Source of the DNA: Candidatus Levyibacteriota bacterium
GTDB lineage: Bacteria; Patescibacteriota; Microgenomatia; Levybacterales; UBA12049
Assembly: GCA_963722305.1 (NCBI GenBank)
Contig: CAVRKE010000002.1
Span: 251,878-315,877 of the forward strand
Reading direction: 5' to 3'
DNA: 64,000 nucleotides
The notes beneath the pieces are model-generated. The model did not search any database and was not told the origin of the DNA. It saw only the letters and a program-made list of their open reading frames with translations. The position numbers and the translations under genes are program-made. This document shows positions 1 through 64,000 of this stretch, piece by piece. How positions within the stretch are numbered: the stretch's first letter is position 1; the number at the start of each line of letters is the position of its first letter.

Positions 1-1017
1 TCCGTTTTTGGCCAGTTTTCCTTCAACAATCATCCTGGATAGCCTTCTGGCGATTGTCGAAAGCGTCCTTTCCAGACTTCTTATTCCGGAATCATAACCC
101 AATGGTCTAATAATTGTTGGCCAAATTGTTTCGTCAATGCTTAATTTTAGTTCCGCCAGTCCAGCTTCCTGTTTAATCCTTGGGAAGAGATAATTTTTGG
201 CGATGGTGGTTTTTTCTTCATCCGAATAAGCAGGCATTTGAATAATTTCCATCCTGTCTAAAACGGCTGTTGAAAGATTAGTCGTATTGTTTGCCGTGGC
301 AATAAACAGCACATGGGAAAGATCAAAAGGATAATCAATGTAATGGTCGGTGAATTCCTTATTTTGTTCCGGGTCCAAAAGCTCAATCAGGACTCCCATG
401 ATATCCGCCCTGGCGTCTTCGGCAACCCTGTCCAATTCATCCAGAAGAATGACACAATTTTTACTCTCTGCACGGACAAGCTTTTTGATAACTTGCCCCG
501 GTTCCGCATCGGGAAAAACCCTTGACTGTCCTCTTAAAGCCAGTGAGTCGCCCATTCCGCCAAGAGGTATTCTTTCAAACTTTCTACCCAGTGCTTCGGC
601 AATTGAGATTGCCAGAGAAGTTTTTCCCGTTCCCACTAAACCAACCAGACAAAGAACAGGTGCTCTCAGCTCACCGGTCGAAGATTCCTGCATACTTAAA
701 ATAATTGCCGATAAATATTCCAAAATGGTATTTTTAACATTTTCCAACCCGTAATGATTTTTGTCCAGAATCTGTTTTACTTGACTTAAATCCATCACTT
801 CTTGAGTTTCTTTATTAAAAGGAAGCGCCAAAACCCAATCTATATAATTTTCAATACTTTCATAATTAACAAAACTGCCGGTTCCGGTCTTAAGACCTGT
901 TTTAAGAATAGTCAACATTATCGTTATCTTCTCCAATAAATCCGGCGGAAGGCTGGCAGTTCTTACTTTTTCTTCTAATTTTTGTATTTGTGAATCAACC
1001 GAAAGGGCAGGATCCAT
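1..1017 (-). CDS. lon: Lon-like ATP-dependent protease, AAA+ region (partial; C-terminus lies beyond the window edge). Short form with no large N-domain.
   Basis: Minus-strand ORF not in the ORF track because it runs off the window. Translation from the ATG at 1015-1017: MDPALSVDSQIQKLEEKVRTASLPP...DHYGLENVKNTILEYLSAIIL...LCLVGLVGTGKTSLAISIAEALGRKFERIPLGG. The Walker A motif and the Lon-specific DHYGL...VK motif are both present. Confidence 0.7.
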   Translation of the reverse strand, partial: MDPALSVDSQIQKLEEKVRTASLPPDLLEKITIMLTILKTGLKTGTGSFVNYESIENYIDWVLALPFNKETQEVMDLSQVKQILDKNHYGLENVKNTILEYLSAIILSMQESSTGELRAPVLCLVGLVGTGKTSLAISIAEALGRKFERIPLGGMGDSLALRGQSRVFPDAEPGQVIKKLVRAESKNCVILLDELDRVAEDARADIMGVLIELLDPEQNKEFTDHYIDYPFDLSHVLFIATANNTTNLSTAVLDRMEIIQMPAYSDEEKTTIAKNYLFPRIKQEAGLAELKLSIDETIWPTIIRPLGYDSGIRSLERTLSTIARRLSRMIVEGKLAKNG

Positions 1018-1065
1018 ACTTATATGATAGCAGATTTAAACATTAATAAGATACCAAATGGTGGT

Positions 1066-3360
1066 TTAATAGCGGGGCTTGCGGTCGCGGCTATAGCCTG
1101 ACCTTGTGCCGGTTCTGTTTCTCCAATCGCCTGTTCCCGAAACTATTCTCTCACGCCTGAATTGTTTTGCCAACGGATGTTCGCTTGGTGTTCGGGGCTG
1201 ATAAGTACCGCCGCCGACTGGCGCTCCGATTGATCGTGGTGCTTTTGGCTTGTCCGCATCTTCGCCGAAAAGCATCGAGAGATTGATTCTTCCTTGCTCG
1301 TCAATTTCTACCACTCTGACTTTAACTTTTTGTCCGATTTGTACAACGTCGTTTGGATCTTTGACAAACTCGGTCGACATCTTGGAAACGTGCACCATTC
1401 CTTCTTTGCCGGGTAAAATCTCGACAAATGCTCCGAAAGGAAGAATTCTTTTTACTTCACCTTCAAAAGTCTCGCCGGGCTGGACCTCGCGAACAAGACC
1501 CGTTACCCAATCAACCGCTTTTTTAACCGCTTCTTCCTCTGTTCCGGAAATAGCAATTGTGCCATCGTCCTCAACATCAACCTGTGCACCTGTCGTCGCA
1601 ATAATATTTTTGATTACTTTTCCACCCGGTCCGATTACTTCGCCGATTTTGTCAACCGGAATCTTGACCAGCTCAATCTTTGGCGCGTATTGTGAAATTG
1701 AAGCACGCGGTTTGGGCATCGCCGTTTTGATTACTTCCAGAATTTGCAGCCTTGCCTCTTTCGCCCTTTGCAGAATTGCTTTAATTTGTTCAACCGCCAG
1801 CCCTGGAATTTTAACGTCCAACTGAATTGCGGTCACTCCCTCATCTGTTCCGGCCACTTTAAAGTCCATGTCTCCGGAAAAATCTTCCAGACCGATAATG
1901 TCAGTCAAAAGTTCGTAACGTTTTTCATCCGACATCATGCCAATGGAAATTCCGGCCACCGGCTTAACAATTGGCACACCGGCGTCCATTAAAGCCAAGG
2001 TTGAACCGCAGGTTGAAGCCATTGAACTTGAACCGTTTTGCGATAAAACTTCCGAAACAACCCTGATGGTGTAAGGAAAAACTTCCTGCTTTGGAATTAC
2101 CGCTAAAAGGGCTCTTTCCGCCAGCGCCCCATGCCCGATTTCCCGTCTCGATGGCGTTCCGACTCTTCCGGTTTGGCCGAATGAATACGGCAATCCCGAA
2201 TAGTGGTGGATGTAGCGTTTTGTTTCTTCGCCTTCTGCGGATTCAATGAGCTGTTCCATGCGTGGAGAGCCTAAAGTCACAATTGATAAAGCTTGTGTAA
2301 TGCCTCGTTGAAAAATTGCCGACCCGTGAGTCCTTGGTAAAATCCCAACCGATGCACTAATCTCTCTAATTTCGTCTAATTTCCTCCCGTCGGCTCTTTT
2401 CTTTTTGTCCAAAACGTCCAGGCGGATTATTTTGTACATCACTTTTTCCAGCGCTTGTAAAATTATTTTTTTATCCAATTCGTTACCGGGATTGCCGATT
2501 TTATAATCTTCATATATTTTTGTCACCAACTCTTCCGTATCGTCTCCGCCCGATTCTTTGTTCGCTCTTCCCACGATTAAAGCTTTGATGTCTTCCTTGT
2601 AGGTTTTTTCAATTATGGCAATTGCTTCGTGTACTAGCGGCTCGTCCGGAACTTCCAGTTTTTTTTGTCCGGCTTTCTTTATCAAATCTTCAATCAGGCC
2701 GATTATCTTTTTGGTTTCAACGTGCGCTTTTTCCACCGACTCAACCAGAACTTCTTCGCTGACCTGACTAGCTCCTGCTTCAATCATCACGGTCTTATCT
2801 TTTGATTGGGAAACAATAATATCCAAAGCCGAGAGCTCCGCTTCGGCGCTTGATGGATTAACAATAAATTCGGCGCCTGAACCATTTTCTTTAACGTAAC
2901 CCATGCGCACCGCAGCGATTGGACCATTCCAGGGAATTCGCGAAATTGCCAAAGCTGCCGAAACCGCATTCAGGGCTAAAATATCAGGTTCTGTTTCTCC
3001 GTCAACCGAGAGAACGGTGATGATTACCTGAACTTCATTTTTGAAAGCTTTTGGAAAAAGTGGCCTAATTGACCTGTCAATGACTCTTCCCGCCAAAATC
3101 GCCTCATCCGACGGCCGGCCTTCTCTTTTAACCCATCTTGAACCTTTTATCTTTCCGCCGGCATAAAGCCTTTCACCATATTCGACCGATAAGGGAAAAT
3201 AATCCAGTTCTGTTTTACCGCCTTCAACTACGGTGACTAAAACGACTGTTTCTCCAAGCCGCGCCAAAACAGAAGCTGTCGCTTGTAAGGCTAATTCACC
3301 TGTCTCGAGCGTTAATGTCTTGCCCGCAAATTCTAAACTGACCGAGGTTTTTTTCATCAA
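1066..3360 (-). CDS. pnp: Polyribonucleotide nucleotidyltransferase (PNPase)
   Basis: 764 aa. Two RNase PH domains plus KH and S1 domains; full-length similarity to PNPase. Confidence 0.95.
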   Translation of the reverse strand: MMKKTSVSLEFAGKTLTLETGELALQATASVLARLGETVVLVTVVEGGKTELDYFPLSVEYGERLYAGGKIKGSRWVKREGRPSDEAILAGRVIDRSIRPLFPKAFKNEVQVIITVLSVDGETEPDILALNAVSAALAISRIPWNGPIAAVRMGYVKENGSGAEFIVNPSSAEAELSALDIIVSQSKDKTVMIEAGASQVSEEVLVESVEKAHVETKKIIGLIEDLIKKAGQKKLEVPDEPLVHEAIAIIEKTYKEDIKALIVGRANKESGGDDTEELVTKIYEDYKIGNPGNELDKKIILQALEKVMYKIIRLDVLDKKKRADGRKLDEIREISASVGILPRTHGSAIFQRGITQALSIVTLGSPRMEQLIESAEGEETKRYIHHYSGLPYSFGQTGRVGTPSRREIGHGALAERALLAVIPKQEVFPYTIRVVSEVLSQNGSSSMASTCGSTLALMDAGVPIVKPVAGISIGMMSDEKRYELLTDIIGLEDFSGDMDFKVAGTDEGVTAIQLDVKIPGLAVEQIKAILQRAKEARLQILEVIKTAMPKPRASISQYAPKIELVKIPVDKIGEVIGPGGKVIKNIIATTGAQVDVEDDGTIAISGTEEEAVKKAVDWVTGLVREVQPGETFEGEVKRILPFGAFVEILPGKEGMVHVSKMSTEFVKDPNDVVQIGQKVKVRVVEIDEQGRINLSMLFGEDADKPKAPRSIGAPVGGGTYQPRTPSEHPLAKQFRRERIVSGTGDWRNRTGTRSGYSRDRKPRY

Positions 3361-3371
3361 ATATTTATTAA

Positions 3372-3641
3372 TTAATCTTTCAATCCAACTCTTTTTGCAA
3401 TCGTGGAGGACCTGCCTTTATCCACTTTCTCTAAAAAGTTAAGGAGTCTTCTTCTTTTGGCAATCATTGATAACAGTCCGCGCCTGGAATGATTGTCATG
3501 CGCGTGGGCTTTTAAATGTTCTGTTAATCTTTCAATCCGGTAAGTTAACAATGCCACCTGCACCTCAGGACTACCGGTATCTCCTTGAACGGTTTGGAAT
3601 TCTTTAATTATATCTTTTTTCTGGGAAGGACTCAGTGGCAT
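3372..3641 (-). CDS. rpsO: 30S ribosomal protein S15
   Basis: 89 aa. The conserved S15 sequence (…[26 protein letters not shown]…) is present. It sits immediately upstream of pnp, as in canonical operons. Confidence 0.95.
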
Positions 3642-3707
3642 AAATCTTAAATTCTGTTTTAAATCTTGTTAATTATAGCAGTTATCTTTTGCTTTTACAA
3701 TGGTCTA

Positions 3708-4724
3708 TTAGAAGTTGGTTGAACCTTTATAGATTTTTGGCTCCAACCAATCTTCCGGAGCATTATCGTCCTGGGTTGATTGCTGGATTTGCGGTTGTAC
3801 TTGCGGTTGAGGGTGAACACGCGCTGTTTTAGGTTGTGCTGAAGGTGTAAACCTGGGTTTTAAATCCGGTTTTAGTTCTCTTTCCAATTCTTGTACAGTT
3901 TTTGTAGGACGAAGCTCATCAAAACCCGTTTCTAAAAAAGGTTTTTCTGCCTGTTCCTCAAAGTCAACCGACAATTTTCTTCTTGGCATTGTCGGATTCG
4001 GTCTCAAAGCTCCATTTCTCATCAAAACTCCTGCCATTTCAAACGCCAAGGAACTGGTTTGGGGGTCCTGGAAATTATTGGTGGCCGTTGCAATTCCCAA
4101 CATCAAATTTTGGGAAATATCCAAATCCATTTTAAGCCCGGTAGAAAGAATCACGTTAGCGACCGCTTCCGAAACAGAAGAAAACTTTGCGGAAACCATT
4201 ACAATATCACCAAAACCCTGATTATCCGGCTTATTATCGATGTTTACAACCACCGTATCTTTTAAAACTGCCGGGTCAAACAAATGAGCAAGGTCCGAGA
4301 CTCTGGCTGCGCCGACAATAAACAGCAATTCTGGGGCACTTGTTCCCCTGGTAAATTTGACGTCTTTTTCGGAGAAATTTAAACCTTTTTCTCCGGCTTT
4401 TACCACAATATTCAGAAAGTTTTCGTCTCTGGTATAGGAAACTTTTTCGATTTCTCCTTCTCTGTAGGGAAAAGAAACAACTAAATCTCCGGATGCTTCG
4501 CCAATGCTTGTTTTTACTTCATCTATTCCAACCAGCGAAGAAACTTCAACTAATGGGGTGTTTGGAGTGGCAATACTTAACGACTTGCCTAAATCCTCAA
4601 GCGAAAGGTACAACGAAAGGGCCGCTCCCATTTCATCAACCGTCGGGTCAACCGGTGCGGCAATAGCAATTTTAGTATATTTATCTACTGCTTCTTTAAT
4701 TTTATTTATAGCTAAATTATCCAT
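3708..4724 (-). CDS. DHH/DHHA1-family phosphoesterase-like protein (NrnA/CnpB-like) with degenerate catalytic motifs
   Basis: 338 aa with NrnA-like architecture in the infB-...-rpsO operon (the same position as the Mycobacterium CnpB gene after rbfA). The DHH motif positions read ...AAPVDPTVDEMGAA... and ...NIDNKPDNQGFGD..., so the His and Asp residues are replaced. A Pro/Gln-rich C-terminal tail is present. Confidence 0.6.
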   Translation of the reverse strand: MDNLAINKIKEAVDKYTKIAIAAPVDPTVDEMGAALSLYLSLEDLGKSLSIATPNTPLVEVSSLVGIDEVKTSIGEASGDLVVSFPYREGEIEKVSYTRDENFLNIVVKAGEKGLNFSEKDVKFTRGTSAPELLFIVGAARVSDLAHLFDPAVLKDTVVVNIDNKPDNQGFGDIVMVSAKFSSVSEAVANVILSTGLKMDLDISQNLMLGIATATNNFQDPQTSSLAFEMAGVLMRNGALRPNPTMPRRKLSVDFEEQAEKPFLETGFDELRPTKTVQELERELKPDLKPRFTPSAQPKTARVHPQPQVQPQIQQSTQDDNAPEDWLEPKIYKGSTNF

Positions 4725-4766
4725 ATAATTTAATTGAAAATCGATAATTGATTATTGAGAATTATT

Positions 4767-6254
4767 TCAGCTATGGGATATTACCACATCTCCTATAGTA
4801 AAGTCAAGGAACGGGGTGAGAATTACTCCTCCTTCGCCTCCGGCTTCTATCTTTGAGGCTTGCTCCTTGCCTTGCCTAACCGAGGAAACATGACTTTCGC
4901 CTAAAATTTCGTCGTTTCTCATCAGCCTGACTTTGTCTCCTTTGGCAATTCTTCCTTCGCTGACCTTTATTCCGCAAACCTGCGTTTTTTCATAAGGAAA
5001 ACTGGCCAAAATCTTGGCAATACCCATTATTTCTTCCTGTAAAGCATCCAGTTTTCCTTGAACAAAATCGTTAATTTCATCAATCATTTCGTAAATTATG
5101 GTGTAAGTCTTAACCAATACTTTTTCCGTTCTGGCTAATTTGGCCATTTCCGGTTTCAATCTGACATTAAACCCCAAGATAATTGCGCCGGTTGATTTGG
5201 CAAACAGAATATCCGAAACTTCAATATCACCGGTTTTCTGGGAAATAAATTTAACATTTTCTTCGGAAATTGAATGTACTATTGCCTCTAAAGAACCCTG
5301 ATTATCGGCACAAAGAATAATCGACAATAATTTTTTCTCTTCCATGTCAAAAGGCGAAACAGATTCTTTTGGTAACTGATTTTCTTCCTGGTAAATTAGC
5401 GGTGGTGTTTCCAGCACTTTTGCTGTGTTTGAAACGACACTGCCGACCTTTGGCACTTTTTCAAAACCCAAAACTTCTACCGCTTCACCAACACTTACTT
5501 CCTGCAAATTTTTACCCTGGTCCGAGATTAAGTTTCTGACCTTCCCTTTTGTATCATCCGAGAAAATCTCATCTCGAAGTTTAAGTCTGCCGTTTTTAAC
5601 CACTACTGTCGCTCTAGGGCCTGATTTTTGATCCATTTTCGATTCAATCACAATCCCCATAAAAGCACTGTTTGCACTGAAAGGATAAAAATTAGCCTCC
5701 CTTTTCAGTTCGTAAACTAAAAGTATTAAATCCAAAAGCTGTTTGACGTTATGTCCGGTTTTACCGGAAACTTCGATTATCGGCACATCTCCACCACTAT
5801 AGCCCTCAAGTGACACTCCTTCTTTCAAGAGTTGCTGTTTGGCTTTATCCGGTAGTTTTGCGGGATCATCAGATTTGGTTAGGGCAACGATAAACGGAAT
5901 TTTTGAGTTCTTTAGAAGCGCAATACTTTCTTTGGTTTGCGGCATAACGCCATCAACGCTTGAAACAACTAAAATTCCGACGTCTGCGGCTTGGACGCCG
6001 CGTCCGCGCATTTGGAAAAAGGCCTCATGGCCTGGAGTATCAATAAAAGTTATTTTGCGTTTTTTACCCTCGTGCTCGATCTCTATTTCCGAAGCGCCGA
6101 TTTTTTGGGTAATTCCTCCGTGCTCCCGGCTTGCAACATTAGTTTTTCTGACGGCATCCAAAAGAGTCGTTTTTCCGTGGTCAACGTGGCCTAAAACCGC
6201 TACTACCGGTGGGTAGAATTGCTTGTTTGAAATATTTTCACTTTTGTCTTCCAT
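4767..6254 (-). CDS. infB: Translation initiation factor IF-2 (short form lacking the long N-terminal region)
   Basis: 495 aa. G-domain motifs GHVDHGKTTLLD, DTPGHEAF and TKSD, followed by the beta-barrel C-terminal domains. Confidence 0.9.
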   Translation of the reverse strand: MEDKSENISNKQFYPPVVAVLGHVDHGKTTLLDAVRKTNVASREHGGITQKIGASEIEIEHEGKKRKITFIDTPGHEAFFQMRGRGVQAADVGILVVSSVDGVMPQTKESIALLKNSKIPFIVALTKSDDPAKLPDKAKQQLLKEGVSLEGYSGGDVPIIEVSGKTGHNVKQLLDLILLVYELKREANFYPFSANSAFMGIVIESKMDQKSGPRATVVVKNGRLKLRDEIFSDDTKGKVRNLISDQGKNLQEVSVGEAVEVLGFEKVPKVGSVVSNTAKVLETPPLIYQEENQLPKESVSPFDMEEKKLLSIILCADNQGSLEAIVHSISEENVKFISQKTGDIEVSDILFAKSTGAIILGFNVRLKPEMAKLARTEKVLVKTYTIIYEMIDEINDFVQGKLDALQEEIMGIAKILASFPYEKTQVCGIKVSEGRIAKGDKVRLMRNDEILGESHVSSVRQGKEQASKIEAGGEGGVILTPFLDFTIGDVVISHS

Positions 6255-6313
6255 AAATTATTTTCATTTTCCGACAAGCTTACATTTTTGAAAAAAATAT
6301 AATTTCTCATAGT

Positions 6314-7624
6314 CTAACTGGTCTTGTCGGCAACTTTTGTTTTAGTTTCTGTTTGAACGGGTTCTGCAGCTGCTTTAACAACTACTCCTTTTGGAGCAGC
6401 AGCTTCAGGCGCCTCTTCAACCTTATTTTCCTGAACTGGCTCCGCTGTTTCCTCTTTAACTTCAGCTTCCGTTTTTGACTCCGCTTGTTGTTCTTCCTTC
6501 GGTTCTTCTTTTTTTTCTTCTTTTTCCGCTGCGCTGGATTTCGTTTCGCTCAAATTCCCCTCAACTTTTTCCTCTTTTGATTTTTTCTCTTCTGCGCTTG
6601 GCTTTGTTTCAACTTTTTCTCCTTGCCCTTCCGTAGCTTTAGCGGAGGAGGGCTCCGGCGGAAATTGCGAAAGTTTTTCATCACCCTCAATTTCAATTCT
6701 GTAGCCGGTCAGTTTTGAAGCCAATCTGACATTTTGTCCATCTTTTCCGATTGCCAAAGACAGCTCCTCCGGCGCAACCGAAACGCGGGCTACTTTTTCT
6801 TTCTCGTCAATTTCTACCTGCAGCTGTTTTGCCGGAGACAAGGCCTGGGCAACATAACTTTTGGAATTTTCCTGCCATTGGATAATGTCTATTTTTTCGA
6901 TACCGTTGAATTCCTGAATGATGGCTTGAACCCTGACGCCTTTTTGTCCGACGCAACTGCCAACCGGGTCAATTCCGGGTTGATTGGACGAAACCGCCAC
7001 CTTACTTCTGTTCCCCGGCTCTCTGACAATTTGCTTTATTTCAACCGCACCTTGGGCAACTTCAGGCACTTCCCGCTTAAACAGCCCTTCCAAAAGACCA
7101 TTATTCGCTCTGGAAACAACTACTTCTTCCCCTTTTAGTCCCTCTTTTATTTCCAGAACATAGATCACCAGTCTTTGATTAAGATGGTATTTTTCGTTGG
7201 GAATTTGTTCTGCTGGCGGCATGATTGCTTCAGTCTTACCAACGTCAACAATGACATTTGGTCCGGCAAAGCGAAGAACCATTCCATTCACAATCGTACC
7301 AATTTTTAATTTAAAGTCGGAAATAATTGCTTCTTTTTCTTTTTCTCTGATTTTTTGCAAAATTACCTGTTTGGCTGTTTGGGCGGCGATTCTTCCAAAT
7401 CCCGGAGGAGTGACATCTTCGCCTTTATGGAAAATTTTAGCTTCACCCGTATTCGCATCTAAGGTTGCCGTATACTCTTCAAGTTCGGTTCCGGGATGGT
7501 CTTTTCGATAAGCAGCCAAAATTGCGTTTTTAACCGTGTCCAAAACAATAGCCGGATCCAGGCCTCTTTCGTTTGAGACCTGATTTAGGGCAAGAGCGAA
7601 TTCACTTCTTTGTATCGCTGGCAT
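6314..7624 (-). CDS. nusA: Transcription termination/antitermination factor NusA with an acidic, lysine-rich C-terminal tail
   Basis: 436 aa. NusA N-terminal, S1 and KH domains. It is upstream of infB in a conserved operon and carries a low-complexity EK-rich tail. Confidence 0.9.
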   Translation of the reverse strand: MPAIQRSEFALALNQVSNERGLDPAIVLDTVKNAILAAYRKDHPGTELEEYTATLDANTGEAKIFHKGEDVTPPGFGRIAAQTAKQVILQKIREKEKEAIISDFKLKIGTIVNGMVLRFAGPNVIVDVGKTEAIMPPAEQIPNEKYHLNQRLVIYVLEIKEGLKGEEVVVSRANNGLLEGLFKREVPEVAQGAVEIKQIVREPGNRSKVAVSSNQPGIDPVGSCVGQKGVRVQAIIQEFNGIEKIDIIQWQENSKSYVAQALSPAKQLQVEIDEKEKVARVSVAPEELSLAIGKDGQNVRLASKLTGYRIEIEGDEKLSQFPPEPSSAKATEGQGEKVETKPSAEEKKSKEEKVEGNLSETKSSAAEKEEKKEEPKEEQQAESKTEAEVKEETAEPVQENKVEEAPEAAAPKGVVVKAAAEPVQTETKTKVADKTS

Positions 7625-7710
7625 AGTAACAATTTTAAATTTAAAATTGTATATGAGAGTATACCATTTTTGAGAGAGCGCTTCAACCGTCGGATTAAGA
7701 GTTCTTGAGC

Positions 7711-8202
7711 TTATTTCGTGCCAGACGAAGAAGGCAGAGAAGTTTTAGTTTGCACTGGAGACGGTGGACACGCGTTCGTTCCTACGTAGGTCGGACAAGC
7801 TATTCCGGATTTTGGTATACAAGTTGGCCTGGGTGTGCAAGTTAGCTTTGGTGTTAACGTCGGTTTTGGTGTTGGAATTGGGGTTGGACAAACAATTTTA
7901 GCCACGTACTTGACGGTACTTAACATTGTTTGTGTTGCGCACATTGCTCCCCAAGTTTTTGCGTTAGTGCCGTTTTGTTGCAAAATTATGGCCACGCTTC
8001 CTTTTGTAAGCTGAACACAGGTTGCGCAAGTTAAGGAAGATGGAACAGGACCGGTAGTTGTGCCCAAAACTACGTTCTCCGAATTTGGATTAACGGACTT
8101 AAAAATGAATAAAGACAACAGAGAAACAATCACCAGCAAAACAATGACTGTCAGAAGAAGATACTTGATGACGTTTTTTTCTCGCGACGTTCTTTTTGCC
8201 AT
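7711..8202 (-). CDS. Hypothetical membrane-anchored Cys/Pro/Thr-rich protein
   Basis: 163 aa. One N-terminal TM helix, then an extracytoplasmic part with many Cys and PTP repeats. Confidence 0.5.
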   Translation of the reverse strand: MAKRTSREKNVIKYLLLTVIVLLVIVSLLSLFIFKSVNPNSENVVLGTTTGPVPSSLTCATCVQLTKGSVAIILQQNGTNAKTWGAMCATQTMLSTVKYVAKIVCPTPIPTPKPTLTPKLTCTPRPTCIPKSGIACPTYVGTNACPPSPVQTKTSLPSSSGTK

Positions 8203-8235
8203 CTAAGGTAATATAGTCACAAATTTTTGTTCTTG

Positions 8236-10623
8236 TCAAGCTGCAGGCGCCTTGCTTAGGAAAATATTATCAACTTCGTCAACCGAAAGCAAAACTTTGT
8301 CTCCCCTTTTTATTTCATCTTTAAGCATTGCTTGGGCAATCAAATCCTCAATTTTATCCTGAATAAAGCGCCTGAGCGGCCTTGCTCCAAAATCCTTATC
8401 AAAACCCTCAAGTGCCACTTTTGCAACCACCTTCTCATCGAAAGAAACCGTGATGTCTTTTTCGGCCAGGGTTTTAATTACCTCCGCTAATAATAGTTTA
8501 GCTATTTGCACTATTTCTGCTTGACCAAGGGGCTTAAAAGTAATAATGTCGTCGAAACGGTTTAGGAGTTCGGGCTTAAAGATTTCGTTTGTCTCCAGAA
8601 AATTCATCAAAGCCCCTTGGAATTTTTTGTCGACCGGCAGACCTTTACCGACTTCTTCCCGAATAAATTCCGAAGCGGCATTCGAGGTTGCAATCACAAT
8701 GCAGTTGGCAAAAGAAACGGTCTTACCTTTGTTATCGGTCAATCTTCCGTCATCAAGAACCTGCAAAAAAAGATCAAGAATTTTTTGATCGGCTTTTTCA
8801 AATTCGTCTAAAAGGACCAGCGAGTTGGGACTATCAAAGACAGCTTCCGTTAACTGTCCTTTTTCGTCTCCCTCACCCGGACCGGAGCCTAAAAGCCTCT
8901 TTAGTCCTTCATCACCAACGAATTCACTCATGTCAAGCCTAATAAACCTGGCACTCACTCCAAAATACACTTGGGCTAAAGCCTTAGCGGTTTCGGTTTT
9001 ACCAACACCGGTTGGTCCCAAAAACAAAAAGGAAATTGGTTTTTCTGCGGCAGTAAGCCCTGTCCTAAGCCTTCTGATTGCTTCCGAAATTGCAAAAACC
9101 GCTTGCTCTTGGTCAACTACTCTCCTATGTATTTCGTTTTCTAAATTCAGGAGCAAACTTTTTTCAACCGCCTTTGGCTGTCCAACCGGTACTTTCGTTC
9201 TCTTCTCAATTTGGTCCAGAATATCCTGCGCCTCAACGATTCTTCCCTGATTTGAAACTTTTTTAGCATTTGCCGCGTCCTCCAAAAGAGCCACTGCTGC
9301 TCCGGGTAAAACTTTTTCTTTTACATATCTTCCGGCAAATTCATAAGCATTAAGAATGGCTTTATAGGTTAAGGTAATACCGTCCTTTTCTTCTATTAAC
9401 GACGCCTTGTCAAATAACATTTGCAAAACTTGATTCTTATCCGGTTCATTAAAATTAATAACCGCAAAGTTATCCAGCAGTGGCCTCAATGGCTCAATAA
9501 ATTTTTTGTAATTTTCCATTGTCGAAGCAGCAATTATTCTTACCGCCTTTTTTTGCAGATATGGAATTAGGGCGCCGGAGATGTCTAAATCAAAAGATGC
9601 ACTGCCAAGAATATTTTGCAATTCTGGAATATAAATAATGATGTTTCCGGCGTGAGCGATTTCCACAATTAAGGCGTTAAATCTTGCTTCAAGCTCTCCC
9701 TGATTTTGTACGCCGGCCATAAACGCATCAACCATCAACTGAAAAATCTTTTGATGATAAAGGTTATCTTTTAATTTTCCCATAAAACTTTCGATGGCCA
9801 GCTCTTTGACGACAGTTTCTTTTCCGCTTCCCGTATCTCCTATCAAAACCACACTTTTACCGCTATAGAGTGCTTCCGTCATTTGCTGATACTCACTTTC
9901 TCTTCCCATTGGCTCCCGTTTCTCGTTTAAGAATTCGTGGCTTAAATCGCGCATGTATTTCTCGGTTTCCAAAGTCCATCCGTATACCCACTCTTCAGCT
10001 ATTCCTTCACCGGCCAGAGTTAGCTCTATTTTTTTATTAGATTCCTCGCTGACAAATACCCTTTTCGTCCAAAGCAAAATATTTCTCAAGTCTTCTTGTT
10101 TAAGATTATGGTTGAATAAAATCTTTGCGGATGGCTCGATTGAAAGTAAGTATGCGGCAAAAAAATCCATGGAAGTAACATATTTTCCTCCTAACTCTTT
10201 GGCTAAATTGAACGCACTTTGCACCAGTGAATTCTTATCGGCATCAATTAAAACTATCTCTTCTTTTTTCAAATCCGCTTTATAGATGATAAATTGTATT
10301 TGGGGAAGTCTGATAAGCTCTTTTATAACCTCGGAAAGCGTTTTTTTAGCCTCCAAAATACCCAATAACTCTAACGATAACGAATCAAACGCATCGCTTA
10401 AGTTTTGTGCAACCGGAACTTTCGGCATCAGTTTTGCAATCTTAAACTTGCAAAAGATTTCAAAAATTAAAAATAAAGAAAAAAATATGGCCAAAAAGTT
10501 GGGGAAGCTTTTGTTAAAAGCCCCGATGAGCGAAAAAACCCCAAGCAATACAAACACTGCGATTCTTAACAGTTTAGCTTCAAAAGTCGTGTACTGAAAG
10601 TAAAATTTGGCAAATTCTTTCAT
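8236..10623 (-). CDS. ClpB/ClpC-like double-AAA+ ATPase with an N-terminal membrane anchor and a degenerate D1 module
   Basis: 795 aa. The N-terminus has about 3 TM segments in place of a Clp N-domain. D1 Walker A reads GDTGSGKE, with E in place of the usual T/S after the lysine, and D1 Walker B reads IPELQ, with Asp replaced by Pro. D2 is canonical: GPTGVGKTETAKALA, LLDEFEKA, IATSN, GARPLRR. No IGF/L ClpP-binding loop was seen. Confidence 0.8.
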   Translation of the reverse strand: MKEFAKFYFQYTTFEAKLLRIAVFVLLGVFSLIGAFNKSFPNFLAIFFSLFLIFEIFCKFKIAKLMPKVPVAQNLSDAFDSLSLELLGILEAKKTLSEVIKELIRLPQIQFIIYKADLKKEEIVLIDADKNSLVQSAFNLAKELGGKYVTSMDFFAAYLLSIEPSAKILFNHNLKQEDLRNILLWTKRVFVSEESNKKIELTLAGEGIAEEWVYGWTLETEKYMRDLSHEFLNEKREPMGRESEYQQMTEALYSGKSVVLIGDTGSGKETVVKELAIESFMGKLKDNLYHQKIFQLMVDAFMAGVQNQGELEARFNALIVEIAHAGNIIIYIPELQNILGSASFDLDISGALIPYLQKKAVRIIAASTMENYKKFIEPLRPLLDNFAVINFNEPDKNQVLQMLFDKASLIEEKDGITLTYKAILNAYEFAGRYVKEKVLPGAAVALLEDAANAKKVSNQGRIVEAQDILDQIEKRTKVPVGQPKAVEKSLLLNLENEIHRRVVDQEQAVFAISEAIRRLRTGLTAAEKPISFLFLGPTGVGKTETAKALAQVYFGVSARFIRLDMSEFVGDEGLKRLLGSGPGEGDEKGQLTEAVFDSPNSLVLLDEFEKADQKILDLFLQVLDDGRLTDNKGKTVSFANCIVIATSNAASEFIREEVGKGLPVDKKFQGALMNFLETNEIFKPELLNRFDDIITFKPLGQAEIVQIAKLLLAEVIKTLAEKDITVSFDEKVVAKVALEGFDKDFGARPLRRFIQDKIEDLIAQAMLKDEIKRGDKVLLSVDEVDNIFLSKAPAA

Positions 10624-10946
10624 AATTTAATAAACGGTAAGACGAAAGTTGCAAGTGGCCAAATCAGAAATCCGACAAAAATAACTATTTCGGCGAAAAT
10701 TAGGCCGGCGAGAAGAATAAAATCCGCCAGAACAAATAAGCTTTTAACCACCACTCCCATAAATATTGAAAATCCAACTAGTCCTTCACGATATTCGTTT
10801 TTCCAGGGCTTAAAAAAGGTCTTTAGCATCAAGGGTAAAGAAAAAACAACTAAAAAAGCCTTGTTTAAAGTAATAAAAAAGCTAAGCAGTGAATAAGGCG
10901 CTTCCAGATACCAAAACCTGAGAATGTAGACGGGCAGTTTAATCAT
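10620..10946 (-). CDS. Small polytopic membrane protein, translationally coupled to the ClpB-like gene (4-nt overlap)
   Basis: 108 aa. Three predicted TM helices. Its stop overlaps the start of the downstream ATPase gene. Confidence 0.5.
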   Translation of the reverse strand: MIKLPVYILRFWYLEAPYSLLSFFITLNKAFLVVFSLPLMLKTFFKPWKNEYREGLVGFSIFMGVVVKSLFVLADFILLAGLIFAEIVIFVGFLIWPLATFVLPFIKL

Positions 10947-11052
10947 CTATTTTAGTGTAGGAAGTTTGGGGACAAATTGCAATTATTTCCAGCAATCTCT
11001 TTAATCTCATTAGGGTCTCATTAGATGTTCAAACCCTAAATTGGGTTTACTC

Positions 11053-11295
11053 TTATCTTGTGAGTTGCCGGACTTGACTGTTGTAAACGGAGGTTGCATG
11101 GGCCGTCTGCGGTTTATTTGTGTTTGCATCAAATTGGTAAACCGATAGAAAAACGAGTAAACAGGCAAAGATTATCATTGCAATTAATATTAACGCGCTA
11201 ATTTTACTTTTCTTAATAGACGTAACTTCCTTAACGTTTGACAAAGCAGTAATATTGGAAACACTTAAGTTACTTTTGGAAAATTGGTTATCCAT
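11053..11295 (-). CDS. Hypothetical small membrane protein
   Basis: 80 aa with a single TM helix. There is no similarity-based support. Confidence 0.35.
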   Translation of the reverse strand: MDNQFSKSNLSVSNITALSNVKEVTSIKKSKISALILIAMIIFACLLVFLSVYQFDANTNKPQTAHATSVYNSQVRQLTR

Positions 11296-11332
11296 AGATA
11301 AATCATCTCAAGAATAAAGACTTAAGTCAATT

Positions 11333-12391
11333 TTATGTATAGGTTACGGAGTTATTCGACAATCCTTCTTTTAGAATGAGGTGGTCCATTGGAGAAATTA
11401 ACCCCAAAGACTTATGCACTCTTTCTGTATTGTAGAATATCAGATAATCAATCAGTTTTCCAGTAAAAAGTACGGGGTTATGGATGTATTCCAGATTATT
11501 GTCAATAAACTCTTCCTGAATGGTTCTATTGAATCTTTCCACAACCCCGTTGATTCTACAGCAGCGGGGATAGATAAATACTTGGGAGATTTGATGCTTT
11601 TTAAGATAATCCTCAAAGTCTCCCAGGAATTCAAGACCATTATCTGTTTGGACAGTCTTAATCCTGTAAGGATACACTACCTCAAGTTTCTTGAAGAAAT
11701 CTACCGTATTCTGGCTATTTAAGTGTTTGTACATTAAGGAGAAGGCAAATTTACCTTTAACATCAACTGCCTGGTAGAAGTAGTATCGAATACCATCCAC
11801 AAACCTTAAAACAGTGTCCATTTCAACATATCCTATCTTGGTAGGTTTAGGAGCATATCTTACTCTTATTCGCCTTGTTCTCTTTCTTTTAGCAAAGCCG
11901 CTACCGGGATTATGGTAAATCTTGCCTGACTGTTGAAAAAAGAAGTTATTTCTCTTGATTACCTTACCGATGGTTGATACTTCTATAGCCGGAAGTCCTT
12001 CTTTAAGACAATACTTATCTAAAAGAGGTTTAATCTTCTCTTTTCCAAGTCTTGGGTGTTTTTCCCGCAAGGATTTAACATACAAGATTACCTTTGGGTT
12101 AGTTATCATAGTTCTTCTGGTTTTAGGCGTTGTTAGTGTTGGGATTAATGAGGAAATACTATTGTGACTCTCTTTTAACCGTTTCTTCCATATCCAAATA
12201 GTATCTCTGCCAACCTTAAATGCTTCACGTGTTGTTTTCTCGCCATGTAGATCGTAGAACTCAATGATTCTAAGTCTTTCTTTAGCTATTTCATCTTTAG
12301 AGAACCTTTTAAGACTTGCTACCACTTTTTTCACCTCCTCAAGTCCTCGTATTCTACTAAAGATTGGGTATGCTCTGGCGTAATGATCCAT
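11333..12391 (-). CDS. IS481-family transposase (HTH + rve/DDE integrase)
   Basis: 352 aa. N-terminal HTH and a DDE core with the ...VQTDNGLEF... rve signature. Confidence 0.85.
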   Translation of the reverse strand: MDHYARAYPIFSRIRGLEEVKKVVASLKRFSKDEIAKERLRIIEFYDLHGEKTTREAFKVGRDTIWIWKKRLKESHNSISSLIPTLTTPKTRRTMITNPKVILYVKSLREKHPRLGKEKIKPLLDKYCLKEGLPAIEVSTIGKVIKRNNFFFQQSGKIYHNPGSGFAKRKRTRRIRVRYAPKPTKIGYVEMDTVLRFVDGIRYYFYQAVDVKGKFAFSLMYKHLNSQNTVDFFKKLEVVYPYRIKTVQTDNGLEFLGDFEDYLKKHQISQVFIYPRCCRINGVVERFNRTIQEEFIDNNLEYIHNPVLFTGKLIDYLIFYNTERVHKSLGLISPMDHLILKEGLSNNSVTYT

Positions 12392-12429
12392 AGTTACGAA
12401 ATGTCGAATATGTTTCGTAACTTATACAT
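11335..12429 (-). mobile_element. IS481-family insertion sequence, about 1.1 kb, with imperfect terminal inverted repeats
   Basis: Left inverted repeat 11335-11363: ATGTATAGGTTACGGAGTTATTCGACAAT. The reverse complement of the right inverted repeat 12400-12429 reads ATGTATAAGTTACGAAACATATTCGACATT. The element encloses an rve-type transposase gene. Confidence 0.7.
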
Positions 12430-13004
12430 TTTATTCTTTTAAACTGAAATTTTATGGCTATGGCAATTAAAGAATTAACCAAGAAAATAATTAACGGATA
12501 AGCATAAGTTTGGAAATTCCAGTCTTTTATCGTTAATAAGGTAATTAAGCCTGAAATTGCACCGACTAAAAAAGCAGGGAAGTTTTCAGTTTCAGGATAA
12601 CGATAAGCTTTATAAACAGTCGGCAGCGACGCAAACACGTCTGCGGTAATGCTAAAAAATATGGCTAAATTTCCCACTCTTGTGATATACCACAGAGCCA
12701 ATCCGACTAACGATAATGCACCGCAAATTAAATCATTTCTGGTTATCTTCCAGTATGCTCTCTTGTTAACAAAAGAGGCTATAAAAATTAATATCGGGCC
12801 AAAACCGATTAAAAAAGTTAATAATGATTGAATACCAACCCTCTGATTTACCTCCGCGGCAAAGGCAATTAAAGGACTGACCGCCCACAAAATCCAAGTG
12901 ACTTTATTCGGTTTTACACGGCCTTTGATAGTTTCCCAAACGTAATAAATAGTCGCGGCAAAATTTAAAAATAAGGCCAGCCAAACAAAATTTTCGCTAA
13001 TCAC
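12357..13004 (-). CDS. Polytopic membrane protein whose 3' end runs into the IS481 right end (C-terminus replaced by IS-derived sequence)
   Basis: 215 aa with about 6 TM helices. Codons after roughly amino acid 192 lie inside the IS inverted repeat (boundary 12429). Confidence 0.5.
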   Translation of the reverse strand: MISENFVWLALFLNFAATIYYVWETIKGRVKPNKVTWILWAVSPLIAFAAEVNQRVGIQSLLTFLIGFGPILIFIASFVNKRAYWKITRNDLICGALSLVGLALWYITRVGNLAIFFSITADVFASLPTVYKAYRYPETENFPAFLVGAISGLITLLTIKDWNFQTYAYPLIIFLVNSLIAIAIKFQFKRIKCISYETYSTFRNYGSLRQSIPNL

Positions 13005-13027
13005 TATAAAACGATTATATCAGAAGC

Positions 13028-13963
13028 TTAGAACCAGCCGGATTTTTTGGAGTTTTCAAATTCTTTGAGCAGTTCTTTCTGTCTACCGGAAAGGTTTTTG
13101 GGAACTGTTACCTTGATGCGAACATAATGGTCGCCGTAACCGGAGCCTCTGATTACTTTTACGCCTTTTCCCCTAAGCCTAATTAAAGTTTCGGGTTGGG
13201 TGCCCGAAGGGATTTTTATTTTCACCGGTCCCTGCACCGTTTCGACTTCAACCGTCTCCCCCAAAGCTGCCTGGGCAAAAGAAATTTCCTGATTTCCAAC
13301 AATATCATATCCTTCTCTTCGAAATCTTTTATCCGGAGTAACATCAATGACAACATCGTAATCGCCAAATCTGACTCTTGACCCGTCGTCAACTCCTGCC
13401 GGAATTTTGATTGTTTGAGTTTTGCCCGCCAAATCAACCTTCTTAGTCACACCCTTAACCGCCTCCATCAAAGAAATTGTTAATTGATAAGTCGTTCTCC
13501 TTTGTGTTCTGCCAAAAGGCGAGGCGCCACCGAAAAACTGCTCAAAAATTTCAAACGGGTCGGAAAATCCGCCAAAATCAAACCCCTGCGGTCCACCACC
13601 GCTGGTGGTATATGTATAAGTGAACGGCCCCTGGCCACCCTGAGCGCCGCCAAATCCGCCAAACGGCCCACCTGCTCCAAACGGTCCCTGGCCGCTTGGT
13701 CCGCCCTGCTCAAAAGCTGCCGCGCCAAACTGGTCATATGTTTGCCGCTTTTGTGTATCTGACAAAACTTCGTAAGCTTTATTGACTTCTTTGAACTTTT
13801 CTTCCGCGGCTTTATCACCTTTATTTCTGTCCGGATGGTACTGCAAAGCTAATTTTCGATAAGCTTTTTTTATCTCCGCTTCGCTGGCGTTTTTGGAAAC
13901 TCCCAAAATTTGGTAATAATCGTTACTTGCCATAGCCGTATTATATATTAAAAGCGCGTTCAA
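13028..13963 (-). CDS. dnaJ: J-domain co-chaperone, type II (J domain plus G/F-rich linker plus C-terminal substrate domains; no Cys-rich zinc finger). Probable start at MASNDYY, about 13933.
   Basis: The HPD motif is present (…YHPDRNKGD…). A Gly/Phe-rich region follows. No CxxCxGxG repeats are present. Last gene of the hrcA-grpE-dnaK-dnaJ operon. Confidence 0.85.
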
Positions 13964-14001
13964 CGCGCTTTAATTGTTAACTGATAATTAATAATTGATA
14001 A

Positions 14002-15915
14002 TTAATTGACCACTTCACCTTCAACCGGTTCCTCTGCTTTTTTGTCGTCTCCCTTGGCCTGTCCGTCTTTTTCATTTTGCTCAATTTCTTCTTCCGGTTT
14101 TTGCTGGCCTTGTGGCGATCCCGCCGAACCATACATTGACTGCCCAATCTTCTGCAGTGATTCCGATAACTCTTTGGTTTTGGTTTCTAAATCTTCCTTT
14201 GAACCGGAATCAAGAACACCTTTAAGTGCCGCAATCTTGTCTTCGACCTCTTTCTTGACATCGGGTTTGACCTTATCTCCCGCATCTTTTAGTGATTTTT
14301 CGGCGGTGAAAATAAGTGAATCCGCCTGATTCTTAGCTTCGACTTTTTCTTTTTTCTCGGTGTCTTCGGCGGCGTGGGCTTCCGCTTCCTTGGTCATGCG
14401 CTCGACTTCGTCTTTGGTCAAGCCGGTTGAACCGGTGATTTTGATACTTTGTTCTTTGCCGGTCGCTTTATCAACCGCTTTCACGTTTAAAATACCGTTG
14501 GCGTCGATGTCAAAAGTCACTTCAATTTGCGGCACTCCTCTTGGCGCCGGTGGAATTCCGTCCAGTACAAACCTTCCCAATGATTTATTGTCCGAAGCCA
14601 TCGGTCTTTCACCCTGTAAAACGTTGATTTCAACTTGCGTTTGGTTATCGGCCGCGGTTGAAAAAACCTGCGATTTGGAAGTTGGAATGGTTGTATTTTT
14701 GGAAATTAATGGCGTTGAAACTGAACCCAAAGTCTCCAGTCCTAAAGTGAGAGGGGTCACGTCCAAAAGCAAAACGTCTTTGACTTCTCCGCCTAAAACC
14801 CCGCCCTGAATGGCCGCTCCAACCGCCACCACTTCGTCCGGATTAACCGACTTATTGGCTTCTTTACCGAAGAATTTGGTGACCACTTCGACCACTTTGG
14901 GCATTCTGGTCATTCCGCCGACCAACACCACCTCGTCGATGTCTTTAACCGTCGCTTTAGCATCTTTTAAGGCTTGCTCAACCGGTTTAATAGTTTTTTG
15001 AATTAACGGATCAACGATTTTCTCTAAGTTAGCCCGAGTTAAAGTCATCGTTAAATGTAAGGGCCCGTTGGCCCCCTGGGTAATAAATGGTTGGTTAATT
15101 TGCGCTTCCTGAGCGGTAGAAAGTTCAATTTTGGCTTTTTCGGCTGCTTCTCTTAAACGCTGCAAGGCTTGCGGGTCTTTTCGCAGGTCAACATTATTTT
15201 CTTTTTTGAATTCGTCGGCCAGGTAATTTAAAATTTCCTGGTCGAAATCGTCTCCGCCCAAATGCGTATCGCCATTGGTGGATTTTACTTCATAAACTCC
15301 GTCCCCAAGTTCCAGAATGGAAATGTCAAAAGTACCCCCTCCAAGGTCATAAACCGCAATGGTGTGGGCATTTTTCTTGTCCAAACCATAAGCCAGGGCG
15401 GCCGCGGTTGGTTCATTGATAATGCGCATCACTTCCAAACCGGCAATTTCCCCGGCTTGTTTGGTCGCCTGACGTTGTGAATCATCAAAATAAGCGGGAA
15501 CCGTTATTACGGCCTGGCTGACTTTTCCGCCTAAATAGGCCTCGGCATCCGATTTAATCTTCTGCAAAATCATTGCGGAAATTTCCTGAGGAGTGTAGGT
15601 TTTGCCGTTGACTTCAACATCCGCCATGCCGTCGCGGCCCGACTTGATGGAATACGGCAACCACTTAATATCGCTTTGTACCGAAGAATCCGTATATTTT
15701 CGGCCCATCAATCTTTTGATGGAGAAAATAGTTTCCTTCGGTTTTAAAACAATTTGCCTTTTGGCCACATCCCCCACCACATGAGTCACCGGGTCAACGA
15801 CTGAAGGAATTACATTTCGTCCTTCCGCCGAGTGGATAACCTTCGGGCTTCCACCTTCCATGACGGCTACACATGAGTTGGTTGTACCTAAATCAATTCC
15901 AATTATTTTTGCCAT
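14002..15915 (-). CDS. dnaK: Chaperone DnaK (Hsp70)
   Basis: 637 aa. Hsp70 signatures [16 protein letters not shown] and [10 protein letters not shown]. Confidence 0.97.
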
Positions 15916-15986
15916 AATATTTTCTAGCTTTTAGTTAGCTAGCAACTAGCGTCTAGTTATATTTTAAACTAAATGCTAAATGCTAA

Positions 15987-16457
15987 TCAACTAGTTGCTG
16001 ATTTTCCGACTATTACCTGTGCCGGCCTTAAAACTACGTCGTAAAGCATGTATCCGGCTCTTACTTCTTCAATTACTTTATTTTCCATTTGTCCTGAGCC
16101 TGTCGAAAGATTCGCCGGCACAGCTCCGACTGCTTCCATTAAATTCGGGTCAAAATCTTTTCCGGCTGTTTCAATTTTCCTGACCCCCTCATTTTCTAAA
16201 ATAGCCAAGAAATGATTTATTGAAAGCTTCACACCTTCATCTTGAGTATGCTTTTCGGCTAAGAGCAAACTATCAAGGCCGGGCAAAAGTTTTAAGAGCA
16301 AATTTTTATTGGCGACTTTTACCCAAATGCTTTTTTCTTCGGCGATTCTTTTTTCCAAATTTTGGTAATCCGCCAAAGCTCTTTTTAATTGATTTTCAAG
16401 GTTCGCAAATTCTTTGTTCTCTTCATTTTGTTTTTTATTTTCTTCATTTTTTTTCAT
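15987..16457 (-). CDS. grpE: Nucleotide exchange factor GrpE
   Basis: 156 aa. Coiled-coil N-terminus and GrpE C-terminal motifs (…FDPNLMEAV…). Confidence 0.9.
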   Translation of the reverse strand: MKKNEENKKQNEENKEFANLENQLKRALADYQNLEKRIAEEKSIWVKVANKNLLLKLLPGLDSLLLAEKHTQDEGVKLSINHFLAILENEGVRKIETAGKDFDPNLMEAVGAVPANLSTGSGQMENKVIEEVRAGYMLYDVVLRPAQVIVGKSATS

Positions 16458-16498
16458 TTTAATTCTGAATTCTGAATTCTAAATTTTGAATTCTTTTC

Positions 16499-17230
16499 TT
16501 ACCATCCCTGTGCGATTTCTTCAATTAAGTCTCCAAAATATCTGACGGTCGGAACTACAAAGGTGTAATTGAGTCTTGACGGTCCTAAAACTCCGATTTC
16601 ACCGGTTAAATTCATTGGCGTATGGAATTTTGTATAGACAAATCCGTACGGCCCAATCAGTTTTGGCCCTAATTCTTCGCCCAACAGAATATGAATATCA
16701 TCATCGTCAATCTGTCCCGAACATAAACCCTCAAGATAGCCTGCTTCCTCGATTACCGACAAAAGATTTCGGGTTAAATCGATATCGAAAAATTCCGGCA
16801 TGTCCAAAATATTGGCGTAACCCGAAACAAGCAAGTCGCCTACATTGGTGGTTGCAACTGCCAAAGCTTTTGTTCGCTCAGCCAAAGCCCTGGTCATTTC
16901 CTTTAAAAATTCCCTTTCTTTTTCCCTTAAATCCCAAACTTTTTCTTTTAAAGAAACTTCATCCGCCGTTGACAGCTCTTTTTCCTTCATCAGCTGCTTG
17001 ACGTAGAATTTCATTCCCGCAGGAGTCGGGATTCTTCCGGCCGAAACATGCGGTTTTTTTAAATATCCAAGCTCCGTAAGCCTGACCATTTCGTTGCGAA
17101 TGGTTGCCGGACTGGCTGATAAATTATGCTTTTTTTCCAGCGTTTCCGAGCCCACGGCTTCGGCTGTTTCGATATATTCTTCGATTAGACTTTTTAGAAT
17201 TTCAACCTGTCTGGCTGTTAAATCGTGCAT
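16499..17230 (-). CDS. hrcA: Heat-inducible transcription repressor HrcA (short form)
   Basis: 243 aa. N-terminal winged helix (…RQVEILKSLIEEY…) and an HrcA C-domain. A CIRCE operator lies upstream. Confidence 0.85.
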   Translation of the reverse strand: MHDLTARQVEILKSLIEEYIETAEAVGSETLEKKHNLSASPATIRNEMVRLTELGYLKKPHVSAGRIPTPAGMKFYVKQLMKEKELSTADEVSLKEKVWDLREKEREFLKEMTRALAERTKALAVATTNVGDLLVSGYANILDMPEFFDIDLTRNLLSVIEEAGYLEGLCSGQIDDDDIHILLGEELGPKLIGPYGFVYTKFHTPMNLTGEIGVLGPSRLNYTFVVPTVRYFGDLIEEIAQGW

Positions 17231-17283
17231 AAATTCTTGTCCTCAACTTGTTTGGACCGCAGGTCCTGAGCGAAGCCGAAGGA

Positions 17284-17310
17284 TTAGCAGTAATATATCA
17301 TGACTGCTAA
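17284..17310 (-). promoter_or_regulatory. CIRCE-like HrcA operator inside a sigma70 promoter
   Basis: The operator reads TTAGCAGTAATATATCATGACTGCTAA, i.e. TTAGCAGT-N11-ACTGCTAA (consensus TTAGCACTC-N9-GAGTGCTAA). On the minus strand the promoter reads TTGACA (17320-17315), a 17-nt spacer, then TATATT as the -10. Position of the -10: see note. Confidence 0.7.
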
Positions 17311-17323
17311 ATTCTGTCAAGGA

Positions 17324-18199
17324 GCAATTTTTGGGTAATCCCACCCTGTTGGTACAAAATCGTTAGAATATGATTATGTACCATTTAAAACAAGTACCTA
17401 CGGATGCCCAGATTAAAAAGTTTCTCAGAAGAACTGTTTTTGGTAGAAATATCTTCTGTCCAAAGTGCAAATCCTGGAATATTGTTCGCTTTGAAAAAAG
17501 ATACAGATGTAGACAATGTCAGATTAAGTTCTCGCTGTTTTCCCATACCTGGCTTTGCAATGTGAAGATTCCTTTGCAGAGATTTTGGTTAATTCTCTGG
17601 TGCTGGACAAAACAAATGCCGGTTAAACAGACTGAAGATCTAACTTCTTTGTCTGAGAAGGGAGTCAGACATTACTTTGACTTGTTCAGAGAACAATTAC
17701 CAAGAGATCGGAGGCTTCTAGAGCATATTGTCCAGCTTGATGAGGCCTACTTTGGCAGATTTGGTAATACCGCACTTCTCATGGGAAAGGAGAGAGGAAC
17801 CAGAAAGCTTGCTTATCAAATCCTCTCCTCTGATGCCCCAGCGAAGAAAGATGCAATTGATTTTGTTAGAACTTACGTTAAACCAGAGTCTCAACTAAAT
17901 ACAGATGGCTCTACTATTTACAAAAATATTGATAAGTATTATCCTCTATTCCATATGACAGACATTCACAAGAAATTTGAGTTTACCAACACCTCTGAAA
18001 TTGAAGGAATGTTTGGCGTTTTAAGGACTTTTATCCGGAGGATGTACCACCATGTCAGTGAAGAAAAGCTTGAAGAATATGTCTGTGAATTTTACTGCAG
18101 ATTTTCCAGACCGGAAATGTTTAAATCTCCTTACCATTACTTGCAAAACACGCTACATGCTTTACCAACAGGGTAGGAGAACCCCAATTTTTAAATTGC
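17324..18199 (+). mobile_element. IS1595-family insertion sequence, about 0.88 kb, with imperfect terminal inverted repeats
   Basis: Left repeat 17324-17348 GCAATTTTTGGGTAATCCCACCCTG. Reverse complement of right repeat 18169-18199: GCAATTTAAAAATTGGGGTTCTCCTACCCTG. Encloses a zinc-ribbon DDE transposase gene. No clean target-site duplication was seen. Confidence 0.55.
17370..18176 (+). CDS. IS1595-family transposase (N-terminal zinc ribbon + DDE_Tnp_IS1595)
   Basis: 268 aa. N-terminal CPKC...CRQC ribbon, and the ...LDEAYFG... and ...NTDG... DDE-region motifs. Confidence 0.8.
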   Translation: MIMYHLKQVPTDAQIKKFLRRTVFGRNIFCPKCKSWNIVRFEKRYRCRQCQIKFSLFSHTWLCNVKIPLQRFWLILWCWTKQMPVKQTEDLTSLSEKGVRHYFDLFREQLPRDRRLLEHIVQLDEAYFGRFGNTALLMGKERGTRKLAYQILSSDAPAKKDAIDFVRTYVKPESQLNTDGSTIYKNIDKYYPLFHMTDIHKKFEFTNTSEIEGMFGVLRTFIRRMYHHVSEEKLEEYVCEFYCRFSRPEMFKSPYHYLQNTLHALPTG

Positions 18200-18292
18200 G
18201 ACGCGATGCTGTGCAAAGCAGCAGTATCAAGTACCTTTTTTACATTTTTACAAATAGCACGCGATCCTGAGCCTGCCGAACGGATCAAGGGG

Positions 18293-18631
18293 TCACTTTG
18301 CGGCAATCATGCTAATTTCTATTTTTGCCCCAAGCGGTAATTCTTTTACACAAACCGTATCTCTGGCGGGAAAGGGTTCAGCAAAATAACTTCCGTAAAC
18401 TTCATTTATTTTTGCATAATCCCCCATATCGGTTACATATATTGTTGTTCTAACCACATTTTTGAAACTGGCTCCGGCTTTTTCTAAGACTGCTGAAAGA
18501 TTTTTCATTATTTGATGCGTTTGTTCTTCAACTGTTCCTTCCAAAAGCTTTCCTTCTGATGTTAAATAAACTTGTCCCGAAGTAAAAACAAAACCGTTTT
18601 GGGTTTTCGATGGGGAAAATGGTAGTGCCAT
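18293..18631 (-). CDS. ridA: RidA/YjgF-family reactive-intermediate deaminase
   Basis: 112 aa; typical RidA fold sequence …TTIYVTDMGDYAKINEVY…. Confidence 0.85.
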   Translation of the reverse strand: MALPFSPSKTQNGFVFTSGQVYLTSEGKLLEGTVEEQTHQIMKNLSAVLEKAGASFKNVVRTTIYVTDMGDYAKINEVYGSYFAEPFPARDTVCVKELPLGAKIEISMIAAK

Positions 18632-18663
18632 AACCGAATTATAACAAAATCCGTCAAGTTATT

Positions 18664-19584
18664 TTATATGTAGTACGGAATTCTCCACCATTTTGAGGGA
18701 TTAACAAACCTGTAATTTCGGTTTAAAGTATTTAAATCATGTTTTTCTTCTTCCGCTAACTCGAAATCAAAAACATCAATGTTCTCAACAATTCTTTCCG
18801 GAGTCACACTTTTGGGAATTACAATAGTTCCACGACTAATTGCCCAATTTAATAAGATTTGCGCTTTGGTCTTTTTATATTTCTTGGCCAAATTTCCTAC
18901 AATATGCTCATCAAATAATCTTGGTCCTTCCCTATCTGCGCCCTGACGTCCAAGTGGCGAATAGGCTGTTACGGCTATGTTTTTGTCTTTACAGAATGCG
19001 ATTATTTCCTCTTGGGTATTGTAAGGGTGTAACTCAATTTGTTCCATAACCGGCATAACGGCTGCATAGGTTAATAAATCAACAAGCATCATGGTAGTAA
19101 AGTTTGCCACTCCGATTGACTTAACCAATCCCTTTTTAACCAGGGCTTCCATCGCCTCCCAAGTTTCCCGTATCGAAACGCTATCCGTTACTGCGAACCC
19201 TTCTTTATCAACAGGTTCCAACTCTCCACCATGGGGGAAAGCAACTCCCCAATGCATTAAATACAAATCAAGATAGTGAAGCTTTAAGTCCGCAAGAGTT
19301 TTTCGGCAGGCTTTTTCAACGTACTCCGCCCGATGTTCGGTATTCCAAAGTTTGCTGGTGATAAAAATTTCTTCCCGCTTTACAGACCGAAAAACTTCTT
19401 TAAACGCTGCTCCTATTTCTGGTTCGTTTCTGTAAATACTGGCACAGTCAATGTGTCTATAGCCGGCCTTTGTAATAGCGAATTTTACGGCATCACCGAC
19501 AAGATTCTTATCCGCTCTCCACGTTCCTAAGCCCAAAACCGGAATGCTATTCCCGTTACCAAGTTTTTGCGTTTGCATATTCAC
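18664..19584 (-). CDS. Aldo/keto reductase family oxidoreductase
   Basis: 306 aa; AKR motifs …GLGTW…, …IDCASIY…. Confidence 0.85.
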   Translation of the reverse strand: MNMQTQKLGNGNSIPVLGLGTWRADKNLVGDAVKFAITKAGYRHIDCASIYRNEPEIGAAFKEVFRSVKREEIFITSKLWNTEHRAEYVEKACRKTLADLKLHYLDLYLMHWGVAFPHGGELEPVDKEGFAVTDSVSIRETWEAMEALVKKGLVKSIGVANFTTMMLVDLLTYAAVMPVMEQIELHPYNTQEEIIAFCKDKNIAVTAYSPLGRQGADREGPRLFDEHIVGNLAKKYKKTKAQILLNWAISRGTIVIPKSVTPERIVENIDVFDFELAEEEKHDLNTLNRNYRFVNPSKWWRIPYYI

Positions 19585-19652
19585 GTTGTATCACAAAACT
19601 GCATTTTCGGCAATATTTAAAGGAAAATTTAAACTTGTGCTAAACTTGAGGT

Positions 19653-19988
19653 ATGAAGAGAAGAAAAAGACATTTGTGGCTTTTGCCGGTTAGTTTTTTG
19701 AGTTTGGCAGCTTTGGTTTATTTAATATTGAACTTTTCTCCAGCGTTTCAATTATCAATTATCAATTTTCAATTTTCAATTCTGATACCGGCGCTGACGC
19801 TTTTATTTATTTTTATATTTTCCCTTTTTGCTTTTATTTTGAACAATTCCCGCCGCGGGTTTTTATTGGGATTATTAATAATTAGTTATTTATTATTGCG
19901 GTTGAACGGTCTCACTTCCCCATTTTTCGCTATTCTATTATTAATCCTTTTCGGAGTGATTGAGTTATTTTTTGTTAAGAGAAAGTAG
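19653..19988 (+). CDS. Hypothetical membrane protein
   Basis: 111 aa with 3 TM helices and no other support. Confidence 0.4.
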   Translation: MKRRKRHLWLLPVSFLSLAALVYLILNFSPAFQLSIINFQFSILIPALTLLFIFIFSLFAFILNNSRRGFLLGLLIISYLLLRLNGLTSPFFAILLLILFGVIELFFVKRK

Positions 19989-20039
19989 TTATCTTTAATT
20001 TTGCGATCGAAGCTTTAAATTATTTCGTCGTTCTGCAGT

Positions 20040-20215
20040 TGTCCTCTTGAAAGATCGAGTGAGTGCGTCAGGGGAATTCCGCACAAACTTGTTGCGGAAG
20101 GGGTGAAATTACCCGACAAACGAACGAGATCTTGAAAGTTGACAACAAAGTTCGACGAGAGTTTCTGCGTACTCTTGTCGGCACAAGAGTATAAAAAAGT
20201 TTTTTATTTTTTTAC
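20040..20215 (+). ncRNA. Candidate structured small RNA (copy A of a repeated element), upstream of but separate from metG
   Basis: A roughly 130-nt core 20068-20195 (CAGGGGAATTCCGCACAAACTTGTTGCGGAAGGGGTGAAATTACCCGA...AGTTCGAC...) recurs inverted at 30575-30705. It ends in the hairpin ACTCTTGT-CGGC-ACAAGAGT followed by a U-rich tract. metG has its own TGTTATAAT promoter downstream of this terminator. Confidence 0.3.
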
Positions 20216-20254
20216 TTTCCGAACTGAAAATTAAAATTCTGTTATAATCTAGCT

Positions 20255-21703
20255 ATGAAATTTTATTTAACCACTGCCATACCATATGTTAATGCCAAGC
20301 CGCATGTCGGCCATGCTTTGGAGTTTGTGCAAAGCGACGTTATCAAACGCTTTCACCAAATTTTAGGCGATGAAACCCTGCTTCTCTCCGGTGCCGATGA
20401 AAATTCTTTGAAAAATGTTCAGGCGGCCGACTCTGAAGGAATAACGGTTCAACAATTAGTTGATAAAAATTCCCTGTTGTTTGAAGAACTGGCCAAAAAA
20501 TTAAATATTGAGTTTGACATTTTTCAAAGAGGCAGCAGCATTGAACACCACGAGTCTTCGCAAAAATTGTGGGAACGCTGTTTTAAAACAGGCGATATTT
20601 ACAAAAAGATTTATACCGGCCTGTACTGCGTCGGCTGTGAACTTTTCTACGAGAAAAACGAGCTAAACGAAAAAGGCGAATGTTTTGAGCACCCGGGGAA
20701 ACCGCTGGAAGAAGTCAGTGAAGAAAATTATTTTTTCAAACTCTCCAAATACCAAAAGCAAATTCAGGCGTTGATTGAAGATGATAAATTGAAGGTCTAC
20801 CCGGAGTTTCGAAAACATGAAGTGTTGGGATTTTTAAAAGAGGGTTTGCAGGACATCAGTATCTCCAGAAGCAACAAACGGGCCAAAAACTGGGGCGTTG
20901 AGGTACCGGATGATAAAAGTCAAAAAATGTATGTCTGGTTTGACGCCTTAAACATTTATCAGTCGGGAATTGGTTTTGGCGCTAATGAGAAGGAGTACCA
21001 AAAATGGTGGCCGGCGGACTTACATGTTATCGGCAAGGGAATTATCCGATTTCATGCAGTTTATTGGCCGGCGTTTTTACTGTCTGCTAATTTGCCTTTA
21101 CCAAAAGCTTTATTTGTCCACGGATATTTTACGGTTGACGGACAAAAAATGTCTAAAAGTTTAGGTAACGTTGCCGATCCCTTAGAGTTTATCGAAAAAT
21201 ATGGACCTGACGGTTTACGTTATTATCTATTGTCGCAAATTTCTCCATTCCAGGACGGTGATTTTTCCGAGAAAAAACTAGTTGAAGTTTATAATGCCGA
21301 CCTGGCAAACGGACTGGGAAATCTGGTGGCCAGGGTGGCCAAACTTTGCGAAACCAGCTATTTTAAGCAGACTCCGTCCGAAAAAAACAAACACGTCATT
21401 GAAAATTATGAGCAATATCTAAAGGCGCTCAAGGAATACCGCTTTAACGACGCGCTGGCCTTTATCTGGAATAAAATCAGAAATGTCGATAAATATATTA
21501 ACGAAGAAAAACCCTGGGAACTAATTAAAGGCAAAAATCCCAAACACCCGATTAAAGCAATTCTTGAGCATGCGGTGGATGAGATTGAAGAAATCGCCGT
21601 GCTTTTGGCACCGTTTATGCCTGAAGCTTCCGCAAAAATCAGAGAACAATTTACCAAGGCGGAAATTAAGTCCGTTGCCCCGCTTTTTCCGCGTATCAGT
21701 TGA
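20255..21703 (+). CDS. metG: Methionyl-tRNA synthetase (short form)
   Basis: 482 aa. HIGH-type motif …PHVGHA… and KMSKS motif. The mRNA appears leaderless: the TATAAT is about 7 nt before the ATG. Confidence 0.93.
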   Translation: MKFYLTTAIPYVNAKPHVGHALEFVQSDVIKRFHQILGDETLLLSGADENSLKNVQAADSEGITVQQLVDKNSLLFEELAKKLNIEFDIFQRGSSIEHHESSQKLWERCFKTGDIYKKIYTGLYCVGCELFYEKNELNEKGECFEHPGKPLEEVSEENYFFKLSKYQKQIQALIEDDKLKVYPEFRKHEVLGFLKEGLQDISISRSNKRAKNWGVEVPDDKSQKMYVWFDALNIYQSGIGFGANEKEYQKWWPADLHVIGKGIIRFHAVYWPAFLLSANLPLPKALFVHGYFTVDGQKMSKSLGNVADPLEFIEKYGPDGLRYYLLSQISPFQDGDFSEKKLVEVYNADLANGLGNLVARVAKLCETSYFKQTPSEKNKHVIENYEQYLKALKEYRFNDALAFIWNKIRNVDKYINEEKPWELIKGKNPKHPIKAILEHAVDEIEEIAVLLAPFMPEASAKIREQFTKAEIKSVAPLFPRIS

Positions 21704-21736
21704 CATAAGTCTTATAGTTTACTATAATACACACCT

Positions 21737-22033
21737 ATGGCATTTCCAGAAAGACCACCAAGAGGACCTAATCCCGACAGCAATGCTGAGCAGAGAAAAG
21801 CTCGTGCGAAAACCGTAGCGGAAATAGCGCTAAGAATCTTAAACGGCCCTTCACGCGCAGTATCTAATATTTTGTCTTCCCGTGCCCTACCTATAGTAAT
21901 AGGCGTCGGGCTTTTCGGGTTTTGTATTAAAGCCAGTGGTGATACATTTCAAGGAGCCGCAATAGGCACTACAGCAGGAACTATCAGTGGTTTAATAACC
22001 AGAGGGTTTCAACAAGGACCGCCAGACCATTAA
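21737..22033 (+). CDS. Hypothetical small membrane protein
   Basis: 98 aa. A TTGACA-N17-TATAAT promoter lies 8 nt upstream of the ATG (leaderless-like). One or two TM helices. Confidence 0.45.
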   Translation: MAFPERPPRGPNPDSNAEQRKARAKTVAEIALRILNGPSRAVSNILSSRALPIVIGVGLFGFCIKASGDTFQGAAIGTTAGTISGLITRGFQQGPPDH

Positions 22034-22085
22034 CCTCTTCTTAAATCTGACTTGACAAAATCAGATGTTTACTGTTTAATAGAAA

Positions 22086-22212
22086 AATCATCAAGAGATC
22101 CCGCCATGGCGGGACGGCAACCGAAAGACAAACGGTGCCATTCCTAACGGAAGATGAGGTCCTAACCGGACAAGTCTATCGCCTCTCTTGATTGAGAGGC
22201 ATTATTGTATTT
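22086..22212 (+). promoter_or_regulatory. Candidate SAM-I-clan (SAM-I/IV-like) riboswitch with an SD-sequestering expression platform, upstream of metK
   Basis: SAM-I-like strings in order: AUCAAGAGA ... GGCAACC ... GGUGCCAUUCC ... GAAGAUGAGG (P1 closing). The downstream hairpin GCCUCUC-UUGAUU-GAGAGGC (22181-22200) contains the SD sequence GAGAGG, and its 5' arm CUCUUGAU is complementary to the P1 strand AUCAAGAG. A TTGACA-N17-TTTAAT promoter sits at 22053-22081. Confidence 0.5.
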
Positions 22213-23307
22213 ATGAGTGATTATATTTTTACATCAGAATCGGTCTGTGCCGGACACCCGGACAAAATCTGCGATTCAATTAGTGACGCGATTTTAGATG
22301 AGGTCTTAAAACAAGATAAAACCGGACGGGTCGGGGTTGAAACTCTGGTCGCTTTTAACAAAGTTTCTATTGTCGGCGAAATTACCGCCAATGCTAAAGT
22401 GGATTACGAAAAAGTCGCCCGCAAAAGAATCAGGGATTTAGGTTACACTAATCCTTTATTTAACTTTACCGACCAGTCGCCGGTGGACGTTGATGTTCAC
22501 GAACAATCACCGGAAATTTTTAGAGGTGTAAAGGTCAAAGGCGCCGGAGACCAAGGAATGATGTTTGGTTTTGCCTGTACAGAAACAAAAGTGTTGATGC
22601 CAATGCCGATTATTCTTGCCCACCGCTTAGCGCAAAGACTGGATGAAGTCAAAAAAACCACTCTCCCCTTCCTTCGCCCCGACGGAAAAACCCAAGTTAG
22701 TATCGAATATAAAAACGGCTTGCCATACAAAATTTTCCAAGTTGTCATTGCCGTTCCGCATGATGAAGATAAAACCTTAAAACAGGTCAAAAACGCGCTT
22801 TATAAGGAAGTCGTTCGAGGAATTCTGGATGAATACGGGTTTAAGATAAACGAAAAAGATTTAATCGTTAACGGCACGGGCGTTTGGCACATGCCCGGAC
22901 CGGCCAGTGATTCAGGACTGACGGGAAGAAAAATTATTGTTGATACATACGGCGGTTACGCCAGAGTCGGCGGCGGATGCTTCTCCGGCAAAGACCCAAC
23001 CAAGGTTGATAGAAGCGGCGCTTATGCGGCAAGATATTTGGCCAAACACGTTGTCAAAGAAAAATTGGCCGACAAAGCCGAAGTCAGACTGGCTTATTTT
23101 ATTGGCGCGAAAAAACCGGTCATGTTGGAAGTGGAAACTTTTGGAACAGAAAAAGTACCAAATAAAATTATCAAAAATTTTATGTCGGAAATTTTGGATA
23201 CTTCGGTGGCGGGAATAATTGAAGAGTTGGATTTGCAAAAACCGATTTACCTGGCCACCTCTGTCTACGGACATTTCGGCCGTGACCACTTCTCCTGGGA
23301 AAAATAG
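22213..23307 (+). CDS. metK: S-adenosylmethionine synthetase (bacterial type). Start taken at MSDYIF, downstream of the ORF-track start.
   Basis: Motifs GHPDKICD, GAGDQGMMFG, DTYGG and GGGCFSGKDPTKVDRS. Confidence 0.93.
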   Translation: MSDYIFTSESVCAGHPDKICDSISDAILDEVLKQDKTGRVGVETLVAFNKVSIVGEITANAKVDYEKVARKRIRDLGYTNPLFNFTDQSPVDVDVHEQSPEIFRGVKVKGAGDQGMMFGFACTETKVLMPMPIILAHRLAQRLDEVKKTTLPFLRPDGKTQVSIEYKNGLPYKIFQVVIAVPHDEDKTLKQVKNALYKEVVRGILDEYGFKINEKDLIVNGTGVWHMPGPASDSGLTGRKIIVDTYGGYARVGGGCFSGKDPTKVDRSGAYAARYLAKHVVKEKLADKAEVRLAYFIGAKKPVMLEVETFGTEKVPNKIIKNFMSEILDTSVAGIIEELDLQKPIYLATSVYGHFGRDHFSWEK

Positions 23308-23369
23308 CCTGGGAAAAAACTGAAAATTACCCCTTGACTAGCGGAAAAAATCGTCTTATACTCACGGTA

Positions 23370-24053
23370 ATGAAAAACAAATGGTTGATTATTGCTATCG
23401 TAGTAGTCTTAATCGTTCTTGTCGGAGCAATCGGTTATAAATTAATGTCCTCCAAATCAAAAACAATGCCGCAGGCACAAATGCAAAAACCAACTACTAT
23501 GCAAACTGCCAAACCGCAAACCGTAAATAGAAACGCCATCACCGGGACAATCTTAAGTTTGATTGAAGGCGGAAAAACTATTTCCTGCACCATTACCTAT
23601 CCCGACAACAAAGGCACAGGTACTATTTACGTCGGCAGCAATAAAAAATTTGCCGGAGACTTTAATATGAAAGGCACCAATAATGCCAATGTAGTTGCCC
23701 ACATGGTTTCCGACGGAACCTATATGTATATGTGGTCGGCAGCTATGCCAATGGGGATTAAAATGAGTCTTCTGGCTGCCAGAAATGCCGCCAGCAACAC
23801 CCAAAACCAAAGCGTTAATCTTAACCAAAATGTTAGCATGCAATGCAACCCTTGGACAGTTGATGAATCCAAATTTACAATTCCAACCAATATCAGTTTT
23901 ACGGACATGAGTAATTTAACTAATCCGGCTGGGTCAACTACAGTCGCTCCGCAAACGGGAACCGGAACAACCGGCACGTCGCCTTGTGACGCAATCACTA
24001 ATCCGACAGCCAAAGCTGCTTGCCAAAGCGCCTTAAAATCACACGGCTATTAA
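23370..24053 (+). CDS. Hypothetical membrane-anchored secreted protein (start at MKNKWLII)
   Basis: A TTGACT...TTATAC promoter lies just upstream. N-terminal TM helix, Thr/Asn-rich ectodomain, conserved Cys pairs. Confidence 0.55.
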   Translation: MKNKWLIIAIVVVLIVLVGAIGYKLMSSKSKTMPQAQMQKPTTMQTAKPQTVNRNAITGTILSLIEGGKTISCTITYPDNKGTGTIYVGSNKKFAGDFNMKGTNNANVVAHMVSDGTYMYMWSAAMPMGIKMSLLAARNAASNTQNQSVNLNQNVSMQCNPWTVDESKFTIPTNISFTDMSNLTNPAGSTTVAPQTGTGTTGTSPCDAITNPTAKAACQSALKSHGY

Positions 24054-24075
24054 ATTCCCCTTTTGCAGAAATAAA

Positions 24076-24498
24076 TTAACTTGAAGAATGAACTCTTTCT
24101 TTTTCTAATTGTTCTTGTTTTCTCATCCAAGCGCTTAATAAGGTACTGAAATTTCTTTCGCCGACTTCACAATTTATCGGACGCACCGCCCTATCTACCT
24201 GCATTTGCCTTCGTCCAATTGTTAGCGGAGGAAATAGTTCAAGGGCGCGTGCCCTTCTTAACCACTTTCCTAATTTCTTGCAATCTCCGGTTAACTCTAT
24301 TTCAGCTAGATATGCTTTCAGTCGTCTATCTTCATATCTAACTTTAGTTCTCTCGAATACATTAAGCAGGGTGCCATGTTCCTCCACTACTATTCCCATG
24401 CTTATTCCAACTGGCCCTTGATCAAAATCTGGTTTTCTTCTCATGTGAACGTTAATTCTAGCAAAAACTGGTCGATAAGTCAAACTATGGGGCATATG
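24076..24498 (-). CDS. Hypothetical protein (start at the internal MPHSLTY; 1-4 nt overlap with the upstream gene)
   Basis: About 140 aa. Translationally coupled to the SRPBCC gene. No recognisable domain. Confidence 0.45.
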   Translation of the reverse strand, partial: HMPHSLTYRPVFARINVHMRRKPDFDQGPVGISMGIVVEEHGTLLNVFERTKVRYEDRRLKAYLAEIELTGDCKKLGKWLRRARALELFPPLTIGRRQMQVDRAVRPINCEVGERNFSTLLSAWMRKQEQLEKERVHSSS

Positions 24499-24499
24499 A

Positions 24500-24895
24500 T
24501 TACCTTGTTTCAAGGTATTCTTTGAGAGGACCAAGATAATAGTCTTGCCAACCGTTTTCAATATCTTCGACGTTTTCATCGGGGATATCTTTTTGGCTTA
24601 AATCAAGTTTTGTTCCGCCGCCTCTTAATTTAAACAGTGTAAAAGCAACAATTGAGGGCTTATCCCATTTATTTTCTTCATCGGAAAACCATTCCTGAAC
24701 CAACTTTTGGTTTGCCAAAACTTCGATGTTCTTGCCCCAGATGCTTCCTCCCCACAGGGAAAATTCAAAACCAACCGTGTCCTCCATTTTTGCCGGCCCG
24801 CCGCCCCAAGCGTTGATAATTTTTGGGTCAACCAAGGATCGCCAAACTCTCTCAATTGGGGCATTAATTAAATATGTTTGTTTTATCCTTTTCAT
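24500..24895 (-). CDS. SRPBCC/AHSA1-family (START-like, polyketide cyclase-like) protein
   Basis: 131 aa. Family-typical N-terminus …YLINAPIERVWRSLVDPKIINAW…. Confidence 0.7.
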   Translation of the reverse strand: MKRIKQTYLINAPIERVWRSLVDPKIINAWGGGPAKMEDTVGFEFSLWGGSIWGKNIEVLANQKLVQEWFSDEENKWDKPSIVAFTLFKLRGGGTKLDLSQKDIPDENVEDIENGWQDYYLGPLKEYLETR

Positions 24896-24937
24896 TCCGC
24901 AGGTATTATACCACCAAAAATTTATCGGTAAATTTAC

Positions 24938-25195
24938 TTATCCGAAGTACATTCCCGGAATATCATTATGTACCGGCGATGGTTGCGCAGCAGAAACTCC
25001 TCCATCGACAGCGTGAGCATTAAATAAAGTTCTCCCCTCGCCGACTCCCGCCAGCGCACTTTCCCCTCCAGCCGGTTGAGAACTTTCTGTTCCGGATAAT
25101 GAAACATGTTTTCCTGCCCACTCGTTGACGTGGTCATGACTGTGTCCCACCTCTTGAGCAGCTCTAGCTCTTTGTATTATTCGTTCATAGTCCAT
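24938..25195 (-). CDS. Hypothetical small His-rich protein. Strong RBS (AAGGAGGTG) with the ATG at 25195.
   Basis: 85 aa starting MDYERIIQ. Located in a GC-richer patch. No homology inferred. Confidence 0.4.
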   Translation of the reverse strand: MDYERIIQRARAAQEVGHSHDHVNEWAGKHVSLSGTESSQPAGGESALAGVGEGRTLFNAHAVDGGVSAAQPSPVHNDIPGMYFG

Positions 25196-25718
25196 AGTTA
25201 ACACCTCCTTATTTTTAAAAGATTTATGGATTTAGATAAATTCTAAGAGGCAAACTTAATTTATGCTAGGGCATTAAGCTTACAACAAACTGAGAACGAA
25301 GTCAACCCGGGAGTTTAGAGACGGGTTAAAAAATACATGATCATGAAAATCACAAACCCGATGCCGATAATCCCCATCCCCAGACTGAAGTACTTAAGGA
25401 TTACCAATAAAATCTGGTTTTGTTTTTGCGGACTATCCATAAGTTGATTATAACATTGAAAGAAATCTTGTTATTTTTAGAAAATTGTGTATAATCCAAG
25501 AACTATGGGAGCAGAAGTAGTAAAACCGGTACCAAAAGACCTCCGAAGATGGGCGAAGGGTGTGTTGGCGGAAAAAAAGGCAAATCAACCGCTGGTACCC
25601 TTCCCGACCGGTGTCGAAGGTTATTCATGGCGGATTCGCCGGGGAGCGAGTTTAAAGGGAGTAGTATAATGGACCCCATAATCTGCACAGTCACCTTAGA
25701 CTAAGATAGAATAGTTCT

Positions 25719-26015
25719 ATGGATCAAAAAATACGCAGAATTCATCCACCGGCATTTAAAGCCAGAGTTGCTCTGGAGGCAATTAAGGAACAAAAAACAA
25801 TTGCGGAGCTGTCAAGTATGTACGGTGTACATTCAACCCAAATAACGAAATGGAAACGCCGGGCGTTGGAGATTCTCTCGCAAGGGTTTTCAGAACATCT
25901 TATTCAACGGAAACGGGATGACCGTGAGCTGGTACAGGAATTGTATCGGCAAATAGGAAGATTAAAAGTCGAAGTAGACTTTCTTAAAAAAAAGATGGGC
26001 ATCTTCGACGAGTAG
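25719..26015 (+). CDS. IS3-family transposase OrfA (HTH)
   Basis: 98 aa. Typical IS3 OrfA with a leucine-zipper-like C-terminus. It ends just after the A8G tract (25986-25994). Confidence 0.85.
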   Translation: MDQKIRRIHPPAFKARVALEAIKEQKTIAELSSMYGVHSTQITKWKRRALEILSQGFSEHLIQRKRDDRELVQELYRQIGRLKVEVDFLKKKMGIFDE

Positions 26016-26118
26016 GGATATCCTTACTCCCGGAGAAATTGCTCTGCACATTAACAAAACAGAAAGCGTATTACCAAAGAGTATACGGGCTGATCTTCTG
26101 GATATTTCCAGATCAAGT

Positions 26119-26856
26119 TTGTACTATCAGCCAAGACCGGTTAAACCCGAGGCACTCATTTTAATGAACAGAATTGATGAGGTATATACTGCCCACCCTT
26201 TTTATGGTTCAAGACGTATGGCAAAAGAGGTTGGTGTTAACAGAAAACAGGCACAACGCCTGATGCGTGAAATGGGCTATGAGGCATTGTATCCGAAGCC
26301 TAATTTGAGTAAACCCGATAAACAACACATGTTCTATCCGTATTTACTCAAAGGAGTAGTTGCAGGATATCCAAATCATATCTGGGGCACAGATATTACG
26401 TATATTCGGATGAAACATGGGTTTGTATATTTAACTGCCTTTCTTGATTGGTTTACCAGATTTGTTGTTTCCTGGAAGCTCTCAATTACCCTTGAAACAG
26501 ACTTTTGTTTTGATGCTGCAACTGAAGCAATTGAGAAATTCGGAAGACCAACCATTATTAATGAAGATCAGGGATCACAAAATACCGATCATCTGATGAC
26601 AGATCTCTGGGAAAATCACAATGTCAAAATCAGCATGGACTCACGGGGACGGGCACTGGACAATATCTTCACCGAGAGGTTATGGAGGAGTGTTAAATAT
26701 GAAGAGGTATACTTAAAAGAATACGCTACTGTTTTGGAAGCAAAAGAAAACATTGAAAACTATTTTTACTTTTACAATTATGAAAGAAAACACCAATCGC
26801 TTAATTACAGAACACCGGCTGAAATATATTTTGGAAAGGAGGAAAACTTAGTCTAA
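26119..26856 (+). CDS. IS3-family transposase OrfB (rve integrase core). The frame is open upstream to about 25984, overlapping orfA.
   Basis: DDE/rve motifs …WGTDITYI…, …EDQGSQN…, …NYERKHQSL…. The frame is +1 relative to orfA by coordinates (see findings). Confidence 0.85.
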   Translation: MYYQPRPVKPEALILMNRIDEVYTAHPFYGSRRMAKEVGVNRKQAQRLMREMGYEALYPKPNLSKPDKQHMFYPYLLKGVVAGYPNHIWGTDITYIRMKHGFVYLTAFLDWFTRFVVSWKLSITLETDFCFDAATEAIEKFGRPTIINEDQGSQNTDHLMTDLWENHNVKISMDSRGRALDNIFTERLWRSVKYEEVYLKEYATVLEAKENIENYFYFYNYERKHQSLNYRTPAEIYFGKEENLV

Positions 26857-26919
26857 GTTTAGCCGTTTTACTGTGTTGACAATGGGGTCCACCTTATAGA
26901 CAGAACCGACAGGGCGGAC

Positions 26920-27507
26920 ATGCTTGGCATCGCCAGAGAAGCTGCCTGGCTTGAGCATCGGGTTGACGAAGTTAGAAACGCGCATTTTCAATTTACCGAG
27001 GAACACCCGCAGGTACCTGGCGTAATAGCCGATGCCCAGCATGGCGGTTATAGCGTTACCGCGGTATTTCAAAATCAAGCGGATTTTAAGGATGACGTTA
27101 TTATGGCATCCTTGACACCCGAGCAATTAGCCAGAGTCTATCATCAGCGAAGAACTGAAATCACGTTTGTCTTTGACGGGGAAGAGTTGGTGACAGCCGA
27201 CGGAACACATTATTCCGCCCAAAAGGCAGCGCAAATGATGAGGCATTCACTGCTTGGGGGCGGAATTGAGGAGGGATTAGTTGACGAAAAACACCTTGCC
27301 AGTAAGATTAAAGCCGAAAGAGATATTGTGGCTCTGGCGGAAATTATTGACTCAGGGGTTTTTGTACCGGGAATTACGATTACACCATGGCGGCAGGAAG
27401 TCCGGGCTCTTGATAAATTTGCCGGAATACACTTCGACAGACAACCAAGAAGAAGAAAGAATTTAATCACACCCAGAAATAAACCGCGAACTACTCCGAA
27501 GTCATAA
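26920..27507 (+). CDS. Hypothetical protein (GC-richer patch); possibly the 3' part of a gene split by the IS3
   Basis: 195 aa. The frame is open upstream to the IS3 right end. No domain recognised. Confidence 0.4.
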   Translation: MLGIAREAAWLEHRVDEVRNAHFQFTEEHPQVPGVIADAQHGGYSVTAVFQNQADFKDDVIMASLTPEQLARVYHQRRTEITFVFDGEELVTADGTHYSAQKAAQMMRHSLLGGGIEEGLVDEKHLASKIKAERDIVALAEIIDSGVFVPGITITPWRQEVRALDKFAGIHFDRQPRRRKNLITPRNKPRTTPKS

Positions 27508-27511
27508 TTTT

Positions 27512-27913
27512 TTATTCCGTGGTGGTGCCGTCGAATTCGGGGCCGTCAGCTTCTGCTTCCTGTTTGGTTTGCCTGACAATCCCATCCTTGTGGTGCGGCG
27601 GGCTGTAAAGCGTATACAGTTTTAGCTCTTCCGTTTGGGAAGTATTAATCACGTTATGCTGCGAGCCCTGCGGCACAATCACTGCGTCGCCGTCGGAAAC
27701 TAGATATTCGGTGCCGTCAATAATTACTTTTCCCTCTCCCTTTTCAAAGCGGAAAAACTGGTCGTTTGCTTCGTGTACCTCCATGCCGATTTCCTCACCC
27801 GGTCGAAGAGACATTAAAACCAACTGACAATTTTTGGCAGTATACAAAACATGACGGAAATTTGTATTTTCCAGCGTCAGCTTTTCAATATTATCTTTGT
27901 AGCCCTTTTTCAT
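27512..27913 (-). CDS. Cupin-domain protein
   Basis: 133 aa. Cupin_2-like two-motif pattern (…GMEVHEAND…, …GDAVIVPQGSQHNV…). Confidence 0.7.
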   Translation of the reverse strand: MKKGYKDNIEKLTLENTNFRHVLYTAKNCQLVLMSLRPGEEIGMEVHEANDQFFRFEKGEGKVIIDGTEYLVSDGDAVIVPQGSQHNVINTSQTEELKLYTLYSPPHHKDGIVRQTKQEAEADGPEFDGTTTE

Positions 27914-27976
27914 CTACATTTAGTATAACACTAAATCTTGCATTAGAAAAATGTTTCCCCTATAATCCCACTAATT

Positions 27977-28306
27977 ATGCCAAGCTATCAAGAATTAGCT
28001 ATTTTTACCGTGGAGATTCCGGCGGCAGGACGCCCATTACCTTCTTTAGGTGAAGGGGCTGATTTTTCTTTACCGGCAATTCCCGGCGTGGACGCAAGTT
28101 CCAGCGGAAAAAGTCGACAGGAAAAGAAAGCTCGTGCAAGAAATTTTCAAAACAGATTTAAACAAACTCCCCCTTCCGTCCAACCCGACCAATCTGTTCA
28201 GCCCGACCGGCCTACTCAACCCGTTAAACCGATTAAACCGCAACACCGTATGCATGGAGGGCCCGGATCGATAAGACCCAGCCAAAGACGCGCAAAGCAC
28301 CCCTAA
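27977..28306 (+). CDS. Hypothetical Pro-rich protein
   Basis: 109 aa. A TTGCAT-N17-TATAAT promoter lies 10 nt upstream (leaderless-like). Low complexity, so weak support. Confidence 0.35.
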   Translation: MPSYQELAIFTVEIPAAGRPLPSLGEGADFSLPAIPGVDASSSGKSRQEKKARARNFQNRFKQTPPSVQPDQSVQPDRPTQPVKPIKPQHRMHGGPGSIRPSQRRAKHP

Positions 28307-28312
28307 GGTTGA

Positions 28313-28675
28313 TTATTTTCCTGCCTTGCGAAGCTCTTGCTCCGAAAGGCCGAAGTGGTGGCCGATTTCATGCATAACTGTTTTTCTAACTTGTGCCCGG
28401 ATTTCTTCTTCGCTTGAACATACCTGCAGCATTGCGTACTTAAAAATGGTGATTTTGTCGGGAATTGCACTGTAATATATTCCCCTTTTAGTTTGCGGCA
28501 CTCCCTCGTAAAGCCCGAACAAAAGCATGTTTGGAGCTAAGTCAGCTTTCCGCATTTGATATAGAGTCGGAAAGTCATCAACCGTCACTGAAACGTTATC
28601 CAGTTTTTCGGCAAATTCTTTGGGTAACAAACGTAAAGCCTCTTCAACCAGTTGTCTGAATTTTTTATCATCCAT
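28313..28675 (-). CDS. Zincin-like metallopeptidase family protein (PF06262-like); start at MDDKKF
   Basis: C-terminal …VMHEIGHHFGLSEQEL… HExxH-type motif typical of this small family. Confidence 0.7.
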   Translation of the reverse strand: MDDKKFRQLVEEALRLLPKEFAEKLDNVSVTVDDFPTLYQMRKADLAPNMLLFGLYEGVPQTKRGIYYSAIPDKITIFKYAMLQVCSSEEEIRAQVRKTVMHEIGHHFGLSEQELRKAGK

Positions 28676-28721
28676 CGTGGAAATTATAACACGGCATCCA
28701 GAGAAAAACGTCAACTCTTAG

Positions 28722-29408
28722 TTATTGTTGAAGCGTCCAGGTTCCACAATTTGATGACTTAAATCCAGCATCCGTAGCAGAAATAGTTACTATTGCTGTT
28801 GTATCAGTATTGTCGTTTGAAATAATACCATCTATACCTGCATCACTGAAATTGGAAAGTCTCGAGTAATAACAACCACTTTGACCACTATTCTTATATG
28901 TTCCTGCTTGGATGTCTGTTCCAACTATATACATTCCGTCAGGGAAAGTTGTGGTACTTTTTGTTATTTGTGAAACATCTTGTGTCCAGGTTCCACAATC
29001 TTGTGACTTAAATCCCTTATCAGTTGCCGCAATGGTTACTATTGCCGGAAAATCTGTGTTATCGTTTGCAATAATTTCATCAAGTGTACCACCAAAACCG
29101 CTTAAACGTTCAAAGTAACAACCTGATGATGCAACTCTTGTTCTATATGTTCCCGGCTGGATATCTTTTCCAACTGTGTATACTCCATCTCCAAAATGAG
29201 GATGTGTGTCAATTGTTGGCGTGGGCTGTTTCTGTTGACTTTGCGTTTGCTGATTATTGGTATTTGACGTTGCCGTATTGCTTGATGGCGTGTTATTGCT
29301 ACCACCACTTGCTGCACCAATTACCATAAGGACTATAAATACAACAATAATGCCTGTAATAAATTTATGGCGTATAAACCAATTTTTCTTTTTAGGTACT
29401 TCTTCCAT
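28722..29408 (-). CDS. Membrane-anchored protein with two tandem paralogous domains of about 75 aa (start at MEEVPKK; RBS GGAAGGAGG)
   Basis: The segments GDGVYTVGKDIQPGTYR...CGTWTQ and PDGMYIVGTDIQAGTYK...CGTWTL are internally duplicated, each with 2 Cys. A TTGACT-N17-TATTTT promoter lies upstream. Confidence 0.6.
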   Translation of the reverse strand: MEEVPKKKNWFIRHKFITGIIVVFIVLMVIGAASGGSNNTPSSNTATSNTNNQQTQSQQKQPTPTIDTHPHFGDGVYTVGKDIQPGTYRTRVASSGCYFERLSGFGGTLDEIIANDNTDFPAIVTIAATDKGFKSQDCGTWTQDVSQITKSTTTFPDGMYIVGTDIQAGTYKNSGQSGCYYSRLSNFSDAGIDGIISNDNTDTTAIVTISATDAGFKSSNCGTWTLQQ

Positions 29409-29512
29409 TGTTTCACCTCCTTCCAAATTGATTAAGCTAAAAATACTCTTTTACTTTTCAGAAGTCAAATTGATTTTTTAGCTAAACGGTGTCATGCTAA
29501 GAATGAAAGAGG

Positions 29513-29707
29513 GTGAGAACCTTGAAGAAAATCGAAAAATATTTTGCCAAACACATTTACCTTAACTGGCTGGGGGGTTTAATTGTCGGCACCGGTATCG
29601 GCGCCTTAATCACCAATAGTTTTCTAAACCCGCACCCCGTAAGATATGGACTGGCATTGATAGTGGTTGGACTTTTATTCTGTGCGTGGGGATATTATAA
29701 GGGATAA
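29513..29707 (+). CDS. Hypothetical small membrane protein
   Basis: 64 aa with 2 TM helices. Confidence 0.35.
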   Translation: MRTLKKIEKYFAKHIYLNWLGGLIVGTGIGALITNSFLNPHPVRYGLALIVVGLLFCAWGYYKG

Positions 29708-29709
29708 GG

Positions 29710-30153
29710 TTAAGCCAGCTTGGCGTAGTTTTCCCGGAACCTTTGCCGGAGCAAATTATATCTGTCCTTGGTTTTATTTTTTAGCGCATACTCGTCGTTT
29801 AAAACCTCATCTTTAGTTTTGTATTTGGTAATGACAAATTCCTGTGGCGTTTTATATTGATTTCTGGTCAGATCTTGTCGGGTTTTGTCGGGAAGTTCAT
29901 TCCAGAAATGGTGATTTTCTCTCGCGTAAATCAGTTTCCCGCCGAACATGTCGTTGATCAGCACCGCGGTGACTAAGCACTGGCCGCGGGGCGGATTGCT
30001 GCTTGACCATTTTTGAGTTGTGTCGGCAAAAGTAGCGGTTTGGGCAGACCACGACTTTTCCAAAGCCCTGATAATTTTGCTAAATTCCTGTTTACTTAAA
30101 AGTTTTGAGGGTGAATATAAATTCTTCACCGCCCAATTATACCACCGGGTCAA
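29710..30153 (-). CDS. Conserved hypothetical protein (possibly YunG-like)
   Basis: 147 aa. Motif …WSSSNPPRGQCLVTAVLINDMFGGKL…. The family assignment is from memory and weak. Confidence 0.45.
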   Translation of the reverse strand: MTRWYNWAVKNLYSPSKLLSKQEFSKIIRALEKSWSAQTATFADTTQKWSSSNPPRGQCLVTAVLINDMFGGKLIYARENHHFWNELPDKTRQDLTRNQYKTPQEFVITKYKTKDEVLNDEYALKNKTKDRYNLLRQRFRENYAKLA

Positions 30154-30197
30154 AGATATTAAGCGGAGCCGAAGGAGAAATGGTTTACCTATTATGA

Positions 30198-30422
30198 TTA
30201 AAATTTAAGGAGTTCGAGAACTTTATAAACAAGCAGAGCGGGCCAGACAATAGCTTTTAAAATACCTAAAAGACCCATCCAAAGTGTGGTTGCGTGCTGG
30301 AGAAAATAAATTAATGCGCCAACAAAACCAAGGCCGTAAACTGCATTTCCGCCGGTAGCTTTGCCGCCCTTTCCCCTGCTGCAAATTTTATCCTTTAATG
30401 ATTTCCCTTCTTCCTTGGCCAT
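30198..30422 (-). CDS. Small membrane protein with a leaderless-type promoter
   Basis: 74 aa. TTGACT-N16/17-TACAAT sits 6 nt before the ATG (promoter at about 30436-30466 on the minus strand). Confidence 0.5.
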   Translation of the reverse strand: MAKEEGKSLKDKICSRGKGGKATGGNAVYGLGFVGALIYFLQHATTLWMGLLGILKAIVWPALLVYKVLELLKF

Positions 30423-30559
30423 AATCTGATTGTAGCATCAAAACCCCCGAAGTCAAATCGAGCATGGCAATGCGAGATGGTTGCAAACCCTCCTTGCAAC
30501 CATACAGTCAAACCAACATTCTTAAGTTTGTTGGTTTGTTTTATTCTGAAAGGATTTGA

Positions 30560-30890
30560 AAGATTATTCTTTTTTCCGCAAAAAGAATCAAAAGCTCCTG
30601 CCAAACAAGTTTGATTCCTTGCGTCTTTTGCCGAAAAGACGCCCAAAACTCTTTGCAAGCCAAGTCGAACTATTTTTGCTTGTTCACTCATCGGGTAATT
30701 TCACCCCATCCGCAACAGGTTTGTGCGGAATTCCCCTGATTCATTCACGCGCAAAACTTAACGTTCTTTATTGGATTGCAAAATAATGAAATAACGAATT
30801 GGCAGTTTAGTAGAACATACCAACATTCTTAAGTTTATATGGATGTTCATGTTAAGCTGTGTGGAATTGGGGCCGAAGCGTCAGCGAGGC
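30560..30890 (-). ncRNA. Candidate structured small RNA (copy B of the repeated element) with its own promoter and terminator
   Basis: Minus-strand promoter TTGACT-N17-TAGATT at about 30895-30925. Core 30575-30705 is homologous to 20068-20195. The terminal hairpin GCGTCTTTT-CGGC-AAAAGACGC covaries with the copy A hairpin. A second hairpin GAATCAAA...TTTGATTC is followed by TTTTT. Confidence 0.3.
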
Positions 30891-30981
30891 CGTAGAATCT
30901 AAAAACCCCGGACTCCGAAGTCAAATTAAAACAGGTCATTATCGTTGACAAACCCCATATTAAATATAATAATCACAATAT

Positions 30982-31434
30982 ATGGCAAGTCCGGACCTAA
31001 CAAGCGCGACAACAGAATCACCCGGCCCAAGTGTGCTGCAAAAACTTGTTCCTCCGGGTTCCGGGCTAAGCAAGGTTTCCACCAGGTCTTACGAAGATAT
31101 CGACGGTTCTACAAAACAGGTTAACATTTTACACGTGTTGGGAGCTAAAGCGGTTATCATGGTTCAAAGGGTAAAAGACGGCTGGCGGCCGGAAACCCTT
31201 TTCGGCGAGCTGCGTAATCCGGCCCCTGAGAAATTAGGAGCATTTACGCAAAAAGCCCGTCAGCTGGCGGCAGAAAATCTGCCGACTTTTAACGATAGGT
31301 CTATTGGGCCGGAGTTGAAACGGTTGGCTAAAGATGCAAGGACAATTGCTCCCGGAGAAAGTCCGCATATCCGCTCGCAAAGACATAAGCTTTCCGCTCC
31401 CCGCTCGGCCATACTCATCGGCCCAAAGAAGTAA
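30982..31434 (+). CDS. Hypothetical protein (GC-rich patch)
   Basis: 150 aa. A TTGACA-N18-TATAAT promoter lies upstream. No domain recognised. Confidence 0.45.
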   Translation: MASPDLTSATTESPGPSVLQKLVPPGSGLSKVSTRSYEDIDGSTKQVNILHVLGAKAVIMVQRVKDGWRPETLFGELRNPAPEKLGAFTQKARQLAAENLPTFNDRSIGPELKRLAKDARTIAPGESPHIRSQRHKLSAPRSAILIGPKK

Positions 31435-31848
31435 AAGAAGTCAAATTAAATTTATTAAGGTTTTTTCATGGTCGTAAACCCTCTATTTTGCGACACGGAG
31501 GCTGTTTTAATCCAGTAAATTAGCCTTGTCAAGTTGATGAATCAAGGCTGAGCTATATATCCTAACCGGCTGGGATTTTGTCTAGCTATAAAATATACAG
31601 CGTTTAAGGCAAAAGAAGGTAATATTCTTCCGTTCTTTTCCTTTATCTAAAGATAAAGAAGATGAGACATCATTATTTGTAGACGTTGAATGCCCGTAGT
31701 ATAATCACTTTTGGTTTTTGGTCCTTGTAATGTTTTAATATTTATTTAGTATATCTCTGCCCCGTTTATATTAGCTGTCCTTTATTATTCCTGCTCTGTA
31801 TTTGTTTTATATTCCTGTCCAATTTTATATAACTAATTTATATAACTT

Positions 31849-32665
31849 ATGAGACATTATGGTATGGATGATGATTATGTTCCAACCCATAAGCAAATGG
31901 ATATTATTGAATTGGTCTATAAATTCCGGTTTATTAATAGAAAACAAATACAGACAATCTTTGATTATAAAGACCCCAAAAGCGTTAACCCCCTATTGAA
32001 AGATTTAGTAGAGCATAAATACCTTAATAGAATTTATTCTCACAAGCTTTTAGAAAATACTAAACCTGCCATTTATTATTTAGCTAATGAAGGAATAGGT
32101 TGGGTTCGAGCAAATTTTTACGAAGACGAACCGGAAAAGGTAAAAAGATTTTATCAGGATAAACATGCATCGGATAGGTTTATTAATCACTGTATTGCGC
32201 TTTGCGATTTATCTCTGCAATGGCAAGGAGTCTAGAAAGGGATATCCAACTGATGGTTATTCTTTTAGTACGAGTACTGAGCTTTGGTACGAGGAGGAAT
32301 TAAAAACAATCCGACCTGATGCCCATATTGAAATTCGAGAAAATCAGATAATATCAACATTCTTCCTTGATCTGATAGAGCCATATGTCCCAATGTATGC
32401 AATTCGTTACAAGATTGATCAGTATATAGATTTTCGCAGTAATTCACGTTGGTGGGATGTCTACACGGGAAGCGATTTGACGTCTTTTGTTATCCGTCTA
32501 ATCTTTCCTAATCAAACAAAACAAAGACGCATGAGCAAATACATTAAAGAACAGTTATACGGATCGTTTGATACAGAAAATCTAACATTCCTACTCTCTA
32601 CGTATAAAAAGGCTTCGGAAGAGGGTGTAGAAGCCGACATTTGGGAAACAATAAAAGATGCATAA
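31849..32665 (+). pseudogene. Replication-relaxation family protein gene (Replic_Relax-like wHTH), interrupted by a +1 frameshift near 32220-32235
   Basis: Track ORFs 31849..32235 and 32165..32665 are the two halves. Motifs …HCIALCDLSL… then …RPDAHIEI…FFLDL…. The shift maps to the run ...CAAGGAGTCTAG.... Confidence 0.6.
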
Positions 32666-32685
32666 AGTTGAAATATAGCAAAATA

Positions 32686-32718
32686 AAATCTCCCGCCGGA
32701 GCTGACGGGAGATTTTAA
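32686..32718. terminator. Bidirectional intrinsic terminator between convergent genes
   Basis: AAAATCTCCCG-CCGGAGCTGA-CGGGAGATTTT, with an A-tract on one side and a T-tract on the other. Confidence 0.6.
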
Positions 32719-32723
32719 TCAAA

Positions 32724-33032
32724 CTATTCGTAGAGCCAGGGCTCGTGAACCCTTTTTATCTCGGATAGTCTCGTAGGTTTAAAAGACATATCCTGCTCTA
32801 GTCCGTAAGCTTCATGAATCCGCTCAAGCTTTTCCAAGGAGAAATATCCAACCTCAGGATTATCTCCTACTACATAACCAAAGAATGAATCTTCTCCGTC
32901 AAATTCAAATGGATACCAAACCCATTTGTTAAGCGGCATATAGAATTTACAGACAGCTATCGGGTCTTCCACCTTTTCCTGGGAATGCAACGGAGGAAGA
33001 GCTTTTCTTAATTCATCTGTAATCAGTTTCAT
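32724..33032 (-). CDS. DUF2958-family protein (plasmid/ICE-associated); start at MKLITDEL with RBS AGGAGGTGA
   Basis: Motif …LPPLHSQE…DPIAVCKFYMP…WVWYPFEFDG…. Confidence 0.6.
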   Translation of the reverse strand: MKLITDELRKALPPLHSQEKVEDPIAVCKFYMPLNKWVWYPFEFDGEDSFFGYVVGDNPEVGYFSLEKLERIHEAYGLEQDMSFKPTRLSEIKRVHEPWLYE

Positions 33033-33211
33033 ATTTTTCACCTCCTTTCTTAATAATTTATTTTTAGGAAGCAGCCTTGCTTCCTGTACTTGAATTAAAA
33101 AAAGCGGGGTGAATTTTGCAAGGGCGACTGAAAGGAAGTTCATCTTGACCCTTGTCAAAAGAGGGGCAAGACCCCTAGAGAAGCTTTTTGCGTGCTATAA
33201 TATATTTTATT

Positions 33212-33979
33212 ATGGCAGATGGTTCAGCGATGCCTGAGGCTAGTATCCCCAACAGTGAAAGACAGACTTTGGGAGATTTCGAAACAACTCCTCCAAGCGA
33301 ACATGACCCGAATAATTTTCGCTATATTGTTCACTGTTTTGTTCCGGATAATTTGAAGGGGGTATTTACTACAGTTGGGTCGAAGAGAGCAGCGGATAAA
33401 GGTTGGCATCCTGAAACTCAAAGTGATCCGATCGAAAGCACGGAGCAATTTCTTAAAAGAGAATATATCTCTTGTTCTGTGGTAGATCAAGACCATTTAG
33501 CTACGTGGTCCAATGCGGGAATAATATTAAACGCTGAGAGGAAGAATCTTATGTTGACGTTTGGGGGAGACGCGGGAATAGTTTCGTCAACTGACGCGGA
33601 CAGGGAGCAATTCCCTTATCCAGTTATGCCCTTTTCGGAGCTTTTAGATGAAACTAGTCCTTTCCTTCACAACGAAGTTGTTGTGCGTGGATCCGAAGGA
33701 TATCCACCGCTTAGTATAGCTGGCGTTTTTATTAAGACAGATCCACAAGGACAATATATCCATGACATGGACGCTGAAGTTATTCCAAAGGCTCGCAATT
33801 TAGCTGCGAGACTCAATGTACCCGTAGTTGAGATGAGAGGAGTGCCTACCCTACATACTATTATACCCATATCTCAACCACCTAATGCTAATGTAGAACA
33901 ACCTATTGAATCTACTGGCGGAATGTTTAATAAGGTAAAAGTAGGCGTTTCTAGTATTAGAAGAAGATTCAAAGTTTAA
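33212..33979 (+). CDS. Hypothetical protein (GC-richer), flanked by 29-bp direct repeats
   Basis: About 255 aa from MADGSAMPEA. No domain recognised. The repeat CCTTGTCAAAAGAGGGGCAAGACCCCTAG occurs at 33149-33177 and 34121-34149. Confidence 0.45.
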   Translation: MADGSAMPEASIPNSERQTLGDFETTPPSEHDPNNFRYIVHCFVPDNLKGVFTTVGSKRAADKGWHPETQSDPIESTEQFLKREYISCSVVDQDHLATWSNAGIILNAERKNLMLTFGGDAGIVSSTDADREQFPYPVMPFSELLDETSPFLHNEVVVRGSEGYPPLSIAGVFIKTDPQGQYIHDMDAEVIPKARNLAARLNVPVVEMRGVPTLHTIIPISQPPNANVEQPIESTGGMFNKVKVGVSSIRRRFKV

Positions 33980-34216
33980 TAAGATCCACCTTTATTAGAA
34001 TAGGTGGTATTGCTTATGCAAAAGGTGTTTTTAAATTTAAAGCAAGAAGAGAAAGACTTATACCATTAAGCCAGGAATAGAATAGGATCTAACCTCGTCT
34101 ATCCCACGAATGCAGGAAATCCTTGTCAAAAGAGGGGCAAGACCCCTAGGATACTATCGATAAATAATCACTTCTTGTAATGATTGATTTTTCAAATTCT
34201 TTTACTATGGCAACCG

Positions 34217-34738
34217 CTATATAAATATATCAAGAACTTTATATTCCAAGTTATTTTCCTTGAATACGGTATCTATGCCTCTTTTTCTGGGACTATATTG
34301 ACTAACATGGTCTTTCCCTACGACAAGTAAAACTATTTTATCTGTTTTATTTTTTATTCTTTCATACCATATATTTTCTCTCTTATCGTTGTAATCATCT
34401 ATTAACTTTATATATGGTTCTTTTTCTTCATTGGTAAATCTAGAAGAGTTTACGATATTGAAGTATTCTACAATTTTTTCTAACTCTTCCAATCCATATT
34501 TAGATCTTTCATCAATTTCAGGTTCACACATAATATATTCAAGGCTATGCTTTACGGCTAGCTCTTTAACTATCATCCTATGATCCGGATTTTGAAAATT
34601 ATAAGTATTTACTTCTTCAGCGATGAGGGAGATTTTGAGGTCGCGAATTAATTTGTCTAGATATTGATAAAAAATCGGAGATTTTCTCGGGTCATCTCCA
34701 TATTGAATCATGTGATCGGTACCTAGTATATAAATCAT
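34217..34738 (-). CDS. Hypothetical protein
   Basis: 173 aa. Last gene of a three-ORF minus-strand unit with 34911..35213 and the small ORF 34774..34890. Confidence 0.45.
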   Translation of the reverse strand: MIYILGTDHMIQYGDDPRKSPIFYQYLDKLIRDLKISLIAEEVNTYNFQNPDHRMIVKELAVKHSLEYIMCEPEIDERSKYGLEELEKIVEYFNIVNSSRFTNEEKEPYIKLIDDYNDKRENIWYERIKNKTDKIVLLVVGKDHVSQYSPRKRGIDTVFKENNLEYKVLDIFI

Positions 34739-34773
34739 CGTCAGAAAATTGTATCGCTACGTTTCTAATAATT

Positions 34774-34890
34774 AAATTATCTTGGTGTCGATCTGTCAAA
34801 AGCCTTTATTCTTATTTTTTTACCATTAGATAATTTCCTCAAATAAGAGTGGACTTTAACAAATTTTTTGCCTCTTTGTGTTTCTGCCAT
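34774..34890 (-). CDS. Unannotated small basic protein (38 aa, MAETQRGKKFVKVHSYLRKLSNGKKIRIKAFDRSTPR) with a strong RBS
   Basis: Not in the ORF track (under 60 aa). RBS AAAGAGGAGGTGA is 8 nt upstream of the ATG at 34888-34890. It lies between two co-directional genes. Confidence 0.4.
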
Positions 34891-34910
34891 TTAATTTTTC
34901 ACCTCCTCTT

Positions 34911-35213
34911 TCATATATGCGCATACACTTCGCTCATTGCTGAATCATTTGGAGTATAAAACGGACGAATTCCTGTAAAGTTTTTATCTGTTAATTCCAT
35001 ACTTGAAATATTTTCCACGATAAAAAGCCTCCAGTTAGGGACATCATCGGGATGATTACTAAACCCGGAGATTTCCCATGCTCTCAAAAGCTCTTTATCT
35101 GAACCCCCTCTCCCATAACAAAAAGGCTCTATTAACCTTTCTCCTATTTCGTCCTTATAGCGAATGCTTACTATTGTTTTTGCTTGAATTGCTTGAGTTA
35201 ATGTTGAATTCAT
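34911..35213 (-). CDS. Small WYL-like domain protein (tentative)
   Basis: 100 aa. …IGERLIEPFCYG…WRLFIVENISSMELTDKNF… resembles the WYL ligand-binding beta-barrel signature (W-Y/R-L…R.F.ldRI). Assigned by pattern only. Confidence 0.35.
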   Translation of the reverse strand: MNSTLTQAIQAKTIVSIRYKDEIGERLIEPFCYGRGGSDKELLRAWEISGFSNHPDDVPNWRLFIVENISSMELTDKNFTGIRPFYTPNDSAMSEVYAHI

Positions 35214-35376
35214 AATCTATCACCTTAATTCCGGCACATAGTTAAAACTATACATCTAGTGCCACCAAAATAATATGGCACTATATCTACCCTGTCAACT
35301 ATTAACATCTATATCAAATTAGGTCAACATTATTTTTAGCTTCGGTTTGTGGCTAAGAAATCAATCGCTATAGTAT

Positions 35377-36132
35377 TTACATTCCTGAATATGGAGAAAC
35401 ATCAATTACAACACTACCAAGATCTTTATAATAATTCATCTTAACCTCTTTATTGCCCGTTATCTGTGAATCCTTTGTTTCTGTCCCATTGGAAAAAAGG
35501 ACAATCGTTTCATCAACCCAAGTTGTCCCATCACTCCAGTCAGGAGCAGCATTTTGAATAAATTGATGTGCTAAAACCAAAGCACTTTGATTTTCTGAGT
35601 TATGTTGACTTGCAATAAACATTAATTCGACATCAGATAAATTTGTTTTATTACCTATTAATTGTAAATTAGTATTGGCTGTATAGTCCGTTCCTACATA
35701 GTTTGGCTGACCCTTCACATCAACTCCTTGTTTCATTGTAAAAGAATCGCTTAATCCGACCATCATGTCATCATAGGAAACGCCTAGTGTTGGAACAGGC
35801 GTAGGACTTGAAGCGTTAGTTGGAGTCGCCTTTATTTTATTTGTTGGCGCTATGGTTGGTGTTTGCGTTGGTTGCGGAGTTGGCGTTGCGGTGACCTTAG
35901 CAAGGTTACCGGAATTGGTTTGTTGATTAGAAGGGCTATTTGAACCCGATGATGCTAAACTACTTATGATAAGGATTAAGAATAATATCGTAACTCCCCA
36001 TTTTAAGTACTTATTCCAATTGCTATATTTCCACATTAAGAATAATCCAACGGGAAAAAATAAGACAAGAAGTATTACTATCCAGATAGTCTTTGAGTGC
36101 CATTTTGAGCTTACCGTATTGTCTGATTCCAT
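35377..36132 (-). CDS. Membrane-anchored secreted hypothetical protein
   Basis: 251 aa. N-terminal TM helices, a Thr/Pro-rich linker and a C-terminal globular part. TTGACT-N17-TATATA promoter upstream. Confidence 0.5.
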   Translation of the reverse strand: MESDNTVSSKWHSKTIWIVILLVLFFPVGLFLMWKYSNWNKYLKWGVTILFLILIISSLASSGSNSPSNQQTNSGNLAKVTATPTPQPTQTPTIAPTNKIKATPTNASSPTPVPTLGVSYDDMMVGLSDSFTMKQGVDVKGQPNYVGTDYTANTNLQLIGNKTNLSDVELMFIASQHNSENQSALVLAHQFIQNAAPDWSDGTTWVDETIVLFSNGTETKDSQITGNKEVKMNYYKDLGSVVIDVSPYSGM

Positions 36133-36201
36133 AAGGATATAAATTCTGATTTGTATATATACCCAAATTAGAAGAAAGTCAAATTATTTCTAAAAATAAA
36201 T

Positions 36202-37107
36202 TTAACCAAGAACTTGCTTTAATCCTGCTTCTAAAACTCCTTCTTTGGCCATTTTATAATTAACTATACATGGAAACTTATTAAAATAATCTTGCATTAA
36301 TGATTTAGCTGACATCCACCCAAAGCCATCAGTAAATAAAAACAATGATAATGTAAATCCCTGGCTAAAAGTTCTGTTAACATAAGCGCCAGGAACTTCT
36401 AATTTAGTGCCACCTCCTGAAAAAAAATTTGCTTCTATATCAACAAATTTACCTCCTTTATAAACAATAAAATCCATATTCCTACGTAATTCCATAGGTG
36501 GTTCCTTAAAAGATAAGTCTCTTAATACTTTCTCAAATTTTTGTCTTATTTTTACTTGATAACCATTTTTATAAGCTATTTGCATAATTAGAGGTTCTAC
36601 AAACTTTTCCCATTCAACACCACCTCTATTTTTTCTAGCATTTGTGTCCGAACCTACTTCAACACCCATATAATAATCTCTTAAATTTTTTACTTCTTTT
36701 AAAACATTTGCTAACCCTGATTTTCTCCAAAAATCAATATATTCATAAATTTCAATATCTGTTTCTGGAAGCTTTGTAAAATCAAAATTTAAATATCTTC
36801 TCGTATCAGGGTCTTCAATAATAGAAAATTTATCATCTCTTATTGCTAACAATCGAGGGAAAACTCTAATAACTTCAGGATATTTTTTAATTGTTTCGAA
36901 AAATTCCTTAACGTCTGATTGCAAAACAGCTTCTAATATTCCTAATTCTATTTTATATTTTTCTACAAAATCTAATACTTTATCCCAATCCACATAAAAA
37001 CCCCACTCTCTATTTGTTATTAGAAGTGTTGATAAAAAATATTTAACAACGTCGTTAATATCGTTAATTCCTTTTATCTTTTTATAAATATCTATGTTAT
37101 TGTTCAT
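36202..37107 (-). CDS. Type II restriction endonuclease, DpnII/MboI family (GATC-type; specificity is inferred)
   Basis: 301 aa. Blocks recalled from R.DpnII: YPEVIRVFPRLLAIRD, GVEVGSDTNARKNRGG, DFIVYKGGKFVDIEANFFSGGG and FTDGFGWMSAK. It lies directly downstream of a beta-class methyltransferase gene in the same orientation. Confidence 0.65.
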   Translation of the reverse strand: MNNNIDIYKKIKGINDINDVVKYFLSTLLITNREWGFYVDWDKVLDFVEKYKIELGILEAVLQSDVKEFFETIKKYPEVIRVFPRLLAIRDDKFSIIEDPDTRRYLNFDFTKLPETDIEIYEYIDFWRKSGLANVLKEVKNLRDYYMGVEVGSDTNARKNRGGVEWEKFVEPLIMQIAYKNGYQVKIRQKFEKVLRDLSFKEPPMELRRNMDFIVYKGGKFVDIEANFFSGGGTKLEVPGAYVNRTFSQGFTLSLFLFTDGFGWMSAKSLMQDYFNKFPCIVNYKMAKEGVLEAGLKQVLG

Positions 37108-37109
37108 TA

Positions 37110-37941
37110 TTATTTAATATTCTCAAATCTTTTTATTGATAATTTTAGATAATCTTCTTCTTTGTCTATCCCTATAAATTTTCTCCCGTTCATGGCTGCA
37201 ACGATACCTGTTGTCGAACTTCCCGTGAATGGATCCAATATTACATCTCCTTTATTTGTACTTGCAAGTATTATTCTTTCAAGTAATGCAACTGGTTTTT
37301 GTGTTGGATGTTTGCCGTATTTTTTTTCGGAGGGCTTTGGCGTTGTTATGGACCAAACATCCTCTGGAAATCTATCAGAATTATTTTCAAACGCCCATAC
37401 GGAACGCATTTGTTTTCCTGGTTTTTTCATAAAGTCTTCCTGATGCCATTCCCCATTTTTCATTAATTTATAATTGAAAGTGTGCTTAGCATCTTTACTT
37501 TTTCTTGCCCAAATCAAAGTCTCATGGCTTGCGGTAAAATATCTTCCACTTAGATTTGGCGAAGCATTTGGCTTAAACCACGAAATATCATTTAGAATAT
37601 GGTAGCCATTAACTTCTAAAGCATAACCACATCTGTAAATAGAATGATAGGTTCCACTTATCCAGATTGTTCCATTTGGTTTTAATACTCTTTTGCAAGC
37701 CTCTATCCATTTCATATGGAAATATAAGTCCTCTTCCAATCCTTTACTCTTATCCCAATCTCCTTTATGAACACTTACTCTTTTCCTGCATGGACAGTAA
37801 AACCACCATTGGAAAGATTGTACGGAGGATCAGCAAAAATCATATCGAAATGCTCGGGAGGAAATTGTTTCATTAATTCTATAGAATCACCTAAATATAG
37901 AGCAAAATTTTTGTCTTTATCGAGGAAATATGGCTTCTGCA
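37110..37941 (-). pseudogene. Beta-class N6-adenine (N4/N6) DNA methyltransferase, DpnA-like. The reading frame is broken by two 1-nt homopolymer shifts.
   Basis: The N-terminal 55 codons (37941->37777; …FADPPYNLSNGGFTVHAGKE*) carry motif IV DPPY. The body (from 37739; …HPTQKP…DPFTGSSTTG…) carries motif I. Frames differ across 37737-37780. The shifts sit in an A4 run (GGAAAAGAG) and in GATTGGAAG, where an intact copy would read TGGG. Confidence 0.65.
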
Positions 37942-37989
37942 TAAACTTGAACCAATAATAACACTTTGGGAAATTTTTGGAAAGGTATT

Positions 37990-39060
37990 CTAAATAAAGA
38001 AATTGAACCCTTTATCTATTTTCAGCGTATCTGGATTTTCCCCTTCTTCTAAGTGTTTTTTAAGGCCGCTTGTATAAAGCTCTTGCCCCTCTTTCCCTAA
38101 TTTACTCCAAAGAGAATCTGAAAAAACTATGTTTTCGCAATTATTAGCAAGTAAATTTGTCAACAGAATCTTTTTTTGATCATCATTGACCGAAATCAAT
38201 TGTTTTTCTAGGAATGAGTAGTAATCATGGAATTCAGCAAAATAGCTTAACAATACATAAGTCTTCCCATTTTGGGGAAATATCGTAATAAAGAAAATGC
38301 TAGCCGGTTTTTCTAAATCTTGCAGTTGGCTCTTCATATTCCCTTCGAAATCGTAAAGAAAATTTATAGCAGAGCTTACAGAGAATAAATATTCTTCGTT
38401 AAAAGCGATAACTTTTGTTTCTATTAAATCATATTTCTTTTGCTCAAAGCACTCTTTAAATCGGTCGTAAGAAGCGATACTATCTTTTATAGATAGTTCG
38501 CTTCCTGCCACAAATAGAGCGCTATCAATATCTATGATCTGCGCCCTGCTCGTAACATAATTTGATAAAATTTTCAGGTAGGCCTCTTTCGAATATGCCC
38601 TGAAAGCAAACAGGAAATCTTGCTTCTGACTTCCAATTTGATAATCTTTCTCCTCAATTTCTTTAAAAATTAAATTGTCATGAAATTTACAAAAACCTGT
38701 AAAGGTAGTTGCCGAATTCTTGCTAATATCTTTTGCTGAGAGGGTAAATTCAACCGGATCCGTGCTTGGGGTAGGAAAAACCATTTTCACCATACCATTT
38801 TTAGATAATTTTTTTAAAATTTTGTTATTTTGTATTGAGTGTGCGTTAACTATTCCCCCTTTACATTGATCTTTAATTGGATAAAGACAGGTCATTACTT
38901 CTGCATTTTTAAACATTTGGGCCATCTTTACGCTTACAGGTTTCTTCAAACTATCTTGATGTAATTTATTGTTTAAATAACCGCAGGCTTTCCATTTCTT
39001 GCCGCTTCCGCAAATACAAAGCTTGTTCCTTTCAAACCTTAGCTTTAGTTTCTTTTTCAT
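37990..39060 (-). CDS. SEC-C-motif protein with an uncharacterised C-terminal domain
   Basis: 356 aa. N-terminal CICGSGKKWKACGY metal-binding SEC-C motif, then conserved-looking …GGIVNAHSIQNNKIL… and …FTGFCKFHD…. No family assigned. Confidence 0.5.
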   Translation of the reverse strand: MKKKLKLRFERNKLCICGSGKKWKACGYLNNKLHQDSLKKPVSVKMAQMFKNAEVMTCLYPIKDQCKGGIVNAHSIQNNKILKKLSKNGMVKMVFPTPSTDPVEFTLSAKDISKNSATTFTGFCKFHDNLIFKEIEEKDYQIGSQKQDFLFAFRAYSKEAYLKILSNYVTSRAQIIDIDSALFVAGSELSIKDSIASYDRFKECFEQKKYDLIETKVIAFNEEYLFSVSSAINFLYDFEGNMKSQLQDLEKPASIFFITIFPQNGKTYVLLSYFAEFHDYYSFLEKQLISVNDDQKKILLTNLLANNCENIVFSDSLWSKLGKEGQELYTSGLKKHLEEGENPDTLKIDKGFNFFI

Positions 39061-39104
39061 GCTGCTCGGATTATAGTACTATGGGGAATTTTTGGAAAGC
39101 AGGG

Positions 39105-39824
39105 TTAGTTTATTTTGCTTGTGTAGGGTTTTAGTTTTTCTTTTATTTCCAGACATTGCTCGGGAGATAAATAGCCAGTCGAGCACGTTGTTAATAATTT
39201 TTCTAACCACTTTTTACCAATAACATAAACACCATCTACTGGAGCTAATCCAAAATTCATGCGTGTTCTTTTGTTCGCAAAGACTAAGGCGGAAGCAACA
39301 GGAACAGCGTATCCAAGTTGAATCAAAAGATTTTCAACTTCTTTTGATTCGGCATAAGCCTGTTTTAAATCTTTATCTAAATATTTATCGTGAATGATTA
39401 CTCTTTCCGATAAATTTTTAACTTCAATCGTCCAAACTCCTGTTGGCCCAACTACAACACAGTCTATATTTCCTTTTTTATCTCCAATCATTACATCAGA
39501 TAAATAATGAAAACCTTCCGATTTTAACTTATACAAAATGTCTCTAATATCCATTTCTCCATCGTCTCCTTTTATAAAATTTAAATAGATCTTCGCAAAA
39601 AACACCAATAAGCCAAACAAAAAAATATCTACGACTAGAACAACAAGCTGTAAATTAATATTGCCATGCGTATTAATCTTTGAGGTTAAATAAAAAGTTA
39701 TTCCTATGAAACCAAACAATAACGCAGCGAGGGTAATTATTTGAATATTGTAAGAAACTTTTCTCACTGTCTTAATAGAACAACTATTTCCCTTTGAAGT
39801 CAAATTAGAATATGGGAGTGTCAA
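39105..39824 (-). CDS. Membrane-anchored NERD-domain (nuclease-related) protein
   Basis: 239 aa. Two TM helices, then …GEMDIRDILYKLKSEGFHYLSDVMI…NIDCVVVGPTGVWTIEVKN…, matching the NERD pattern. Confidence 0.6.
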   Translation of the reverse strand: MTLPYSNLTSKGNSCSIKTVRKVSYNIQIITLAALLFGFIGITFYLTSKINTHGNINLQLVVLVVDIFLFGLLVFFAKIYLNFIKGDDGEMDIRDILYKLKSEGFHYLSDVMIGDKKGNIDCVVVGPTGVWTIEVKNLSERVIIHDKYLDKDLKQAYAESKEVENLLIQLGYAVPVASALVFANKRTRMNFGLAPVDGVYVIGKKWLEKLLTTCSTGYLSPEQCLEIKEKLKPYTSKIN

Positions 39825-39939
39825 AGATCTCTCTTGTTTCTAGCTTCTTTTTTTATTAAAACACCTGATGAGAATATAGCTTTTTTAATCCAAAAATGCA
39901 ACTAATCATTTTGAATAGGAAGGATATATTTAATACTCA

Positions 39940-40041
39940 TTGACTTACTTTTAATCAGTGTTATAATCGATTCATGAGGTGAATCTGCATCGCAAGGTGT
40001 AGACCACTTCTCCAAAGAAAACTAGTTCGCTAGTTTTTTTT
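39940..40041 (+). ncRNA. Candidate small transcription unit (promoter + about 65-nt RNA + terminator), antisense/adjacent to the DUF3800 3' end
   Basis: TTGACT (39940-39945), 16 nt, TATAAT (39962-39967), then ...AAAACTAG-TTCG-CTAGTTTTTTTT at 40017-40041. The only ORF inside is ATGAGGTGA. Confidence 0.25.
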
Positions 40042-40042
40042 G

Positions 40043-40921
40043 TTATAAGGGATCCATTGTAACCTCTTCTAAATCTACCCCCAAATTTCTTAATTCAGTC
40101 CTAACTTTTTGAATAACTTTAAATCTATTCTTAGGAACATCTGCTAATTCTGCGTTTAATTTTTTAGAAAATCTTAAAGTTTGAAATGAAATATATGAAA
40201 TTAAATCTGCAATTTCAATTCCAGCATCTAAAGATTTCTTATTATGTAGTCTAATGCCTAAAACTTTTTTCCCATAATCCGAATCGATATCAATGTAGGT
40301 ATTGTATATACCTACTAACCTAAGATCAGTCGTTCGATTTGACTCTGCATTTACATAACCAATTGCATCTTCTTCCTTAAGCACGCTTAAATGATAATTT
40401 AATGCTCTTTTTATGGTGAGATCTAATGGAATAAAAATTTTACCGCTTAGTGATTTTTTTAATTTTCTACTAAACTCTTTTTTCTTTAGCTTGTAATCGC
40501 CTGCACTTGAATATGCTGGTGGTTCATCAATATGTAATCTGGATCTAACTTTGGGTAGATCAACATAAAAAGATATTGATTTAAATGTGATATAGCTTAA
40601 GAATTCCATTAATTCTTCTACGGCGTTGTTAAAATTTCGTGAAATAGACAATTCAGTTTTAATAATATGACTTGCCTTAGGATTTTTGCTCTCAAAAAAA
40701 TCAAATGCATGCAAACATTTATAAGGATTCAGTAAATATTTATCTCTCCATTTTTGCATTAGGAGATTTGCTAAAGTTCTCTGTTTTGGATCGATTATTA
40801 CTGCTGTGATAAGAAAGTATCTAAATTTTGACTGTCCAACGTAGGATAATCCTGATTCATCGATATATAAATCAAGTCTAGGATCTTGAATAATTGCATT
40901 TTTCACAATTATATTATACAC
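40043..40921 (-). CDS. DUF3800-family protein
   Basis: 292 aa. N-terminal …LDLYIDESG…, the signature DESG motif. Confidence 0.6.
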   Translation of the reverse strand: MYNIIVKNAIIQDPRLDLYIDESGLSYVGQSKFRYFLITAVIIDPKQRTLANLLMQKWRDKYLLNPYKCLHAFDFFESKNPKASHIIKTELSISRNFNNAVEELMEFLSYITFKSISFYVDLPKVRSRLHIDEPPAYSSAGDYKLKKKEFSRKLKKSLSGKIFIPLDLTIKRALNYHLSVLKEEDAIGYVNAESNRTTDLRLVGIYNTYIDIDSDYGKKVLGIRLHNKKSLDAGIEIADLISYISFQTLRFSKKLNAELADVPKNRFKVIQKVRTELRNLGVDLEEVTMDPL

Positions 40922-41027
40922 CTAAGATTGCACAATGTATATCGTGCCTCGCGTCGCACAAGATTTGCTTTACGTCAAAACGTAATTGAAACTTTTATCG
41001 GTATAATATTTGAGGCTAGAATATGGT

Positions 41028-41052
41028 GTTTGTCAAGTGTCACTTGACAAAC
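41028..41052. promoter_or_regulatory. 25-bp perfect palindrome carrying TTGACA -35 boxes in both orientations, between the divergent DUF3800 and ATPase genes
   Basis: GTTTGTCAAGTG-T-CACTTGACAAAC. The plus-strand promoter continues 17 nt to TAATAT, then 8 nt to the ATG at 41081. Confidence 0.55.
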
Positions 41053-41080
41053 ACCCCCCGTATATGTAATATATGGATAG

Positions 41081-42262
41081 ATGTTTATCTCAAGAAATAT
41101 TTTACCAAAACTTGAACAGGAACTCGAAAAAAAGGAAGCAACCGTAATTACGGGTATGAGAAGAGTTGGTAAGACCACACTTCTCGTTCACCTTTTTGAT
41201 TCAATAGCTTCCAAAAATAAAACGATCTTTGATCTAGAAAATCCCTTGCACAGACATGTTTTTGAGGAAGAAAACTATGATAATATTTGGAATAATTTAG
41301 CTCAATATGGCATAACCAATAAAGAAAAAGCATATCTTTTTATTGATGAAATACAGAACTTACCAACTATCAGCACCGCCATTAAGTATCTGTACGACCA
41401 TTTTGATATTAAATTCGTGCTCACTGGGTCTAGTAGCTATTATCTTAAGAACCTTTTCCCTGAATCACTCAGCGGAAGAAAAGTTGTGCTCGAATTATAT
41501 CCGCTAACTTTTTCTGAATTCCTAAGTTTTAAAGGGGTAGAAAAAAAATATTTTCCAACTTTTGAGGAAAAGATAAAAAGCAAAAATAAAATAAACTTCG
41601 AGCAACACAAAAAGTATTATGATGAATATATTGAGTTTGGTGGATTTCCCGCAGTAGTGTTAGAGGAAAACAGAGAAAGAAAAAAAATTCTTTTGGAGGA
41701 GATTTTTACTTCGTATTTTGAAAAAGATGCCAAAAATCTAGCCGATTTTAAAGACATGGCAAAACTTAGAGACTTAATTTTACTTTTAGTCCCACGCATA
41801 GGACAACGCATAGAAATAGCAAAGCTTGCCTCAAATCTTTCTCTATCGCGAGAAACAGTATATAACTATTTATATTTCCTCGAACAAACATATTTTATTT
41901 CGTTATTGTCGAAGTTTTCAAAAAGTATTGACCGTCAATCATCCGGAGGAAAAAAATTATTCCTATGTGACAGCGGCATTGCTAATATACTTGGAAAAAT
42001 ATCATTAGGACAGCTTTTTGAACAGAGTGTTTTCCAAAATTTAAGACCCTCTTTTACCTTACATTACTATAACAAGGAAGGAAAGAGCGAAATTGATTTT
42101 ATCGTTGACGAAAAAACTGCTTTGGAAGCTAAGCTTACTTTTTCACTCGCTGATCAGGAATACTTAAAAAGAAAAACATATCCTTTGAATTTAAAAGAGA
42201 CTTATATTGTATCTTTGGACTTCAACGATAGCGAAAACTCCCTTCCAGCAACTGAATTATAA
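41081..42262 (+). CDS. AAA_14/DUF4143-type ATPase (archaeal-ATPase-like)
   Basis: 393 aa. Walker A …ITGMRRVGKTTLL…, Walker B …LFIDEIQ…. DUF4143 C-terminal region. Leaderless-type promoter downstream of the palindrome. Confidence 0.8.
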   Translation: MFISRNILPKLEQELEKKEATVITGMRRVGKTTLLVHLFDSIASKNKTIFDLENPLHRHVFEEENYDNIWNNLAQYGITNKEKAYLFIDEIQNLPTISTAIKYLYDHFDIKFVLTGSSSYYLKNLFPESLSGRKVVLELYPLTFSEFLSFKGVEKKYFPTFEEKIKSKNKINFEQHKKYYDEYIEFGGFPAVVLEENRERKKILLEEIFTSYFEKDAKNLADFKDMAKLRDLILLLVPRIGQRIEIAKLASNLSLSRETVYNYLYFLEQTYFISLLSKFSKSIDRQSSGGKKLFLCDSGIANILGKISLGQLFEQSVFQNLRPSFTLHYYNKEGKSEIDFIVDEKTALEAKLTFSLADQEYLKRKTYPLNLKETYIVSLDFNDSENSLPATEL

Positions 42263-42313
42263 ATATAACCCAGATAATCTATGTCGTAAAACTTTTGATT
42301 TAGGACGTGAATT

Positions 42314-43501
42314 TTAAGCTATGAATTCTAAATAATTATGAGGCGTAATAACAGAAAACTTTTCCGACTCTGGATAACTAACCATCCAATCTTTTGGGGG
42401 AAGAACCTCGTTTTTTGTTGACCATTTAAATTCATAAGGAAACAGTTTGCCTTCTCTTTCTTCAATCAAATCTATTTCCCTTTGTTCGTAAGTTCGCCAA
42501 AAGTATGAATATCCATGAATATGTTTATATGATCTTTTTTTCATTCTTTCTATCATCAGAAAGTTTTCCCAAAGACTTCCTATATCATTTCTTGAATCAA
42601 GTCCGTTAAATTGGGAGATTACTGCATTCCGTATACCGTTGTCAAAAAAGAAGTATTTAGACTTGCTTGTTACTTCAGAACGCAAATTTCTGCTGAATGT
42701 GCTCAGGCGGAAAATAATAAAAGCTTTTTCCAAAAGATCCAGATAGCGCCCTACTGTTTTTACATCTATGGCAAGATTTGTCGACAACTCATTTAGGGAA
42801 ACCTCATTCCCTACCTGAAAGGCTAAAAGTTTTAAAAGGTCAAGCAAAGTTTTTGAACCCTTTAATTGTTGAAGAGCAAGTATATCCTTGAAGATGTATG
42901 AATTAACCAGTTCCTCAAGAATTCGTATTTTTTCTTCTTTTGTTTTAGCAGTAATAACCTGAGGATAACTTCCTAGAACAAGATACTCTTCCAATTTTTC
43001 TTTTAAATCATGACTATTATGCTCTGGCAGAAGTTCAAGTTGGGCAATCGGATATAAAGTCAGGGTAGTTTTTCTGCCCATCAGGGGTTCGCCGATTTGG
43101 TTTGAAAGATCGAAAGACGACGAACCCGTTGCGATAACTTTGAGATTCGGCACCTGGTCGACAAGTATTTTGATACCCATTCCGATATTCGGAATGTATT
43201 GCGCTTCGTCAAGCACAATCAGGTCATAACCCTGTGCGTATTCAAGTATTCGCGTGAAATCTTGAGACCCCAACAAATCCTGGATACGGATATTATCGCC
43301 CGAATCCAGCTTATATTTTAAGGTGGTGTTTTTTATAAAATTCTCCAACAGCGTTGTTTTTCCGACTCTTCGGGGACCATAGATGATTAACGCTTGGTTC
43401 GCTTTAAGAAATGGGTTCAAATCATCGTAAAAATGGGCAATCATAGGAAAAATATACCATAATTCCACAAATTTGTCAAATTTTATGGAGTTCAATTCCA
43501 T
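42314..43501 (-). CDS. AAA_14/DUF4143-type ATPase, second copy, convergent with the first. The true start is probably MIAHFYDD, about 43444.
   Basis: 395 aa. …IIYGPRRVGKTTLLENF…, …LVLDEAQYIPN…. A divergent paralog of 41081..42262. Confidence 0.8.
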   Translation of the reverse strand: MELNSIKFDKFVELWYIFPMIAHFYDDLNPFLKANQALIIYGPRRVGKTTLLENFIKNTTLKYKLDSGDNIRIQDLLGSQDFTRILEYAQGYDLIVLDEAQYIPNIGMGIKILVDQVPNLKVIATGSSSFDLSNQIGEPLMGRKTTLTLYPIAQLELLPEHNSHDLKEKLEEYLVLGSYPQVITAKTKEEKIRILEELVNSYIFKDILALQQLKGSKTLLDLLKLLAFQVGNEVSLNELSTNLAIDVKTVGRYLDLLEKAFIIFRLSTFSRNLRSEVTSKSKYFFFDNGIRNAVISQFNGLDSRNDIGSLWENFLMIERMKKRSYKHIHGYSYFWRTYEQREIDLIEEREGKLFPYEFKWSTKNEVLPPKDWMVSYPESEKFSVITPHNYLEFIA

Positions 43502-43678
43502 AGATTAAGCCTATTTTACGTATAATTTATGGATTGAGCCTGACCATGAATAGGCATATCCCGGTTTTAGCGTCGTACAAAAATTTGGTTTACGTCAAGC
43601 TTACAAACAATTGAGCTTAACAACTCTAGTTTTTATACGCCTTGACAAAATTTCATAGTTATGCTATTCTGTACGTAT

Positions 43679-44212
43679 ATGTACAGGATAAATGAACTGT
43701 TGAAGCTAGATCGAAAAATATATCATAGCAACGATTTGGCTATTCTTTGGGAAATTACAAATAAAAATACCCTTTATACAACAATAAAACGTTATGTAAA
43801 AAAGGGGGTTCTAATTCCTGTTTTTAAGGGACTTTATACCACGATTCCCACTACTCAACTTGATCCGTTAGTCCTTGGCACTGCGATTATCCACAGGTAT
43901 ACTTACCTAAGCACCGAATCGGTACTTGTAACACACGGGGTTATTTCGCAAATAACTTACAACTATACCTTCATAAGTAGCCTATCGAAAAAGGTGACTA
44001 TTGAAGATCGAACATTTTTGTTTCGAAGATTAAACCCAAAATTTCTTAATAATCCATTCGGAATCGAAAAAAGAGGAGACGTTTACGTTGCGACTCTTGA
44101 ACGTGCGGTATCGGACATGCTTTACTTCGATCCAAAGTATACATTTGATGTTAAAAAACAAATTGACTGGAAAAAAGTCAAACAAATTCAAAAGGAAGTA
44201 GGATACGTATGA
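43679..44212 (+). CDS. AbiEi-like antitoxin (wHTH + C-terminal domain) of a type IV TA/abortive-infection pair. Start taken at MYRINEL.
   Basis: TTGACA-N17-TATTCT promoter at 43642-43670. 4-nt overlap with the downstream AbiEii gene. Typical size and position. Confidence 0.55.
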   Translation: MYRINELLKLDRKIYHSNDLAILWEITNKNTLYTTIKRYVKKGVLIPVFKGLYTTIPTTQLDPLVLGTAIIHRYTYLSTESVLVTHGVISQITYNYTFISSLSKKVTIEDRTFLFRRLNPKFLNNPFGIEKRGDVYVATLERAVSDMLYFDPKYTFDVKKQIDWKKVKQIQKEVGYV

Positions 44213-44946
44213 TTAACTTAAGACCTCAAGATACAATCCATAAATCCTATTTAAACAGGATCTTAATTGAAGTAATAGATAATCCGATTCTCTCCCAAAA
44301 TTTAGCTTTTAAAGGAGGTACCTGTGCATCCATGCTTGGGTTTCTAGACCGTTTCTCCGTCGACTTGGATTTTGATCTTATTACCGATTTTGACAAAAAA
44401 ATAATCAGAAAAGAGTTTCGACAAGTTTTTAAGAAATTAGATTTGAACATTACAATGGAATATACAAATGTAATATTTTTCCTGGTTAAATATCCAAGTG
44501 CTATAGCAAACCAAAGAAATTCTATTAAAATCAGCTTAAACGACGTAAAGATTAAATCCAACGAATATAAAGTTCAATTTTTCCCTGAAATAGATAGGCT
44601 AATGAATAGCCAGACGATAGAAGCAATGTTTGCCAATAAATTAGTCGCTGCAACTGATAGATATCGAAGATTTCATACTATTGCTGGTCGTGATATTTAT
44701 GATATTCATCATTTTTATACGAGAGGTTATAAATATAAAAGTGAAATTATTAAAGAACGAACCGGTCTTACTAGTTCTGTATACTTAAATAAATTAATCG
44801 AATTCATTAAAGAACACGTTAATCAAAAGATAGTTGACGAAGACCTTAATACGCTACTTCCAAACGATTATTTTCAGCAAATACGTAAAATTCTTATTCC
44901 CGAAACATTATTTTTTCTTTCTGAAAACAAAACTAATAAAATATAA
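44209..44946 (+). CDS. AbiEii/AbiGii-family nucleotidyltransferase toxin (DUF1814)
   Basis: 245 aa. Signature …LAFKGGTCASMLGFLDRFSVDLDFD…. Confidence 0.8.
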   Translation: MINLRPQDTIHKSYLNRILIEVIDNPILSQNLAFKGGTCASMLGFLDRFSVDLDFDLITDFDKKIIRKEFRQVFKKLDLNITMEYTNVIFFLVKYPSAIANQRNSIKISLNDVKIKSNEYKVQFFPEIDRLMNSQTIEAMFANKLVAATDRYRRFHTIAGRDIYDIHHFYTRGYKYKSEIIKERTGLTSSVYLNKLIEFIKEHVNQKIVDEDLNTLLPNDYFQQIRKILIPETLFFLSENKTNKI

Positions 44947-45036
44947 TGTGAAGATAAATTTAATATCTAAATATAATTTGTTTTTCTTCGAGTCGTAAAA
45001 ACTTTGGTTTACGACAAAATTCTTGACAAAAGTAAT

Positions 45037-45065
45037 AGTTCCTAGTACACTAGGAACTAGGAACT
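45037..45065 (+). promoter_or_regulatory. Perfect palindromic operator overlapping the -10 of the wHTH-PRTase gene promoter
   Basis: AGTTCCTAG-TACA-CTAGGAACT at 45037-45058, with an extra AGGAACT half-site at 45059-45065. The promoter is TTGACA (45023-45028), 17 nt, then TACACT. Confidence 0.55.
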
Positions 45066-45066
45066 T

Positions 45067-46041
45067 ATGACACGAACCTCAGATAAAATAATCGAATATA
45101 TTTCAAAAGCTAATCACGCTAGTGGCAAAGAGATCACAAACTATCTTGGGAATATTACCGACAGAGCAGTAAGAAAACAATTAAGATCTCTTTTACAAAA
45201 AGGTATTCTAACAAAGGTCGGAAAACCTCCCAAAGTTTATTACCAAATTAACAATAAGGTGACAGAAAAAAATATCCCTATCGACCAAAAAATCAAAGAT
45301 TTTATTGATAAGCATTACTTATATATCTCGCCAGCGGGAGAATCGCTTGAAGGTTGGAAGGGATTTGTAGCGTGGTGCAATAAAACAAACCAGGATCCTC
45401 TCAAAACAGTAAGGGATTATCAGGTCACATTAAATAAATTTAATAAGTACAAAAAAAATGGGTTAATTGACGGAATGCCAAAAATGAGAAATACCTTTAA
45501 AAAAGTATTTTTAGACAAATTATTTTATCTTGATTTCTATAGTATCGAAAGATTCGGTAAAACAAAACTTGGCCAAATGCTTTTATATGCAAAACAAAGT
45601 CAGAATAGAATTCTAATATCAAGATTGATAGATAACATTAAACCAGACATTTTAAAAATTATTTCGAAATATAAAATAGACGGTGTCATTTACATTCCCC
45701 CAACAGTGAAACGTGAGGTTCAGTTAATGAAAGAGTTAGAAAATAATTTAAGTTTACCGTTAAGAACGTTGGGGGTAACCAAAATAAAAACAGAGATAAT
45801 TGTTCCCCAAAAAACTCTTTCAAAGCTTGAAGACAGGATTGAGAACGCAAGGAAAACAATTATCGTAAATGAACATAACAAGTATAAAAACGTTCTTCTA
45901 ATTGATGACGCTGTGGGATCGGGAGCAACAATGAATGAAACGGCAAAGCAAATAAAGAACAAGGGGCTGGTGTCCGGACAAATACTTGGATTGGCTGTTA
46001 CAGGTAGCTTTAAAGGGTTCGACATTATTAGTGAGGTTTAA
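45067..46041 (+). CDS. Winged-HTH + ComF-like phosphoribosyltransferase (PRTase) domain protein
   Basis: 324 aa. N-terminal wHTH (…GKEITNYLGNITDRAVRKQLRSLLQKGIL…). C-terminal type I PRTase with PRPP motif …VLLIDDAVGSGATMNE…. Confidence 0.6.
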   Translation: MTRTSDKIIEYISKANHASGKEITNYLGNITDRAVRKQLRSLLQKGILTKVGKPPKVYYQINNKVTEKNIPIDQKIKDFIDKHYLYISPAGESLEGWKGFVAWCNKTNQDPLKTVRDYQVTLNKFNKYKKNGLIDGMPKMRNTFKKVFLDKLFYLDFYSIERFGKTKLGQMLLYAKQSQNRILISRLIDNIKPDILKIISKYKIDGVIYIPPTVKREVQLMKELENNLSLPLRTLGVTKIKTEIIVPQKTLSKLEDRIENARKTIIVNEHNKYKNVLLIDDAVGSGATMNETAKQIKNKGLVSGQILGLAVTGSFKGFDIISEV

Positions 46042-46175
46042 ATTTTTGAGACCTCTCCTTTCTAAATCATCTTTCATTTAAAAAGAACGTCTGTCGAATA
46101 GCTCCCAACTCTCCAATAACAATTAAATCCTTCATGTCGCAAAATCCTTGGGTTTGCGATGTAAATTTGAGGCTA

Positions 46176-46574
46176 TTATAGTCGATTGGTAGTCGCATGT
46201 CTTTTTAGCCACTTGGAAATCTCTTCGATCGATAGATGTTGATTCTCGACTTTTAGGGGGAATGCAACAAACTCTTTCTGACTAGCTTCAAGTTCATACC
46301 CGTTCATAAACAAAAACCTTGCAGTTGAAACCATAGCAGTTCTCTTATTGCCGTCTACAAAAGCATGATTAAACATTAAGGAATGAAACAAAGCAGCGGC
46401 TTTGTCAAAAATAGTCTGATACAAATCTTCTCCCCCGAATGAAGATTGCGGTCTCGCAACTGCAGACTGGATAAGACCTATATCTCTTATCCCATGGCTG
46501 CCTCCGTATTTTTCCACCATCTTCTCATGAATTACCAGTATGATATCCAGAGTAAGATAAGAAGTGTTTCTCAC
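46176..46574 (-). CDS. doc: Doc (Fic-family) toxin
   Basis: 132 aa. Fic motif …HAFVDGNKRTA…. Confidence 0.85.
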   Translation of the reverse strand: MRNTSYLTLDIILVIHEKMVEKYGGSHGIRDIGLIQSAVARPQSSFGGEDLYQTIFDKAAALFHSLMFNHAFVDGNKRTAMVSTARFLFMNGYELEASQKEFVAFPLKVENQHLSIEEISKWLKRHATTNRL

Positions 46575-46822
46575 TTTTTTGCAAGTTCGCTCAGTGCGGA
46601 TTTGTATTTGCCGTTAAACTTTTCCAACCAATCCATGAACTCAGGAGTTATACCGCTGGCTTTTCCAACGGAAGATCCCAAGCGACCTACGACGAGAGCA
46701 TCAGCTTCCAGATCCTGCCTGACAACTACTTTCTGTCCCGCTTTCAGCTTCTTTTCTTTGACAAAATTTGCCGGAAGAGTGACTGCCAACGAATTACCGA
46801 CTTTTATAATTGTTTGTTCCAT
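46571..46822 (-). CDS. AbrB/MazE/SpoVT-type antitoxin (Phd-like partner of Doc)
   Basis: 83 aa. …MEQTIIKVGNSLAVTLP… swapped-hairpin beta-barrel motif. 4-nt overlap with doc. Tandem ATGTTATAACA x2 operator-like repeat upstream (46840-46863). Confidence 0.8.
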   Translation of the reverse strand: MEQTIIKVGNSLAVTLPANFVKEKKLKAGQKVVVRQDLEADALVVGRLGSSVGKASGITPEFMDWLEKFNGKYKSALSELAKK

Positions 46823-47019
46823 GTTATAACAATGTTATAACAAAATACACTATTTGTCAAGACGCCCTTAAGGAACTACTTAATCTGACGGGATAATTCA
46901 AGCACAATAGGTTTGTATCATTCCCCTAGAGAAAGGTATACTGAAAACGGAGAGCCAGCGAAAATAGGTTTCGGGATAGTATTTTTACTATGCCCACTGT
47001 TAGAGCAACTGGTCTTCCC

Positions 47020-48175
47020 GGTAAGTAGAAAGCGATCTATTCCTGGTTGTGCTTGAAGGCACACATAACCAACAAGCATATCGTAGTACTTCCTAAGGCA
47101 AGACTTTTAAGCTCTCCTTTTCTTTCTTCTCTTTCTCTTCTTTCTTTAAGGCTTAAAAGAAAAGGAGGTGATGAAAATGATAGTTGTAGGCGTAGATGTC
47201 TCAAAAGACACCCTTGTTGCTGTGGCAATTGATAAATCAATACGAATAAAGCATTCATTTACCGTTAAGAATAACAAGGAAAGTATCGATAAGTGGTTAA
47301 ATGCTCTTCCGTACAAAAAGATGCTGCTCTCTTGTGAGGCAACTGCCGAATACCACAGGGTACTTGCACTTTTGGCTCTTTCTTCTAAAATACCATTGAG
47401 GTTATTAAATCCCATTGTGACTAAGCAATATACCAAAGCAACTGTTCGAAAGAGAAAAACTGACCCTCAAGACGCATTAACCATTGCTAAGCTGGCTCTT
47501 GCCGGAGAAGGAAGGCTGATAAGTACCCAAACTTTTCACATTGCCAAAACCCATGAGAGAACCGCCATAAAGCTAACACACATGAAACAGCGTCTTTTAC
47601 TAATACAACAGCACGTACAAGAGGTAGATCCGGATGATACAGCTTCTTTTGAGGAGTTGCAGGTCTGTATTGATACCATAGAACAGTCAATCAAAGCATT
47701 TAGGAAGAAAGCAGAAGAAGAGGTTGATTCAAAACTTGTTAAACTGCTTTGCTCTATACCGGGAGTGGGAGAAACAATAGCAACGGTACTTCTTGCGGAA
47801 ATCGGAGATATTAATCAGTTCAAATCAGATAAAGCCCTCGTTGCTTATGCGGGATTGGATCCAAAGGTCAAACAATCAGGAGGAAGATTACACCATAATA
47901 CCCATTTAACTAAAAGAGGCTCTCCTTACCTTAGACAGATGCTCTATACAGGAGCTTCTATTGCACAACGGCATGATAAGGAACTTAAGGCGTATTACGA
48001 GAAGAAGAGAGCTGAGGGAAAGAGGTACAAAGAAGCAACCATTGCGGTATCAAGAAAACTGCTCAATAGAGTATATGCAGTTTTAAAAAGGCAGACACCT
48101 TATATACCTGGATGAGATACATCGGTAACACTTTGAGACCAGGGGTCTTGACAAAAGATTCCTGGTCTCTAACGT
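47020..48175 (+). mobile_element. IS110-family element, copy 1 (approximate ends)
   Basis: Contains the transposase 47168..48115. Its ends were inferred by alignment with copy 2: left about ...AAGCGATCTATTCCTGGTTG..., right ...GGGGTCTTGACAAAAGATTCCTGGTCTCT. A CT-rich leader and AGGAGGTGA RBS precede the transposase gene. Confidence 0.55.
47168..48115 (+). CDS. IS110-family transposase (DEDD N-terminal domain + C-terminal HhH domain)
   Basis: 315 aa. N-terminal …VGVDVSKDTL… and C-terminal …SIPGVGETIATVLLAEIGDINQF… typical of the IS110 family. Confidence 0.85.
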   Translation: MMKMIVVGVDVSKDTLVAVAIDKSIRIKHSFTVKNNKESIDKWLNALPYKKMLLSCEATAEYHRVLALLALSSKIPLRLLNPIVTKQYTKATVRKRKTDPQDALTIAKLALAGEGRLISTQTFHIAKTHERTAIKLTHMKQRLLLIQQHVQEVDPDDTASFEELQVCIDTIEQSIKAFRKKAEEEVDSKLVKLLCSIPGVGETIATVLLAEIGDINQFKSDKALVAYAGLDPKVKQSGGRLHHNTHLTKRGSPYLRQMLYTGASIAQRHDKELKAYYEKKRAEGKRYKEATIAVSRKLLNRVYAVLKRQTPYIPG

Positions 48176-48280
48176 CTTCTCCATGAACACGCTGTTCAGG
48201 ATTTCGCTGAAGCTCAACATCAGGGGGGAGCTGCTTAGCCTCAAAATTGACTTCCTCTTAAATTATGAGATGATTTATTT

Positions 48281-49732
48281 ATGGACCCAAATATACCTTC
48301 TCAAGAAGTCCCACAACCTATTATTCAACCCCAACTTCAATCAATTCAAACTCCACCACAAACCGTTCAAAATAAACCATCTTTCAAATGGGCAATTATA
48401 ATTGTATTTTCTTTAATTTTTATATTTATAATTTCAACTGGTATTTTTTTGTTTGCAAAGAATATTCCCTCAAAACATGCAACTCAAATAGTAACGGAAA
48501 ACACTCCAAATATTACTACTATGCCAAATCAAGTCACTGGTTCAACGACAATACTTCAAAGAGTAAACGCTCAAAGAACAAATGTTTATACTGATAATTT
48601 TGTCCTATCAGACTCTATAATCAATCAGGTAATTAAGCAGGCTCAAGATCTTTCTATCATTCACAATATGGACCATCATATTGTAGGCAATGCTGTTTTT
48701 GCAGACGGACAATTAGTGTTTGCGGATATAAATAGTGGGATTTTTTCTGTAAATAGCGCTACAGGAAAAGTAAACTGGCAAAAGCAATTCTCTTCTACCA
48801 ATAACTACTCCCCGCCAAGCGTTGCTGACGGTGCGGTTTTCGCTGGAGAGGATGGTGGGATCTTACATGCTTTTAAGGAAACGACAGGCGAAGAGTTGTG
48901 GAAATTTGTGACAAGACAAATTCAGGAAACTAATGGGCTTGGAGGGTTTATTACCGTTAATGCTCGGATAAACTCGTCGCCTCTAGTAGCAAATAATAAA
49001 GTATATTTTGCTGCGGAGGATAATTATTTATATGCTCTAGATGAAAAGACAGGCAAAAAGATATGGGATTTTACTGACAATACCGAGCTTTTTAACATTT
49101 CCTTCTACAAAAATATAATTTATACTCATGATTTTGCAAAGAATATTTACGCACTTGATGCTGACACAGGAAAATTAATTTGGAAGACAACAGGCGAATC
49201 AATCTCAGATAATATTAATTTTAGTTCGTATCTCGTTATTGCCAATGATAAAGTTTACTATGTCGTTCAGGATAATAGTTTAATCGCACGTGATGCATCT
49301 ACAGGTAAATTCTTATGGGAAGTTAATTTAAGCACTGATGTAAATGCAAATATTTCAGACCCTTCAGTAACCAGCAATTATGCGTATTTGACAGATAGGC
49401 TTGGCAATCTATATATCGTTGATGCTACTACCGGAGTAAAAATAACAAGTAAAAATATTGGGCAATATAATTTATCGGCACCAACAGTTTCGGGTAACAA
49501 TATTTATTTTTCATCAAGCGAATATTTTGAAGCTCCCAACAGTAATTGTTCTTATTACTACCTCTATCTAGCAGATGGGTTGAATGGTTCAATTAAAAAA
49601 CAAGTAAAATTAGATACCGGAGATAAAATAAAGTATTCTTGTCAATTTGAGCACGCACCAATCGTTGGACAAGATAGTATTTATTTAGTTACAAATAATC
49701 AAAATATTTATTCTGTAAAAAATAGGTTCTAG
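48281..49732 (+). CDS. Membrane-anchored PQQ-like beta-propeller repeat protein (BamB/YfgL-like fold)
   Basis: 483 aa. N-terminal TM helix, then repeated …G.LYALDA.TGK..W… blades. Flanked by the two IS110 copies. Confidence 0.7.
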   Translation: MDPNIPSQEVPQPIIQPQLQSIQTPPQTVQNKPSFKWAIIIVFSLIFIFIISTGIFLFAKNIPSKHATQIVTENTPNITTMPNQVTGSTTILQRVNAQRTNVYTDNFVLSDSIINQVIKQAQDLSIIHNMDHHIVGNAVFADGQLVFADINSGIFSVNSATGKVNWQKQFSSTNNYSPPSVADGAVFAGEDGGILHAFKETTGEELWKFVTRQIQETNGLGGFITVNARINSSPLVANNKVYFAAEDNYLYALDEKTGKKIWDFTDNTELFNISFYKNIIYTHDFAKNIYALDADTGKLIWKTTGESISDNINFSSYLVIANDKVYYVVQDNSLIARDASTGKFLWEVNLSTDVNANISDPSVTSNYAYLTDRLGNLYIVDATTGVKITSKNIGQYNLSAPTVSGNNIYFSSSEYFEAPNSNCSYYYLYLADGLNGSIKKQVKLDTGDKIKYSCQFEHAPIVGQDSIYLVTNNQNIYSVKNRF

Positions 49733-49734
49733 AC

Positions 49735-50885
49735 CTGGAATCTTTTGTCAAGACCCCAGGCCCGAAACTCATATTGCTTTGACAACGTAGGGCGTTTGTC
49801 TTTTCCACACAGCGTAAGTACGATAGAGTAGTTTTCTTGCAACAGCAACAGTTGCTTCTTTGTAAAACTTACCTTCGCCTCTTTTCTTCTCGTAATATGT
49901 TTTAAGTTCCATATCATATCGCTGTGCAATACTGGCTGCAAGAAAAACTGTTCGTCGTAAATACGGTGACCCCCTTTTAGTCAGATGAGTATTATGATGG
50001 AGTCCAATGCCACTTTGTTTTACCCTGGGATCAAGACCACAAAAGGCAATTAAACAATCTCCACTGGGAAATCTGGTGATATCCCCAATTTCCGCAATTA
50101 ATGTAGTTGCAATAGTTGTTCCGACACCGGGAATACTCATTAACAGCGTGTGTAACTTTGCATCAACAGTTTTTTCCGCAAAACTCTTGAATACTTTTTG
50201 TGATTTTTGCAACTGCTGTTGACAGAGTTCTAACTGTTTTACCAATGATTCATCCATAGCAATCAACTGTAATTGTTGCTGCATTAGAATAAGCATCTGT
50301 TCCATTTGGTTAAGTTTTACTGCGGTACGTACAGCCGGTTTGCCTTGAGTAAACATGGTTTTTGTAAGTAATGTTCCTTCTCCTTGCCCAACAAGTTTTG
50401 CAACAACAAAGGCATCAGATAAATCAGTTTTTCTTTTTCTAACTGTTGCCCTAGTGAATTGTTTTGTCACTATTGGATTAAGTAAGCGAAAAGTTATCCC
50501 TCTATCCAAACAGGCAAAAGCAAGTATCTGATGATAATATCCGGTTGCTTCGGAACCAATAACTATTCTTTTCCATTTCCCGGTAACTCTTTCCAAGAAT
50601 TGTTCGATTGCGCCTTTGGTATTTTCTATGAAGAATTGTTCTTTGACACGAGATGACCGATCGATCCTAACGCCAACAAGACTATCTTTGGCCACATCGA
50701 TACCAATAACTTGCATAATTTTTCACCTCCTTCCTTTGCTCTTAATTAAAGAAGGAAGAGAAAGAGAAGGAAGAAATGGAGTTTGCCAAAAAGGTCTCCC
50801 GGTGATAATATATCGGTAGGCTTGTTTGTGATCAGCGGCTAAAACCCGCAACCTGGAATCGATCGCTTACATTATCGGGGAGACC
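49735..50885 (-). mobile_element. IS110-family element, copy 2 (inverted relative to copy 1; approximate ends)
   Basis: Contains the transposase 49769..50716. The right end ...GGGGTCTTGACAAAAGATTCCAGGTCTAG abuts the stop of the propeller gene. The left end aligns with copy 1 at about 50860-50885. Confidence 0.55.
49769..50716 (-). CDS. IS110-family transposase (about 55% identical paralog of 47168..48115)
   Basis: 315 aa with the same motif layout (…IGIDVAKDSL…, …SIPGVGTTIATTLIAEIGDITRF…). Confidence 0.85.
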   Translation of the reverse strand: MQVIGIDVAKDSLVGVRIDRSSRVKEQFFIENTKGAIEQFLERVTGKWKRIVIGSEATGYYHQILAFACLDRGITFRLLNPIVTKQFTRATVRKRKTDLSDAFVVAKLVGQGEGTLLTKTMFTQGKPAVRTAVKLNQMEQMLILMQQQLQLIAMDESLVKQLELCQQQLQKSQKVFKSFAEKTVDAKLHTLLMSIPGVGTTIATTLIAEIGDITRFPSGDCLIAFCGLDPRVKQSGIGLHHNTHLTKRGSPYLRRTVFLAASIAQRYDMELKTYYEKKRGEGKFYKEATVAVARKLLYRTYAVWKRQTPYVVKAI

Positions 50886-51167
50886 AGATGCTAGAACGGT
50901 GAGCACTTTCTCAAGAAGTCTCAAACGTCGTCACGCTGGCTCTCCGATTTCTATTCTAATCCTTCCTTAAGGTAATGATACAAACGTCGTCTCCATGCGC
51001 AAAGCTTAGGCCATGGCTCTGGGAGCCCAGGCTCAAAGAGATTTCGCTGATGCTTAACATCAGGGGGAGTTAATTAGCCTTAAGATTGACAAAAACACGT
51101 GAGTTTTGATTAATTATCCGATATTAGCCTTTCACAATTCCTAATTACACTAAAGTAGAAACCTAAA

Positions 51168-51359
51168 TTAAAATAAATCAGGAGTTATACCGCTGGCTTT
51201 TCCAACGGAAGATCCCAAGCGACCTACGACGAGAGCATCAGCTTCCAGATCCTGCCTGACAACTACTTTCTGTCCCGCTTTCAGCTTCTTTTCTTTGACA
51301 AAATTTGCCGGAAGAGTGACTGCCAACGAATTACCGACTTTTATAATTGTTTGTTCCAT
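51168..51359 (-). pseudogene. Truncated duplicate of the AbrB-type antitoxin gene (first about 60 codons identical to 46571..46822) with its promoter/operator, lacking the doc partner
   Basis: 51176-51403 is nearly identical to 46636-46866 (about 230 bp). The ORF diverges and stops after …GITPDLF. Confidence 0.6.
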
Positions 51360-51480
51360 GTTATAACAATGTTATAACAAACTACACTATTTGTCAAGAC
51401 GGTTCATAGTCGCACAATCTATGTTTGCGAAAAATTAGATGTAAATTAATTTTGGGATTCTAGTACTTTGGGGAAGGAAG

Positions 51481-51711
51481 TTAATATCCCAAAATCGATT
51501 TTCTATTGTCAGAAATCTTATTGTCAGGCCAGGTTTTAAAATGTCCCGAAACCGGAGTGCCGTCTTTTCGAGAATAACCGTTTTGATATCTAATCATTCC
51601 GCCGTGAGTATAATGCCTGCGGGCATTTGATTGATGATTGATTCCTTCGGCTTTGCTCAGGATTTCGCGATGCTCAAGATTTATGACTGATGATTTATGA
51701 ACTTGGACCAT
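51481..51711 (-). CDS. Hypothetical small protein
   Basis: 76 aa; ORF only, no supporting signals. Confidence 0.25.
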   Translation of the reverse strand: MVQVHKSSVINLEHREILSKAEGINHQSNARRHYTHGGMIRYQNGYSRKDGTPVSGHFKTWPDNKISDNRKSILGY

Positions 51712-51762
51712 CTTACGAGGTGAATATACTACTTTAACAATCTAAATTCAAATTTTTGAAGA

Positions 51763-53076
51763 CTACCTGATAAATGTTAGTGCCATTCCTATAGAAGCCA
51801 GTCCCATCCCTAAAAAAGTTGCCCAGACCAAAATGTTGGAAAGCATTCCGCTTTTATACTCCCCCATGATATTTTTGTTGCGGGCAATCAGGGCAATAAT
51901 AAAAATAAGCGGTACCGCCACTACTCCATTAATCACCGCGGCAAACACCAAGGCCTTTATCGGGTCAATTCCGATAAAATTAATAATTAAACCGATTAAA
52001 GTGGCAATGGTAATCACTCCATAAAAGCCGTGCGCCTTTTTTAACTTTTGGTTTAAGCCTTCGCGCAAATTAAACGCCTCGGCAAACGCATAAGCGGCCG
52101 AACCGGCCAAAATGGGGATGGATAAAAAACCCAAACCCAAAATGCCAACGGCAAAAATTACTTTGGCAATGTAACCGGCATTGGGGAAAGTGCTCACCAG
52201 TGGCTCTAAAGCTTTGGCGGCATCGGCGGCGGTTCGGATATTAGTAATGCCATGGGCATTAAGAACTGTGGCCGTGACAACGATGATGGCCCAGGTCCCG
52301 ACTTCCGAAAAAGCCATTCCGACCAGGTTATCGATACGTAAGTTTTTAATAAACACCTTACCGATATGTGGTTTTTGCTTGCCTTTGAGCAAATGTTCCA
52401 TCCGTTCTTCCTCGGTTTCTTCCGACGCCTGCCAGAAAAACATGTAAGGCGAAATCGTTGTCCCTAAAACTCCGGTGATAATGAATAAAAATTGGAAGTT
52501 TAACTCAAGGTGCGGAATCAGTGTCGCTTTTAGCAGTGTCAACCAGGGCTGCGTGACAATAAAAACGGTAATCGGGTAAGCAAACAAAGAAATGCACAGC
52601 CACTTAAGAATTTTGGAATAGACTTTATAGGAAGTAAAGATTTCCAATAAAAGAATTGAAACGGTGAATAAAATTGTGAGGATGACAAAATTAAGCGGGA
52701 TGATAAGGTGCGCCGCCGACGCCATCGCCCCGATGTCCGCTCCGATATTTATGGTGTTGGCGATTAGCACCAGCAAAACGACAATGTATAAAACTTGCTT
52801 GCTGTAATGAGTATTAACGACAGCCGCAATCCCCTTGCCGGTCACCGCCCCGATTCTGGCGCAGGCTTCCTGGACTGCCGCCTGGAAAGGAAACATGAAA
52901 AGTGCCGTCCACAACTGTTTGTAGCCAAACTGGGCGCCGGTTTGCGAATAAGTGGCAATGCCCGAAGGGTCGTCATCGGCCGCACCGGTAATCACGCCCG
53001 GCCCCAACAGATGAAAAAACTTTTTGAGTCTTTTGAGCATTATACTGATTGTTCCATGATTTGCAATTCTTTTCAA
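51763..53076 (-). CDS. mntH: NRAMP-family divalent metal (Mn2+/Fe2+) transporter. Probable start at MLKRLKK, about 53037.
   Basis: 437 aa. NRAMP signature …GPGVITGAADDDPSGIATYSQTGAQFGYKQLW… and 11 predicted TM helices. Confidence 0.8.
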   Translation of the reverse strand: MKRIANHGTISIMLKRLKKFFHLLGPGVITGAADDDPSGIATYSQTGAQFGYKQLWTALFMFPFQAAVQEACARIGAVTGKGIAAVVNTHYSKQVLYIVVLLVLIANTINIGADIGAMASAAHLIIPLNFVILTILFTVSILLLEIFTSYKVYSKILKWLCISLFAYPITVFIVTQPWLTLLKATLIPHLELNFQFLFIITGVLGTTISPYMFFWQASEETEEERMEHLLKGKQKPHIGKVFIKNLRIDNLVGMAFSEVGTWAIIVVTATVLNAHGITNIRTAADAAKALEPLVSTFPNAGYIAKVIFAVGILGLGFLSIPILAGSAAYAFAEAFNLREGLNQKLKKAHGFYGVITIATLIGLIINFIGIDPIKALVFAAVINGVVAVPLIFIIALIARNKNIMGEYKSGMLSNILVWATFLGMGLASIGMALTFIR

Positions 53077-53097
53077 TGACCTGTATAAAGTTAATTA

Positions 53098-54534
53098 GTG
53101 AAATTATTAAAGATTTTTCCCTTAAGCGAAAAAATTTGTCTGCGAATTCTGGCCGTCTGGCTTTCTCTGCTTTCGGTTTTGTATTCTCTGCTTTCCGTTT
53201 TAAGGCACATGCATTTCCAGTCAGGCGGGTTCGACCTGGGAATTTTTGACCAGACTGTTTGGCAATACGCGCATTTCTTGGCACCTTTTAATACCATCAA
53301 AGGCAAGTTTATTTTAGGAGACCATCTGACTCTTACCATGCCACTCCTTGCCCCGCTCTACTGGATTTGGAGCGACGTCAGAATACTGCTAATTTTTCAG
53401 GCAGTTTTTATTACCCTGTCTTCTTTTGCCATTTATAAAATTGCCAGAGGGAGAAAATTCTCTCCTTTTGTTTCGTTATGTTTAAGTTTTATTTACAGCA
53501 TTTTTTGGGGAATTCAATTTGCAGTCTATTTTGATTTTCATCCGGTTGTCATCGGCGTTGCTCTTTTAGTTTGGGTCGTTTATTTTTTTGAAAGCAAAAA
53601 ATGGAAGTTATTTTGGCTAACTTTAACTTTGATGCTCCTGACGCAGGAAAATATGGGTATTGCTCTGGCGTGCATAGGCCTTATTTATTTTTTCAAGAAA
53701 AACTACCGCAAACCGGCAATCCTTTTTATCTTAGGAGGGGCAATTATTGCCCTTCTGTCGGTAAAGATTACCGGATTAATGTCTCCGACCGGGTACCAAT
53801 ACAGCCCGACTTTTGCTTTAAACCCCATAACTCTTTTCTTAAAATATTTTGACAGTCCCGATAAAAGACTGGTTTGGTTTTATTCGCTGAGCTGGTTTTC
53901 GTTTATACCGTTTTTATCTCCGGGAACAATCCTGGCAGTGTTAGGTGACCTGTCACAATATTTTCTCCCGCAAAGCCAGTTTGGACACATGGTAACTCCG
54001 TTTTTGCATGAAAGAGCAATTCTTGCACCGCTAATAACCATCGGCTTATTTGATGTTCTGGCATTTTTCCAAAGGAAGAAAATCAACATCACAATAATCG
54101 TTGTCATCCTGGTTTTAAGCGCCTTATTTCAGCAGTTTATTTTTCACTTTCCCTTAAATAAGCTTTCGAAGCCCGGATACTGGATAGAAGAATCCTGGAT
54201 GAAAGACGACGAGGCTCTTTTTAAACAGGTCCCAAAAAACGCCGGCGTTGCCACTGCTCAAGACCTGGTTCCTCACCTCTCGCAAAGAAAAGAAATTTAT
54301 TTAGTCTATCCCAGATTTACAACCGCTAAGGGGTTTTGCCAAAAGTGTTGGTGGCTTGATTTCGCCGGAAAACCGCAGTATTTGGTCGTTGACCTCCATC
54401 CGAACCAATGGCTAACCCAACTGTTGGAATCAAACGAAAATTTTGGAACTGCGGTCAAAAACATGGAAAAGGCCGGAAAAATTACAAAGGTTACCAACGT
54501 TAATGATGCCTTCCTCTATAAAATCAGTTATTAA
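53098..54534 (+). CDS. DUF2079-family integral membrane protein (putative GT-C-like glycosyltransferase)
   Basis: 478 aa. …HMHFQSGGFDLGIFDQ… motif. Polytopic. The N-terminal region contains a 21-bp tandem repeat. Confidence 0.65.
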   Translation: MKLLKIFPLSEKICLRILAVWLSLLSVLYSLLSVLRHMHFQSGGFDLGIFDQTVWQYAHFLAPFNTIKGKFILGDHLTLTMPLLAPLYWIWSDVRILLIFQAVFITLSSFAIYKIARGRKFSPFVSLCLSFIYSIFWGIQFAVYFDFHPVVIGVALLVWVVYFFESKKWKLFWLTLTLMLLTQENMGIALACIGLIYFFKKNYRKPAILFILGGAIIALLSVKITGLMSPTGYQYSPTFALNPITLFLKYFDSPDKRLVWFYSLSWFSFIPFLSPGTILAVLGDLSQYFLPQSQFGHMVTPFLHERAILAPLITIGLFDVLAFFQRKKINITIIVVILVLSALFQQFIFHFPLNKLSKPGYWIEESWMKDDEALFKQVPKNAGVATAQDLVPHLSQRKEIYLVYPRFTTAKGFCQKCWWLDFAGKPQYLVVDLHPNQWLTQLLESNENFGTAVKNMEKAGKITKVTNVNDAFLYKISY

Positions 54535-54551
54535 ACTCCTATAATATAGTT

Positions 54552-55346
54552 ATGATTGATGCGCACTGCCATTTAAATTTTCAGGCTTTTGCCAATGATT
54601 ATGACGAAGCGATCAAGCGGGCAATTAAAGCTGGCGTTGAAATAATGTTGGTGACCGGAACGTCCATTGAGTCAAGCCAAAAAGCGGTCGAGCTGGCGAG
54701 GAAATACAAACAGATTTACGCCATTGTCGGCGTCCATCCCCACCATGCGGATAAAGTTGAAAAAGGCTGGGATAAAGAAATCGAGCGACTGGCCAAACTG
54801 CCCAAGGTGGTCGGCATCGGTGAAGTCGGCATGGATTATTACAGCTATCAATCCAACGGCATTGTTGATCCCAAAATCCAGCGCAAGGTGTTTGAGAAAC
54901 AAATCGAAATTTCGCTGGCCAATAAACTGCCCCTCCAGGTCCACGGCCGGCACGCCGGAAAAGACATTCTGGAGATTGTTTCCGGCTATAAGAACCAGTT
55001 ATTGAATCCCCCCGGCATGTTCCATTGCTTTGCCGGAAACTTAGAGTATCTTGAGAAAGTTTTAGAGCTGGGGTTTGCTGTCGGCTTTGACGGCAACATC
55101 ACTTACAAAGGACTGGCTCCCGGCGAAGACACCACTTTATCTGAGCTGGTTGAACATACGCCGCTTAAGAGGTTAATTACCGAAACCGATGCGCCGTACC
55201 TGTCTCCTGTTCCCTACCGCGGTAGCCGAAACGAACCTTCCTATGTTATAATTGTGGGCAGTTCCATAGCAAAAATAAAGCAGACTTCATTTGACGAGGT
55301 GGACAGCGCAACATCGGCTAATGCCCGCCGGATTTTTAAACTATGA
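54552..55346 (+). CDS. tatD: TatD-family metal-dependent hydrolase (DNase)
   Basis: 264 aa. …MIDAHCHLN…, …GEVGMDYY…, …QVHGRHA…, …GFDGNITY…. Confidence 0.85.
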   Translation: MIDAHCHLNFQAFANDYDEAIKRAIKAGVEIMLVTGTSIESSQKAVELARKYKQIYAIVGVHPHHADKVEKGWDKEIERLAKLPKVVGIGEVGMDYYSYQSNGIVDPKIQRKVFEKQIEISLANKLPLQVHGRHAGKDILEIVSGYKNQLLNPPGMFHCFAGNLEYLEKVLELGFAVGFDGNITYKGLAPGEDTTLSELVEHTPLKRLITETDAPYLSPVPYRGSRNEPSYVIIVGSSIAKIKQTSFDEVDSATSANARRIFKL

Positions 55347-56836
55347 CAAATTTTTTTAATAAACTTTTTACACGCTATCCGATAAAAACCCGGAGAGCCC
55401 TGGAAATTATGCCGGGGTTTGTTTCCTGGTTTTTGATTTTCTTTCCGGTGTGGGGCTCTTTTTTTATTCCCTTAGCGGTTGCCTATTTTATTTTATTTTT
55501 TGACGTTTACTGGTTCTATAAATCATTTTCCCTGGCCATTACCGCCTTTATCGCTTCCCGCAAAATCAAGCAAGCGGAAAAAATGGACTGGCTGGAAAAA
55601 GCCAAACCTTTAGAAAATTTTGAAAAAGTCACCCACATCGCCGTCATTCCCAATTATAAGGAAAGCCTTGACAAACTAAGACAAACCATTGCCAGTATTG
55701 CCAACCAGACCTTCCCGGCCAAACGGATTTACGTGGTGTTGGCCATGGAAGAACGGGAAACGGAAGCGGCCGAAAGGGCCAAAAAACTGATTGGTGAATT
55801 TAGTAGTAAATTCGGAGGAATTTTTGCCACCTACCATCCGGATATCGAAGACGAAGTCAAGGGAAAATCCAGCAATGAGGCTTTCGCCGGCAGGAAAGCT
55901 TACGAACAGCTGGTCGAAACGGGAATTATTGATTATGACTACGCCACTATTTCCTCCGTTGACGCCGATTCGATTTTTGACAAACAATACTTTGCCTACC
56001 TTTCCCACCAGTTTTTGCTGGATCCCAAGAAATACCAGAAATTCTGGCAATCGGCCAATGTGAACTACAATAATTTCTGGTCTGTGCCGGCGCCGGTGCG
56101 GATTATTGCTTTTTTTGGCAGCCTTTGGCGAACTGCCCTTCTGGTCCAAAAAGATCGGTTAATCTCCAACTCAACCTATTCCCTGTCTTTAAAACTGTTA
56201 CATGAAATCGGTTACTGGGACACCGACGTCATTCCCGAAGATTACCGGATTTTCTTTAAAGCTTTCTTTAAAAAACAGGGGGATGTCTATATGGAACCAT
56301 TGTTTTTAAAAACATCGATGGACGCTCCACTTTCTTCCAGTTACATGAAAACTTTAAAAAATAAATACCAACAGGAAAGGCGCTGGAGCTGGGGCGCATC
56401 CGATGACTCCTTGTTTATAAGATGGCTTTTGACCGTACCCAATGTTCCGCTTGCCAGAAAAACCAACATGGTACTTAACGTTTTAATCGACCATTTCCTC
56501 TGGCCGGTCAACTGGTTTATAATAACCATAGCGGCCAATATTATGCCTTTTATTAATCCGGTTTTTTCCAGAACCACCTTAGGTTATAACCTGCCAAGAC
56601 TGGCCGGCCTGATTTTAACTATTTGTCTTCTGGCAACTTTTATGATGCTCATTATCGATTTTAGGCAAAGGCCCAAACATAATGCGCCTTCCAAAAAACG
56701 ACAGATGTTGTTTCCCTTAGAATTTATTCTGCTGCCGGTTGCCGGTTTTTTCCTCTCTACCCTGCCCGCTTTAATTTCCCATACCCAGCTGATGCTTGGC
56801 AAAAGGCTAGAATATAAAGTAACGGAAAAACTCTGA
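55343..56836 (+). CDS. Membrane glycosyltransferase family 2 (processive, cellulose-synthase-like)
   Basis: 497 aa. N-terminal TM helices, GT-A core (…VIPNYKE…, …SSVDADSI…) and QxxRW-type motif …QQERRWSWG…. 4-nt overlap with tatD. Confidence 0.8.
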   Translation: MTNFFNKLFTRYPIKTRRALEIMPGFVSWFLIFFPVWGSFFIPLAVAYFILFFDVYWFYKSFSLAITAFIASRKIKQAEKMDWLEKAKPLENFEKVTHIAVIPNYKESLDKLRQTIASIANQTFPAKRIYVVLAMEERETEAAERAKKLIGEFSSKFGGIFATYHPDIEDEVKGKSSNEAFAGRKAYEQLVETGIIDYDYATISSVDADSIFDKQYFAYLSHQFLLDPKKYQKFWQSANVNYNNFWSVPAPVRIIAFFGSLWRTALLVQKDRLISNSTYSLSLKLLHEIGYWDTDVIPEDYRIFFKAFFKKQGDVYMEPLFLKTSMDAPLSSSYMKTLKNKYQQERRWSWGASDDSLFIRWLLTVPNVPLARKTNMVLNVLIDHFLWPVNWFIITIAANIMPFINPVFSRTTLGYNLPRLAGLILTICLLATFMMLIIDFRQRPKHNAPSKKRQMLFPLEFILLPVAGFFLSTLPALISHTQLMLGKRLEYKVTEKL

Positions 56837-56846
56837 TTTTGAATTT

Positions 56847-58334
56847 ATGAAGATCTTGGCAAAGCTTGAAAAAAGTTTTGATTGCTGGTTTTTGATAATT
56901 GTTTCTTTTGTTTTTTTTCTGTTAAGGCTTCCCTCTTTGTTTGAACCGGACTGGTACGGAGACGAAGGCATTTACCAGGTTTTGGGAATGGGAATTAAAG
57001 CCGGAAGACTTTTATACCGGGACATTTTTGACAACAAACCGCCGCTTTTATATTTACTGTATAGTTTTGTCTCTTCCGATTTGTTTTCGGTTAAGCTGCT
57101 GTCTTTAGTTTTTGGTCTGTTGAGTGTCTGGGCCTTTTTCTTTCTCGCCAAAAAACTGCTCAACAAACCAAAGATAGTCTATTTTTCAACCGCGCTGTTT
57201 GCAGTGTTATTCGGGCTACCGCTGATTGAAGGCAATATCGCTAACGCCGAAAACTTTATGCTGCCATTGAATATTCTGGGCGGATATCTGGTACTAAAAT
57301 CCCTGGAAAGAAAAGCACAAAATACTAAATACGTAATACTGCTTACTGCCGGTCTCGTTGTCGGCTTGTCTTTTCTGTTTAAAATAGTGGCTGTTTTTGA
57401 TTTTGCCGCCTTTGCCGGATTTTTGTTTTTCGCCAATTATGCCAAAAAACTACTTGATATTTTTAAGCCCAAGCATTTGCTGATTGAAATTAAAAACCTC
57501 TCCCCGTTTATCCTTGGCTTTCTCATTCCGCTTGTTTTGACCGTTCTTTTCTTTGTTTTTAAACACGCTTTCGCAAATTTTCTGACGGCAACGCTGTCCA
57601 GTAACGTCGGGTATGTTGGTTACGGCAATAAGCTGATTATTCCCCAGGGCTTGCTGATTTTAAAACTCGCTCTTCTGGCCGTATTTTCCCTGTTTATTTT
57701 TTACAAAAGAAAAGCCTACGGCAATGCTTTCAGTTTTGTGGCTTTGTGGCTTGCCTTTTCCTTGTTTAACGCTTATTTTTCGCAAAGGCCATATACCCAT
57801 TATGTTTTAGTTATTCTTCCCTCGTTTTGTCTATTAATCGGCTTGTTCCTTCTTAACAAGCACTTTTCCAAACTGGCCGGCACATTGGCAATTGCTTCTT
57901 TTATCGCGGTTTTGTTAAGTTTTACTTTCTATGTCAAAACTATTTTTTATTATCAGAATTTTATTTCGTTTGTCGTTGACGGTAAAAGCGTTTATGCATA
58001 CCAAAGTTTCTTTGACGGGAGTACTCCGAGAGATTACGAGATTGCCGGCTATCTTAACAGTCATGCCTTGCCAACGGATAATCTTTTTATCTGGGGAAAC
58101 AATGCCCAAGTTTACTATTTAACCCAAAAGCTTCCTCCGGGAAAATATACTGCTACCTACCACATTACCTTGTACAAAGACGGCTATAGTAATACGCTGG
58201 CAGGCCTTCGTAAAAAACAGCCGAAGTTTATTGTGATAATGCCAAACGTCAGCGCTTATCCGTTCTCCCTTGCCGCTTACAACCAAGTAATCAATATTCA
58301 AAATGTCCCCATCTATGAAAAACTTAATCAATAA
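56847..58334 (+). CDS. GT-C-type glycosyltransferase (PMT/ArnT-like polyprenyl-phosphate-sugar-dependent transferase)
   Basis: 495 aa. Polytopic. N-terminal loop …PDWYGDEGIYQ… (DE motif) typical of the GT39/GT83 fold. Confidence 0.65.
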   Translation: MKILAKLEKSFDCWFLIIVSFVFFLLRLPSLFEPDWYGDEGIYQVLGMGIKAGRLLYRDIFDNKPPLLYLLYSFVSSDLFSVKLLSLVFGLLSVWAFFFLAKKLLNKPKIVYFSTALFAVLFGLPLIEGNIANAENFMLPLNILGGYLVLKSLERKAQNTKYVILLTAGLVVGLSFLFKIVAVFDFAAFAGFLFFANYAKKLLDIFKPKHLLIEIKNLSPFILGFLIPLVLTVLFFVFKHAFANFLTATLSSNVGYVGYGNKLIIPQGLLILKLALLAVFSLFIFYKRKAYGNAFSFVALWLAFSLFNAYFSQRPYTHYVLVILPSFCLLIGLFLLNKHFSKLAGTLAIASFIAVLLSFTFYVKTIFYYQNFISFVVDGKSVYAYQSFFDGSTPRDYEIAGYLNSHALPTDNLFIWGNNAQVYYLTQKLPPGKYTATYHITLYKDGYSNTLAGLRKKQPKFIVIMPNVSAYPFSLAAYNQVINIQNVPIYEKLNQ

Positions 58335-58668
58335 TATAAAAGCAGACAAGTTGGCTCTCCGCGGTTTTTTGGTTAGCCTTTTACTGACACTACTGGCAAT
58401 TTTGTATATTGCCATTAATTACAAAAGTCTACCCCAGCTAGTCCCGGTTTTTAACCAGCTCCCCTGGGGCAATGACAGGCTGGTTCCGACTGTCGGTATT
58501 TTTATTCCGGTGGCTGTTTTTGCCGCTATTTTTGTCTTTAATATTTTATTTACCTCCATTGTCTATTCCCATAACCCGCTTATCGCCAGGATTGTCGCCG
58601 CCGTGACCTTGATTCTGGCCATGATGAACCTCCTTTACATAATTAGAACCGTAATGCGGATAATTTAA
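58303..58668 (+). CDS. Hypothetical small membrane protein
   Basis: 121 aa with 3 TM helices. It overlaps the neighbouring genes. Confidence 0.4.
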   Translation: MSPSMKNLINNIKADKLALRGFLVSLLLTLLAILYIAINYKSLPQLVPVFNQLPWGNDRLVPTVGIFIPVAVFAAIFVFNILFTSIVYSHNPLIARIVAAVTLILAMMNLLYIIRTVMRII

Positions 58669-59747
58669 TGCAAAACTTTGATTTTCTGACAATTCTTCCT
58701 TTGGCAGTTTCTTTTATCGTCACCGCTATCGCCACACCTATCTGTCTTGTCTTTCTTAGAAAGTATCAGATTGTTGATGACCCTAAAAAACATAAACATC
58801 CGGCCATCATCCACGAAAAGCCGGTCCCCAGGGGCGGAGGAATTCCGCTTTTTATCGGAGTGTTAGTGGCAAGCCTTATTTTTCTGCCGATGACAAAAAT
58901 AATTGTGGCCATGCTGATTGCTTCTTTTGTGTCTCTGGTAGTCGGAGTATTAGATGACAAATACGATATTTCTCCGTATTTAAGATTTTTAGTCAACATC
59001 GGCTGTGCCGTTTTTGTGGTTTATCTTGGAGCCAATATTCCTTTTATCACTAACCCTTTGGGCGGAATATTATTTCTCAATCACGTCCAGCTGCCTTTCT
59101 GGCACGGAACAACCGTTTCCTTTTTGGCCGATTTAATCGCCATTCTGTGGATTGTCTGGGTAATGAACATGTTAAATTGGAGCAAAGGGGTTGACGGACA
59201 AATGCCGGGAATTGTGGCCATCTCGGCTATCGTTATCGGGATTTTGAGTCTGAGATTCTCCCCTCTTGATCAAACCAGTACCACTGCCGCTGCTTTGTCT
59301 TTTATCATCGCCGGTGCCTCACTGGGCTTTTTGCTGTTCAATTTTTATCCGGCAAAAATATTCCCCGGTTACGGCGCCACTTGCCTATACTTAATGCTGG
59401 CGGTAGCCTCAATTCTCTCCAGCGCGAAACTTGCCACCGCCATTTTAGTCATGGGAGTGCCAATGACGGACGGTGTCTTTACTATCGCCAGGAGAATTTT
59501 GTCGGGGAAATCCCCGTTTTGGCATGACAAAAAACACCTCCACCATTTGCTGTTGGATTTGGGGTTTGGACAAAGGCGAATTGCCTTATTTTATTGGGTG
59601 ATTTCCGCACTTTTAGGCACACTTTCCCTGGTTTTATCAAGCAAAGGAAAGTTGTTTGCAATAATAATGCTTGTAATTTTGGTCGGAGGTGCTATTCTAT
59701 TCCTACATTTATTGACTAAGCGAGCCGATGATAAAACTAGCATATAA
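58668..59747 (+). CDS. Polyprenyl-phosphate N-acetylhexosamine-1-phosphate transferase (MraY/WecA family)
   Basis: 359 aa. …VGVLDDKYDISPYLRF…, …MNMLNWSKGVDG…, …HHLLLDLG…. Confidence 0.85.
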   Translation: MQNFDFLTILPLAVSFIVTAIATPICLVFLRKYQIVDDPKKHKHPAIIHEKPVPRGGGIPLFIGVLVASLIFLPMTKIIVAMLIASFVSLVVGVLDDKYDISPYLRFLVNIGCAVFVVYLGANIPFITNPLGGILFLNHVQLPFWHGTTVSFLADLIAILWIVWVMNMLNWSKGVDGQMPGIVAISAIVIGILSLRFSPLDQTSTTAAALSFIIAGASLGFLLFNFYPAKIFPGYGATCLYLMLAVASILSSAKLATAILVMGVPMTDGVFTIARRILSGKSPFWHDKKHLHHLLLDLGFGQRRIALFYWVISALLGTLSLVLSSKGKLFAIIMLVILVGGAILFLHLLTKRADDKTSI

Positions 59748-60675
59748 TCTATTCAGACTGGTCAGACCCCGTCAATGGGTGAAAAACCTGGCAATTTTTG
59801 CCGCAATTACCTTTGCCGGCGAGCTGTTTGACGGTCCGGTTGTTTATAAGGTACTGTTGGGCTTTTTTGCTTTTTGCGGACTGGCTTCGGCCACTTACAT
59901 TGTCAATGACATTTTTGATGCTGAAAAAGACAGGCTCCATCCGTTTAAAAAATTCCGTCCCGTTGCCCACGGCGATATCCCGATTCCCCTGGCTGCAGTT
60001 TTTGCCGCACTTTTGACTTTTGTTTCACTTATAATTGCCATCAGCGTCACCCCCGCCTTTTTTGCCGTCACCATCCTTTATCTTTTAATCCAATTCCTTT
60101 ATTCTTCTTTTGTTAAATCACTGGCGGCAATTGATATTTTGGCGATTGCGGCCGGATACATTTTGCGAGTTTACGCCGGAGAGTTTGCCAGCGGTTACCA
60201 TATTTCGGTCTGGCTGTTGTTAACCACCATTTCCATCTCACTTTTCCTGGCAGTGGGGAAAAGAAGGTCGGAGCTGACTCTTCTTTCTCCCCGCAAAGAA
60301 GCGGATATTGTTTCCGTTAGAAGTTCTCTGTCGCATTATTCCGAAAAGTTGTTGGATGTTTACGCCTCAATCTTTGCCACTTCCACTTTTATCACCTATT
60401 CCCTGTTTACCTTTTTGGAAAATCCGGGAGGATTTAAGCTTTCGTTTGGTACCATTCCTTCGGATTTTCTGCCGGCGTTTTTCCAGAGAAAATGGCTGAT
60501 GATTACCATTGTACCGGTCGTCTATGGTTTAATGCGCTATCTTCAGGATATTTACGAAAAGAACGAAGGTGAAAGTCCGGAGAAAGTGCTGTTTTCCGAC
60601 AAACCATTGCTGGCGACTGTTGTGATTTGGGCGGTTCTGGTGGTACTGCTGGTCTACTTCATCAACCCCTCTTAA
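59728..60675 (+). CDS. UbiA-family prenyltransferase, decaprenyl-phosphate phosphoribosyltransferase (DPPR synthase)-like
   Basis: 315 aa. …RPRQWVKNLAIF…NDIFDAEKDRLHPFKKFRPVAHGDI… matches the DPPR-synthase subgroup pattern. Confidence 0.75.
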   Translation: MIKLAYNLFRLVRPRQWVKNLAIFAAITFAGELFDGPVVYKVLLGFFAFCGLASATYIVNDIFDAEKDRLHPFKKFRPVAHGDIPIPLAAVFAALLTFVSLIIAISVTPAFFAVTILYLLIQFLYSSFVKSLAAIDILAIAAGYILRVYAGEFASGYHISVWLLLTTISISLFLAVGKRRSELTLLSPRKEADIVSVRSSLSHYSEKLLDVYASIFATSTFITYSLFTFLENPGGFKLSFGTIPSDFLPAFFQRKWLMITIVPVVYGLMRYLQDIYEKNEGESPEKVLFSDKPLLATVVIWAVLVVLLVYFINPS

Positions 60676-60702
60676 GTTAGCTGTTTGTGATATTATCATC
60701 AA

Positions 60703-61137
60703 GTGAACAATATAAATCCAAAAGTAAACGTTGATATTCTAATTCTCAGAGGCAACAAAATTCTCTTGGGCCTTTTGACTAAAAAATGGGCTTACCAGGG
60801 AAAGCAGGTTTACGGTGTACCCGGCCGGGATATCCGCTTTGGCGAAACAATCAGTGAAACGGTTAAAAGAAATATTAGAGAGGAACTGAACTGTAATGTT
60901 CTGACCGAGAAAATTATTTGTGTTAATGAAAATTTTGCTTTAGGAAATCATTACCTCGGAATTGGTGTTTTGGCCGAAATTGACGGTGAACCGAAAAACT
61001 TAATTCCCGAAGATTGGCAAAAGTGGGAATGGTTTGCAAAAGACGCACTTCCTGATAATTTATTCCCGGCCGCCAAAAATCTGCTTGATTGTTATTTTGG
61101 ACATAAATTTACTGTTTCTGGGCGTATTGAGAGCTAA
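60703..61137 (+). CDS. NUDIX hydrolase
   Basis: 144 aa. Nudix box …GRDIRFGETISETVKRNIREELN…. Confidence 0.75.
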   Translation: MNNINPKVNVDILILRGNKILLGLLTKKWAYQGKQVYGVPGRDIRFGETISETVKRNIREELNCNVLTEKIICVNENFALGNHYLGIGVLAEIDGEPKNLIPEDWQKWEWFAKDALPDNLFPAAKNLLDCYFGHKFTVSGRIES

Positions 61138-61945
61138 TCCAGCCGGTCTTTCCGTTGCTTAACTGGATTTGATACCAACCGCTTTGTTCATCCAAAAGTG
61201 GATAAATTTCCCCCGGATTGACCTGCCCGATTTCCGCACCGGCGAGTGAAGCCTGGTCTCTGACTCTTAAAAATCCGGTTGGCGTTTGTAAAATCAGCAC
61301 TTTGCTAACCGGCAAAACATTGGCCGACGGCGAGGAAATTTGCGTTGCCGAGGCGGTAGCGGCATTGGGGTCAATACCTAAAAATGTCAGGGTTTCCAGC
61401 CGGTAACCCAAAACCGTTCTTATCCTGACAATTTTGTCTTTATAGCCTTCTCTGGTCAGTTTTAATTCGTGGTCCGACTCGGTAATATTATTTAAAAGCA
61501 GCGGCGTTTCCCCGACTAAATTATCGTCTAAAAAAACCTCGACTGTGTCGGGAAAAGAAATGGCACTAATCTCTGCATCTTTTTTGTCGGAAATTGGAGT
61601 AAGACCGATAATGCTGCCACTCCCTAACCCTTGCGCCCCGAAGGTTTGGTCAACCACGGTTAGAACTTTCGGCGAAATGGTGATTTTCTGCTCGAAGGGC
61701 GGAAAACTTCCTTGCGTAGACACTAATTTGACCGTATAATCGCCGGCCTCAAGCATGTCTTTTAATTCACATTTACAAAGCGGCGTCTGCCCAATTAACT
61801 GGTTATTTAAATAAACTTTGGCCTGCGGCACGGATGTAACCTGTAAAGCCCCTTTACCTTTATTCTGCAAAAGAAAAAAGATGACGGTTGAAAAAATCAA
61901 AACGACGATCACAAACGGCGCCAAAATCAGCAAAAACTTCTTCAT
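61109..61945 (-). CDS. Membrane-anchored PEGA-repeat / SH3b-domain protein
   Basis: 278 aa. N-terminal TM helix. Two PEGA-like modules (…VYLNNQLIGQTP…, …VFLDDNLVGETP…). C-terminal SH3_3-like …GEIYPLLDEQSGWYQIQLSNGKTGWIS…. Confidence 0.6.
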   Translation of the reverse strand: MKKFLLILAPFVIVVLIFSTVIFFLLQNKGKGALQVTSVPQAKVYLNNQLIGQTPLCKCELKDMLEAGDYTVKLVSTQGSFPPFEQKITISPKVLTVVDQTFGAQGLGSGSIIGLTPISDKKDAEISAISFPDTVEVFLDDNLVGETPLLLNNITESDHELKLTREGYKDKIVRIRTVLGYRLETLTFLGIDPNAATASATQISSPSANVLPVSKVLILQTPTGFLRVRDQASLAGAEIGQVNPGEIYPLLDEQSGWYQIQLSNGKTGWISSQYAQKQ

Positions 61946-61999
61946 AAAACATTTCCCATTATAACTTAAAAGGATGGCAAAATGAAGGCTTATTGAAGT

Positions 62000-63634
<1,635 letters not shown>

Positions 63635-63653
63635 TTAATTTTGAATTATGAAT

Positions 63654-63956
63654 TTAGCCATCGATGATGGCGAGTATGTCTTTTTGCTCTACCAGTATTA
63701 ATTCTTCGTCGTTTAATTTAACTTCATTTCCGCCCCATTTTTTATACATCACCTTTTGTCCGACTTTAACCACAATTGCTTCTTTTTCGCCTTTGGGAGT
63801 AACCTTTCCCGGCCCGACCGCTACCACTTCGCCCATCTGCGGTTTTTCCTGGGCCGTGTCCGGAAGGATAATGCCTGACGCGGTTTTTGCTTCCGCCTCA
63901 AGCGGCCTAATCAAAATATTATCGAATAACGGTTTAATCGTCTTTTTCGTTACCAT
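63654..63956 (-). CDS. groS: Co-chaperonin GroES (start at MVTKKTIKPL)
   Basis: About 100 aa. …IKPLFDNILIRPLE…GEVVAVGPG…. Directly upstream of groEL. Confidence 0.9.
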   Translation of the reverse strand: MVTKKTIKPLFDNILIRPLEAEAKTASGIILPDTAQEKPQMGEVVAVGPGKVTPKGEKEAIVVKVGQKVMYKKWGGNEVKLNDEELILVEQKDILAIIDG

Positions 63957-64000
63957 AAAGTCAAAAAATATCACTCCTCCGAAGTGACTGCTCATTTATA

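Follow-up and report, generated by a model that had tools for sequence, protein, structure and literature searches.

A membrane-anchored Clp/Hsp100-type ATPase with a degenerate D1 ring and a small membrane partner in Patescibacteria

The gene pair and its surroundings

We analysed a 64,000-nt stretch of DNA (hereafter referred to as the window) from a Candidatus Levyibacteriota bacterium and focused on two adjacent genes. Both open reading frames (ORFs) were confirmed on the minus strand where they had initially been annotated, and both genes are real. They comprise the following features:

10620..10946, minus strand: partner gene, encoding a 108-aa small membrane protein (ORF list, hydropathy, homologue conservation)
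10779..10823, minus strand: partner loop KTFFKPWKNEYREGL (residues 42-56), better conserved than any other element of the module
10620..10623, minus strand: ATGA junction of partner stop and ATPase start, a 4-nt overlap pointing to translational coupling
8236..10623, minus strand: gene for a Clp/Hsp100 class-1 ATPase of 795 aa, stop codon counted in (ORF; Pfam, NCBIfam and PDB matches; AF2; Foldseek)

The partner has about three hydrophobic segments by hydropathy and had no match in Pfam, NCBIfam or PDB. Comparison of 112 homologues revealed the invariant motifs FWYLEAP and KTFFxPWKNEYREGL together with K68, D75, E86 and P97, and the three charged residues among these (K68, D75 and E86) lie within the hydrophobic segments. 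The stretch FFKPWKNEYREGLV is identical in the partner of locus L090, although the L090 ATPase is only ~30% identical. The loop KTFFKPWKNEYREGL is predicted to be cytoplasmic, its side being deduced from fused forms of the two proteins. In public records the small partner is frequently left unannotated.

Judging from the sequences, the partner and ATPase genes are translationally coupled; one is hardly ever found without the other, and in some lineages they form a single fused gene. The initial annotation had reported a 4-nt start/stop overlap and coupling to the 108-aa protein, and the ATGA at 10620-10623 bears this out; the same overlap was found in loci L001, L002 and L009 and in 36 of the 61 paired metagenome loci. 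Among the metagenome loci that were found via the partner and had room downstream (n = 66), the ATPase followed within 200 nt in 61 and was downstream with a later-starting match in 3, and the partner lay directly upstream of the ATPase in 64 of the 66 testable loci. It was likewise upstream in all eight of the first loci whose sequence includes upstream DNA, and it is kept beside ATPases only ~30% identical in other gene contexts. Rosetta-stone fusions of partner and ATPase occurred in 17 of 150 representatives (~11% of representative clusters), with a stand-alone partner matching a fused N-terminus in BLASTP (E = 7e-15). For a 107-aa protein upstream in L092, homology to the partner was not established (hhalign probability 3%).

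The pair is usually located downstream of hrcA-grpE-dnaK-dnaJ; in 26 of 38 loci dnaJ precedes it on the same strand, often by less than 100 nt, and the lineage synteny around the pair extends from dnaKJ to nusA-infB. This dnaK/nusA neighbourhood is not universal (exceptions L090, L091 and L092) and may be inherited synteny instead of a functional link. The CIRCE search detected one diverged, CIRCE-like palindrome before hrcA and no site before the pair. In the window an IS element lies between the pair and dnaJ, which makes co-transcription with dnaKJ impossible there. Promoter and terminator scans around the pair did not exceed shuffled expectation, except for a promoter-like site upstream of the gene that follows the ATPase. 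The product of this gene is 163 aa long and has a single TM helix, 8 Cys and 17 Pro; the Cys-rich membrane protein described at first is present, but none of the nine related loci compared has it, and it does not belong to the unit. Together with the IS element, the 163-aa, 80-aa and 215-aa proteins were rejected as module components.

The ATPase is typical of Patescibacteria (candidate phyla radiation). All source names seen were Patescibacteria or Levybacteria, save one probable mislabel; organism names were obtained for 2 of 20 distant representatives, both Patescibacteria, and a genome scan with a single protein gave four Levybacteria loci. More than 110 homologues have intact ORFs of constant length (about 790 aa). 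Motif conservation was assessed in 112 full-length homologues, and a motif table of the TM-anchored superfamily covered about 115 representatives (24-54% identity). The contig L008 of a relative also encodes a canonical Hsp100 with Clp_N, in agreement with the earlier proposal that this ATPase is distinct from housekeeping ClpB. Our literature search turned up no account of a Clp from the candidate phyla radiation that is TM-anchored or lacks pore loops.

Domain architecture of the ATPase

Pfam matched the ATPase to AAA_2 (1.9e-43), ClpB_D2-small (1e-22) and AAA_lid_9 (6.7e-07), the best PDB match by phmmer was ClpC (3e-102), and a full-length AF2 model (pLDDT 81.9) gave ClpC, ClpB and ClpA as top Foldseek matches. 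On these matches it is assigned to Clp/Hsp100 class 1, with two tandem AAA+ modules and AAA_lid_9 after D1. From the N-terminus, an amphipathic helix is followed by two TM helices, a predicted divergent Clp N-domain, an acidic-aromatic linker, D1 and D2, with these features:

10429..10623, minus strand: residues 1-65, amphipathic helix and TM hairpin (hydropathy, AF2 model, conservation)
10027..10428, minus strand: residues 66-199, predicted divergent Clp N-domain fold (AF2 model, Foldseek, Pfam on relatives)
9919..10026, minus strand: residues 200-235, family signature linker GEGIAEEWVYGWTLETEKY (alignment conservation, AF2 model)
9184..9918, minus strand: residues 236-480, catalytically degenerate D1 AAA+ module without M-domain insertion (alignments)
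9817..9840, minus strand: D1 Walker A GDTGSGKE, with Thr replaced by Glu and Gly and Lys kept (alignment)
9697..9711, minus strand: D1 pore-loop position, VQNQG against AKYRG, Tyr replaced by Asn (alignment)
9616..9642, minus strand: D1 Walker B IIIYIPELQ, Asp replaced by Pro (alignment, 112 homologues)
9469..9474, minus strand: D1 arginine-finger position, DN against RR (alignment)
8239..9183, minus strand: residues 481-795, D2 AAA+ module and D2-small domain (Pfam, alignment)
8995..9018, minus strand: D2 Walker A GPTGVGKT, canonical (alignment)
8857..8889, minus strand: D2 pore loop, GSGPGEGDEKG against GSPPGYVGYDEGG (alignment, motif table)
8791..8820, minus strand: D2 Walker B LVLLDEFEKA, canonical (alignment)
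8557..8559, minus strand: D2 arginine finger R689 (invariant in alignment)

Both hydropathy and the AF2 model placed the amphipathic helix at residues 2-12 and TM helices at residues 14-36 and 43-62, correcting an earlier count of about three TM helices. R20, E55 and K61 are almost invariant in this region, E55 lies within TM2, and the putative topology of the hairpin is N-in, C-in. The Clp N-domain, which the initial annotation considered replaced, is instead predicted by modelling to be kept in divergent form behind the hairpin. All 50 listed Foldseek PDB matches to the model of residues 66-240 were Clp N-domains or stand-alone homologues of these (including ClpV, ClpA, ClpC, Hsp104, HSP101, ClpB, ClpT2 and ClpC2), matches that are weak by E-value (0.02-0.5) and have probabilities of mostly 0.8-1.0. 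Clp_N was not found in residues 66-240 of the ATPase itself by Pfam, NCBIfam or PDB profile; its Pfam threshold was passed by the TM-anchored relatives P0343 and P0322. The following linker is acidic-aromatic and has 36% invariant columns, which places it with D2 as the most conserved regions of the ATPase, and its residues 200-213 have pLDDT < 50 in the monomer AF2 model.

D1 is predicted from its motifs to be a catalytically dead ring. The substitutions GKE and IPELQ had already been read as catalytic degeneracy, and their conservation in homologues upholds this: the Walker B Pro is present in 112 of 112 full-length homologues, and Walker A GKE in 97 of 112, with the P-loop Lys kept in all 112. 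Sensor 2 is lost as well, beside both arginine fingers, the Walker A Thr and the Walker B Asp. Sequencing errors, raised at the outset as a possible cause of these changes, are excluded because the changes are conserved across the 112 full-length homologues. The M-domain is absent, the sensor-2 helix LPGAAVALLEDAANA leading directly into the D1-D2 linker, and the AF2 model has no long coiled coil. ClpA models align to residues 239-786 unbroken and ClpB models break in two; the architecture is therefore ClpA-like and not, as first described, ClpB-like.

D2 is the best-conserved region (78% mean identity, 41% invariant columns) and retains every ATPase residue, including R689 in NRFD in 112 of 112 homologues. 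Its description as fully canonical thus holds for the Walker A and B and other ATPase motifs, but not for the pore loop, where GYVGY has become GEG-D, a loop that has lost two residues and any aromatic side chain. None of the commonest residues at the D1 and D2 tyrosine positions of the 112 homologues is aromatic, and the D1 loop of the TM-anchored superfamily lacks any aromatic residue. A minority of distant TM-anchored relatives have F, M or Y in or near the D2 pore loop, and three canonical non-TM sequences of the same alignment retain GYVG, GYIG or GFVG. Across the superfamily the D2 loop is uniform in neither length nor sequence and is therefore without the constraint expected for substrate grip. 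The missing aromatic residues at both pore loops argue against threading, without proving its absence. We further found no [LIV]-G-[FL] ClpP-docking loop, as had been noted before: the aligned D2 loop reads EEVGKGLPVDKK, the first position of the equivalent loop is Lys in 93 of 112 homologues, and the ClpP loop is missing in all TM-anchored representatives of the motif table.

Comparison with known systems

We compared the ATPase with characterized Clp subfamilies and found that its NCBIfam scores fell far below every cut-off, including those of ClpB (TIGR03346; 436.4 against 1232.1 bits) and ClpA (TIGR02639; 388.1 against 993.15 bits). ClpV/TssH was rejected, with a score again under the cut-off (TIGR03345; 330.5 against 884.95 bits) and with dnaKJ and nusA-infB as neighbours, not type VI secretion genes. 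ClpC, ClpB and ClpA share with it the N-domain fold as predicted by modelling, two AAA+ modules, AAA_lid_9, AAA_2 and ClpB_D2-small, and their D2 ATPase residues are identical to its own. In contrast to all three, it has a TM hairpin at its N-terminus, is paired with an obligate partner in the membrane, and lacks the D1 hydrolysis residues and both pore-loop tyrosines. ClpB and ClpC possess an M-domain and ClpA and ClpC an IGL/VGF loop, both of which are absent here; it thus resembles ClpA in having no M-domain and ClpB in having no ClpP loop. The public annotation as 'ATP-dependent Clp protease ATP-binding subunit ClpC' is contradicted by this motif evidence.

Beyond the Clp proteins, FtsH shares the N-in, C-in two-helix anchor, a cytoplasmic hexameric AAA+ body (the hexamer being assumed here) and a link to heat shock and quality control. 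However, FtsH has a single AAA module of another clade, with an aromatic pore loop, and carries a zinc protease domain as well as a periplasmic domain that separates its TM helices. None of these occurs here, and the Pfam scan of the ATPase gave no peptidase domain (Peptidase_M41). Torsins are eukaryotic, membrane-associated and closest to Clp/Hsp100 D2; they have no aromatic pore-loop residues and are thought not to thread substrates. They are alike in the Clp D2-type ATPase, the membrane association and the missing aromatic pore loop, and Pfam Torsin matches on the D2 of relatives were weak and sub-threshold. Torsins differ in forming a single ring without an arginine finger, which LAP1 or LULL1 supplies, whereas the present ATPase has R689, a dead D1 and a predicted N-domain. 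In NSF D2 and Pex1/Pex6 D1, a P-loop ring without hydrolysis serves assembly and the other ring is the motor; unlike here, the active ring in those proteins retains aromatic pore loops and threads substrate. The aromatic pore-loop residue of the motor ring is essential for threading in ClpB, Hsp104, ClpX and FtsH.

Proposed mode of action and alternatives

We consider the pair best explained, with a rough probability of 0.55, as a two-component, membrane-embedded, D2-driven Hsp100 derivative that is linked to heat shock and works without canonical substrate threading. The ATPase probably works differently from ClpB. As assumed from its family, it would form a hexamer, which its hairpins and the partner, present at 1:1, would hold in the membrane. 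By analogy with NSF D2 and Pex1/Pex6 D1, D1 would be a structural ring with nucleotide binding at most, and D2 would be the sole motor. The partner loop KTFFxPWKNEYREG may dock on the ATPase, possibly on the acidic-aromatic linker GEGIAEEWVYGW, an arrangement we propose because the conservation of loop and linker matches and their charges are opposite. ATP hydrolysis would then remodel the membrane module or clients bound by the N-domain or linker, and the role would be membrane-proximal protein quality control within the heat-shock set. Processive tyrosine-paddle threading, hand-over to ClpP and coupling to DnaK through an M-domain would be excluded.

More tentatively, the unit may operate by an undescribed mechanism, in which D2 hydrolysis is passed through the dead D1 and the linker to the membrane module and work is done on or across the membrane. 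Patescibacteria would then have rebuilt an ancestral Clp unfoldase into a membrane-embedded machine, with gating, insertion, extraction or ion-coupled remodelling as possible outputs. That very small genomes keep it almost universally suggests that it may be essential.

The initial annotation suggested a membrane-protein disaggregase or extractor, which in its strict form would thread substrates through the central pore by D2 translocation, like a protease-less FtsH or Msp1. An anchored Hsp100 relative with a dead D1 does stand, but the unfolding part is weakened by the loss of both pore-loop tyrosines, and we regard this reading as unlikely. The TM anchor with its cytoplasmic AAA+ body, the intact D2 ATPase, the predicted retention of the N-domain fold, the dnaK/dnaJ linkage and the few distant relatives in which F, M or Y persists close to the D2 pore-loop position would fit such an extractor. 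Against these points, the tyrosines are missing both here and among the commonest residues of the 112 close homologues, the D2 loop is shortened and variable across the superfamily, and known threading AAA+ families need an aromatic residue in the motor ring.

Distinctly improbable is a membrane gate or translocation device powered by the AAA+ ring, with a loose parallel in Bcs1 or in HSP101 on the PTEX pore. Partner and hairpins would together build an assembly in the membrane that buries K, D and E, and the ring would drive export, insertion or ion-coupled work. Such a device could account for the invariant charges in the partner segments (K68, D75, E86) and in TM2 of the ATPase (E55), for the obligate 1:1 and sometimes fused unit, and for conservation of the pair whatever the gene context. 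However, the very small size of the partner, which resembles no known channel, speaks against it, as do the lack of pore loops that could push a polypeptide and the dnaKJ linkage, which indicates quality control instead.

A role in anti-phage defence, as an ATPase related to PDC-M37B or to the ClpB-like DolB of Dodola, has almost no probability in our view. PADLOC did match both (DolB, E = 1.8e-35), but the matches, at residues about 472-660 and model positions 116-290 of 375, do not extend beyond the D2 core common to all Clp D2 modules, the partner has no PADLOC match, and the D2-only matches together with the conserved housekeeping synteny from dnaKJ to nusA-infB disfavour this explanation. 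Many catalytic and substrate-binding residues are lost, as they would be if a ClpC or ClpB paralogue were decaying and had no function, but this reading, which retains next to no credence, is refuted by the conservation pattern: more than 110 homologues with intact ORFs of constant length, near 790 aa, a D2 with 41% invariant columns and all ATPase residues, degenerate residues that are themselves conserved (Pro in 112 of 112) and conserved translational coupling.

Tyrosine-paddle threading has its textbook example in the Hsp100/Clp proteins, and if the two-component, D2-driven reading is true, this family shows another output for the D2 engine. Here a large conserved family has kept that engine but no longer has the ClpP loop, the M-domain or either paddle, and is tied to the membrane with a dedicated partner. 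It is one of the few recognisable stress-related machines of the reduced Patescibacteria genomes.

Gene layout and heat-shock context

The module lies on the minus strand and comprises a 108-aa small membrane protein (the partner) and a 795-aa Clp/Hsp100 ATPase. The TGA stop of the partner ORF overlaps the ATG start of the ATPase ORF, giving the junction ATGA (ORF calls; coordinates re-translated), which agrees with the 4-nt overlap reported in the initial annotation.

Genes around the module, in gene order
16499-17230, minus: hrcA, first in order
minus, between hrcA and dnaK: grpE
14002-15915, minus: dnaK
13028-13963, minus: dnaJ
12357-13004, minus: multi-TM (transmembrane) ORF, 215 aa, after dnaJ
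11333-12391, minus: rve-type IS transposase, 352 aa, before the 80-aa ORF
minus, between IS transposase and partner gene: TM ORF, 80 aa
10620-10946, minus: partner ORF, 108 aa
8236-10623, minus: ATPase ORF, 795 aa
7711-8202, minus: Cys/Pro-rich protein gene, 163 aa, after the Clp gene
minus, after the 163-aa gene: nusA, infB and, farther along, pnp

The IS transposase gene begins within the 3' end of the 215-aa ORF, and insertion of this element has separated the pair from the dnaJ side, unlike in many related contigs, where dnaJ directly precedes the pair. Of the partner-seeded loci, 26 of 38 had a same-strand dnaJ upstream, often < 100 nt away, and 26 of 30 had nusA downstream. Upstream of hrcA (17284-17310) we detected a diverged CIRCE-like palindrome, TTAGCAGTA-N9-TGACTGCTAA, with 3 mismatches; an IS1595-type transposase (17370-18176, plus) adjoins it. 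The groES-groEL genes lie at the window end (62000-63995, minus), and their upstream region, the expected place of a second CIRCE element, runs beyond it.

None of nine related loci compared (L001-L009) contained the 163-aa gene, the 80- and 215-aa ORFs or the IS element. For the 163-aa gene we found a separate, strong promoter-like site (11/12 sigma-70-like match, 8239-8210); its product, which contains 8 Cys, 17 Pro and 25 Thr and a single TM helix at the N-terminus, is probably a surface protein. The Cys-rich membrane protein noticed initially does follow the ATPase here; its absence from those loci and its own promoter-like site count against linking it to the pair. In the Levybacteria relatives L001 (16828-17886) and L002 (17340-18376), pnp is directly followed by a gene for a ~352-aa AAA plus Lon_lid protein whose recorded domains do not include a protease; this may be another reduced proteostasis ATPase. 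Elsewhere in the window, a defence or mobile island of low GC (34000-46000; 0.31-0.36 vs 0.40-0.46 elsewhere) carries a DpnII endonuclease with N6/N4 methylase, a NERD nuclease, DUF3800, two AAA_14+DUF4143 ATPases and an AbiEii toxin.

Architecture and motif states of the ATPase

The ATPase matched Pfam AAA_2, ClpB_D2-small and AAA_lid_9, with Clp_N absent from its Pfam matches, and the NCBIfam ClpB, ClpA, ClpV, ClpG and ClpK models all scored far under their cut-offs. Since ClpA models aligned in one unbroken stretch and ClpB models were split in two, the ATPase has no M-domain. Motifs of its first and second AAA+ modules (D1 and D2) were read from a residue-level alignment to B. subtilis ClpC, and every coordinate was re-translated and verified.

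Motif states of the ATPase
D1 Walker A: GDTGSGKE (canonical GEPGVGKT)
D1 pore loop: QNQ (canonical KYR)
D1 Walker B: IPELQ (canonical IDELH)
D1 arginine fingers: DN (canonical RR)
D1 sensor 2: LPGAAVAL (canonical LPDKAIDL)
D2 pore loop: GEG-D, 2 residues shorter (canonical GYVGY)
ClpP loop position: GKGLPV (canonical VGF)
D2 Walker A: GPTGVGKT, canonical
D2 Walker B: LLDEFEKA, canonical
D2 sensor 1: TSN, canonical
D2 arginine finger: NRFD, canonical
D2 sensor 2: GARPLRR, canonical

These states are shared by > 112 full-length homologues (55-76% identity, all ~790 aa). The Walker B proline and P-loop lysine of D1 occurred in 112/112 and GKE in 97/112, the D2 catalytic residues were invariant, and no aromatic residue was among the commonest tabulated at either pore-loop tyrosine position. 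The GKE and IPELQ substitutions first noticed in D1 thus recur among the homologues and are not sequence errors. The early description of D2 as fully canonical holds for these motifs and fails for its pore loop. D2 was the most conserved region (78% identity, 41% invariant columns), followed by the 36-residue linker between N-domain and D1 (70%, 36%), and the TM region was the least conserved.

Residues 1-480, used as the query in a sensitive search of 1.84 billion cluster representatives, revealed a wider family, whose best 150 matches were 24-54% identical and almost all had N-terminal hydrophobic segments. In the full-length members of these, D2 Walker A, Walker B, sensor 1 and arginine finger were universal. 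Neither the KYR loop of D1 nor the canonical GYVG motif of D2 survived in any TM-anchored member, whereas the three aligned sequences that are canonical and non-TM retained GYVG, GYIG or GFVG; the D2 loop was shortened in most, with F or Y retained nearby in a minority. D1 arginine fingers were lost near-universally, and the full-length TM-anchored representatives had no ClpP loop, as had been proposed for the window ATPase. D1 Walker motifs varied, some lineages retaining GKT plus DE, with Levybacteria at the degenerate end. Source names were almost all Levybacteria or 'Patescibacteria group bacterium', and one Candidatus Sulfotelmatobacter record is probably mislabelled. Homologue names and a GC content of 0.40-0.46 assign the window to Candidatus Levybacteria, which belongs to the Patescibacteria (candidate phyla radiation). 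L008, the contig of a more distant relative, carries in addition a canonical Hsp100 with a Clp_N domain (554-3406, 950 aa), 5 kb upstream of its TM-anchored Clp; the TM form is therefore a distinct paralogue, and both kinds coexist in at least one lineage. A 1039-aa S8 peptidase adjoins the canonical gene.

Hydropathy and the AF2 model (pLDDT 81.9) gave an amphipathic helix (residues 2-12) and two TM helices (14-36 and 43-62), rather than the roughly three TM helices first counted. Both cytoplasmic flanks of the hairpin carry Lys and Arg, which argues for an N-in, C-in topology. Residues 78-190 were all-helical. Residues 66-240 were also modelled on their own (AF2, pLDDT 77); in a Foldseek comparison of this model with the PDB, 50/50 listed matches were Clp N-domains or stand-alone homologues (including ClpV, ClpA, ClpC, Hsp104, HSP101, ClpB, ClpT2 and ClpC2), with weak E-values (0.02-0.5) and probabilities mostly of 0.8-1.0, and two TM-anchored relatives (P0343 and P0322) exceeded the Pfam Clp_N threshold at the corresponding position. 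On this modelling, the hairpin is therefore an addition ahead of a divergent Clp N-domain, not the substitute that the initial annotation had proposed. Between N-domain and D1, the signature G-E-G-I-A-E-x-W-V-Y-G-W-T-x-E-T-x-K-Y (205-223) was nearly invariant, and residues 200-213 had pLDDT < 50 in the monomer model, a pattern expected of an interface motif.

A conserved partner, separate or fused

No relatives of the partner were found in Pfam, NCBIfam, PADLOC or the PDB. It is highly conserved, with FWYLEAP, SLNKAF, KTFFxPWKNEYREGL, K68, D75, E86 and P97 invariant. The coupling to a small membrane protein proposed at the outset was borne out: the partner lay directly upstream of the ATPase in 8/8 initial loci having upstream DNA, and a metagenome scan seeded by the partner alone yielded 80 loci, 66 with >= 400 nt downstream, in 61 of which the ATPase started <= 200 nt away (same 4-nt overlap in 36/61). 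Three further loci had the ATPase downstream with a match beginning later, and two were short or undetected. The partner was kept beside ATPases only ~30% identical, in unrelated gene contexts; in the L090 partner FFKPWKNEYREGLV was identical, and the L091 upstream protein matched the partner at an hhalign probability of 83%. In 17/150 representatives a partner-like module forms the N-terminus of the ATPase itself (L091 partner vs P0368 N-terminus, BLASTP E = 7e-15; partner profile vs P0390 N-terminus, hhalign 80%). These fusions imply a 1:1 unit and a cytoplasmic partner C-terminus, hence a cytoplasmic invariant basic-aromatic loop.

Public gene calls lack the partner gene at L008 7619-7996, L009 2188-2514 and L090 5628-6020, with a short opposite-strand ORF called over each. 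The window's partner sequence is recorded only in a Logan assembly, not in the NCBI/ENA record holding the ATPase.

Interpretation of the module

Together, these results show a conserved system of two components, a membrane module and an Hsp100 derivative, which are fused in some representatives and often linked to the dnaK operon. Judged by its motifs, the Hsp100 derivative has a dead D1 and a live D2 and is without pore tyrosines, M-domain and ClpP loop. We propose that the ATPase would form a hexamer held in the membrane, with D1 as a structural ring and D2 as the sole motor, and that the partner loop and the N-domain-D1 linker may be a docking pair. Such a module would act in membrane-proximal proteostasis. 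The initial reading was of a disaggregase or extractor, a rival if it works by threading; canonical threading of the substrate is improbable because the D2 loop, non-aromatic and length-variable across the superfamily, is unlikely to be the working element. A gate or translocation device is a further rival, and defence and decay are effectively excluded.

We found no description in the literature of a TM-anchored or pore-loop-less Clp in the candidate phyla radiation, neither the ATPase variant nor the partner has a curated family model (Pfam, NCBIfam), and public records name the ATPase ClpC. With its function put forward as a proposal, the module may be relevant to both AAA+ and candidate-phyla-radiation biology.

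What the first reader, a model, noticed from the sequence alone, without database searches (positions are those of the whole stretch)
20040..30890. A roughly 130-nt structured element in two inverted copies, each with its own promoter and terminator and with compensatory changes in a stem (candidate novel sRNA family)
Positions 20068-20195 (plus strand) and 30575-30705 (minus strand) share a core: CAGGGGAATTCCGCACAAAC[T/C]TGTTGCGGA[A/T]GGGGTGAAATTACCCGA ... AGTTCGAC ...

The terminal hairpins differ in sequence but keep their pairing: ACTCTTGT-CGGC-ACAAGAGT versus GCGTCTTTT-CGGC-AAAAGACGC. That is covariation, so the structure appears to be under selection.

Each copy is followed by a U-tract or a second hairpin, and copy B has a TTGACT-N17-TAGATT promoter about 330 nt upstream. 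The downstream genes (metG, and a small membrane protein) have their own promoters located after these terminators. So this is not a 5' leader or riboswitch but a free-standing RNA. The core can fold alternatively: GGGAAUU pairs with AAUUACCC, or GGGU pairs with ACCC.

Copy B is additionally bracketed by an 18-bp direct repeat ACCAACATTCTTAAGTTT (30514-30531 and 30819-30836). So a MITE-like origin is also possible.
Basis: seen in the sequence. Interest (0 to 1): 0.7.

Follow-up and report, generated by a model that had tools for sequence, protein, structure and literature searches.

The report
New structured RNA family in Levybacteria
The two inverted copies belong to an undescribed family of rod-shaped structured RNAs of about 170-200 nt, found so far only in Levybacteria (tiny candidate-phyla-radiation bacteria); many compensatory base changes support the fold, several copies sit in small insertions flanked by duplicated target DNA, and the function is unknown.

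Summary
The repeat is real. A 46-nt core occurs twice in the window with 2 differences, against 0 expected by chance. No Rfam family matches it.

Scans of public genomes and metagenomes, plus a covariance model, gave 14 distinct members. All come from Levybacteria/Microgenomates, in two subtypes. The window carries one of each: A on the plus strand and B on the minus strand.

- A long helix pairs the 5' and 3' ends and is interrupted by three 2x2 loops, two of them tandem G.A.
- It is capped by the invariant core.
- A GAGAGUUU-type linker and a covarying 3' hairpin follow.

In the A subtype, 24 of 47 pairs show compensatory changes. 94% of cells are paired, against 41-54% in slid controls. G.U outnumbers A.C 31 to 4, which fixes the strand.

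Neighbouring genes differ between members and several downstream genes are convergent, so this is not a leader or riboswitch.

Copy A is an insertion that syntenic relatives lack. Copy B and several homologues are flanked by target-derived direct repeats of 21-35 nt, with no terminal inverted repeats.

Neither transcription nor function is shown. There is no consistent promoter, and the 3' hairpin mostly lacks a U-tract.

The parts
20024..20159 (+). Copy A (subtype A), rod-shaped structured domain. Closing helix UUCGUCG 20024-20030 pairs with CGACGAG 20153-20159. Outer helix GUUGUC 20038-20043 pairs with GACAAC 20141-20146. Inner helix AAGAUC 20051-20056 pairs with GAUCUU 20128-20133. The helix 20057-20069 / 20115-20127 carries three 2x2 internal loops, two of them tandem G.A. 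The apical core sits on top.
   Evidence: RNAalifold and pair counts on 8 subtype-A members: 47 pairs, 24 with compensatory changes, 93.9% paired against 41-54% when slid. Covariance model hit 20049-20137, 106.7 bits.
20068..20116 (+). Copy A, near-invariant apical core. P3 hairpin is UUCCGCA 20077-20083 with UGCGGAA 20093-20099. P4 hairpin is GGGUG 20101-20105 with UUACC 20110-20114. The alternative helix is GGGGAAUU 20071-20078 with AAUUACCC 20107-20114.
   Evidence: The segments UCAGGGGAAUUCC and GGA-N-GGGGUGAAAUU-N-CCCG are constant in nearly all of the 14 members; the exceptions are one 5' U-to-A in L022 and one A deleted in L025. P3 shows G-C to U-A and A-U to G-C exchanges and a variable-length, covarying tip. 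The two folds are within about 3 kcal/mol.
20160..20214 (+). Copy A 3' part: linker AGUUUCUGCG, then hairpin UACUCUUGU-CGGC-ACAAGAGUA 20170-20191, then A6-G-U6-A-U7.
   Evidence: Helix 6: 7 of 7 pairs change on both sides across members. The U-run starts 9 nt after the hairpin. The terminator scan reports nothing here.
19990..20236 (+). Segment carrying copy A that is absent from the same site in relatives. There, the stop codon of the small ORF (..VKRK*) abuts the metG -10 box.
   Evidence: Alignment with L001/L002, L003 and L005.
20240..20257 (+). metG extended -10 (TGTTATAAT 20240-20248) and the start codon 20255, in a leaderless arrangement. This is not part of the RNA. It shows that metG does not depend on the element.
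   Evidence: The same TG-N-TATAAT, 6-9 nt, ATG arrangement is seen in the relatives without the element, L001 and L003. The same arrangement is found at many genes of the window.
30653..30781 (-). Copy B (subtype B), rod-shaped structured domain. UUGCAA 30781-30776 pairs with UUGCAA 30658-30653. CCAA 30774-30771 pairs with UUGG 30663-30660. GAAC/GUUC and UUUUGC/GCAAAA helices follow, then the loop-bearing helix and the apical core.
   Evidence: RNAalifold on 4 subtype-B members: 49 pairs, 16 with compensatory changes, for example CCAA/UUGG to CGAA/UUCG and GAAC/GUUC to GGGC/GCCC. Covariance model hit 30670-30758, 95.2 bits.
30691..30739 (-). Copy B, apical core. It differs from copy A at 2 positions.
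30579..30652 (-). Copy B 3' part: linker AGAGUUUUGG, hairpin GCGUCUUUU-CGGC-AAAAGACGC 30642-30621, then a second hairpin GGAAUCAAA..UUUGAUUCU followed by U5 at about 30618-30580.
   Evidence: Sequence and fold.
30816..30847 (.). Upstream copy of the flanking direct repeat of copy B. The hairpin potential is lost in this copy.
   Evidence: 32 nt at 81% identity to 30509-30540, spacing 307. Local alignment of the flanks was exceeded by 0 of 300 shuffles.
30509..30540 (.). Downstream copy of the flanking direct repeat of copy B. It contains an intact 10-bp hairpin CAAACCAACA/TGTTGGTTTG.
30896..30924 (-). Promoter-like site TTGACT-17-TAGATT. It lies outside the repeat-bounded insert, about 115 nt upstream of the structure. 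It is a possible source of transcription into copy B.
   Evidence: Consensus scan only, 9 of 12. Not conserved in other members.
30198..30456 (-). Downstream gene of copy B: a 74-aa small membrane protein with its own TTGACT-16-TACAAT (TG-extended) promoter at 30456-30429 and a leaderless ATG at 30422. Not part of the RNA.

Best explanation
The two copies are paralogous genes, subtypes A and B, for a previously undescribed non-coding RNA confined to Levybacteria/Microgenomates.

Shown:
- The transcribed-sense strand folds into a rod of about 135 nt in which the 5' and 3' ends pair.
- The rod is interrupted by three regularly spaced 2x2 loops, two of them tandem G.A.
- It is capped by a sequence-invariant apical domain of about 46 nt.
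- A short conserved linker (GAGAGUUU) and a covarying hairpin follow.
- The RNA is not tied to any particular neighbouring gene.
- Copy A, and several homologues, arrived as small cassettes of about 190-280 bp. Their insertion duplicated roughly 20-35 bp of the target.

Inferred:
- The RNA acts in trans.
- The variable rod mainly stabilises and presents the apical domain.
- The apical domain is the working part. It can switch between two nearly isoenergetic folds, each exposing one of two G-rich strands (AGGGGAA or AAGGGGUGA).
- It binds a conserved cellular partner, most likely a protein and possibly a C-rich RNA. The tandem G.A helix may be a second protein-contact surface.

The identity of the partner and the way the cassettes move are unknown.
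For: - Real repeat.
- No known family.
- 14 distinct members, all in Levybacteria/Microgenomates contigs; one contig (L013) is labelled Gammaproteobacteria and is probably mis-binned. The host was identified through MetG.
- Structure, A subtype: 47 pairs, 24 compensatory, 93.9% paired against 41-54% when slid, and 0 of 500 shuffles reaching the observed score.
- Structure, B subtype: 16 of 49 pairs compensatory.
- Structure, 14-member core alignment: 97.1% paired, 14 of 25 pairs compensatory.
- Strand: G.U 31 against A.C 4.
- In-situ selection: the orthologous copies L008a and L036 lie at the same site after yacL and differ by compensatory changes in P3.
- Invariant core next to freely varying stems.
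- Bistable apex: the folds are within about 3 kcal/mol. The two A-to-C variants break P4 and complete the alternative helix.
- Not cis-regulatory: neighbours are unrelated and there are convergent downstream genes in L008a, L009/L017, L013 and L019. The metG promoter is unchanged relative to empty sites.
- Insertion: empty sites L001/L003/L005 for copy A and L034 for the yacL copy.
- Target-derived repeats.
Against: - No transcript data.
- No sigma-70-type promoter at a fixed distance from the 5' end across members. The best matches score 7-9 of 12 at scattered positions, whereas host genes have near-consensus promoters.
- The conserved 3' hairpin is usually followed by an A-rich rather than a U-rich tract, so it is not a canonical terminator.
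- Covariation cannot distinguish folded RNA from folded single-stranded DNA of the same strand.
- P4 and the alternative helix have no covariation of their own, because they are invariant.
- The trans-acting, partner-binding role is inference only.
- All members were found with patterns from the core. Its invariance is therefore partly ascertainment, although the flanking halves not used in each pattern were also constant, and two members found by the model alone (L008b, L036) keep everything but P3.
Confidence: 0.6

Rival explanations
1. It is primarily a small non-autonomous mobile element, not a host RNA gene. Its conserved fold serves its own mobility. The fold would be either a folded single-stranded DNA site recognised by a recombinase or transposase, or an RNA recognised by a reverse transcriptase (SINE-like).
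For: - Copy A is absent from the same site in relatives.
- The copy after yacL is present in L008 and L036 but absent in L034.
- A second copy in L008 is lineage-specific.
- Flanking repeats are derived from the target: the last 33 nt or more of yacL including its stop codon, the rplL terminator, and the topA 3' end.
- No consistent promoter.
- Copy B lies inside a 29-kb island of mobile and defence genes.
Against: - No terminal inverted repeats, and the insert ends are neither conserved nor at a fixed distance from the structure.
- Only 1-2 core matches per species genome in the collection scan, and 2 copies in 64 kb with no degenerate copies.
- Copies within one genome are old and diverged.
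- Orthologous copies keep the fold through compensatory changes. This points to selection on each resident copy rather than only on an active master copy.
- G.U pairs are frequent, which suits RNA better than DNA.
- No copies in viral contigs.
- No reverse transcriptase was seen in the roughly 40 ORFs that were run against Pfam, which cover mainly 16-54 kb of the window; about 25 ORFs at 0-16 kb and 54-64 kb were never searched.
Confidence: 0.2
2. It is a cis-acting 5' leader, riboswitch or attenuator that controls the gene downstream (metG, or the small membrane protein) through the 3' hairpin.
For: - In 6 of 14 members the element lies just upstream of, and co-oriented with, a gene.
- The apical domain has two alternative folds.
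- A hairpin follows.
Against: - The downstream genes are unrelated in function: metG, a small membrane protein, an FAD oxidase and a RibD_C-like reductase among others.
- In L008a, L009/L017, L013 and L019 the next gene is convergent.
- metG keeps its leaderless TG-extended -10 promoter downstream of the element, identical in layout to relatives that lack the element.
- The hairpin lacks a U-tract in most members.
- The alternative folds do not involve the 3' hairpin.
Confidence: 0.05
3. It is a highly diverged member of a known housekeeping RNA class with paired ends, such as 6S RNA, SRP RNA or Y RNA, that Rfam models fail to recognise in this phylum.
For: - Its size (about 170-200 nt), paired 5' and 3' ends and rod shape with periodic internal loops resemble 6S RNA; two paralogues occur in some genomes here, and Bacillus has two 6S RNAs (own knowledge).
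- Candidate-phyla-radiation RNAs are often divergent.
Against: - No hit to any of 4227 models even at E<=10 on the two short regions.
- The conserved part is apical rather than a central bubble.
- The hairpin beyond it is only 5-7 bp in most members, too short for the upstream-duplex mimic of 6S RNA.
- There is no GNRA-capped domain IV motif as in SRP RNA.
- The gene is gained and lost between close relatives, which is unusual for a housekeeping RNA.
Confidence: 0.07
4. It is a chance similarity, or the relic of a local duplication, without function.
For: Only two copies in the window. Single-sequence fold z-scores are unremarkable, -0.9 to -1.6.
Against: - 0 matches expected by chance.
- 12 further distinct members in other genomes, with an invariant core and covarying stems.
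Confidence: 0.01

Closest known systems
Orphan structured bacterial non-coding RNAs found by comparative genomics (for example the raiA motif, ROOL and OLE classes; own knowledge)
   Same: A free-standing RNA restricted to one lineage. It has strong covariation, a conserved core, no fixed gene association and unknown function.
   Different: It is not similar in sequence or structure to any Rfam family. It is much smaller than ROOL or OLE. Several copies are flanked by target duplications, and the copy after yacL is present or absent between close relatives.
6S RNA
   Same: About 180 nt, with paired ends, a largely helical rod with regularly spaced irregularities, sometimes two paralogues per genome, and variable genomic location (own knowledge).
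   Different: No large central bubble. The conserved segment is apical. There is no Rfam 6S match at E<=10. The helix beyond the conserved region is too short.
MITEs and other small non-autonomous insertion elements; IS1634/IS1549, which make long variable direct repeats
   Same: A small insert of 190-280 bp found at variable sites and flanked by duplicated target sequence. Long duplications have a bacterial precedent: IS1549 and IS1634 give 8-514 bp (PMC2266710).
   Different: No terminal inverted repeats and no conserved ends. Copy number is very low. The copies are deeply diverged, and the orthologous pair compared has kept its fold through compensatory changes. No matching transposase was identified.
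SINEs (retroposed small structured RNA genes of eukaryotes)
   Same: A small structured RNA gene without terminal repeats, flanked by variable-length target duplications, with a conserved internal domain (own knowledge).
   Different: No such element is known in bacteria. There is no A-rich or defined 3' tail at the insert end. Some inserts include 37-50 nt upstream of the structure. No reverse transcriptase was found among the window ORFs that were run against Pfam, which cover only part of the window. Copy number is low.
Integron attC sites and other recombination sites that act as folded single strands
   Same: An imperfect long palindrome whose pairing rather than sequence is conserved, strand-specific, found at boundaries next to variable genes. 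After yacL, the genes next to it differ: a deaminase in L008 and an acetyltransferase in L036.
   Different: In attC the conserved boxes lie at the base of the stem and the apex is variable. Here it is the reverse. No integron integrase or attI context is present. attC recombination does not duplicate 30 bp of target.

Membership tests
Any Rfam 15 family | Score at or above the family's gathering threshold, or at least a suggestive E-value, against its covariance model | tested here: not met
   The whole window at gathering thresholds gave only SAM-I/IV at 22083-22188. The two regions at E<=10 gave only chance-level partial hits far below threshold.
Cis-regulatory leader or riboswitch | Consistent position in the 5' UTR of a functionally coherent set of co-oriented genes | tested here: not met
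   Neighbouring genes are unrelated. The downstream gene is convergent in L008a, L009/L017, L013 and L019. metG keeps its own leaderless promoter.
Cis-regulatory leader or riboswitch | An expression platform (terminator or sequestering helix) that competes with the aptamer fold | tested here: not met
   The two alternative folds are both inside the apical domain. The 3' hairpin does not overlap them and mostly lacks a U-tract.
6S RNA | A large central bubble flanked by long closing and terminal helices | tested here: not met
   The consensus fold has only 2x2 loops in the rod. The unpaired or conserved region is apical, followed by a hairpin of 5-7 bp.
6S RNA | Binding to sigma-70 holoenzyme and templating of product RNA | not testable with these tools
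   Needs biochemistry.
MITE | Terminal inverted repeats matching those of an autonomous insertion sequence | tested here: not met
   The insert ends next to the flanking repeats were compared by eye for winB and L019 only. They showed no inverted similarity, and the ends are not conserved between copies.
MITE | Short target-site duplication of fixed length and many near-identical copies per genome | tested here: not met
   The repeats are 21-35 nt. There are 2 copies in 64 kb, diverged everywhere but the core, and 1-2 core matches per species genome.
Mobile insertion in general | Filled versus empty sites between related genomes, with duplicated target at the borders | tested here: met
   Copy A against L001/L003/L005. 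The yacL site is filled in L008 and L036 and empty in L034, with the yacL 3' end (GRILFSKKLL*) present twice. The rplL terminator is duplicated in L019.
IS200/IS605-type palindromic elements (PATE, REP) | Subterminal hairpins, insertion next to a fixed tetra- or pentanucleotide, and no target duplication | tested here: not met
   Long target duplications are present. No shared flanking short motif was seen.
Retron non-coding RNA | A reverse transcriptase gene immediately downstream of the msr-msd region | tested here: not met
   No reverse-transcriptase domain in the neighbours that were run against Pfam: both copies in the window and six of the other member loci (L008a, L008b, L012a, L012b, L013, L015). 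For L017 and L021 only the upstream neighbour was tested, and the L019, L022, L025 and L036 neighbours were not run.
Structured RNA under selection (general) | Compensatory base changes well above slid and shuffled controls | tested here: met
   24 of 47 and 14 of 25 pairs compensatory, against 2-8 in slid controls. The covariation score is 0.39-0.46, against 0.02-0.11.
Expressed small RNA | A detectable discrete transcript with defined ends | not testable with these tools
   No transcriptome data. Promoter scans were inconsistent.

The most novel reading that the evidence does not exclude
The RNA gene is itself the mobile unit. It would be a bacterial counterpart of a SINE, or the cargo of an unknown integrase with a cut staggered by about 30-35 bp. 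The invariant apical domain would be the handle recognised by the mobilising enzyme. New copies would be inserted next to gene ends, duplicating the last 20-35 bp of the target so that the neighbouring genes stay intact.
Probability: 0.12. Interest if true: 0.85.

Novelty: new variant of a known kind. Interest (0 to 1): 0.6.

Why it matters
Candidate-phyla-radiation bacteria have tiny genomes, cannot be grown alone and have almost no described regulatory RNAs. A well-supported structured RNA specific to one lineage, with a 46-nt invariant domain, is a concrete handle on unknown biology in them. That could be a new ribonucleoprotein or a regulator.

Several copies sit in small inserts bounded by 20-35 bp of duplicated target, with no inverted repeats, and neighbouring reading frames are preserved. 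This does not fit the usual bacterial insertion mechanisms. If it reflects how the RNA gene spreads, it would be a new mode of gene mobility.

Tried and rejected
- Rfam at gathering thresholds and at E<=10: nothing relevant.
- tRNA/tmRNA scan of the window: none.
- Coding potential: the 98-aa ORF 30395-30691 overlapping copy B has no counterpart in copy A. AUG-led mini-ORFs after the core are not conserved. Rejected from the sequences.
- nhmmer with the two cores on the first relatives' loci: no copies.
- Empty site for copy B. YunG homologues sit in a different context. Exact-protein look-ups returned only the same strain with identical sequence. No empty site was obtained.
- Viral contigs: two pattern scans, 0 hits.
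- Literature searches for Microgenomates/Patescibacteria RNA motifs: nothing on this element.
- Conserved promoter search upstream of the 5' end: inconsistent.
- Shine-Dalgarno mimicry by AAGGGGUGA was considered. Host genes are mostly leaderless and lack such sites, so there is no support either way. It was left as speculation.
- Sarcin-ricin/loop-E reading of GAGUGA/UGAAC was rejected, because the flanking positions covary as Watson-Crick pairs.
- Single-sequence folding z-scores are uninformative, -0.9 to -1.6.

Full report
**1. Observation**

The 46-nt core GGGGAATTCCGCACAAAC[Y]TGTTGCGGA[W]GGGGTGAAATTACCCGA occurs at 20071-20116 (+) and 30691-30736 (-). It occurs nowhere else in the window, and none of 100 shuffles contains it.

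The ungapped inverted pair is 73 nt long and 85% complementary, at 20056-20128 / 30679-30751. Outside the core the two copies are only weakly alike.

Two corrections are needed:
- Copy B extends to 30781, so the stated range 30575-30705 misses its 5' half.
- Both copies are larger than 130 nt, because a long-range helix pairs sequences about 45 nt upstream of the core with sequences about 40 nt downstream.

**2. Not a known family; host organism**

A scan against Rfam 15 at gathering thresholds finds only a SAM-I/IV riboswitch at 22083-22188, ahead of metK. Permissive scans of the two regions at E<=10 give only chance-level fragments. There are no tRNA or tmRNA genes in the window.

MetG (20255-21703) has its best matches, up to 84% identity, in Levybacteria/Patescibacteria metagenome bins.

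**3. Homologues**

- A scan of one genome per species with a 21-mer from the 3' half of the core returned five true copies in four bins. These are two Levybacteria, one Microgenomates and one labelled Gammaproteobacteria, which is probably mis-binned. Two further hits were chance.
- A metagenome scan with a pattern from the 5' half returned 12 true loci and one chance hit.
- A covariance model of the central 89 positions finds only the two copies in the window with filters off. They score 106.7 and 95.2 bits; the next hit scores 14 bits.
- The model also finds two members that the patterns missed: L008 5328-5423 and L036 3900-3987.

In all there are 14 distinct sequences. They fall into two subtypes. 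The window, like L012, has one of each. L008 has two of subtype A. None was found in viral contigs.

**4. Structure**

RNAalifold on the eight subtype-A members gives 47 pairs, of which 24 have compensatory changes. On that structure:
- 93.9% of cells are paired, against 41-54% when the partners are slid.
- The covariation score is 0.39, against 0.07-0.11.
- No shuffle of 500 reaches the observed values.

The four subtype-B members give 49 pairs, 16 of them compensatory. The 14-member core alignment gives 97.1% paired and 14 of 25 pairs compensatory.

The fold has these parts:
- A closing helix that joins the two ends.
- Two further helices.
- A helix with three 2x2 internal loops separated by two base pairs each. 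The 5' strand reads GA-GU-GA-GU-GC and the 3' strand AA-AC-GA-AC-GA. The GA/AG positions are nearly invariant and the flanking pairs covary.
- The apical core.

Inside the core, P3 (CCGCA/UGCGG) is usually invariant. It becomes CCUCA/UGAGG in L008b and CCUCG/CGAGG in L036. Its tip varies from a 9-nt loop to an added helix of 7 bp, and this added helix itself covaries.

A conserved linker (GAGAGUUU) and a hairpin follow. All 7 counted pairs of that hairpin change on both sides.

G.U pairs outnumber A.C mismatches 31 to 4. The functional strand is therefore the one that reads CAGGGG.

**5. The apical domain**

The segments UCAGGGGAAUUCC and GGA-N-GGGGUGAAAUU-N-CCCG are constant in nearly all of the 14 members, while the stems around them change freely.

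Two folds compete:
- Fold I is P3 with 7 bp plus a small hairpin GGGUG/UUACC, leaving AGGGGAA single-stranded.
- Fold II is a helix GGGGAAUU/AAUUACCC stacked on a 5-bp P3, leaving AAGGGGUGA as a bulge.

Predicted energies differ by about 3 kcal/mol in favour of fold I in 12 members. They differ by about 6 kcal/mol in favour of fold II in the two members (L019, L022) that carry A-to-C. That change breaks the small hairpin and completes the alternative helix.

This is suggestive of a switch, but it rests on energy prediction and one variable position.

**6. Context**

Neighbouring genes are unrelated: metG, a small membrane protein and YunG, rplL, topA, cysS, ndk, rho, yacL, tadA-like deaminase, FAD oxidase and a Vut_1 transporter. 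In at least four members the next gene downstream is convergent.

Host genes in the window are mostly leaderless, with near-consensus promoters ending 5-7 nt before the ATG. metG retains exactly this arrangement downstream of copy A, as do relatives that lack the element. A leader or riboswitch role is therefore rejected.

Evidence for autonomous expression is weak:
- No promoter-like site recurs at a fixed distance from the 5' end.
- The terminator scan finds nothing after copy A.
- The conserved 3' hairpin is usually followed by A-rich sequence.

**7. Insertion footprints**

*Copy A.* In L001/L002 and L003, the stop codon of the small ORF corresponding to 19653-19988 is followed at once by the metG -10 box (about 40 nt downstream in L005). 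The window has about 245 extra bases there, carrying copy A.

*Flanking repeats.* Direct repeats whose alignment score no shuffle reached bracket four members:
- Copy B: 21-32 nt, spacing 306-307.
- L008a: 21 nt.
- L009/L017: 27 nt.
- L019: 35 nt.

*The repeats are target sequence*:
- In L019 the repeat is the rplL terminator.
- In L017 it is the 3' end of topA, which is present three times.
- In L008 and L036 it is the last 33 nt or more of yacL. The far copy still reads GRILFSKKLL-stop.

*Gain and loss between relatives.*
- L034 has the empty site after yacL. By the adjoining 620-nt region, L034 is nearer to L036 than L008 is.
- A second L008 copy, L008b, is absent from both L034 and L036.

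*Insert ends.* The ends are not conserved, show no inverted repeats, and lie 2-50 nt from the 5' end of the structure.

*Other features.*
- Copies cluster: 10.5 kb apart in the window, 1.35 kb in L008 and 2.5 kb in L012.
- Copy B lies inside a 29-kb island that a syntenic relative lacks.
- Long variable duplications are known for IS1549 and IS1634, at 8-514 bp (PMC2266710). Those are transposase-bearing elements with terminal repeats.

**8. Interpretation**

The evidence is strong for a genuine structured nucleic acid under selection and undescribed so far. It is good evidence that the element is not cis-regulatory.

The L008a and L036 copies after yacL keep their fold through compensatory change, and G.U pairs are frequent. 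The most economical reading is therefore a functional RNA gene that acts in trans through its invariant apex.

The insertion footprints show that these genes relocate as small cassettes. The evidence does not decide whether the RNA merely rides on an unknown process or its fold serves that process. I give the selfish-element reading about 0.2.

Transcription, partner and phenotype are all untested.

**9. Novelty and score**

There is no match in Rfam and no mention in the searched literature. This is a new family of a familiar kind, the orphan structured bacterial RNA, with an unusual attribute: long target duplications without terminal repeats.

Interest is 0.6. The structural evidence is solid, the lineage is poorly known and the mobility is puzzling, but there is no functional lead yet.

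Noticed in passing
window 22083-22188 (+): A SAM-I/IV riboswitch aptamer (47.6 bits, threshold 41.1) lies directly upstream of the S-adenosylmethionine synthetase gene at 22192-23307.
   Followed up: partly
window about 24000-52000: A 29-kb island absent from a syntenic relative (L003: metG, metK, 229-aa gene, then Nramp and DUF2079). It carries an IS3-type integrase, Replic_Relax, DUF2958, a DpnII restriction-modification pair, NERD, DUF3800, two AAA_14/DUF4143 ATPases, an AbiEii toxin and Fic/DOC. Copy B lies inside it.
   Followed up: partly
window 46638-51401: Two inverted IS110-family transposase genes (47168-48115 + and 49769-50716 -) flank a PQQ beta-propeller gene. They are bounded by a 227-nt direct repeat at 99% identity (46638-46864 and 51175-51401) and several inverted repeats, giving a composite-transposon-like unit. 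These are the only genes in the window with clear Shine-Dalgarno sequences.
   Followed up: no
window 17370-18176 (+): An IS1595-family transposase gene, plus a 112-aa ORF, lies between hrcA and the aldo-keto reductase gene. Relative L001 has these two genes adjacent.
   Followed up: no
window, many gene starts (e.g. 7711-8202, 18293-18631, 21737-22033, 30982-31434, 41081-42262): Host genes are mostly leaderless. A near-consensus TTGACA-17-TAnAAT promoter, often TG-extended, ends 5-7 nt before the ATG, with no ribosome-binding site.
   Followed up: partly
window 33150-33178 and 34121-34149; inverted partial copy 38068-38094: A 29-nt exact direct repeat CCTTGTCAAAAGAGGGGCAAGACCCCTAG brackets the ORF at 33188-33979. 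It contains a TTGACA-like box and a GC hairpin.
   Followed up: no
L015 about 2405-2425; L017 about 4440-4580: A 20-nt GC-rich palindrome CCTGCCTGCCGGCAGGCAGG is inserted in the linker of the L015 RNA copy. A GC-rich insert of about 150 nt with the same CCTGCCTGCC motif sits next to the L017 copy, itself bounded by copies of the topA 3' end. These may be a second kind of small insertion element in these genomes.
   Followed up: no
L008 / L034 / L036 / L038, region after yacL: The slot between the yacL stop codon and a conserved terminator hairpin (GGTGATACGAC...GTCGTATCACC) holds different genes in close relatives: a tadA-like deaminase (L008), an acetyltransferase (L036), a convergent 205-aa gene (L038), or nothing (L034). 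It is a local hotspot of gene turnover.
   Followed up: partly
L013 (CAYILI010000014.1): This contig is labelled 'uncultured Gammaproteobacteria' but carries a subtype-B copy of the Levybacteria RNA in an AT-rich context. The bin assignment is probably wrong.
   Followed up: no

Follow-up and report, generated by a model that had tools for sequence, protein, structure and literature searches.

A probable defence island of separable gene modules with palindromes at their borders in a Levyibacteriota chromosome

In the 64-kb stretch of DNA analysed here (the window), a strain-specific accessory region at 24054..51480 separates two convergent core genes, unk239 (23334-24053), which lies downstream of MetK, and unk76 (51481-51711), which adjoins Nramp. 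Five related Levybacteria contigs (L152, L153, L154, L155 and L157) retain the MetK-unk239/unk76-Nramp adjacency with an empty site, where the unk239-unk76 gap is 0.1-0.4 kb and the intervening genes are all absent, giving a surplus of 27.4 kb in the window (24,054-51,480). An earlier note on this DNA had proposed a 15-kb island; by the empty sites this figure is too small, as the accessory region measures 27.4 kb (24.05-51.48 kb). The drop in GC that the note had placed at 31.4-46.9 kb is real, but it is not one step between those limits. In 1-kb windows, GC is 0.28-0.38 at 34-46 kb compared with 0.40-0.48 in the flanks, and in 300-nt windows it first falls at 31.5-32.7 kb (0.28-0.38), recovers to ~0.42 at 32.7-33.9 kb, stays low from 33.9 to ~45.9 kb, which places the AT-rich core at ~33.9-46.1 kb, and is again 0.40-0.44 over the Doc/AbrB genes (46.2-46.8 kb). 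The k-mer comparison proposed alongside set the block clearly apart: all 3-kb windows between 31 and 51 kb lie at a tetranucleotide distance of 0.30-0.42 from the core, which is 5-10 SD above the core windows' own distance (0.185 +/- 0.022, maximum 0.228), and the strongly atypical part is 31.47-51.43 kb. This profile bears out the proposed left limit of 31.44 kb and puts the compositional right limit at ~51.4 kb, not 46.9 kb. GATC has an observed/expected ratio of 0.87 in the block versus 0.30 in the core. The empty sites, the k-mer profile and the GATC ratio bear out the proposal of an accessory island, and 31,471-51,431 is a ~20-kb horizontally acquired block within the 27.4-kb strain-specific region of the chromosome of this Candidatus Levyibacteriota bacterium, a member of the CPR/Patescibacteria with a tiny genome.

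The left part of the block begins with a replication-relaxation gene (Replic_Relax; 31849..32665, + strand; Pfam E 4e-10, N-terminal part only) that is split over two frames, with the frame change near 32,230; an intact 257-aa homologue is found in L157 within another insertion. The iteron-like repeats described previously are present at 31,760-31,850 but are a weak point, consisting of just two tandem 13-mers and loose CTGYCC...TTTATAT repeats. These are followed by a DUF2958 protein (32724..33158, - strand; Pfam E 3e-9), a 263-aa ORF (33188..33979, + strand) between perfect 29-nt direct repeats (33150-33178 and 34121-34149) without a match in Pfam, PADLOC, NCBIfam or PHROGs, and three ORFs without assigned function (34217..36132, - strand; 173, 100 and 251 aa), of which the 100-aa ORF has weak WYL similarity (E 0.002) and the 251-aa ORF a hydrophobic segment at its N-terminus. 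Next to these lie a full-length DpnII-family type II restriction endonuclease (36202..37107, - strand; Pfam DpnII E 3.7e-62, profile positions 3-277 of 278; PADLOC REase_II E 9.5e-54) and an N6_N4 (beta-class) DNA methyltransferase (37110..37942, - strand). The methylase is broken: its DPPY motif is in another frame, and alignment to the intact 277-aa gene of L167 locates a 1-nt deletion that converts GGTAAAAG to GG-AAAAG. With this break the restriction-modification (R-M) pair could be inactive; alternatively, the frameshift could be an assembly error. This frameshift was absent from the earlier reading of the sequence.

A related element in contig L167 encodes a DUF6804 protein, an FtsK gamma/alpha protein, a NERD protein, an intact methylase, DpnII and a DUF2958 protein. 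The R-M pair is 96.6% identical to that of L167 (the endonuclease 98% at the amino acid level) and the DUF2958 proteins are 72% identical; the adjacent NERD protein is only 48% identical, and the gene between it and the R-M pair is different. These comparisons support the view, already put forward as a plasmid/ICE remnant, that 31.47-40.98 kb is probably a decayed plasmid-like integrative element.

The same part of the block carries three further genes on the - strand. A SEC-C-motif protein of an unannotated family (37990..39060), with conserved motifs C..C..AHSIQNNKIL and FTGFCxxHD, occupies a variable slot after a NERD (PD-(D/E)xK-type) protein (39105..39824; Pfam NERD E 1.8e-14) in which two N-terminal hydrophobic segments or helices were seen by eye only. 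Upstream is a DUF3800 protein (40043..40921; Pfam E 7.4e-6) with an N-terminal DE motif, YIDESG; this family has an RNase H-like fold according to the literature (PMC7736814, PMC10910872). Each of the three genes has a promoter-like sequence of its own, and a 218-nt gap with a terminator-like hairpin lies between DUF3800 and NERD. The NERD module (39087-39883) is 93% DNA-identical to contig L006, where the neighbours differ: a 92%-identical NERD is there followed by a Type ISP R-M enzyme, and NERD in L167 is followed by an unrelated 281-aa gene, so that three different genes fill this slot in three genomes. Among SEC-C-family genes, no adjacent homologues of the other island genes were found in 2 metagenome and 47 viral loci, and 46 loci yielded no common or conserved partner.

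The right part of the block contains five small modules. Two convergent AAA_14/DUF4143 ATPases, 'a' (41081..42262, + strand; PADLOC PDC-S01 E 4.5e-67) and 'b' (42314..43501, - strand; PDC-S01 E 8e-141), are 30% identical to one another and match the PDC-S01 models (COG1373, AAA_14 plus a DUF4143 PD-(D/E)xK domain) over their full length. PDC-S01 is a PADLOC candidate only, and we found no experimental test of it. ATPase 'a' has a conserved promoter and palindromic operator, and its module is 90% DNA-identical to contig L008, sited there in a different island, where the AAA_14 gene is 94% identical and has Fic, DUF4325 and other genes around it. Direct repeats lie on both sides of the PDC-S01 gene in this block and in 10 of 37 related loci, which suggests that the gene is itself an inserted cassette. 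Downstream are AbiEi (43661-44212; PADLOC only, E 7.6e-29) and AbiEii (44209-44946; PADLOC E 6.7e-25, Pfam E 7.7e-20), both on the + strand with a 4-nt overlap. A stand-alone module (45067..46041, + strand) combines a winged helix-turn-helix (wHTH) with a ComF/ShosT/PsyrT-like phosphoribosyltransferase (PRTase) and matches the C-terminal half of PADLOC PsyrT (E 2.5e-17), ShosT (E 1.3e-4) and NCBIfam comF (E 1e-6); its orthologue in L008 (6368-7342) is 66% identical at the amino acid level with palindromes on both sides. The last module, on the - strand, pairs a Doc toxin (46176-46574; Pfam Fic E 2e-19, with HAFVDGNKR for the HxFxDGNKR motif) with an AbrB/MazE-type antitoxin (46571-46822; Pfam MazE_antitoxin E 7.3e-7), again with a 4-nt overlap. 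Pfam or PADLOC thus confirmed the earlier calls for both parts of the block, namely the frameshifted Replic_Relax, DUF2958, DpnII endonuclease, N6_N4 methylase, SEC-C, NERD, DUF3800, two AAA_14/DUF4143, AbiEi/AbiEii, wHTH-PRTase and Doc with AbrB, and with them a tight cluster of recognised defence and toxin modules (type II R-M, AbiE, Doc/AbrB and PDC-S01 twice).

A secondary IS110-PQQ-IS110 insertion (46865..51174) consists of two IS110-family transposases, A (47168-48115, + strand) and B (49769-50716, - strand), with a PQQ beta-propeller protein (48281-49732, + strand) between them. It is bracketed by a 227-nt direct repeat (99%; 46638-46864 and 51175-51401) that duplicates the 5' part of the antitoxin and its promoter. 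The two-IS110 zone had been placed after the island; the transposases were correctly recognised, but the zone is inside the accessory region and not beyond it. We found neither an integrase nor another site-specific recombinase in the window or in the L167 element, which hold only IS3- and IS110-type transposases.

Many of the borders of these modules share a 23-25 nt imperfect palindrome, GTCGYAMA-N7-9-TTTRCGAC, with seven copies, all within the foreign block. S1 (GTCGTAAACCCTCTATTTTGCGAC; 31471..31494), found by regex and position weight matrix (PWM), forms the left end of the block and has its homologue where the related element ends (L167:14848-14917). The other six are on the + strand: S2 (40953..40976), S3 (42283..42306, one arm degenerate), S4 (43572..43596), S5 (44992..45015, perfect 8-bp arms), S6 (46136..46160) and S7 (51409..51431), which is the right end of the block, ~50 nt from the unk76 stop codon. 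The regex gave six matches in 64 kb, all in the block, against 0.3 expected; PWM scores of the sites are 24-37, with none between 7 and 24 elsewhere in the window. Copies are lacking from the flanking core DNA (~44 kb) and from the core portions of both L008 and L167. Sites that had not gone into the building of the PWM lie at 7346 and 8712 in L008, 259 in L006 and 3672 in L167. Palindrome-bearing contigs form four independent groups, all from a single narrow lineage: the window, L008/L100, L006 and L167-L172. In the three groups besides the window the palindrome likewise borders modules or elements, and motif scans of species-representative genomes and viral contigs gave chance level only.

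The edges of the sequence shared with related genomes coincide exactly with these sites. Homology with L008 (90%) sets in at the first base of S2 and continues to the end of S3, stopping at 42305, and sites bracket every single-gene module in L008:6298-11201. S2 and its inner flank are 90% identical to the end of the L167 element. That element has a full site at one boundary and a hybrid half-site at the other, and similarity to the window ends right after the half-site spacer. The palindrome is present at both outer ends of the block and at every junction within 40.95-46.9 kb, and the left part has no internal copies over 9.5 kb, its module borders lying instead in shared promoter-like sequence. 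Spacers vary between sites, a variation that does not favour classical tyrosine-recombinase exchange; S1 and S7 have a TCTAT-type spacer in common, unlike the inner sites.

We conclude that the block consists of independently swappable one- or two-gene modules, many of them bracketed by palindromes, and is not one new multi-gene system. As judged from these comparisons between genomes, each module is shown to be an independent unit, and in several intergenic regions a -35/-10-like promoter belonging to the module was seen by eye. We infer that the palindrome is an att-like core or recombination site. The explanation that accounts best for the locus as a whole, and which we hold to be likely, is a defence island of independent modules in three layers that grew by accretion at the palindrome. 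Layer 1 (31.47-40.98 kb) would be the decayed plasmid-like integrative element with its frameshifted Replic_Relax and DUF2958, carrying as cargo the GATC-type (DpnII) R-M pair, the SEC-C protein in its variable slot, the membrane NERD nuclease and the RNase H-like DUF3800 protein; layer 2 (40.95-46.9 kb) would comprise five tandem mini-modules, the two PDC-S01 ATPase-nucleases, AbiEi/AbiEii, wHTH-PRTase and Doc/AbrB; and in layer 3 the IS110-PQQ-IS110 insertion would have split the end of the last module. Elements and mini-cassettes may have inserted one after another at the palindrome, with exchange of both at this site depending on a recombinase encoded elsewhere. Each module would act on its own and not as a subunit of one system, by restriction of unmethylated GATC DNA, by abortive-infection or toxin-antitoxin growth arrest, or as nuclease and PRTase effectors. 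The defence role of the modules is predicted, and SEC-C, NERD, DUF3800 and wHTH-PRTase are stand-alone candidates.

Other readings of the locus were weighed against this one. That the AT-rich stretch is native, fast-evolving chromosome could draw on the near-native composition of the accessory region at 24-31.4 kb and on the heterogeneous GC of CPR genomes, the IS at 10-13 kb of the window dipping too, but it is already refuted by the empty sites in the five relatives and we give it virtually no credence: the k-mer distance is far above the core, the strong GATC avoidance of the core is absent from the block, and modules are 90-97% DNA-identical to genomes whose DnaK is only 88-92% identical (window DnaK is 93% identical to Levyibacteriota proteins). 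A single new defence system with NERD, SEC-C, DUF3800 and possibly the AAA_14 ATPases as subunits, close to the cassette suggested by the earlier note, is very improbable and already largely refuted. The three genes run in the same direction at short distances, with just 44 nt between NERD and SEC-C, and the identical trio is found on a Logan contig from another sample; that contig, however, is the same strain (99.9% nucleotide identity), the successors of NERD in L006 and L167 differ, SEC-C genes at 46 other loci lack a NERD, DUF3800 or AAA_14 neighbour or common partner, and the separate promoter-like sequences and the hairpin-bearing gap divide the trio. The proposed co-travel was thus not seen in L006, L167, L008 or the SEC-C loci. 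The genes do occur independently, as the note had anticipated for the failure of its idea, but they are not the housekeeping genes it had paired with that outcome and recur in variable islands and prophages.

Two further readings concern the palindromes. They could be regulatory or insulating elements (a shared-repressor operator or bidirectional terminator) or a lineage-specific REP-like repeat, lying at borders since borders are intergenic. Several sites are indeed 5-10 nt upstream of a -35-like hexamer, no nearby recombinase was found, and the palindrome shows little covariation (83% of cells pair versus 81.5% in shuffles, and one pair only changes both sides), as expected for a dimeric-protein site on double-stranded DNA. 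IS110-family elements target repeated palindromes, and one IS110 junction is 7 nt from S7. We nevertheless consider this reading doubtful: four of the sites separate the ends of convergent genes, have no promoter beside them and therefore cannot be promoter operators; no T-run follows the sites; and the absence of copies from core DNA, the homology blocks ending at sites to the nucleotide and the hybrid half-site of L167 all stand against it. It is somewhat less plausible still that the whole block is one integrated plasmid/ICE remnant with cargo, the inner palindromes being its internal repeats and not successive cassette insertions. Replic_Relax and DUF2958, the bounded element with its FtsK gamma/alpha protein in relatives, the intact Replic_Relax in the other L157 insertion and the distinct S1/S7 spacer would fit such an element. 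The AAA_14 'a' and PRTase modules have another order and other neighbours in L008, no relaxase, T4SS or integrase is present, and the Rep gene is frameshifted; moreover, the L167 element ends at the S2-equivalent site, so 40.98-51.4 kb is additional material.

The block was also compared with known systems. Defence islands group R-M, Abi, TA and other immunity genes beside mobile-element genes. Like these, the block holds at least four recognised modules (type II R-M, AbiE, Doc-type TA and PDC-S01 twice) within 12 kb, adjoins plasmid- and IS-type genes, is absent in close relatives and has atypical composition; it differs in its host, a Levybacteria genome (679-kb contig), and in that half of its genes lack a match to a validated system. 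According to one paper (PMC12366544), this phylum has yielded very few identified defence systems. The wHTH-PRTase shares with Shosta and PsyrTA a C-terminal PRTase domain with the PRPP loop VLLIDDAVGSGATM. Those systems are PRTase toxins with a DprA-like partner, whereas the window protein has no DprA-like or other partner gene, has an N-terminal wHTH and not a helicase, and makes up a one-gene module in L008 as well as here.

The cassette architecture is the part worth pursuing. Chromosomal integrons hold cassette arrays that include defence cassettes, and the window resembles them in its promoter-bearing one- or two-gene units, with a short imperfect palindrome after each unit and always in one orientation, and in the different orders of the same cassette among genomes. 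Unlike integrons, it has no IntI integrase or attI that we could find, its 23-25 nt palindrome does not fit the attC RYYYAAC...GTTRRRY boxes, its genes lie in either orientation and there is little evidence for a folded single-strand structure. Xer-dependent modules include the pdif modules of Acinetobacter plasmids and IMEX arrays at dif, and ICE/CIME elements accrete in tandem at one att site. The window site (~8-8-8 nt) departs from the 11-6-11 layout and has no similarity to known dif sequences, its copies are in direct and not alternating orientation, and there is no GC-skew switch at the locus and the elements occupy different loci in different genomes. Shared with these systems are modules without a recombinase of their own, short sites built of two inverted arms around a central spacer, and elements stacked in tandem at a site; the FtsK gamma domain, which activates XerD, is encoded by the related L167 element.

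The accessory region of a Levybacteria chromosome between the convergent core genes unk239 and unk76 (24,054-51,480, 27.4 kb) holds a horizontally acquired defence island, at 31.5-51.4 kb, that is larger than earlier stated and comprises independent modules; it is not a new multi-gene system. The earlier note had described a 15-kb AT-rich island at 31.4-46.9 kb that was followed by a zone containing two IS110 elements. GC content in 1-kb windows is 0.28-0.38 at 34-46 kb compared to 0.40-0.48 in the flanks, and in 300-nt windows a first dip at 31.5-32.7 kb is followed by values of ~0.42 until 33.9 kb and by low values throughout until ~45.9 kb. The tetranucleotide distance to the core, calculated in 3-kb windows, is 0.185 +/- 0.022 for core DNA itself (maximum 0.228), 0.30-0.42 in all windows at 31-51 kb, and just 0.20-0.24 at 24-31 kb. 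This k-mer deviation agrees with the proposed left limit of the island and shifts the right limit to ~51.4 kb, and because the atypical composition extends this far, the two-IS110 zone lies within the block rather than beyond it.

The DNA on either side is core chromosome, with genes for PNPase, IF-2, NusA, ClpB, DnaJ/K, GrpE, HrcA, MetRS, and a SAM-I/IV riboswitch with MetK in the left flank, and Nramp, DUF2079, TatD and glycosyltransferases in the right. The flank DnaK shares 93% identity with proteins from Candidatus Levyibacteriota. Relatives were compared via their orthologous Nramp loci, and five of these (L152, L153, L154, L155 and L157) share the gene order TatD - Nramp - unk76 - (small variable ORF) - unk239 - MetK - MetRS - HrcA - GrpE - DnaK, in agreement with DNA alignments; none of the window genes of 24,054-51,480 is present at the empty site in any of the five. 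These relatives differ in the small ORF that separates unk76 and unk239, and the contig of the closest relative, L151, ends after a further, different gene at this point, so that the site counts as a variable spot. The sequence GATC is strongly avoided in the core (1-24050 and 51480-64000; 32 observed vs 106 expected, O/E 0.30) and not in the block at 31470-51430 (61 observed vs 70 expected, O/E 0.87), while other 4-bp palindromes have O/E values near 1. This suggests that the lineage has long been under GATC restriction pressure, and provides independent evidence that the block arrived recently. Collectively, the empty sites and the k-mer and GATC statistics identify the region as accessory DNA of atypical composition.

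Several further features were observed in and around this region. The riboswitch (22083-22188; Rfam RF01725, 47.6 bits) is immediately upstream of the MetK gene, and an IS element with an rve-type integrase core at 11333-13004 accounts for a GC dip at 10-13 kb. The stretch of the accessory region at 24-31 kb contains a second rve-type IS (25719-26856; orfA and orfB, IS3-like) and a 234-aa ORF (28722-29426) with an internal 98-nt repeat (28735-28832 and 28984-29081, 78% identity) that predicts a two-repeat secreted or membrane protein. L157 has a different insertion, located between MetK and MetRS (L157:13686-17341), that contains an IS1595 fragment, an intact 257-aa Replic_Relax gene whose product is 57% identical to the N-terminal part of the window gene, and a bAvd gene, encoding a DGR accessory protein.

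All domain assignments made previously were reproduced using Pfam, PADLOC and further libraries. Within 36.2-46.8 kb, a type II restriction-modification (R-M) pair, AbiE, Doc/AbrB and two PDC-S01 genes are clustered. The latter, AAA_14a (41081-42262, plus strand) and AAA_14b (42314-43501, minus strand), each encode a single protein with AAA_14 and DUF4143 matches, and correspond over their full length to the PADLOC candidate PDC-S01 (E 4.5e-67 and 8e-141). AbiEi (PADLOC E 7.6e-29) is directly upstream of, and overlaps by 4 nt, the nucleotidyltransferase AbiEii (E 6.7e-25), which is the only one of the two with a Pfam match. The Fic motif HxFx(D/N)(A/G)NKR is present in the Doc translation as HAFVDGNKR (Pfam Fic E 2e-19), and Doc is paired with an AbrB/MazE/SpoVT-type protein (Pfam MazE_antitoxin E 7.3e-7) instead of a Phd/YefM-fold antitoxin, a combination that is a known alternative. 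Pfam domains also define the DUF2958, SEC-C motif, NERD and DUF3800 proteins, and two IS110-family transposases, between which lies a PQQ beta-propeller gene. Apart from a weak WYL match, none of the libraries used gave a match for the four ORFs at 33.2-36.1 kb.

Two of these proteins were compared with components of known multi-gene systems. The wHTH-PRTase protein matches the C-terminal half of PsyrT (E 2.5e-17) and, more weakly, ShosT (E 1.3e-4) and ComF; the match to the Shosta/PsyrTA toxins is partial only, with Pfam Pribosyltran below its cut-off. In Shosta/PsyrTA a DprA-like partner is adjacent, whereas here the PRTase stands alone, with AbiEii and Doc as neighbours instead of a DprA-like gene. 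Likewise, retron type VII, which has a DUF3800 effector, includes an RT and an msr/msd ncRNA, whereas the island ORFs contain no RT domain. A search against Rfam for known ncRNAs, such as those of retrons and IS110 and those associated with DUF3800, gave only the SAM-I/IV riboswitch at the gathering threshold, and relaxing the threshold to E <= 1 over 31-52 kb gave no meaningful match. DUF3800 has been described as an RNase H-like domain and linked to retron type VII and Cas12 variants (PMC7736814, PMC10910872), and a multidomain NERD protein, ZwsA, is described in a preprint as an anti-RNA-phage endonuclease (10.64898/2026.04.06.716636). We regard these links as leads for function and not as tests.

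The R-M pair comprises a full-length DpnII restriction enzyme (Pfam DpnII E 3.7e-62, profile positions 3-277 of 278) and an N6_N4 methylase (E 4.1e-56 over the C-terminal 209 aa) that is split, as its DPPY motif sits in another frame from the rest. Compared to the 96.6%-identical orthologous pair of L167, a locus from another genome in which the methylase is intact (277 aa), one base, a T at ~37,786, is missing (GGTAAAAG -> GG-AAAAG). The methylase thus appears to be inactivated in the assembled sequence by a 1-nt deletion, a break that the earlier note had missed, and an intact restriction enzyme beside a broken methylase raises the question of R-M decay. GATC specificity is predicted from membership of the DpnII family, and the core GATC observed/expected ratio of 0.30 is consistent with it.

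The genes for the NERD, SEC-C and DUF3800 proteins and the ATPases had been put forward as a possible co-occurring cassette. This was not borne out, as their neighbours vary from one genome to the next. In L006, a contig from another genome, a 92%-identical NERD gene has TIR and DUF4352 genes on one side and a Type ISP R-M enzyme on the other, while in L167-L172 an unrelated 281-aa gene separates a 48%-identical NERD gene from the R-M pair that is also present in the window. The slot after NERD is thus occupied by three different genes in three genomes, and the break falls within a common promoter-like sequence, CTTTCYAAAAATT...TATAAT. In L008, a different island, a 94%-identical AAA_14a gene is found together with a 66%-identical wHTH-PRTase; L010 and L011 are identical to L008 and add no evidence as independent contexts. 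Conserved co-occurrence of NERD, SEC-C and DUF3800 as one system was not found in other genomes.

The promoter-like sequence (CTTTCYAAAAATT-N-TATAAT) occurs at window positions 37955-37984 and 39070-39099 and at L006:2838-2880, with a start codon 9-20 nt past the -10 element, a spacing that suggests near-leaderless transcripts. It precedes the SEC-C gene, the methylase and the L006 Type ISP gene, and homology breaks inside it. An independent assembly of the same strain, L001 (Logan ERR11594402), corresponds to window 37955-40980 and ends exactly in this repeat and just past the palindrome S2 described below, as expected if the assembly graph branches at module junctions.

The SEC-C protein (37990-39060) is, by sequence, a member of a large family without a Pfam model: a first, word-sharing search gave 24 homologues, and a profile search gave 5369 cluster representatives (E <= 0.001). 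The SEC-C motif, which is the sole Pfam match of the window protein, is an optional N-terminal tag in this family, and the conserved motifs are C..C..AHSIQNNKIL and FTGFCxxHD. Its AlphaFold model is confident (pLDDT 86.5, pTM 0.84), and a search of the PDB with this model gave no structural neighbours. Family members were located on two Patescibacteria contigs and 47 predicted viral/prophage contigs, amid neighbours unrelated to the other island genes and with no shared partner in these loci; several are near a contig end, beside terminase, umuDC or P2-type tail genes. The largest neighbour cluster, present at 11/46 loci, was rejected as a conserved partner, being a phage-lineage gene (integrase-like or late-regulator) upstream of terminase. 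We consider the SEC-C-tagged protein, the membrane NERD protein, the DUF3800 protein and the wHTH-PRTase to be stand-alone candidates for defence testing, the first of these representing a family of > 5000 clusters that is frequent in predicted viral/prophage contigs and has neither a Pfam model nor a PDB fold match.

By inspection, we identified an imperfect palindrome, GTCGYAMA-N7-9-TTTRCGAC, that recurs in intergenic DNA at 31471, 40953, 42283, 43572, 44992, 46136 and 51409 (S1 to S7), with no other copy in the 64 kb. A regular expression matched six times in the window vs 0.3 expected, and a position weight matrix (PWM) scored the sites at 24-37 and everything else in the window at <= 7. 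S1 and S7 fall at the limits of the compositionally foreign block, S7 being ~50 nt from the stop codon of unk76, and the inner copies part AAA_14a, AAA_14b, AbiE, PRTase and Doc/AbrB from one another; the PRTase, for example, has one palindrome 75 nt upstream and another 95 nt downstream. The sites have an asymmetric spacer, and the five inner ones all point in the same direction irrespective of gene strand. The PWM also recovered sites outside its training set, at positions 7346 and 8712 of L008, 259 of L006 and 3672 of L167. At L008:6298-11201 each single gene (PRTase, DUF4325/HATPase, Fic and AAA_14a) has sites on both sides, and the 90% homology between L008 and the window starts with the first base of S2 (40953) and stops where S3 ends (42305), with unrelated DNA beyond on either side. 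Across 185,579 species genomes the motif gave 20 matches vs ~17 expected by chance, and the only genome with several sites, L100, is the same locus as L008. Viral contigs gave nine single matches, which is chance level; the two of these loci whose ORFs were inspected (L164 and L165) look like ordinary phage structural regions, with the L165 match inside an ORF. As the motif is also absent from 72 more distant AAA_14a loci, the palindrome is confined to one narrow lineage.

What the palindrome does can be approached by comparison with known systems. A hairpin in single-stranded DNA or RNA was considered; there is almost no covariation between the paired arms, this being marginal at best, and we therefore prefer a putative double-stranded protein-binding site over a folded hairpin. 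The same feature sets the sites apart from integron attC, which has a conserved fold and R''/R' boxes of RYYYAAC / GTTRRRY, whereas here the arms are GTCGYAMA...TTTRCGAC; integrons also carry the IntI tyrosine recombinase and attI at one end of the array. No recombinase was found, and neither the ORFs of at least 120 aa scanned across the window nor the L167 element discussed below contain an integrase domain. The window has no tRNA genes, and hence none at the borders of the region. Modules mobilized by Xer/dif (IMEX, pdif) have a 28-bp, 11-6-11 site at the terminus or in alternating orientation, whereas the sites here are 23-25 nt long, ~8-8-8 and in direct orientation, and no GC-skew inflection occurs at the locus. 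We infer that the palindrome may serve in recombination, with the caution that spacers differ between sites. If so, it would explain the shuffling of defence genes without integrases and offer a simple sequence handle for finding further cassettes.

A related element in L167 bears on this reading. It is ~11 kb long and contains DUF6804, an FtsK gamma/alpha protein, three unknown genes, NERD, the 281-aa gene, the methylase, DpnII, several small ORFs and DUF2958. At one end it has a full site with 90% identity to S2, inner flank included; at the other, its sequence matches S1 over the inner flank, the inner arm and the spacer and no further, the pattern expected of a hybrid att site. Because the ends match S1 and S2, window 31.47-40.98 kb is a decayed member of this element family that has lost the FtsK-type gene, which is missing from the window, and whose Replic_Relax gene is frameshifted, with 40.98-51.4 kb representing further material stacked at the same site. 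The earlier note had reported a frameshifted Replic_Relax gene with iteron-like repeats amongst plasmid/ICE remnants; the frameshift is real, as the gene matches in its N-terminal part only and is spread over two frames, while iterons were set aside with just two tandem 13-mers found. A plasmid or ICE has functional replication, transfer and integration genes, whereas here Replic_Relax is broken and neither a relaxase nor a T4SS or integrase was found. In L167, the FtsK protein (L167:4070-5092, 340 aa) has gamma and alpha domains without the motor domain. FtsK activates XerD through its gamma domain, and this protein therefore hints at Xer-type recombination.

It is a tentative and rather unlikely proposition that CPR genomes of the Levybacteria have a previously undescribed integrase-less cassette system acting at a ~24-nt palindromic att-like site through a trans-acting, possibly Xer-like, recombinase. 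Under such a scheme, the site would take up defence modules of one or two genes and small plasmid-like elements in tandem, and the recombinase would swap both there between strains. The island is overall of a known kind, and the site-bracketed cassette architecture without an integrase and the unannotated SEC-C-tagged family are what we consider worth following. Very few defence systems have reportedly been identified so far in Patescibacteria, whose genomes are very small (PMC12366544); a foreign block full of immunity and toxin modules, taking up ~20 kb or roughly 3% of the 679-kb contig, would show that CPR bacteria invest in defence.

The absence of the palindrome from the 72 AAA_14a-relative loci (60-79% aa identity) turned attention to direct repeats. 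These loci have in common a conserved promoter with a palindromic operator, and direct repeats that exceed the 99th percentile of a null of mismatched pairs flank the AAA_14/DUF4143 gene in 10/37 non-redundant loci vs 1/29 for the SEC-C family as a control. Such repeats, of 25-71 nt, were noted in L022, L074, L063, L037, L028/L026, L014 and L060. In L022, L074, L063, L037 and L028 the downstream copy starts 0-16 nt past the stop codon, the upstream copy stops immediately ahead of the promoter, and the two copies share 72-100% identity. The L022 repeat derives from the upstream gene, whose 3' end recurs as a perfect 66-nt copy starting at the stop codon. PDC-S01, an AAA_14-DUF4143 ATPase/PD-(D/E)xK nuclease gene, therefore looks, in sequence terms, like a 1.3-kb promoter-plus-gene unit inserted with target duplication, and may with its promoter form a self-contained mobile cassette whose insertion duplicates 25-71 nt of the target.

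A larger duplication is found at the right end of the island, where a 227-nt, 99% identical direct repeat (46638-46864 and 51175-51401) copies the antitoxin promoter together with the 5' part of the gene. Between the two copies lie IS110-A, the PQQ gene and an inverted IS110-B, and a truncated antitoxin ORF of 63 aa remains at 51168-51359. The left junction of this insert is 7 nt from where S7 would follow, and without the insert Doc/AbrB would be a ~0.74-kb cassette between S6 and S7. A perfect 29-nt direct repeat, CCTTGTCAAAAGAGGGGCAAGACCCCTAG, is located at 33150-33178 and 34121-34149 on either side of a 263-aa ORF without a database match; one copy also matches L167:13620-13648, beside DUF2958, and the repeat resembles the 3' ends of the IS110 copies.
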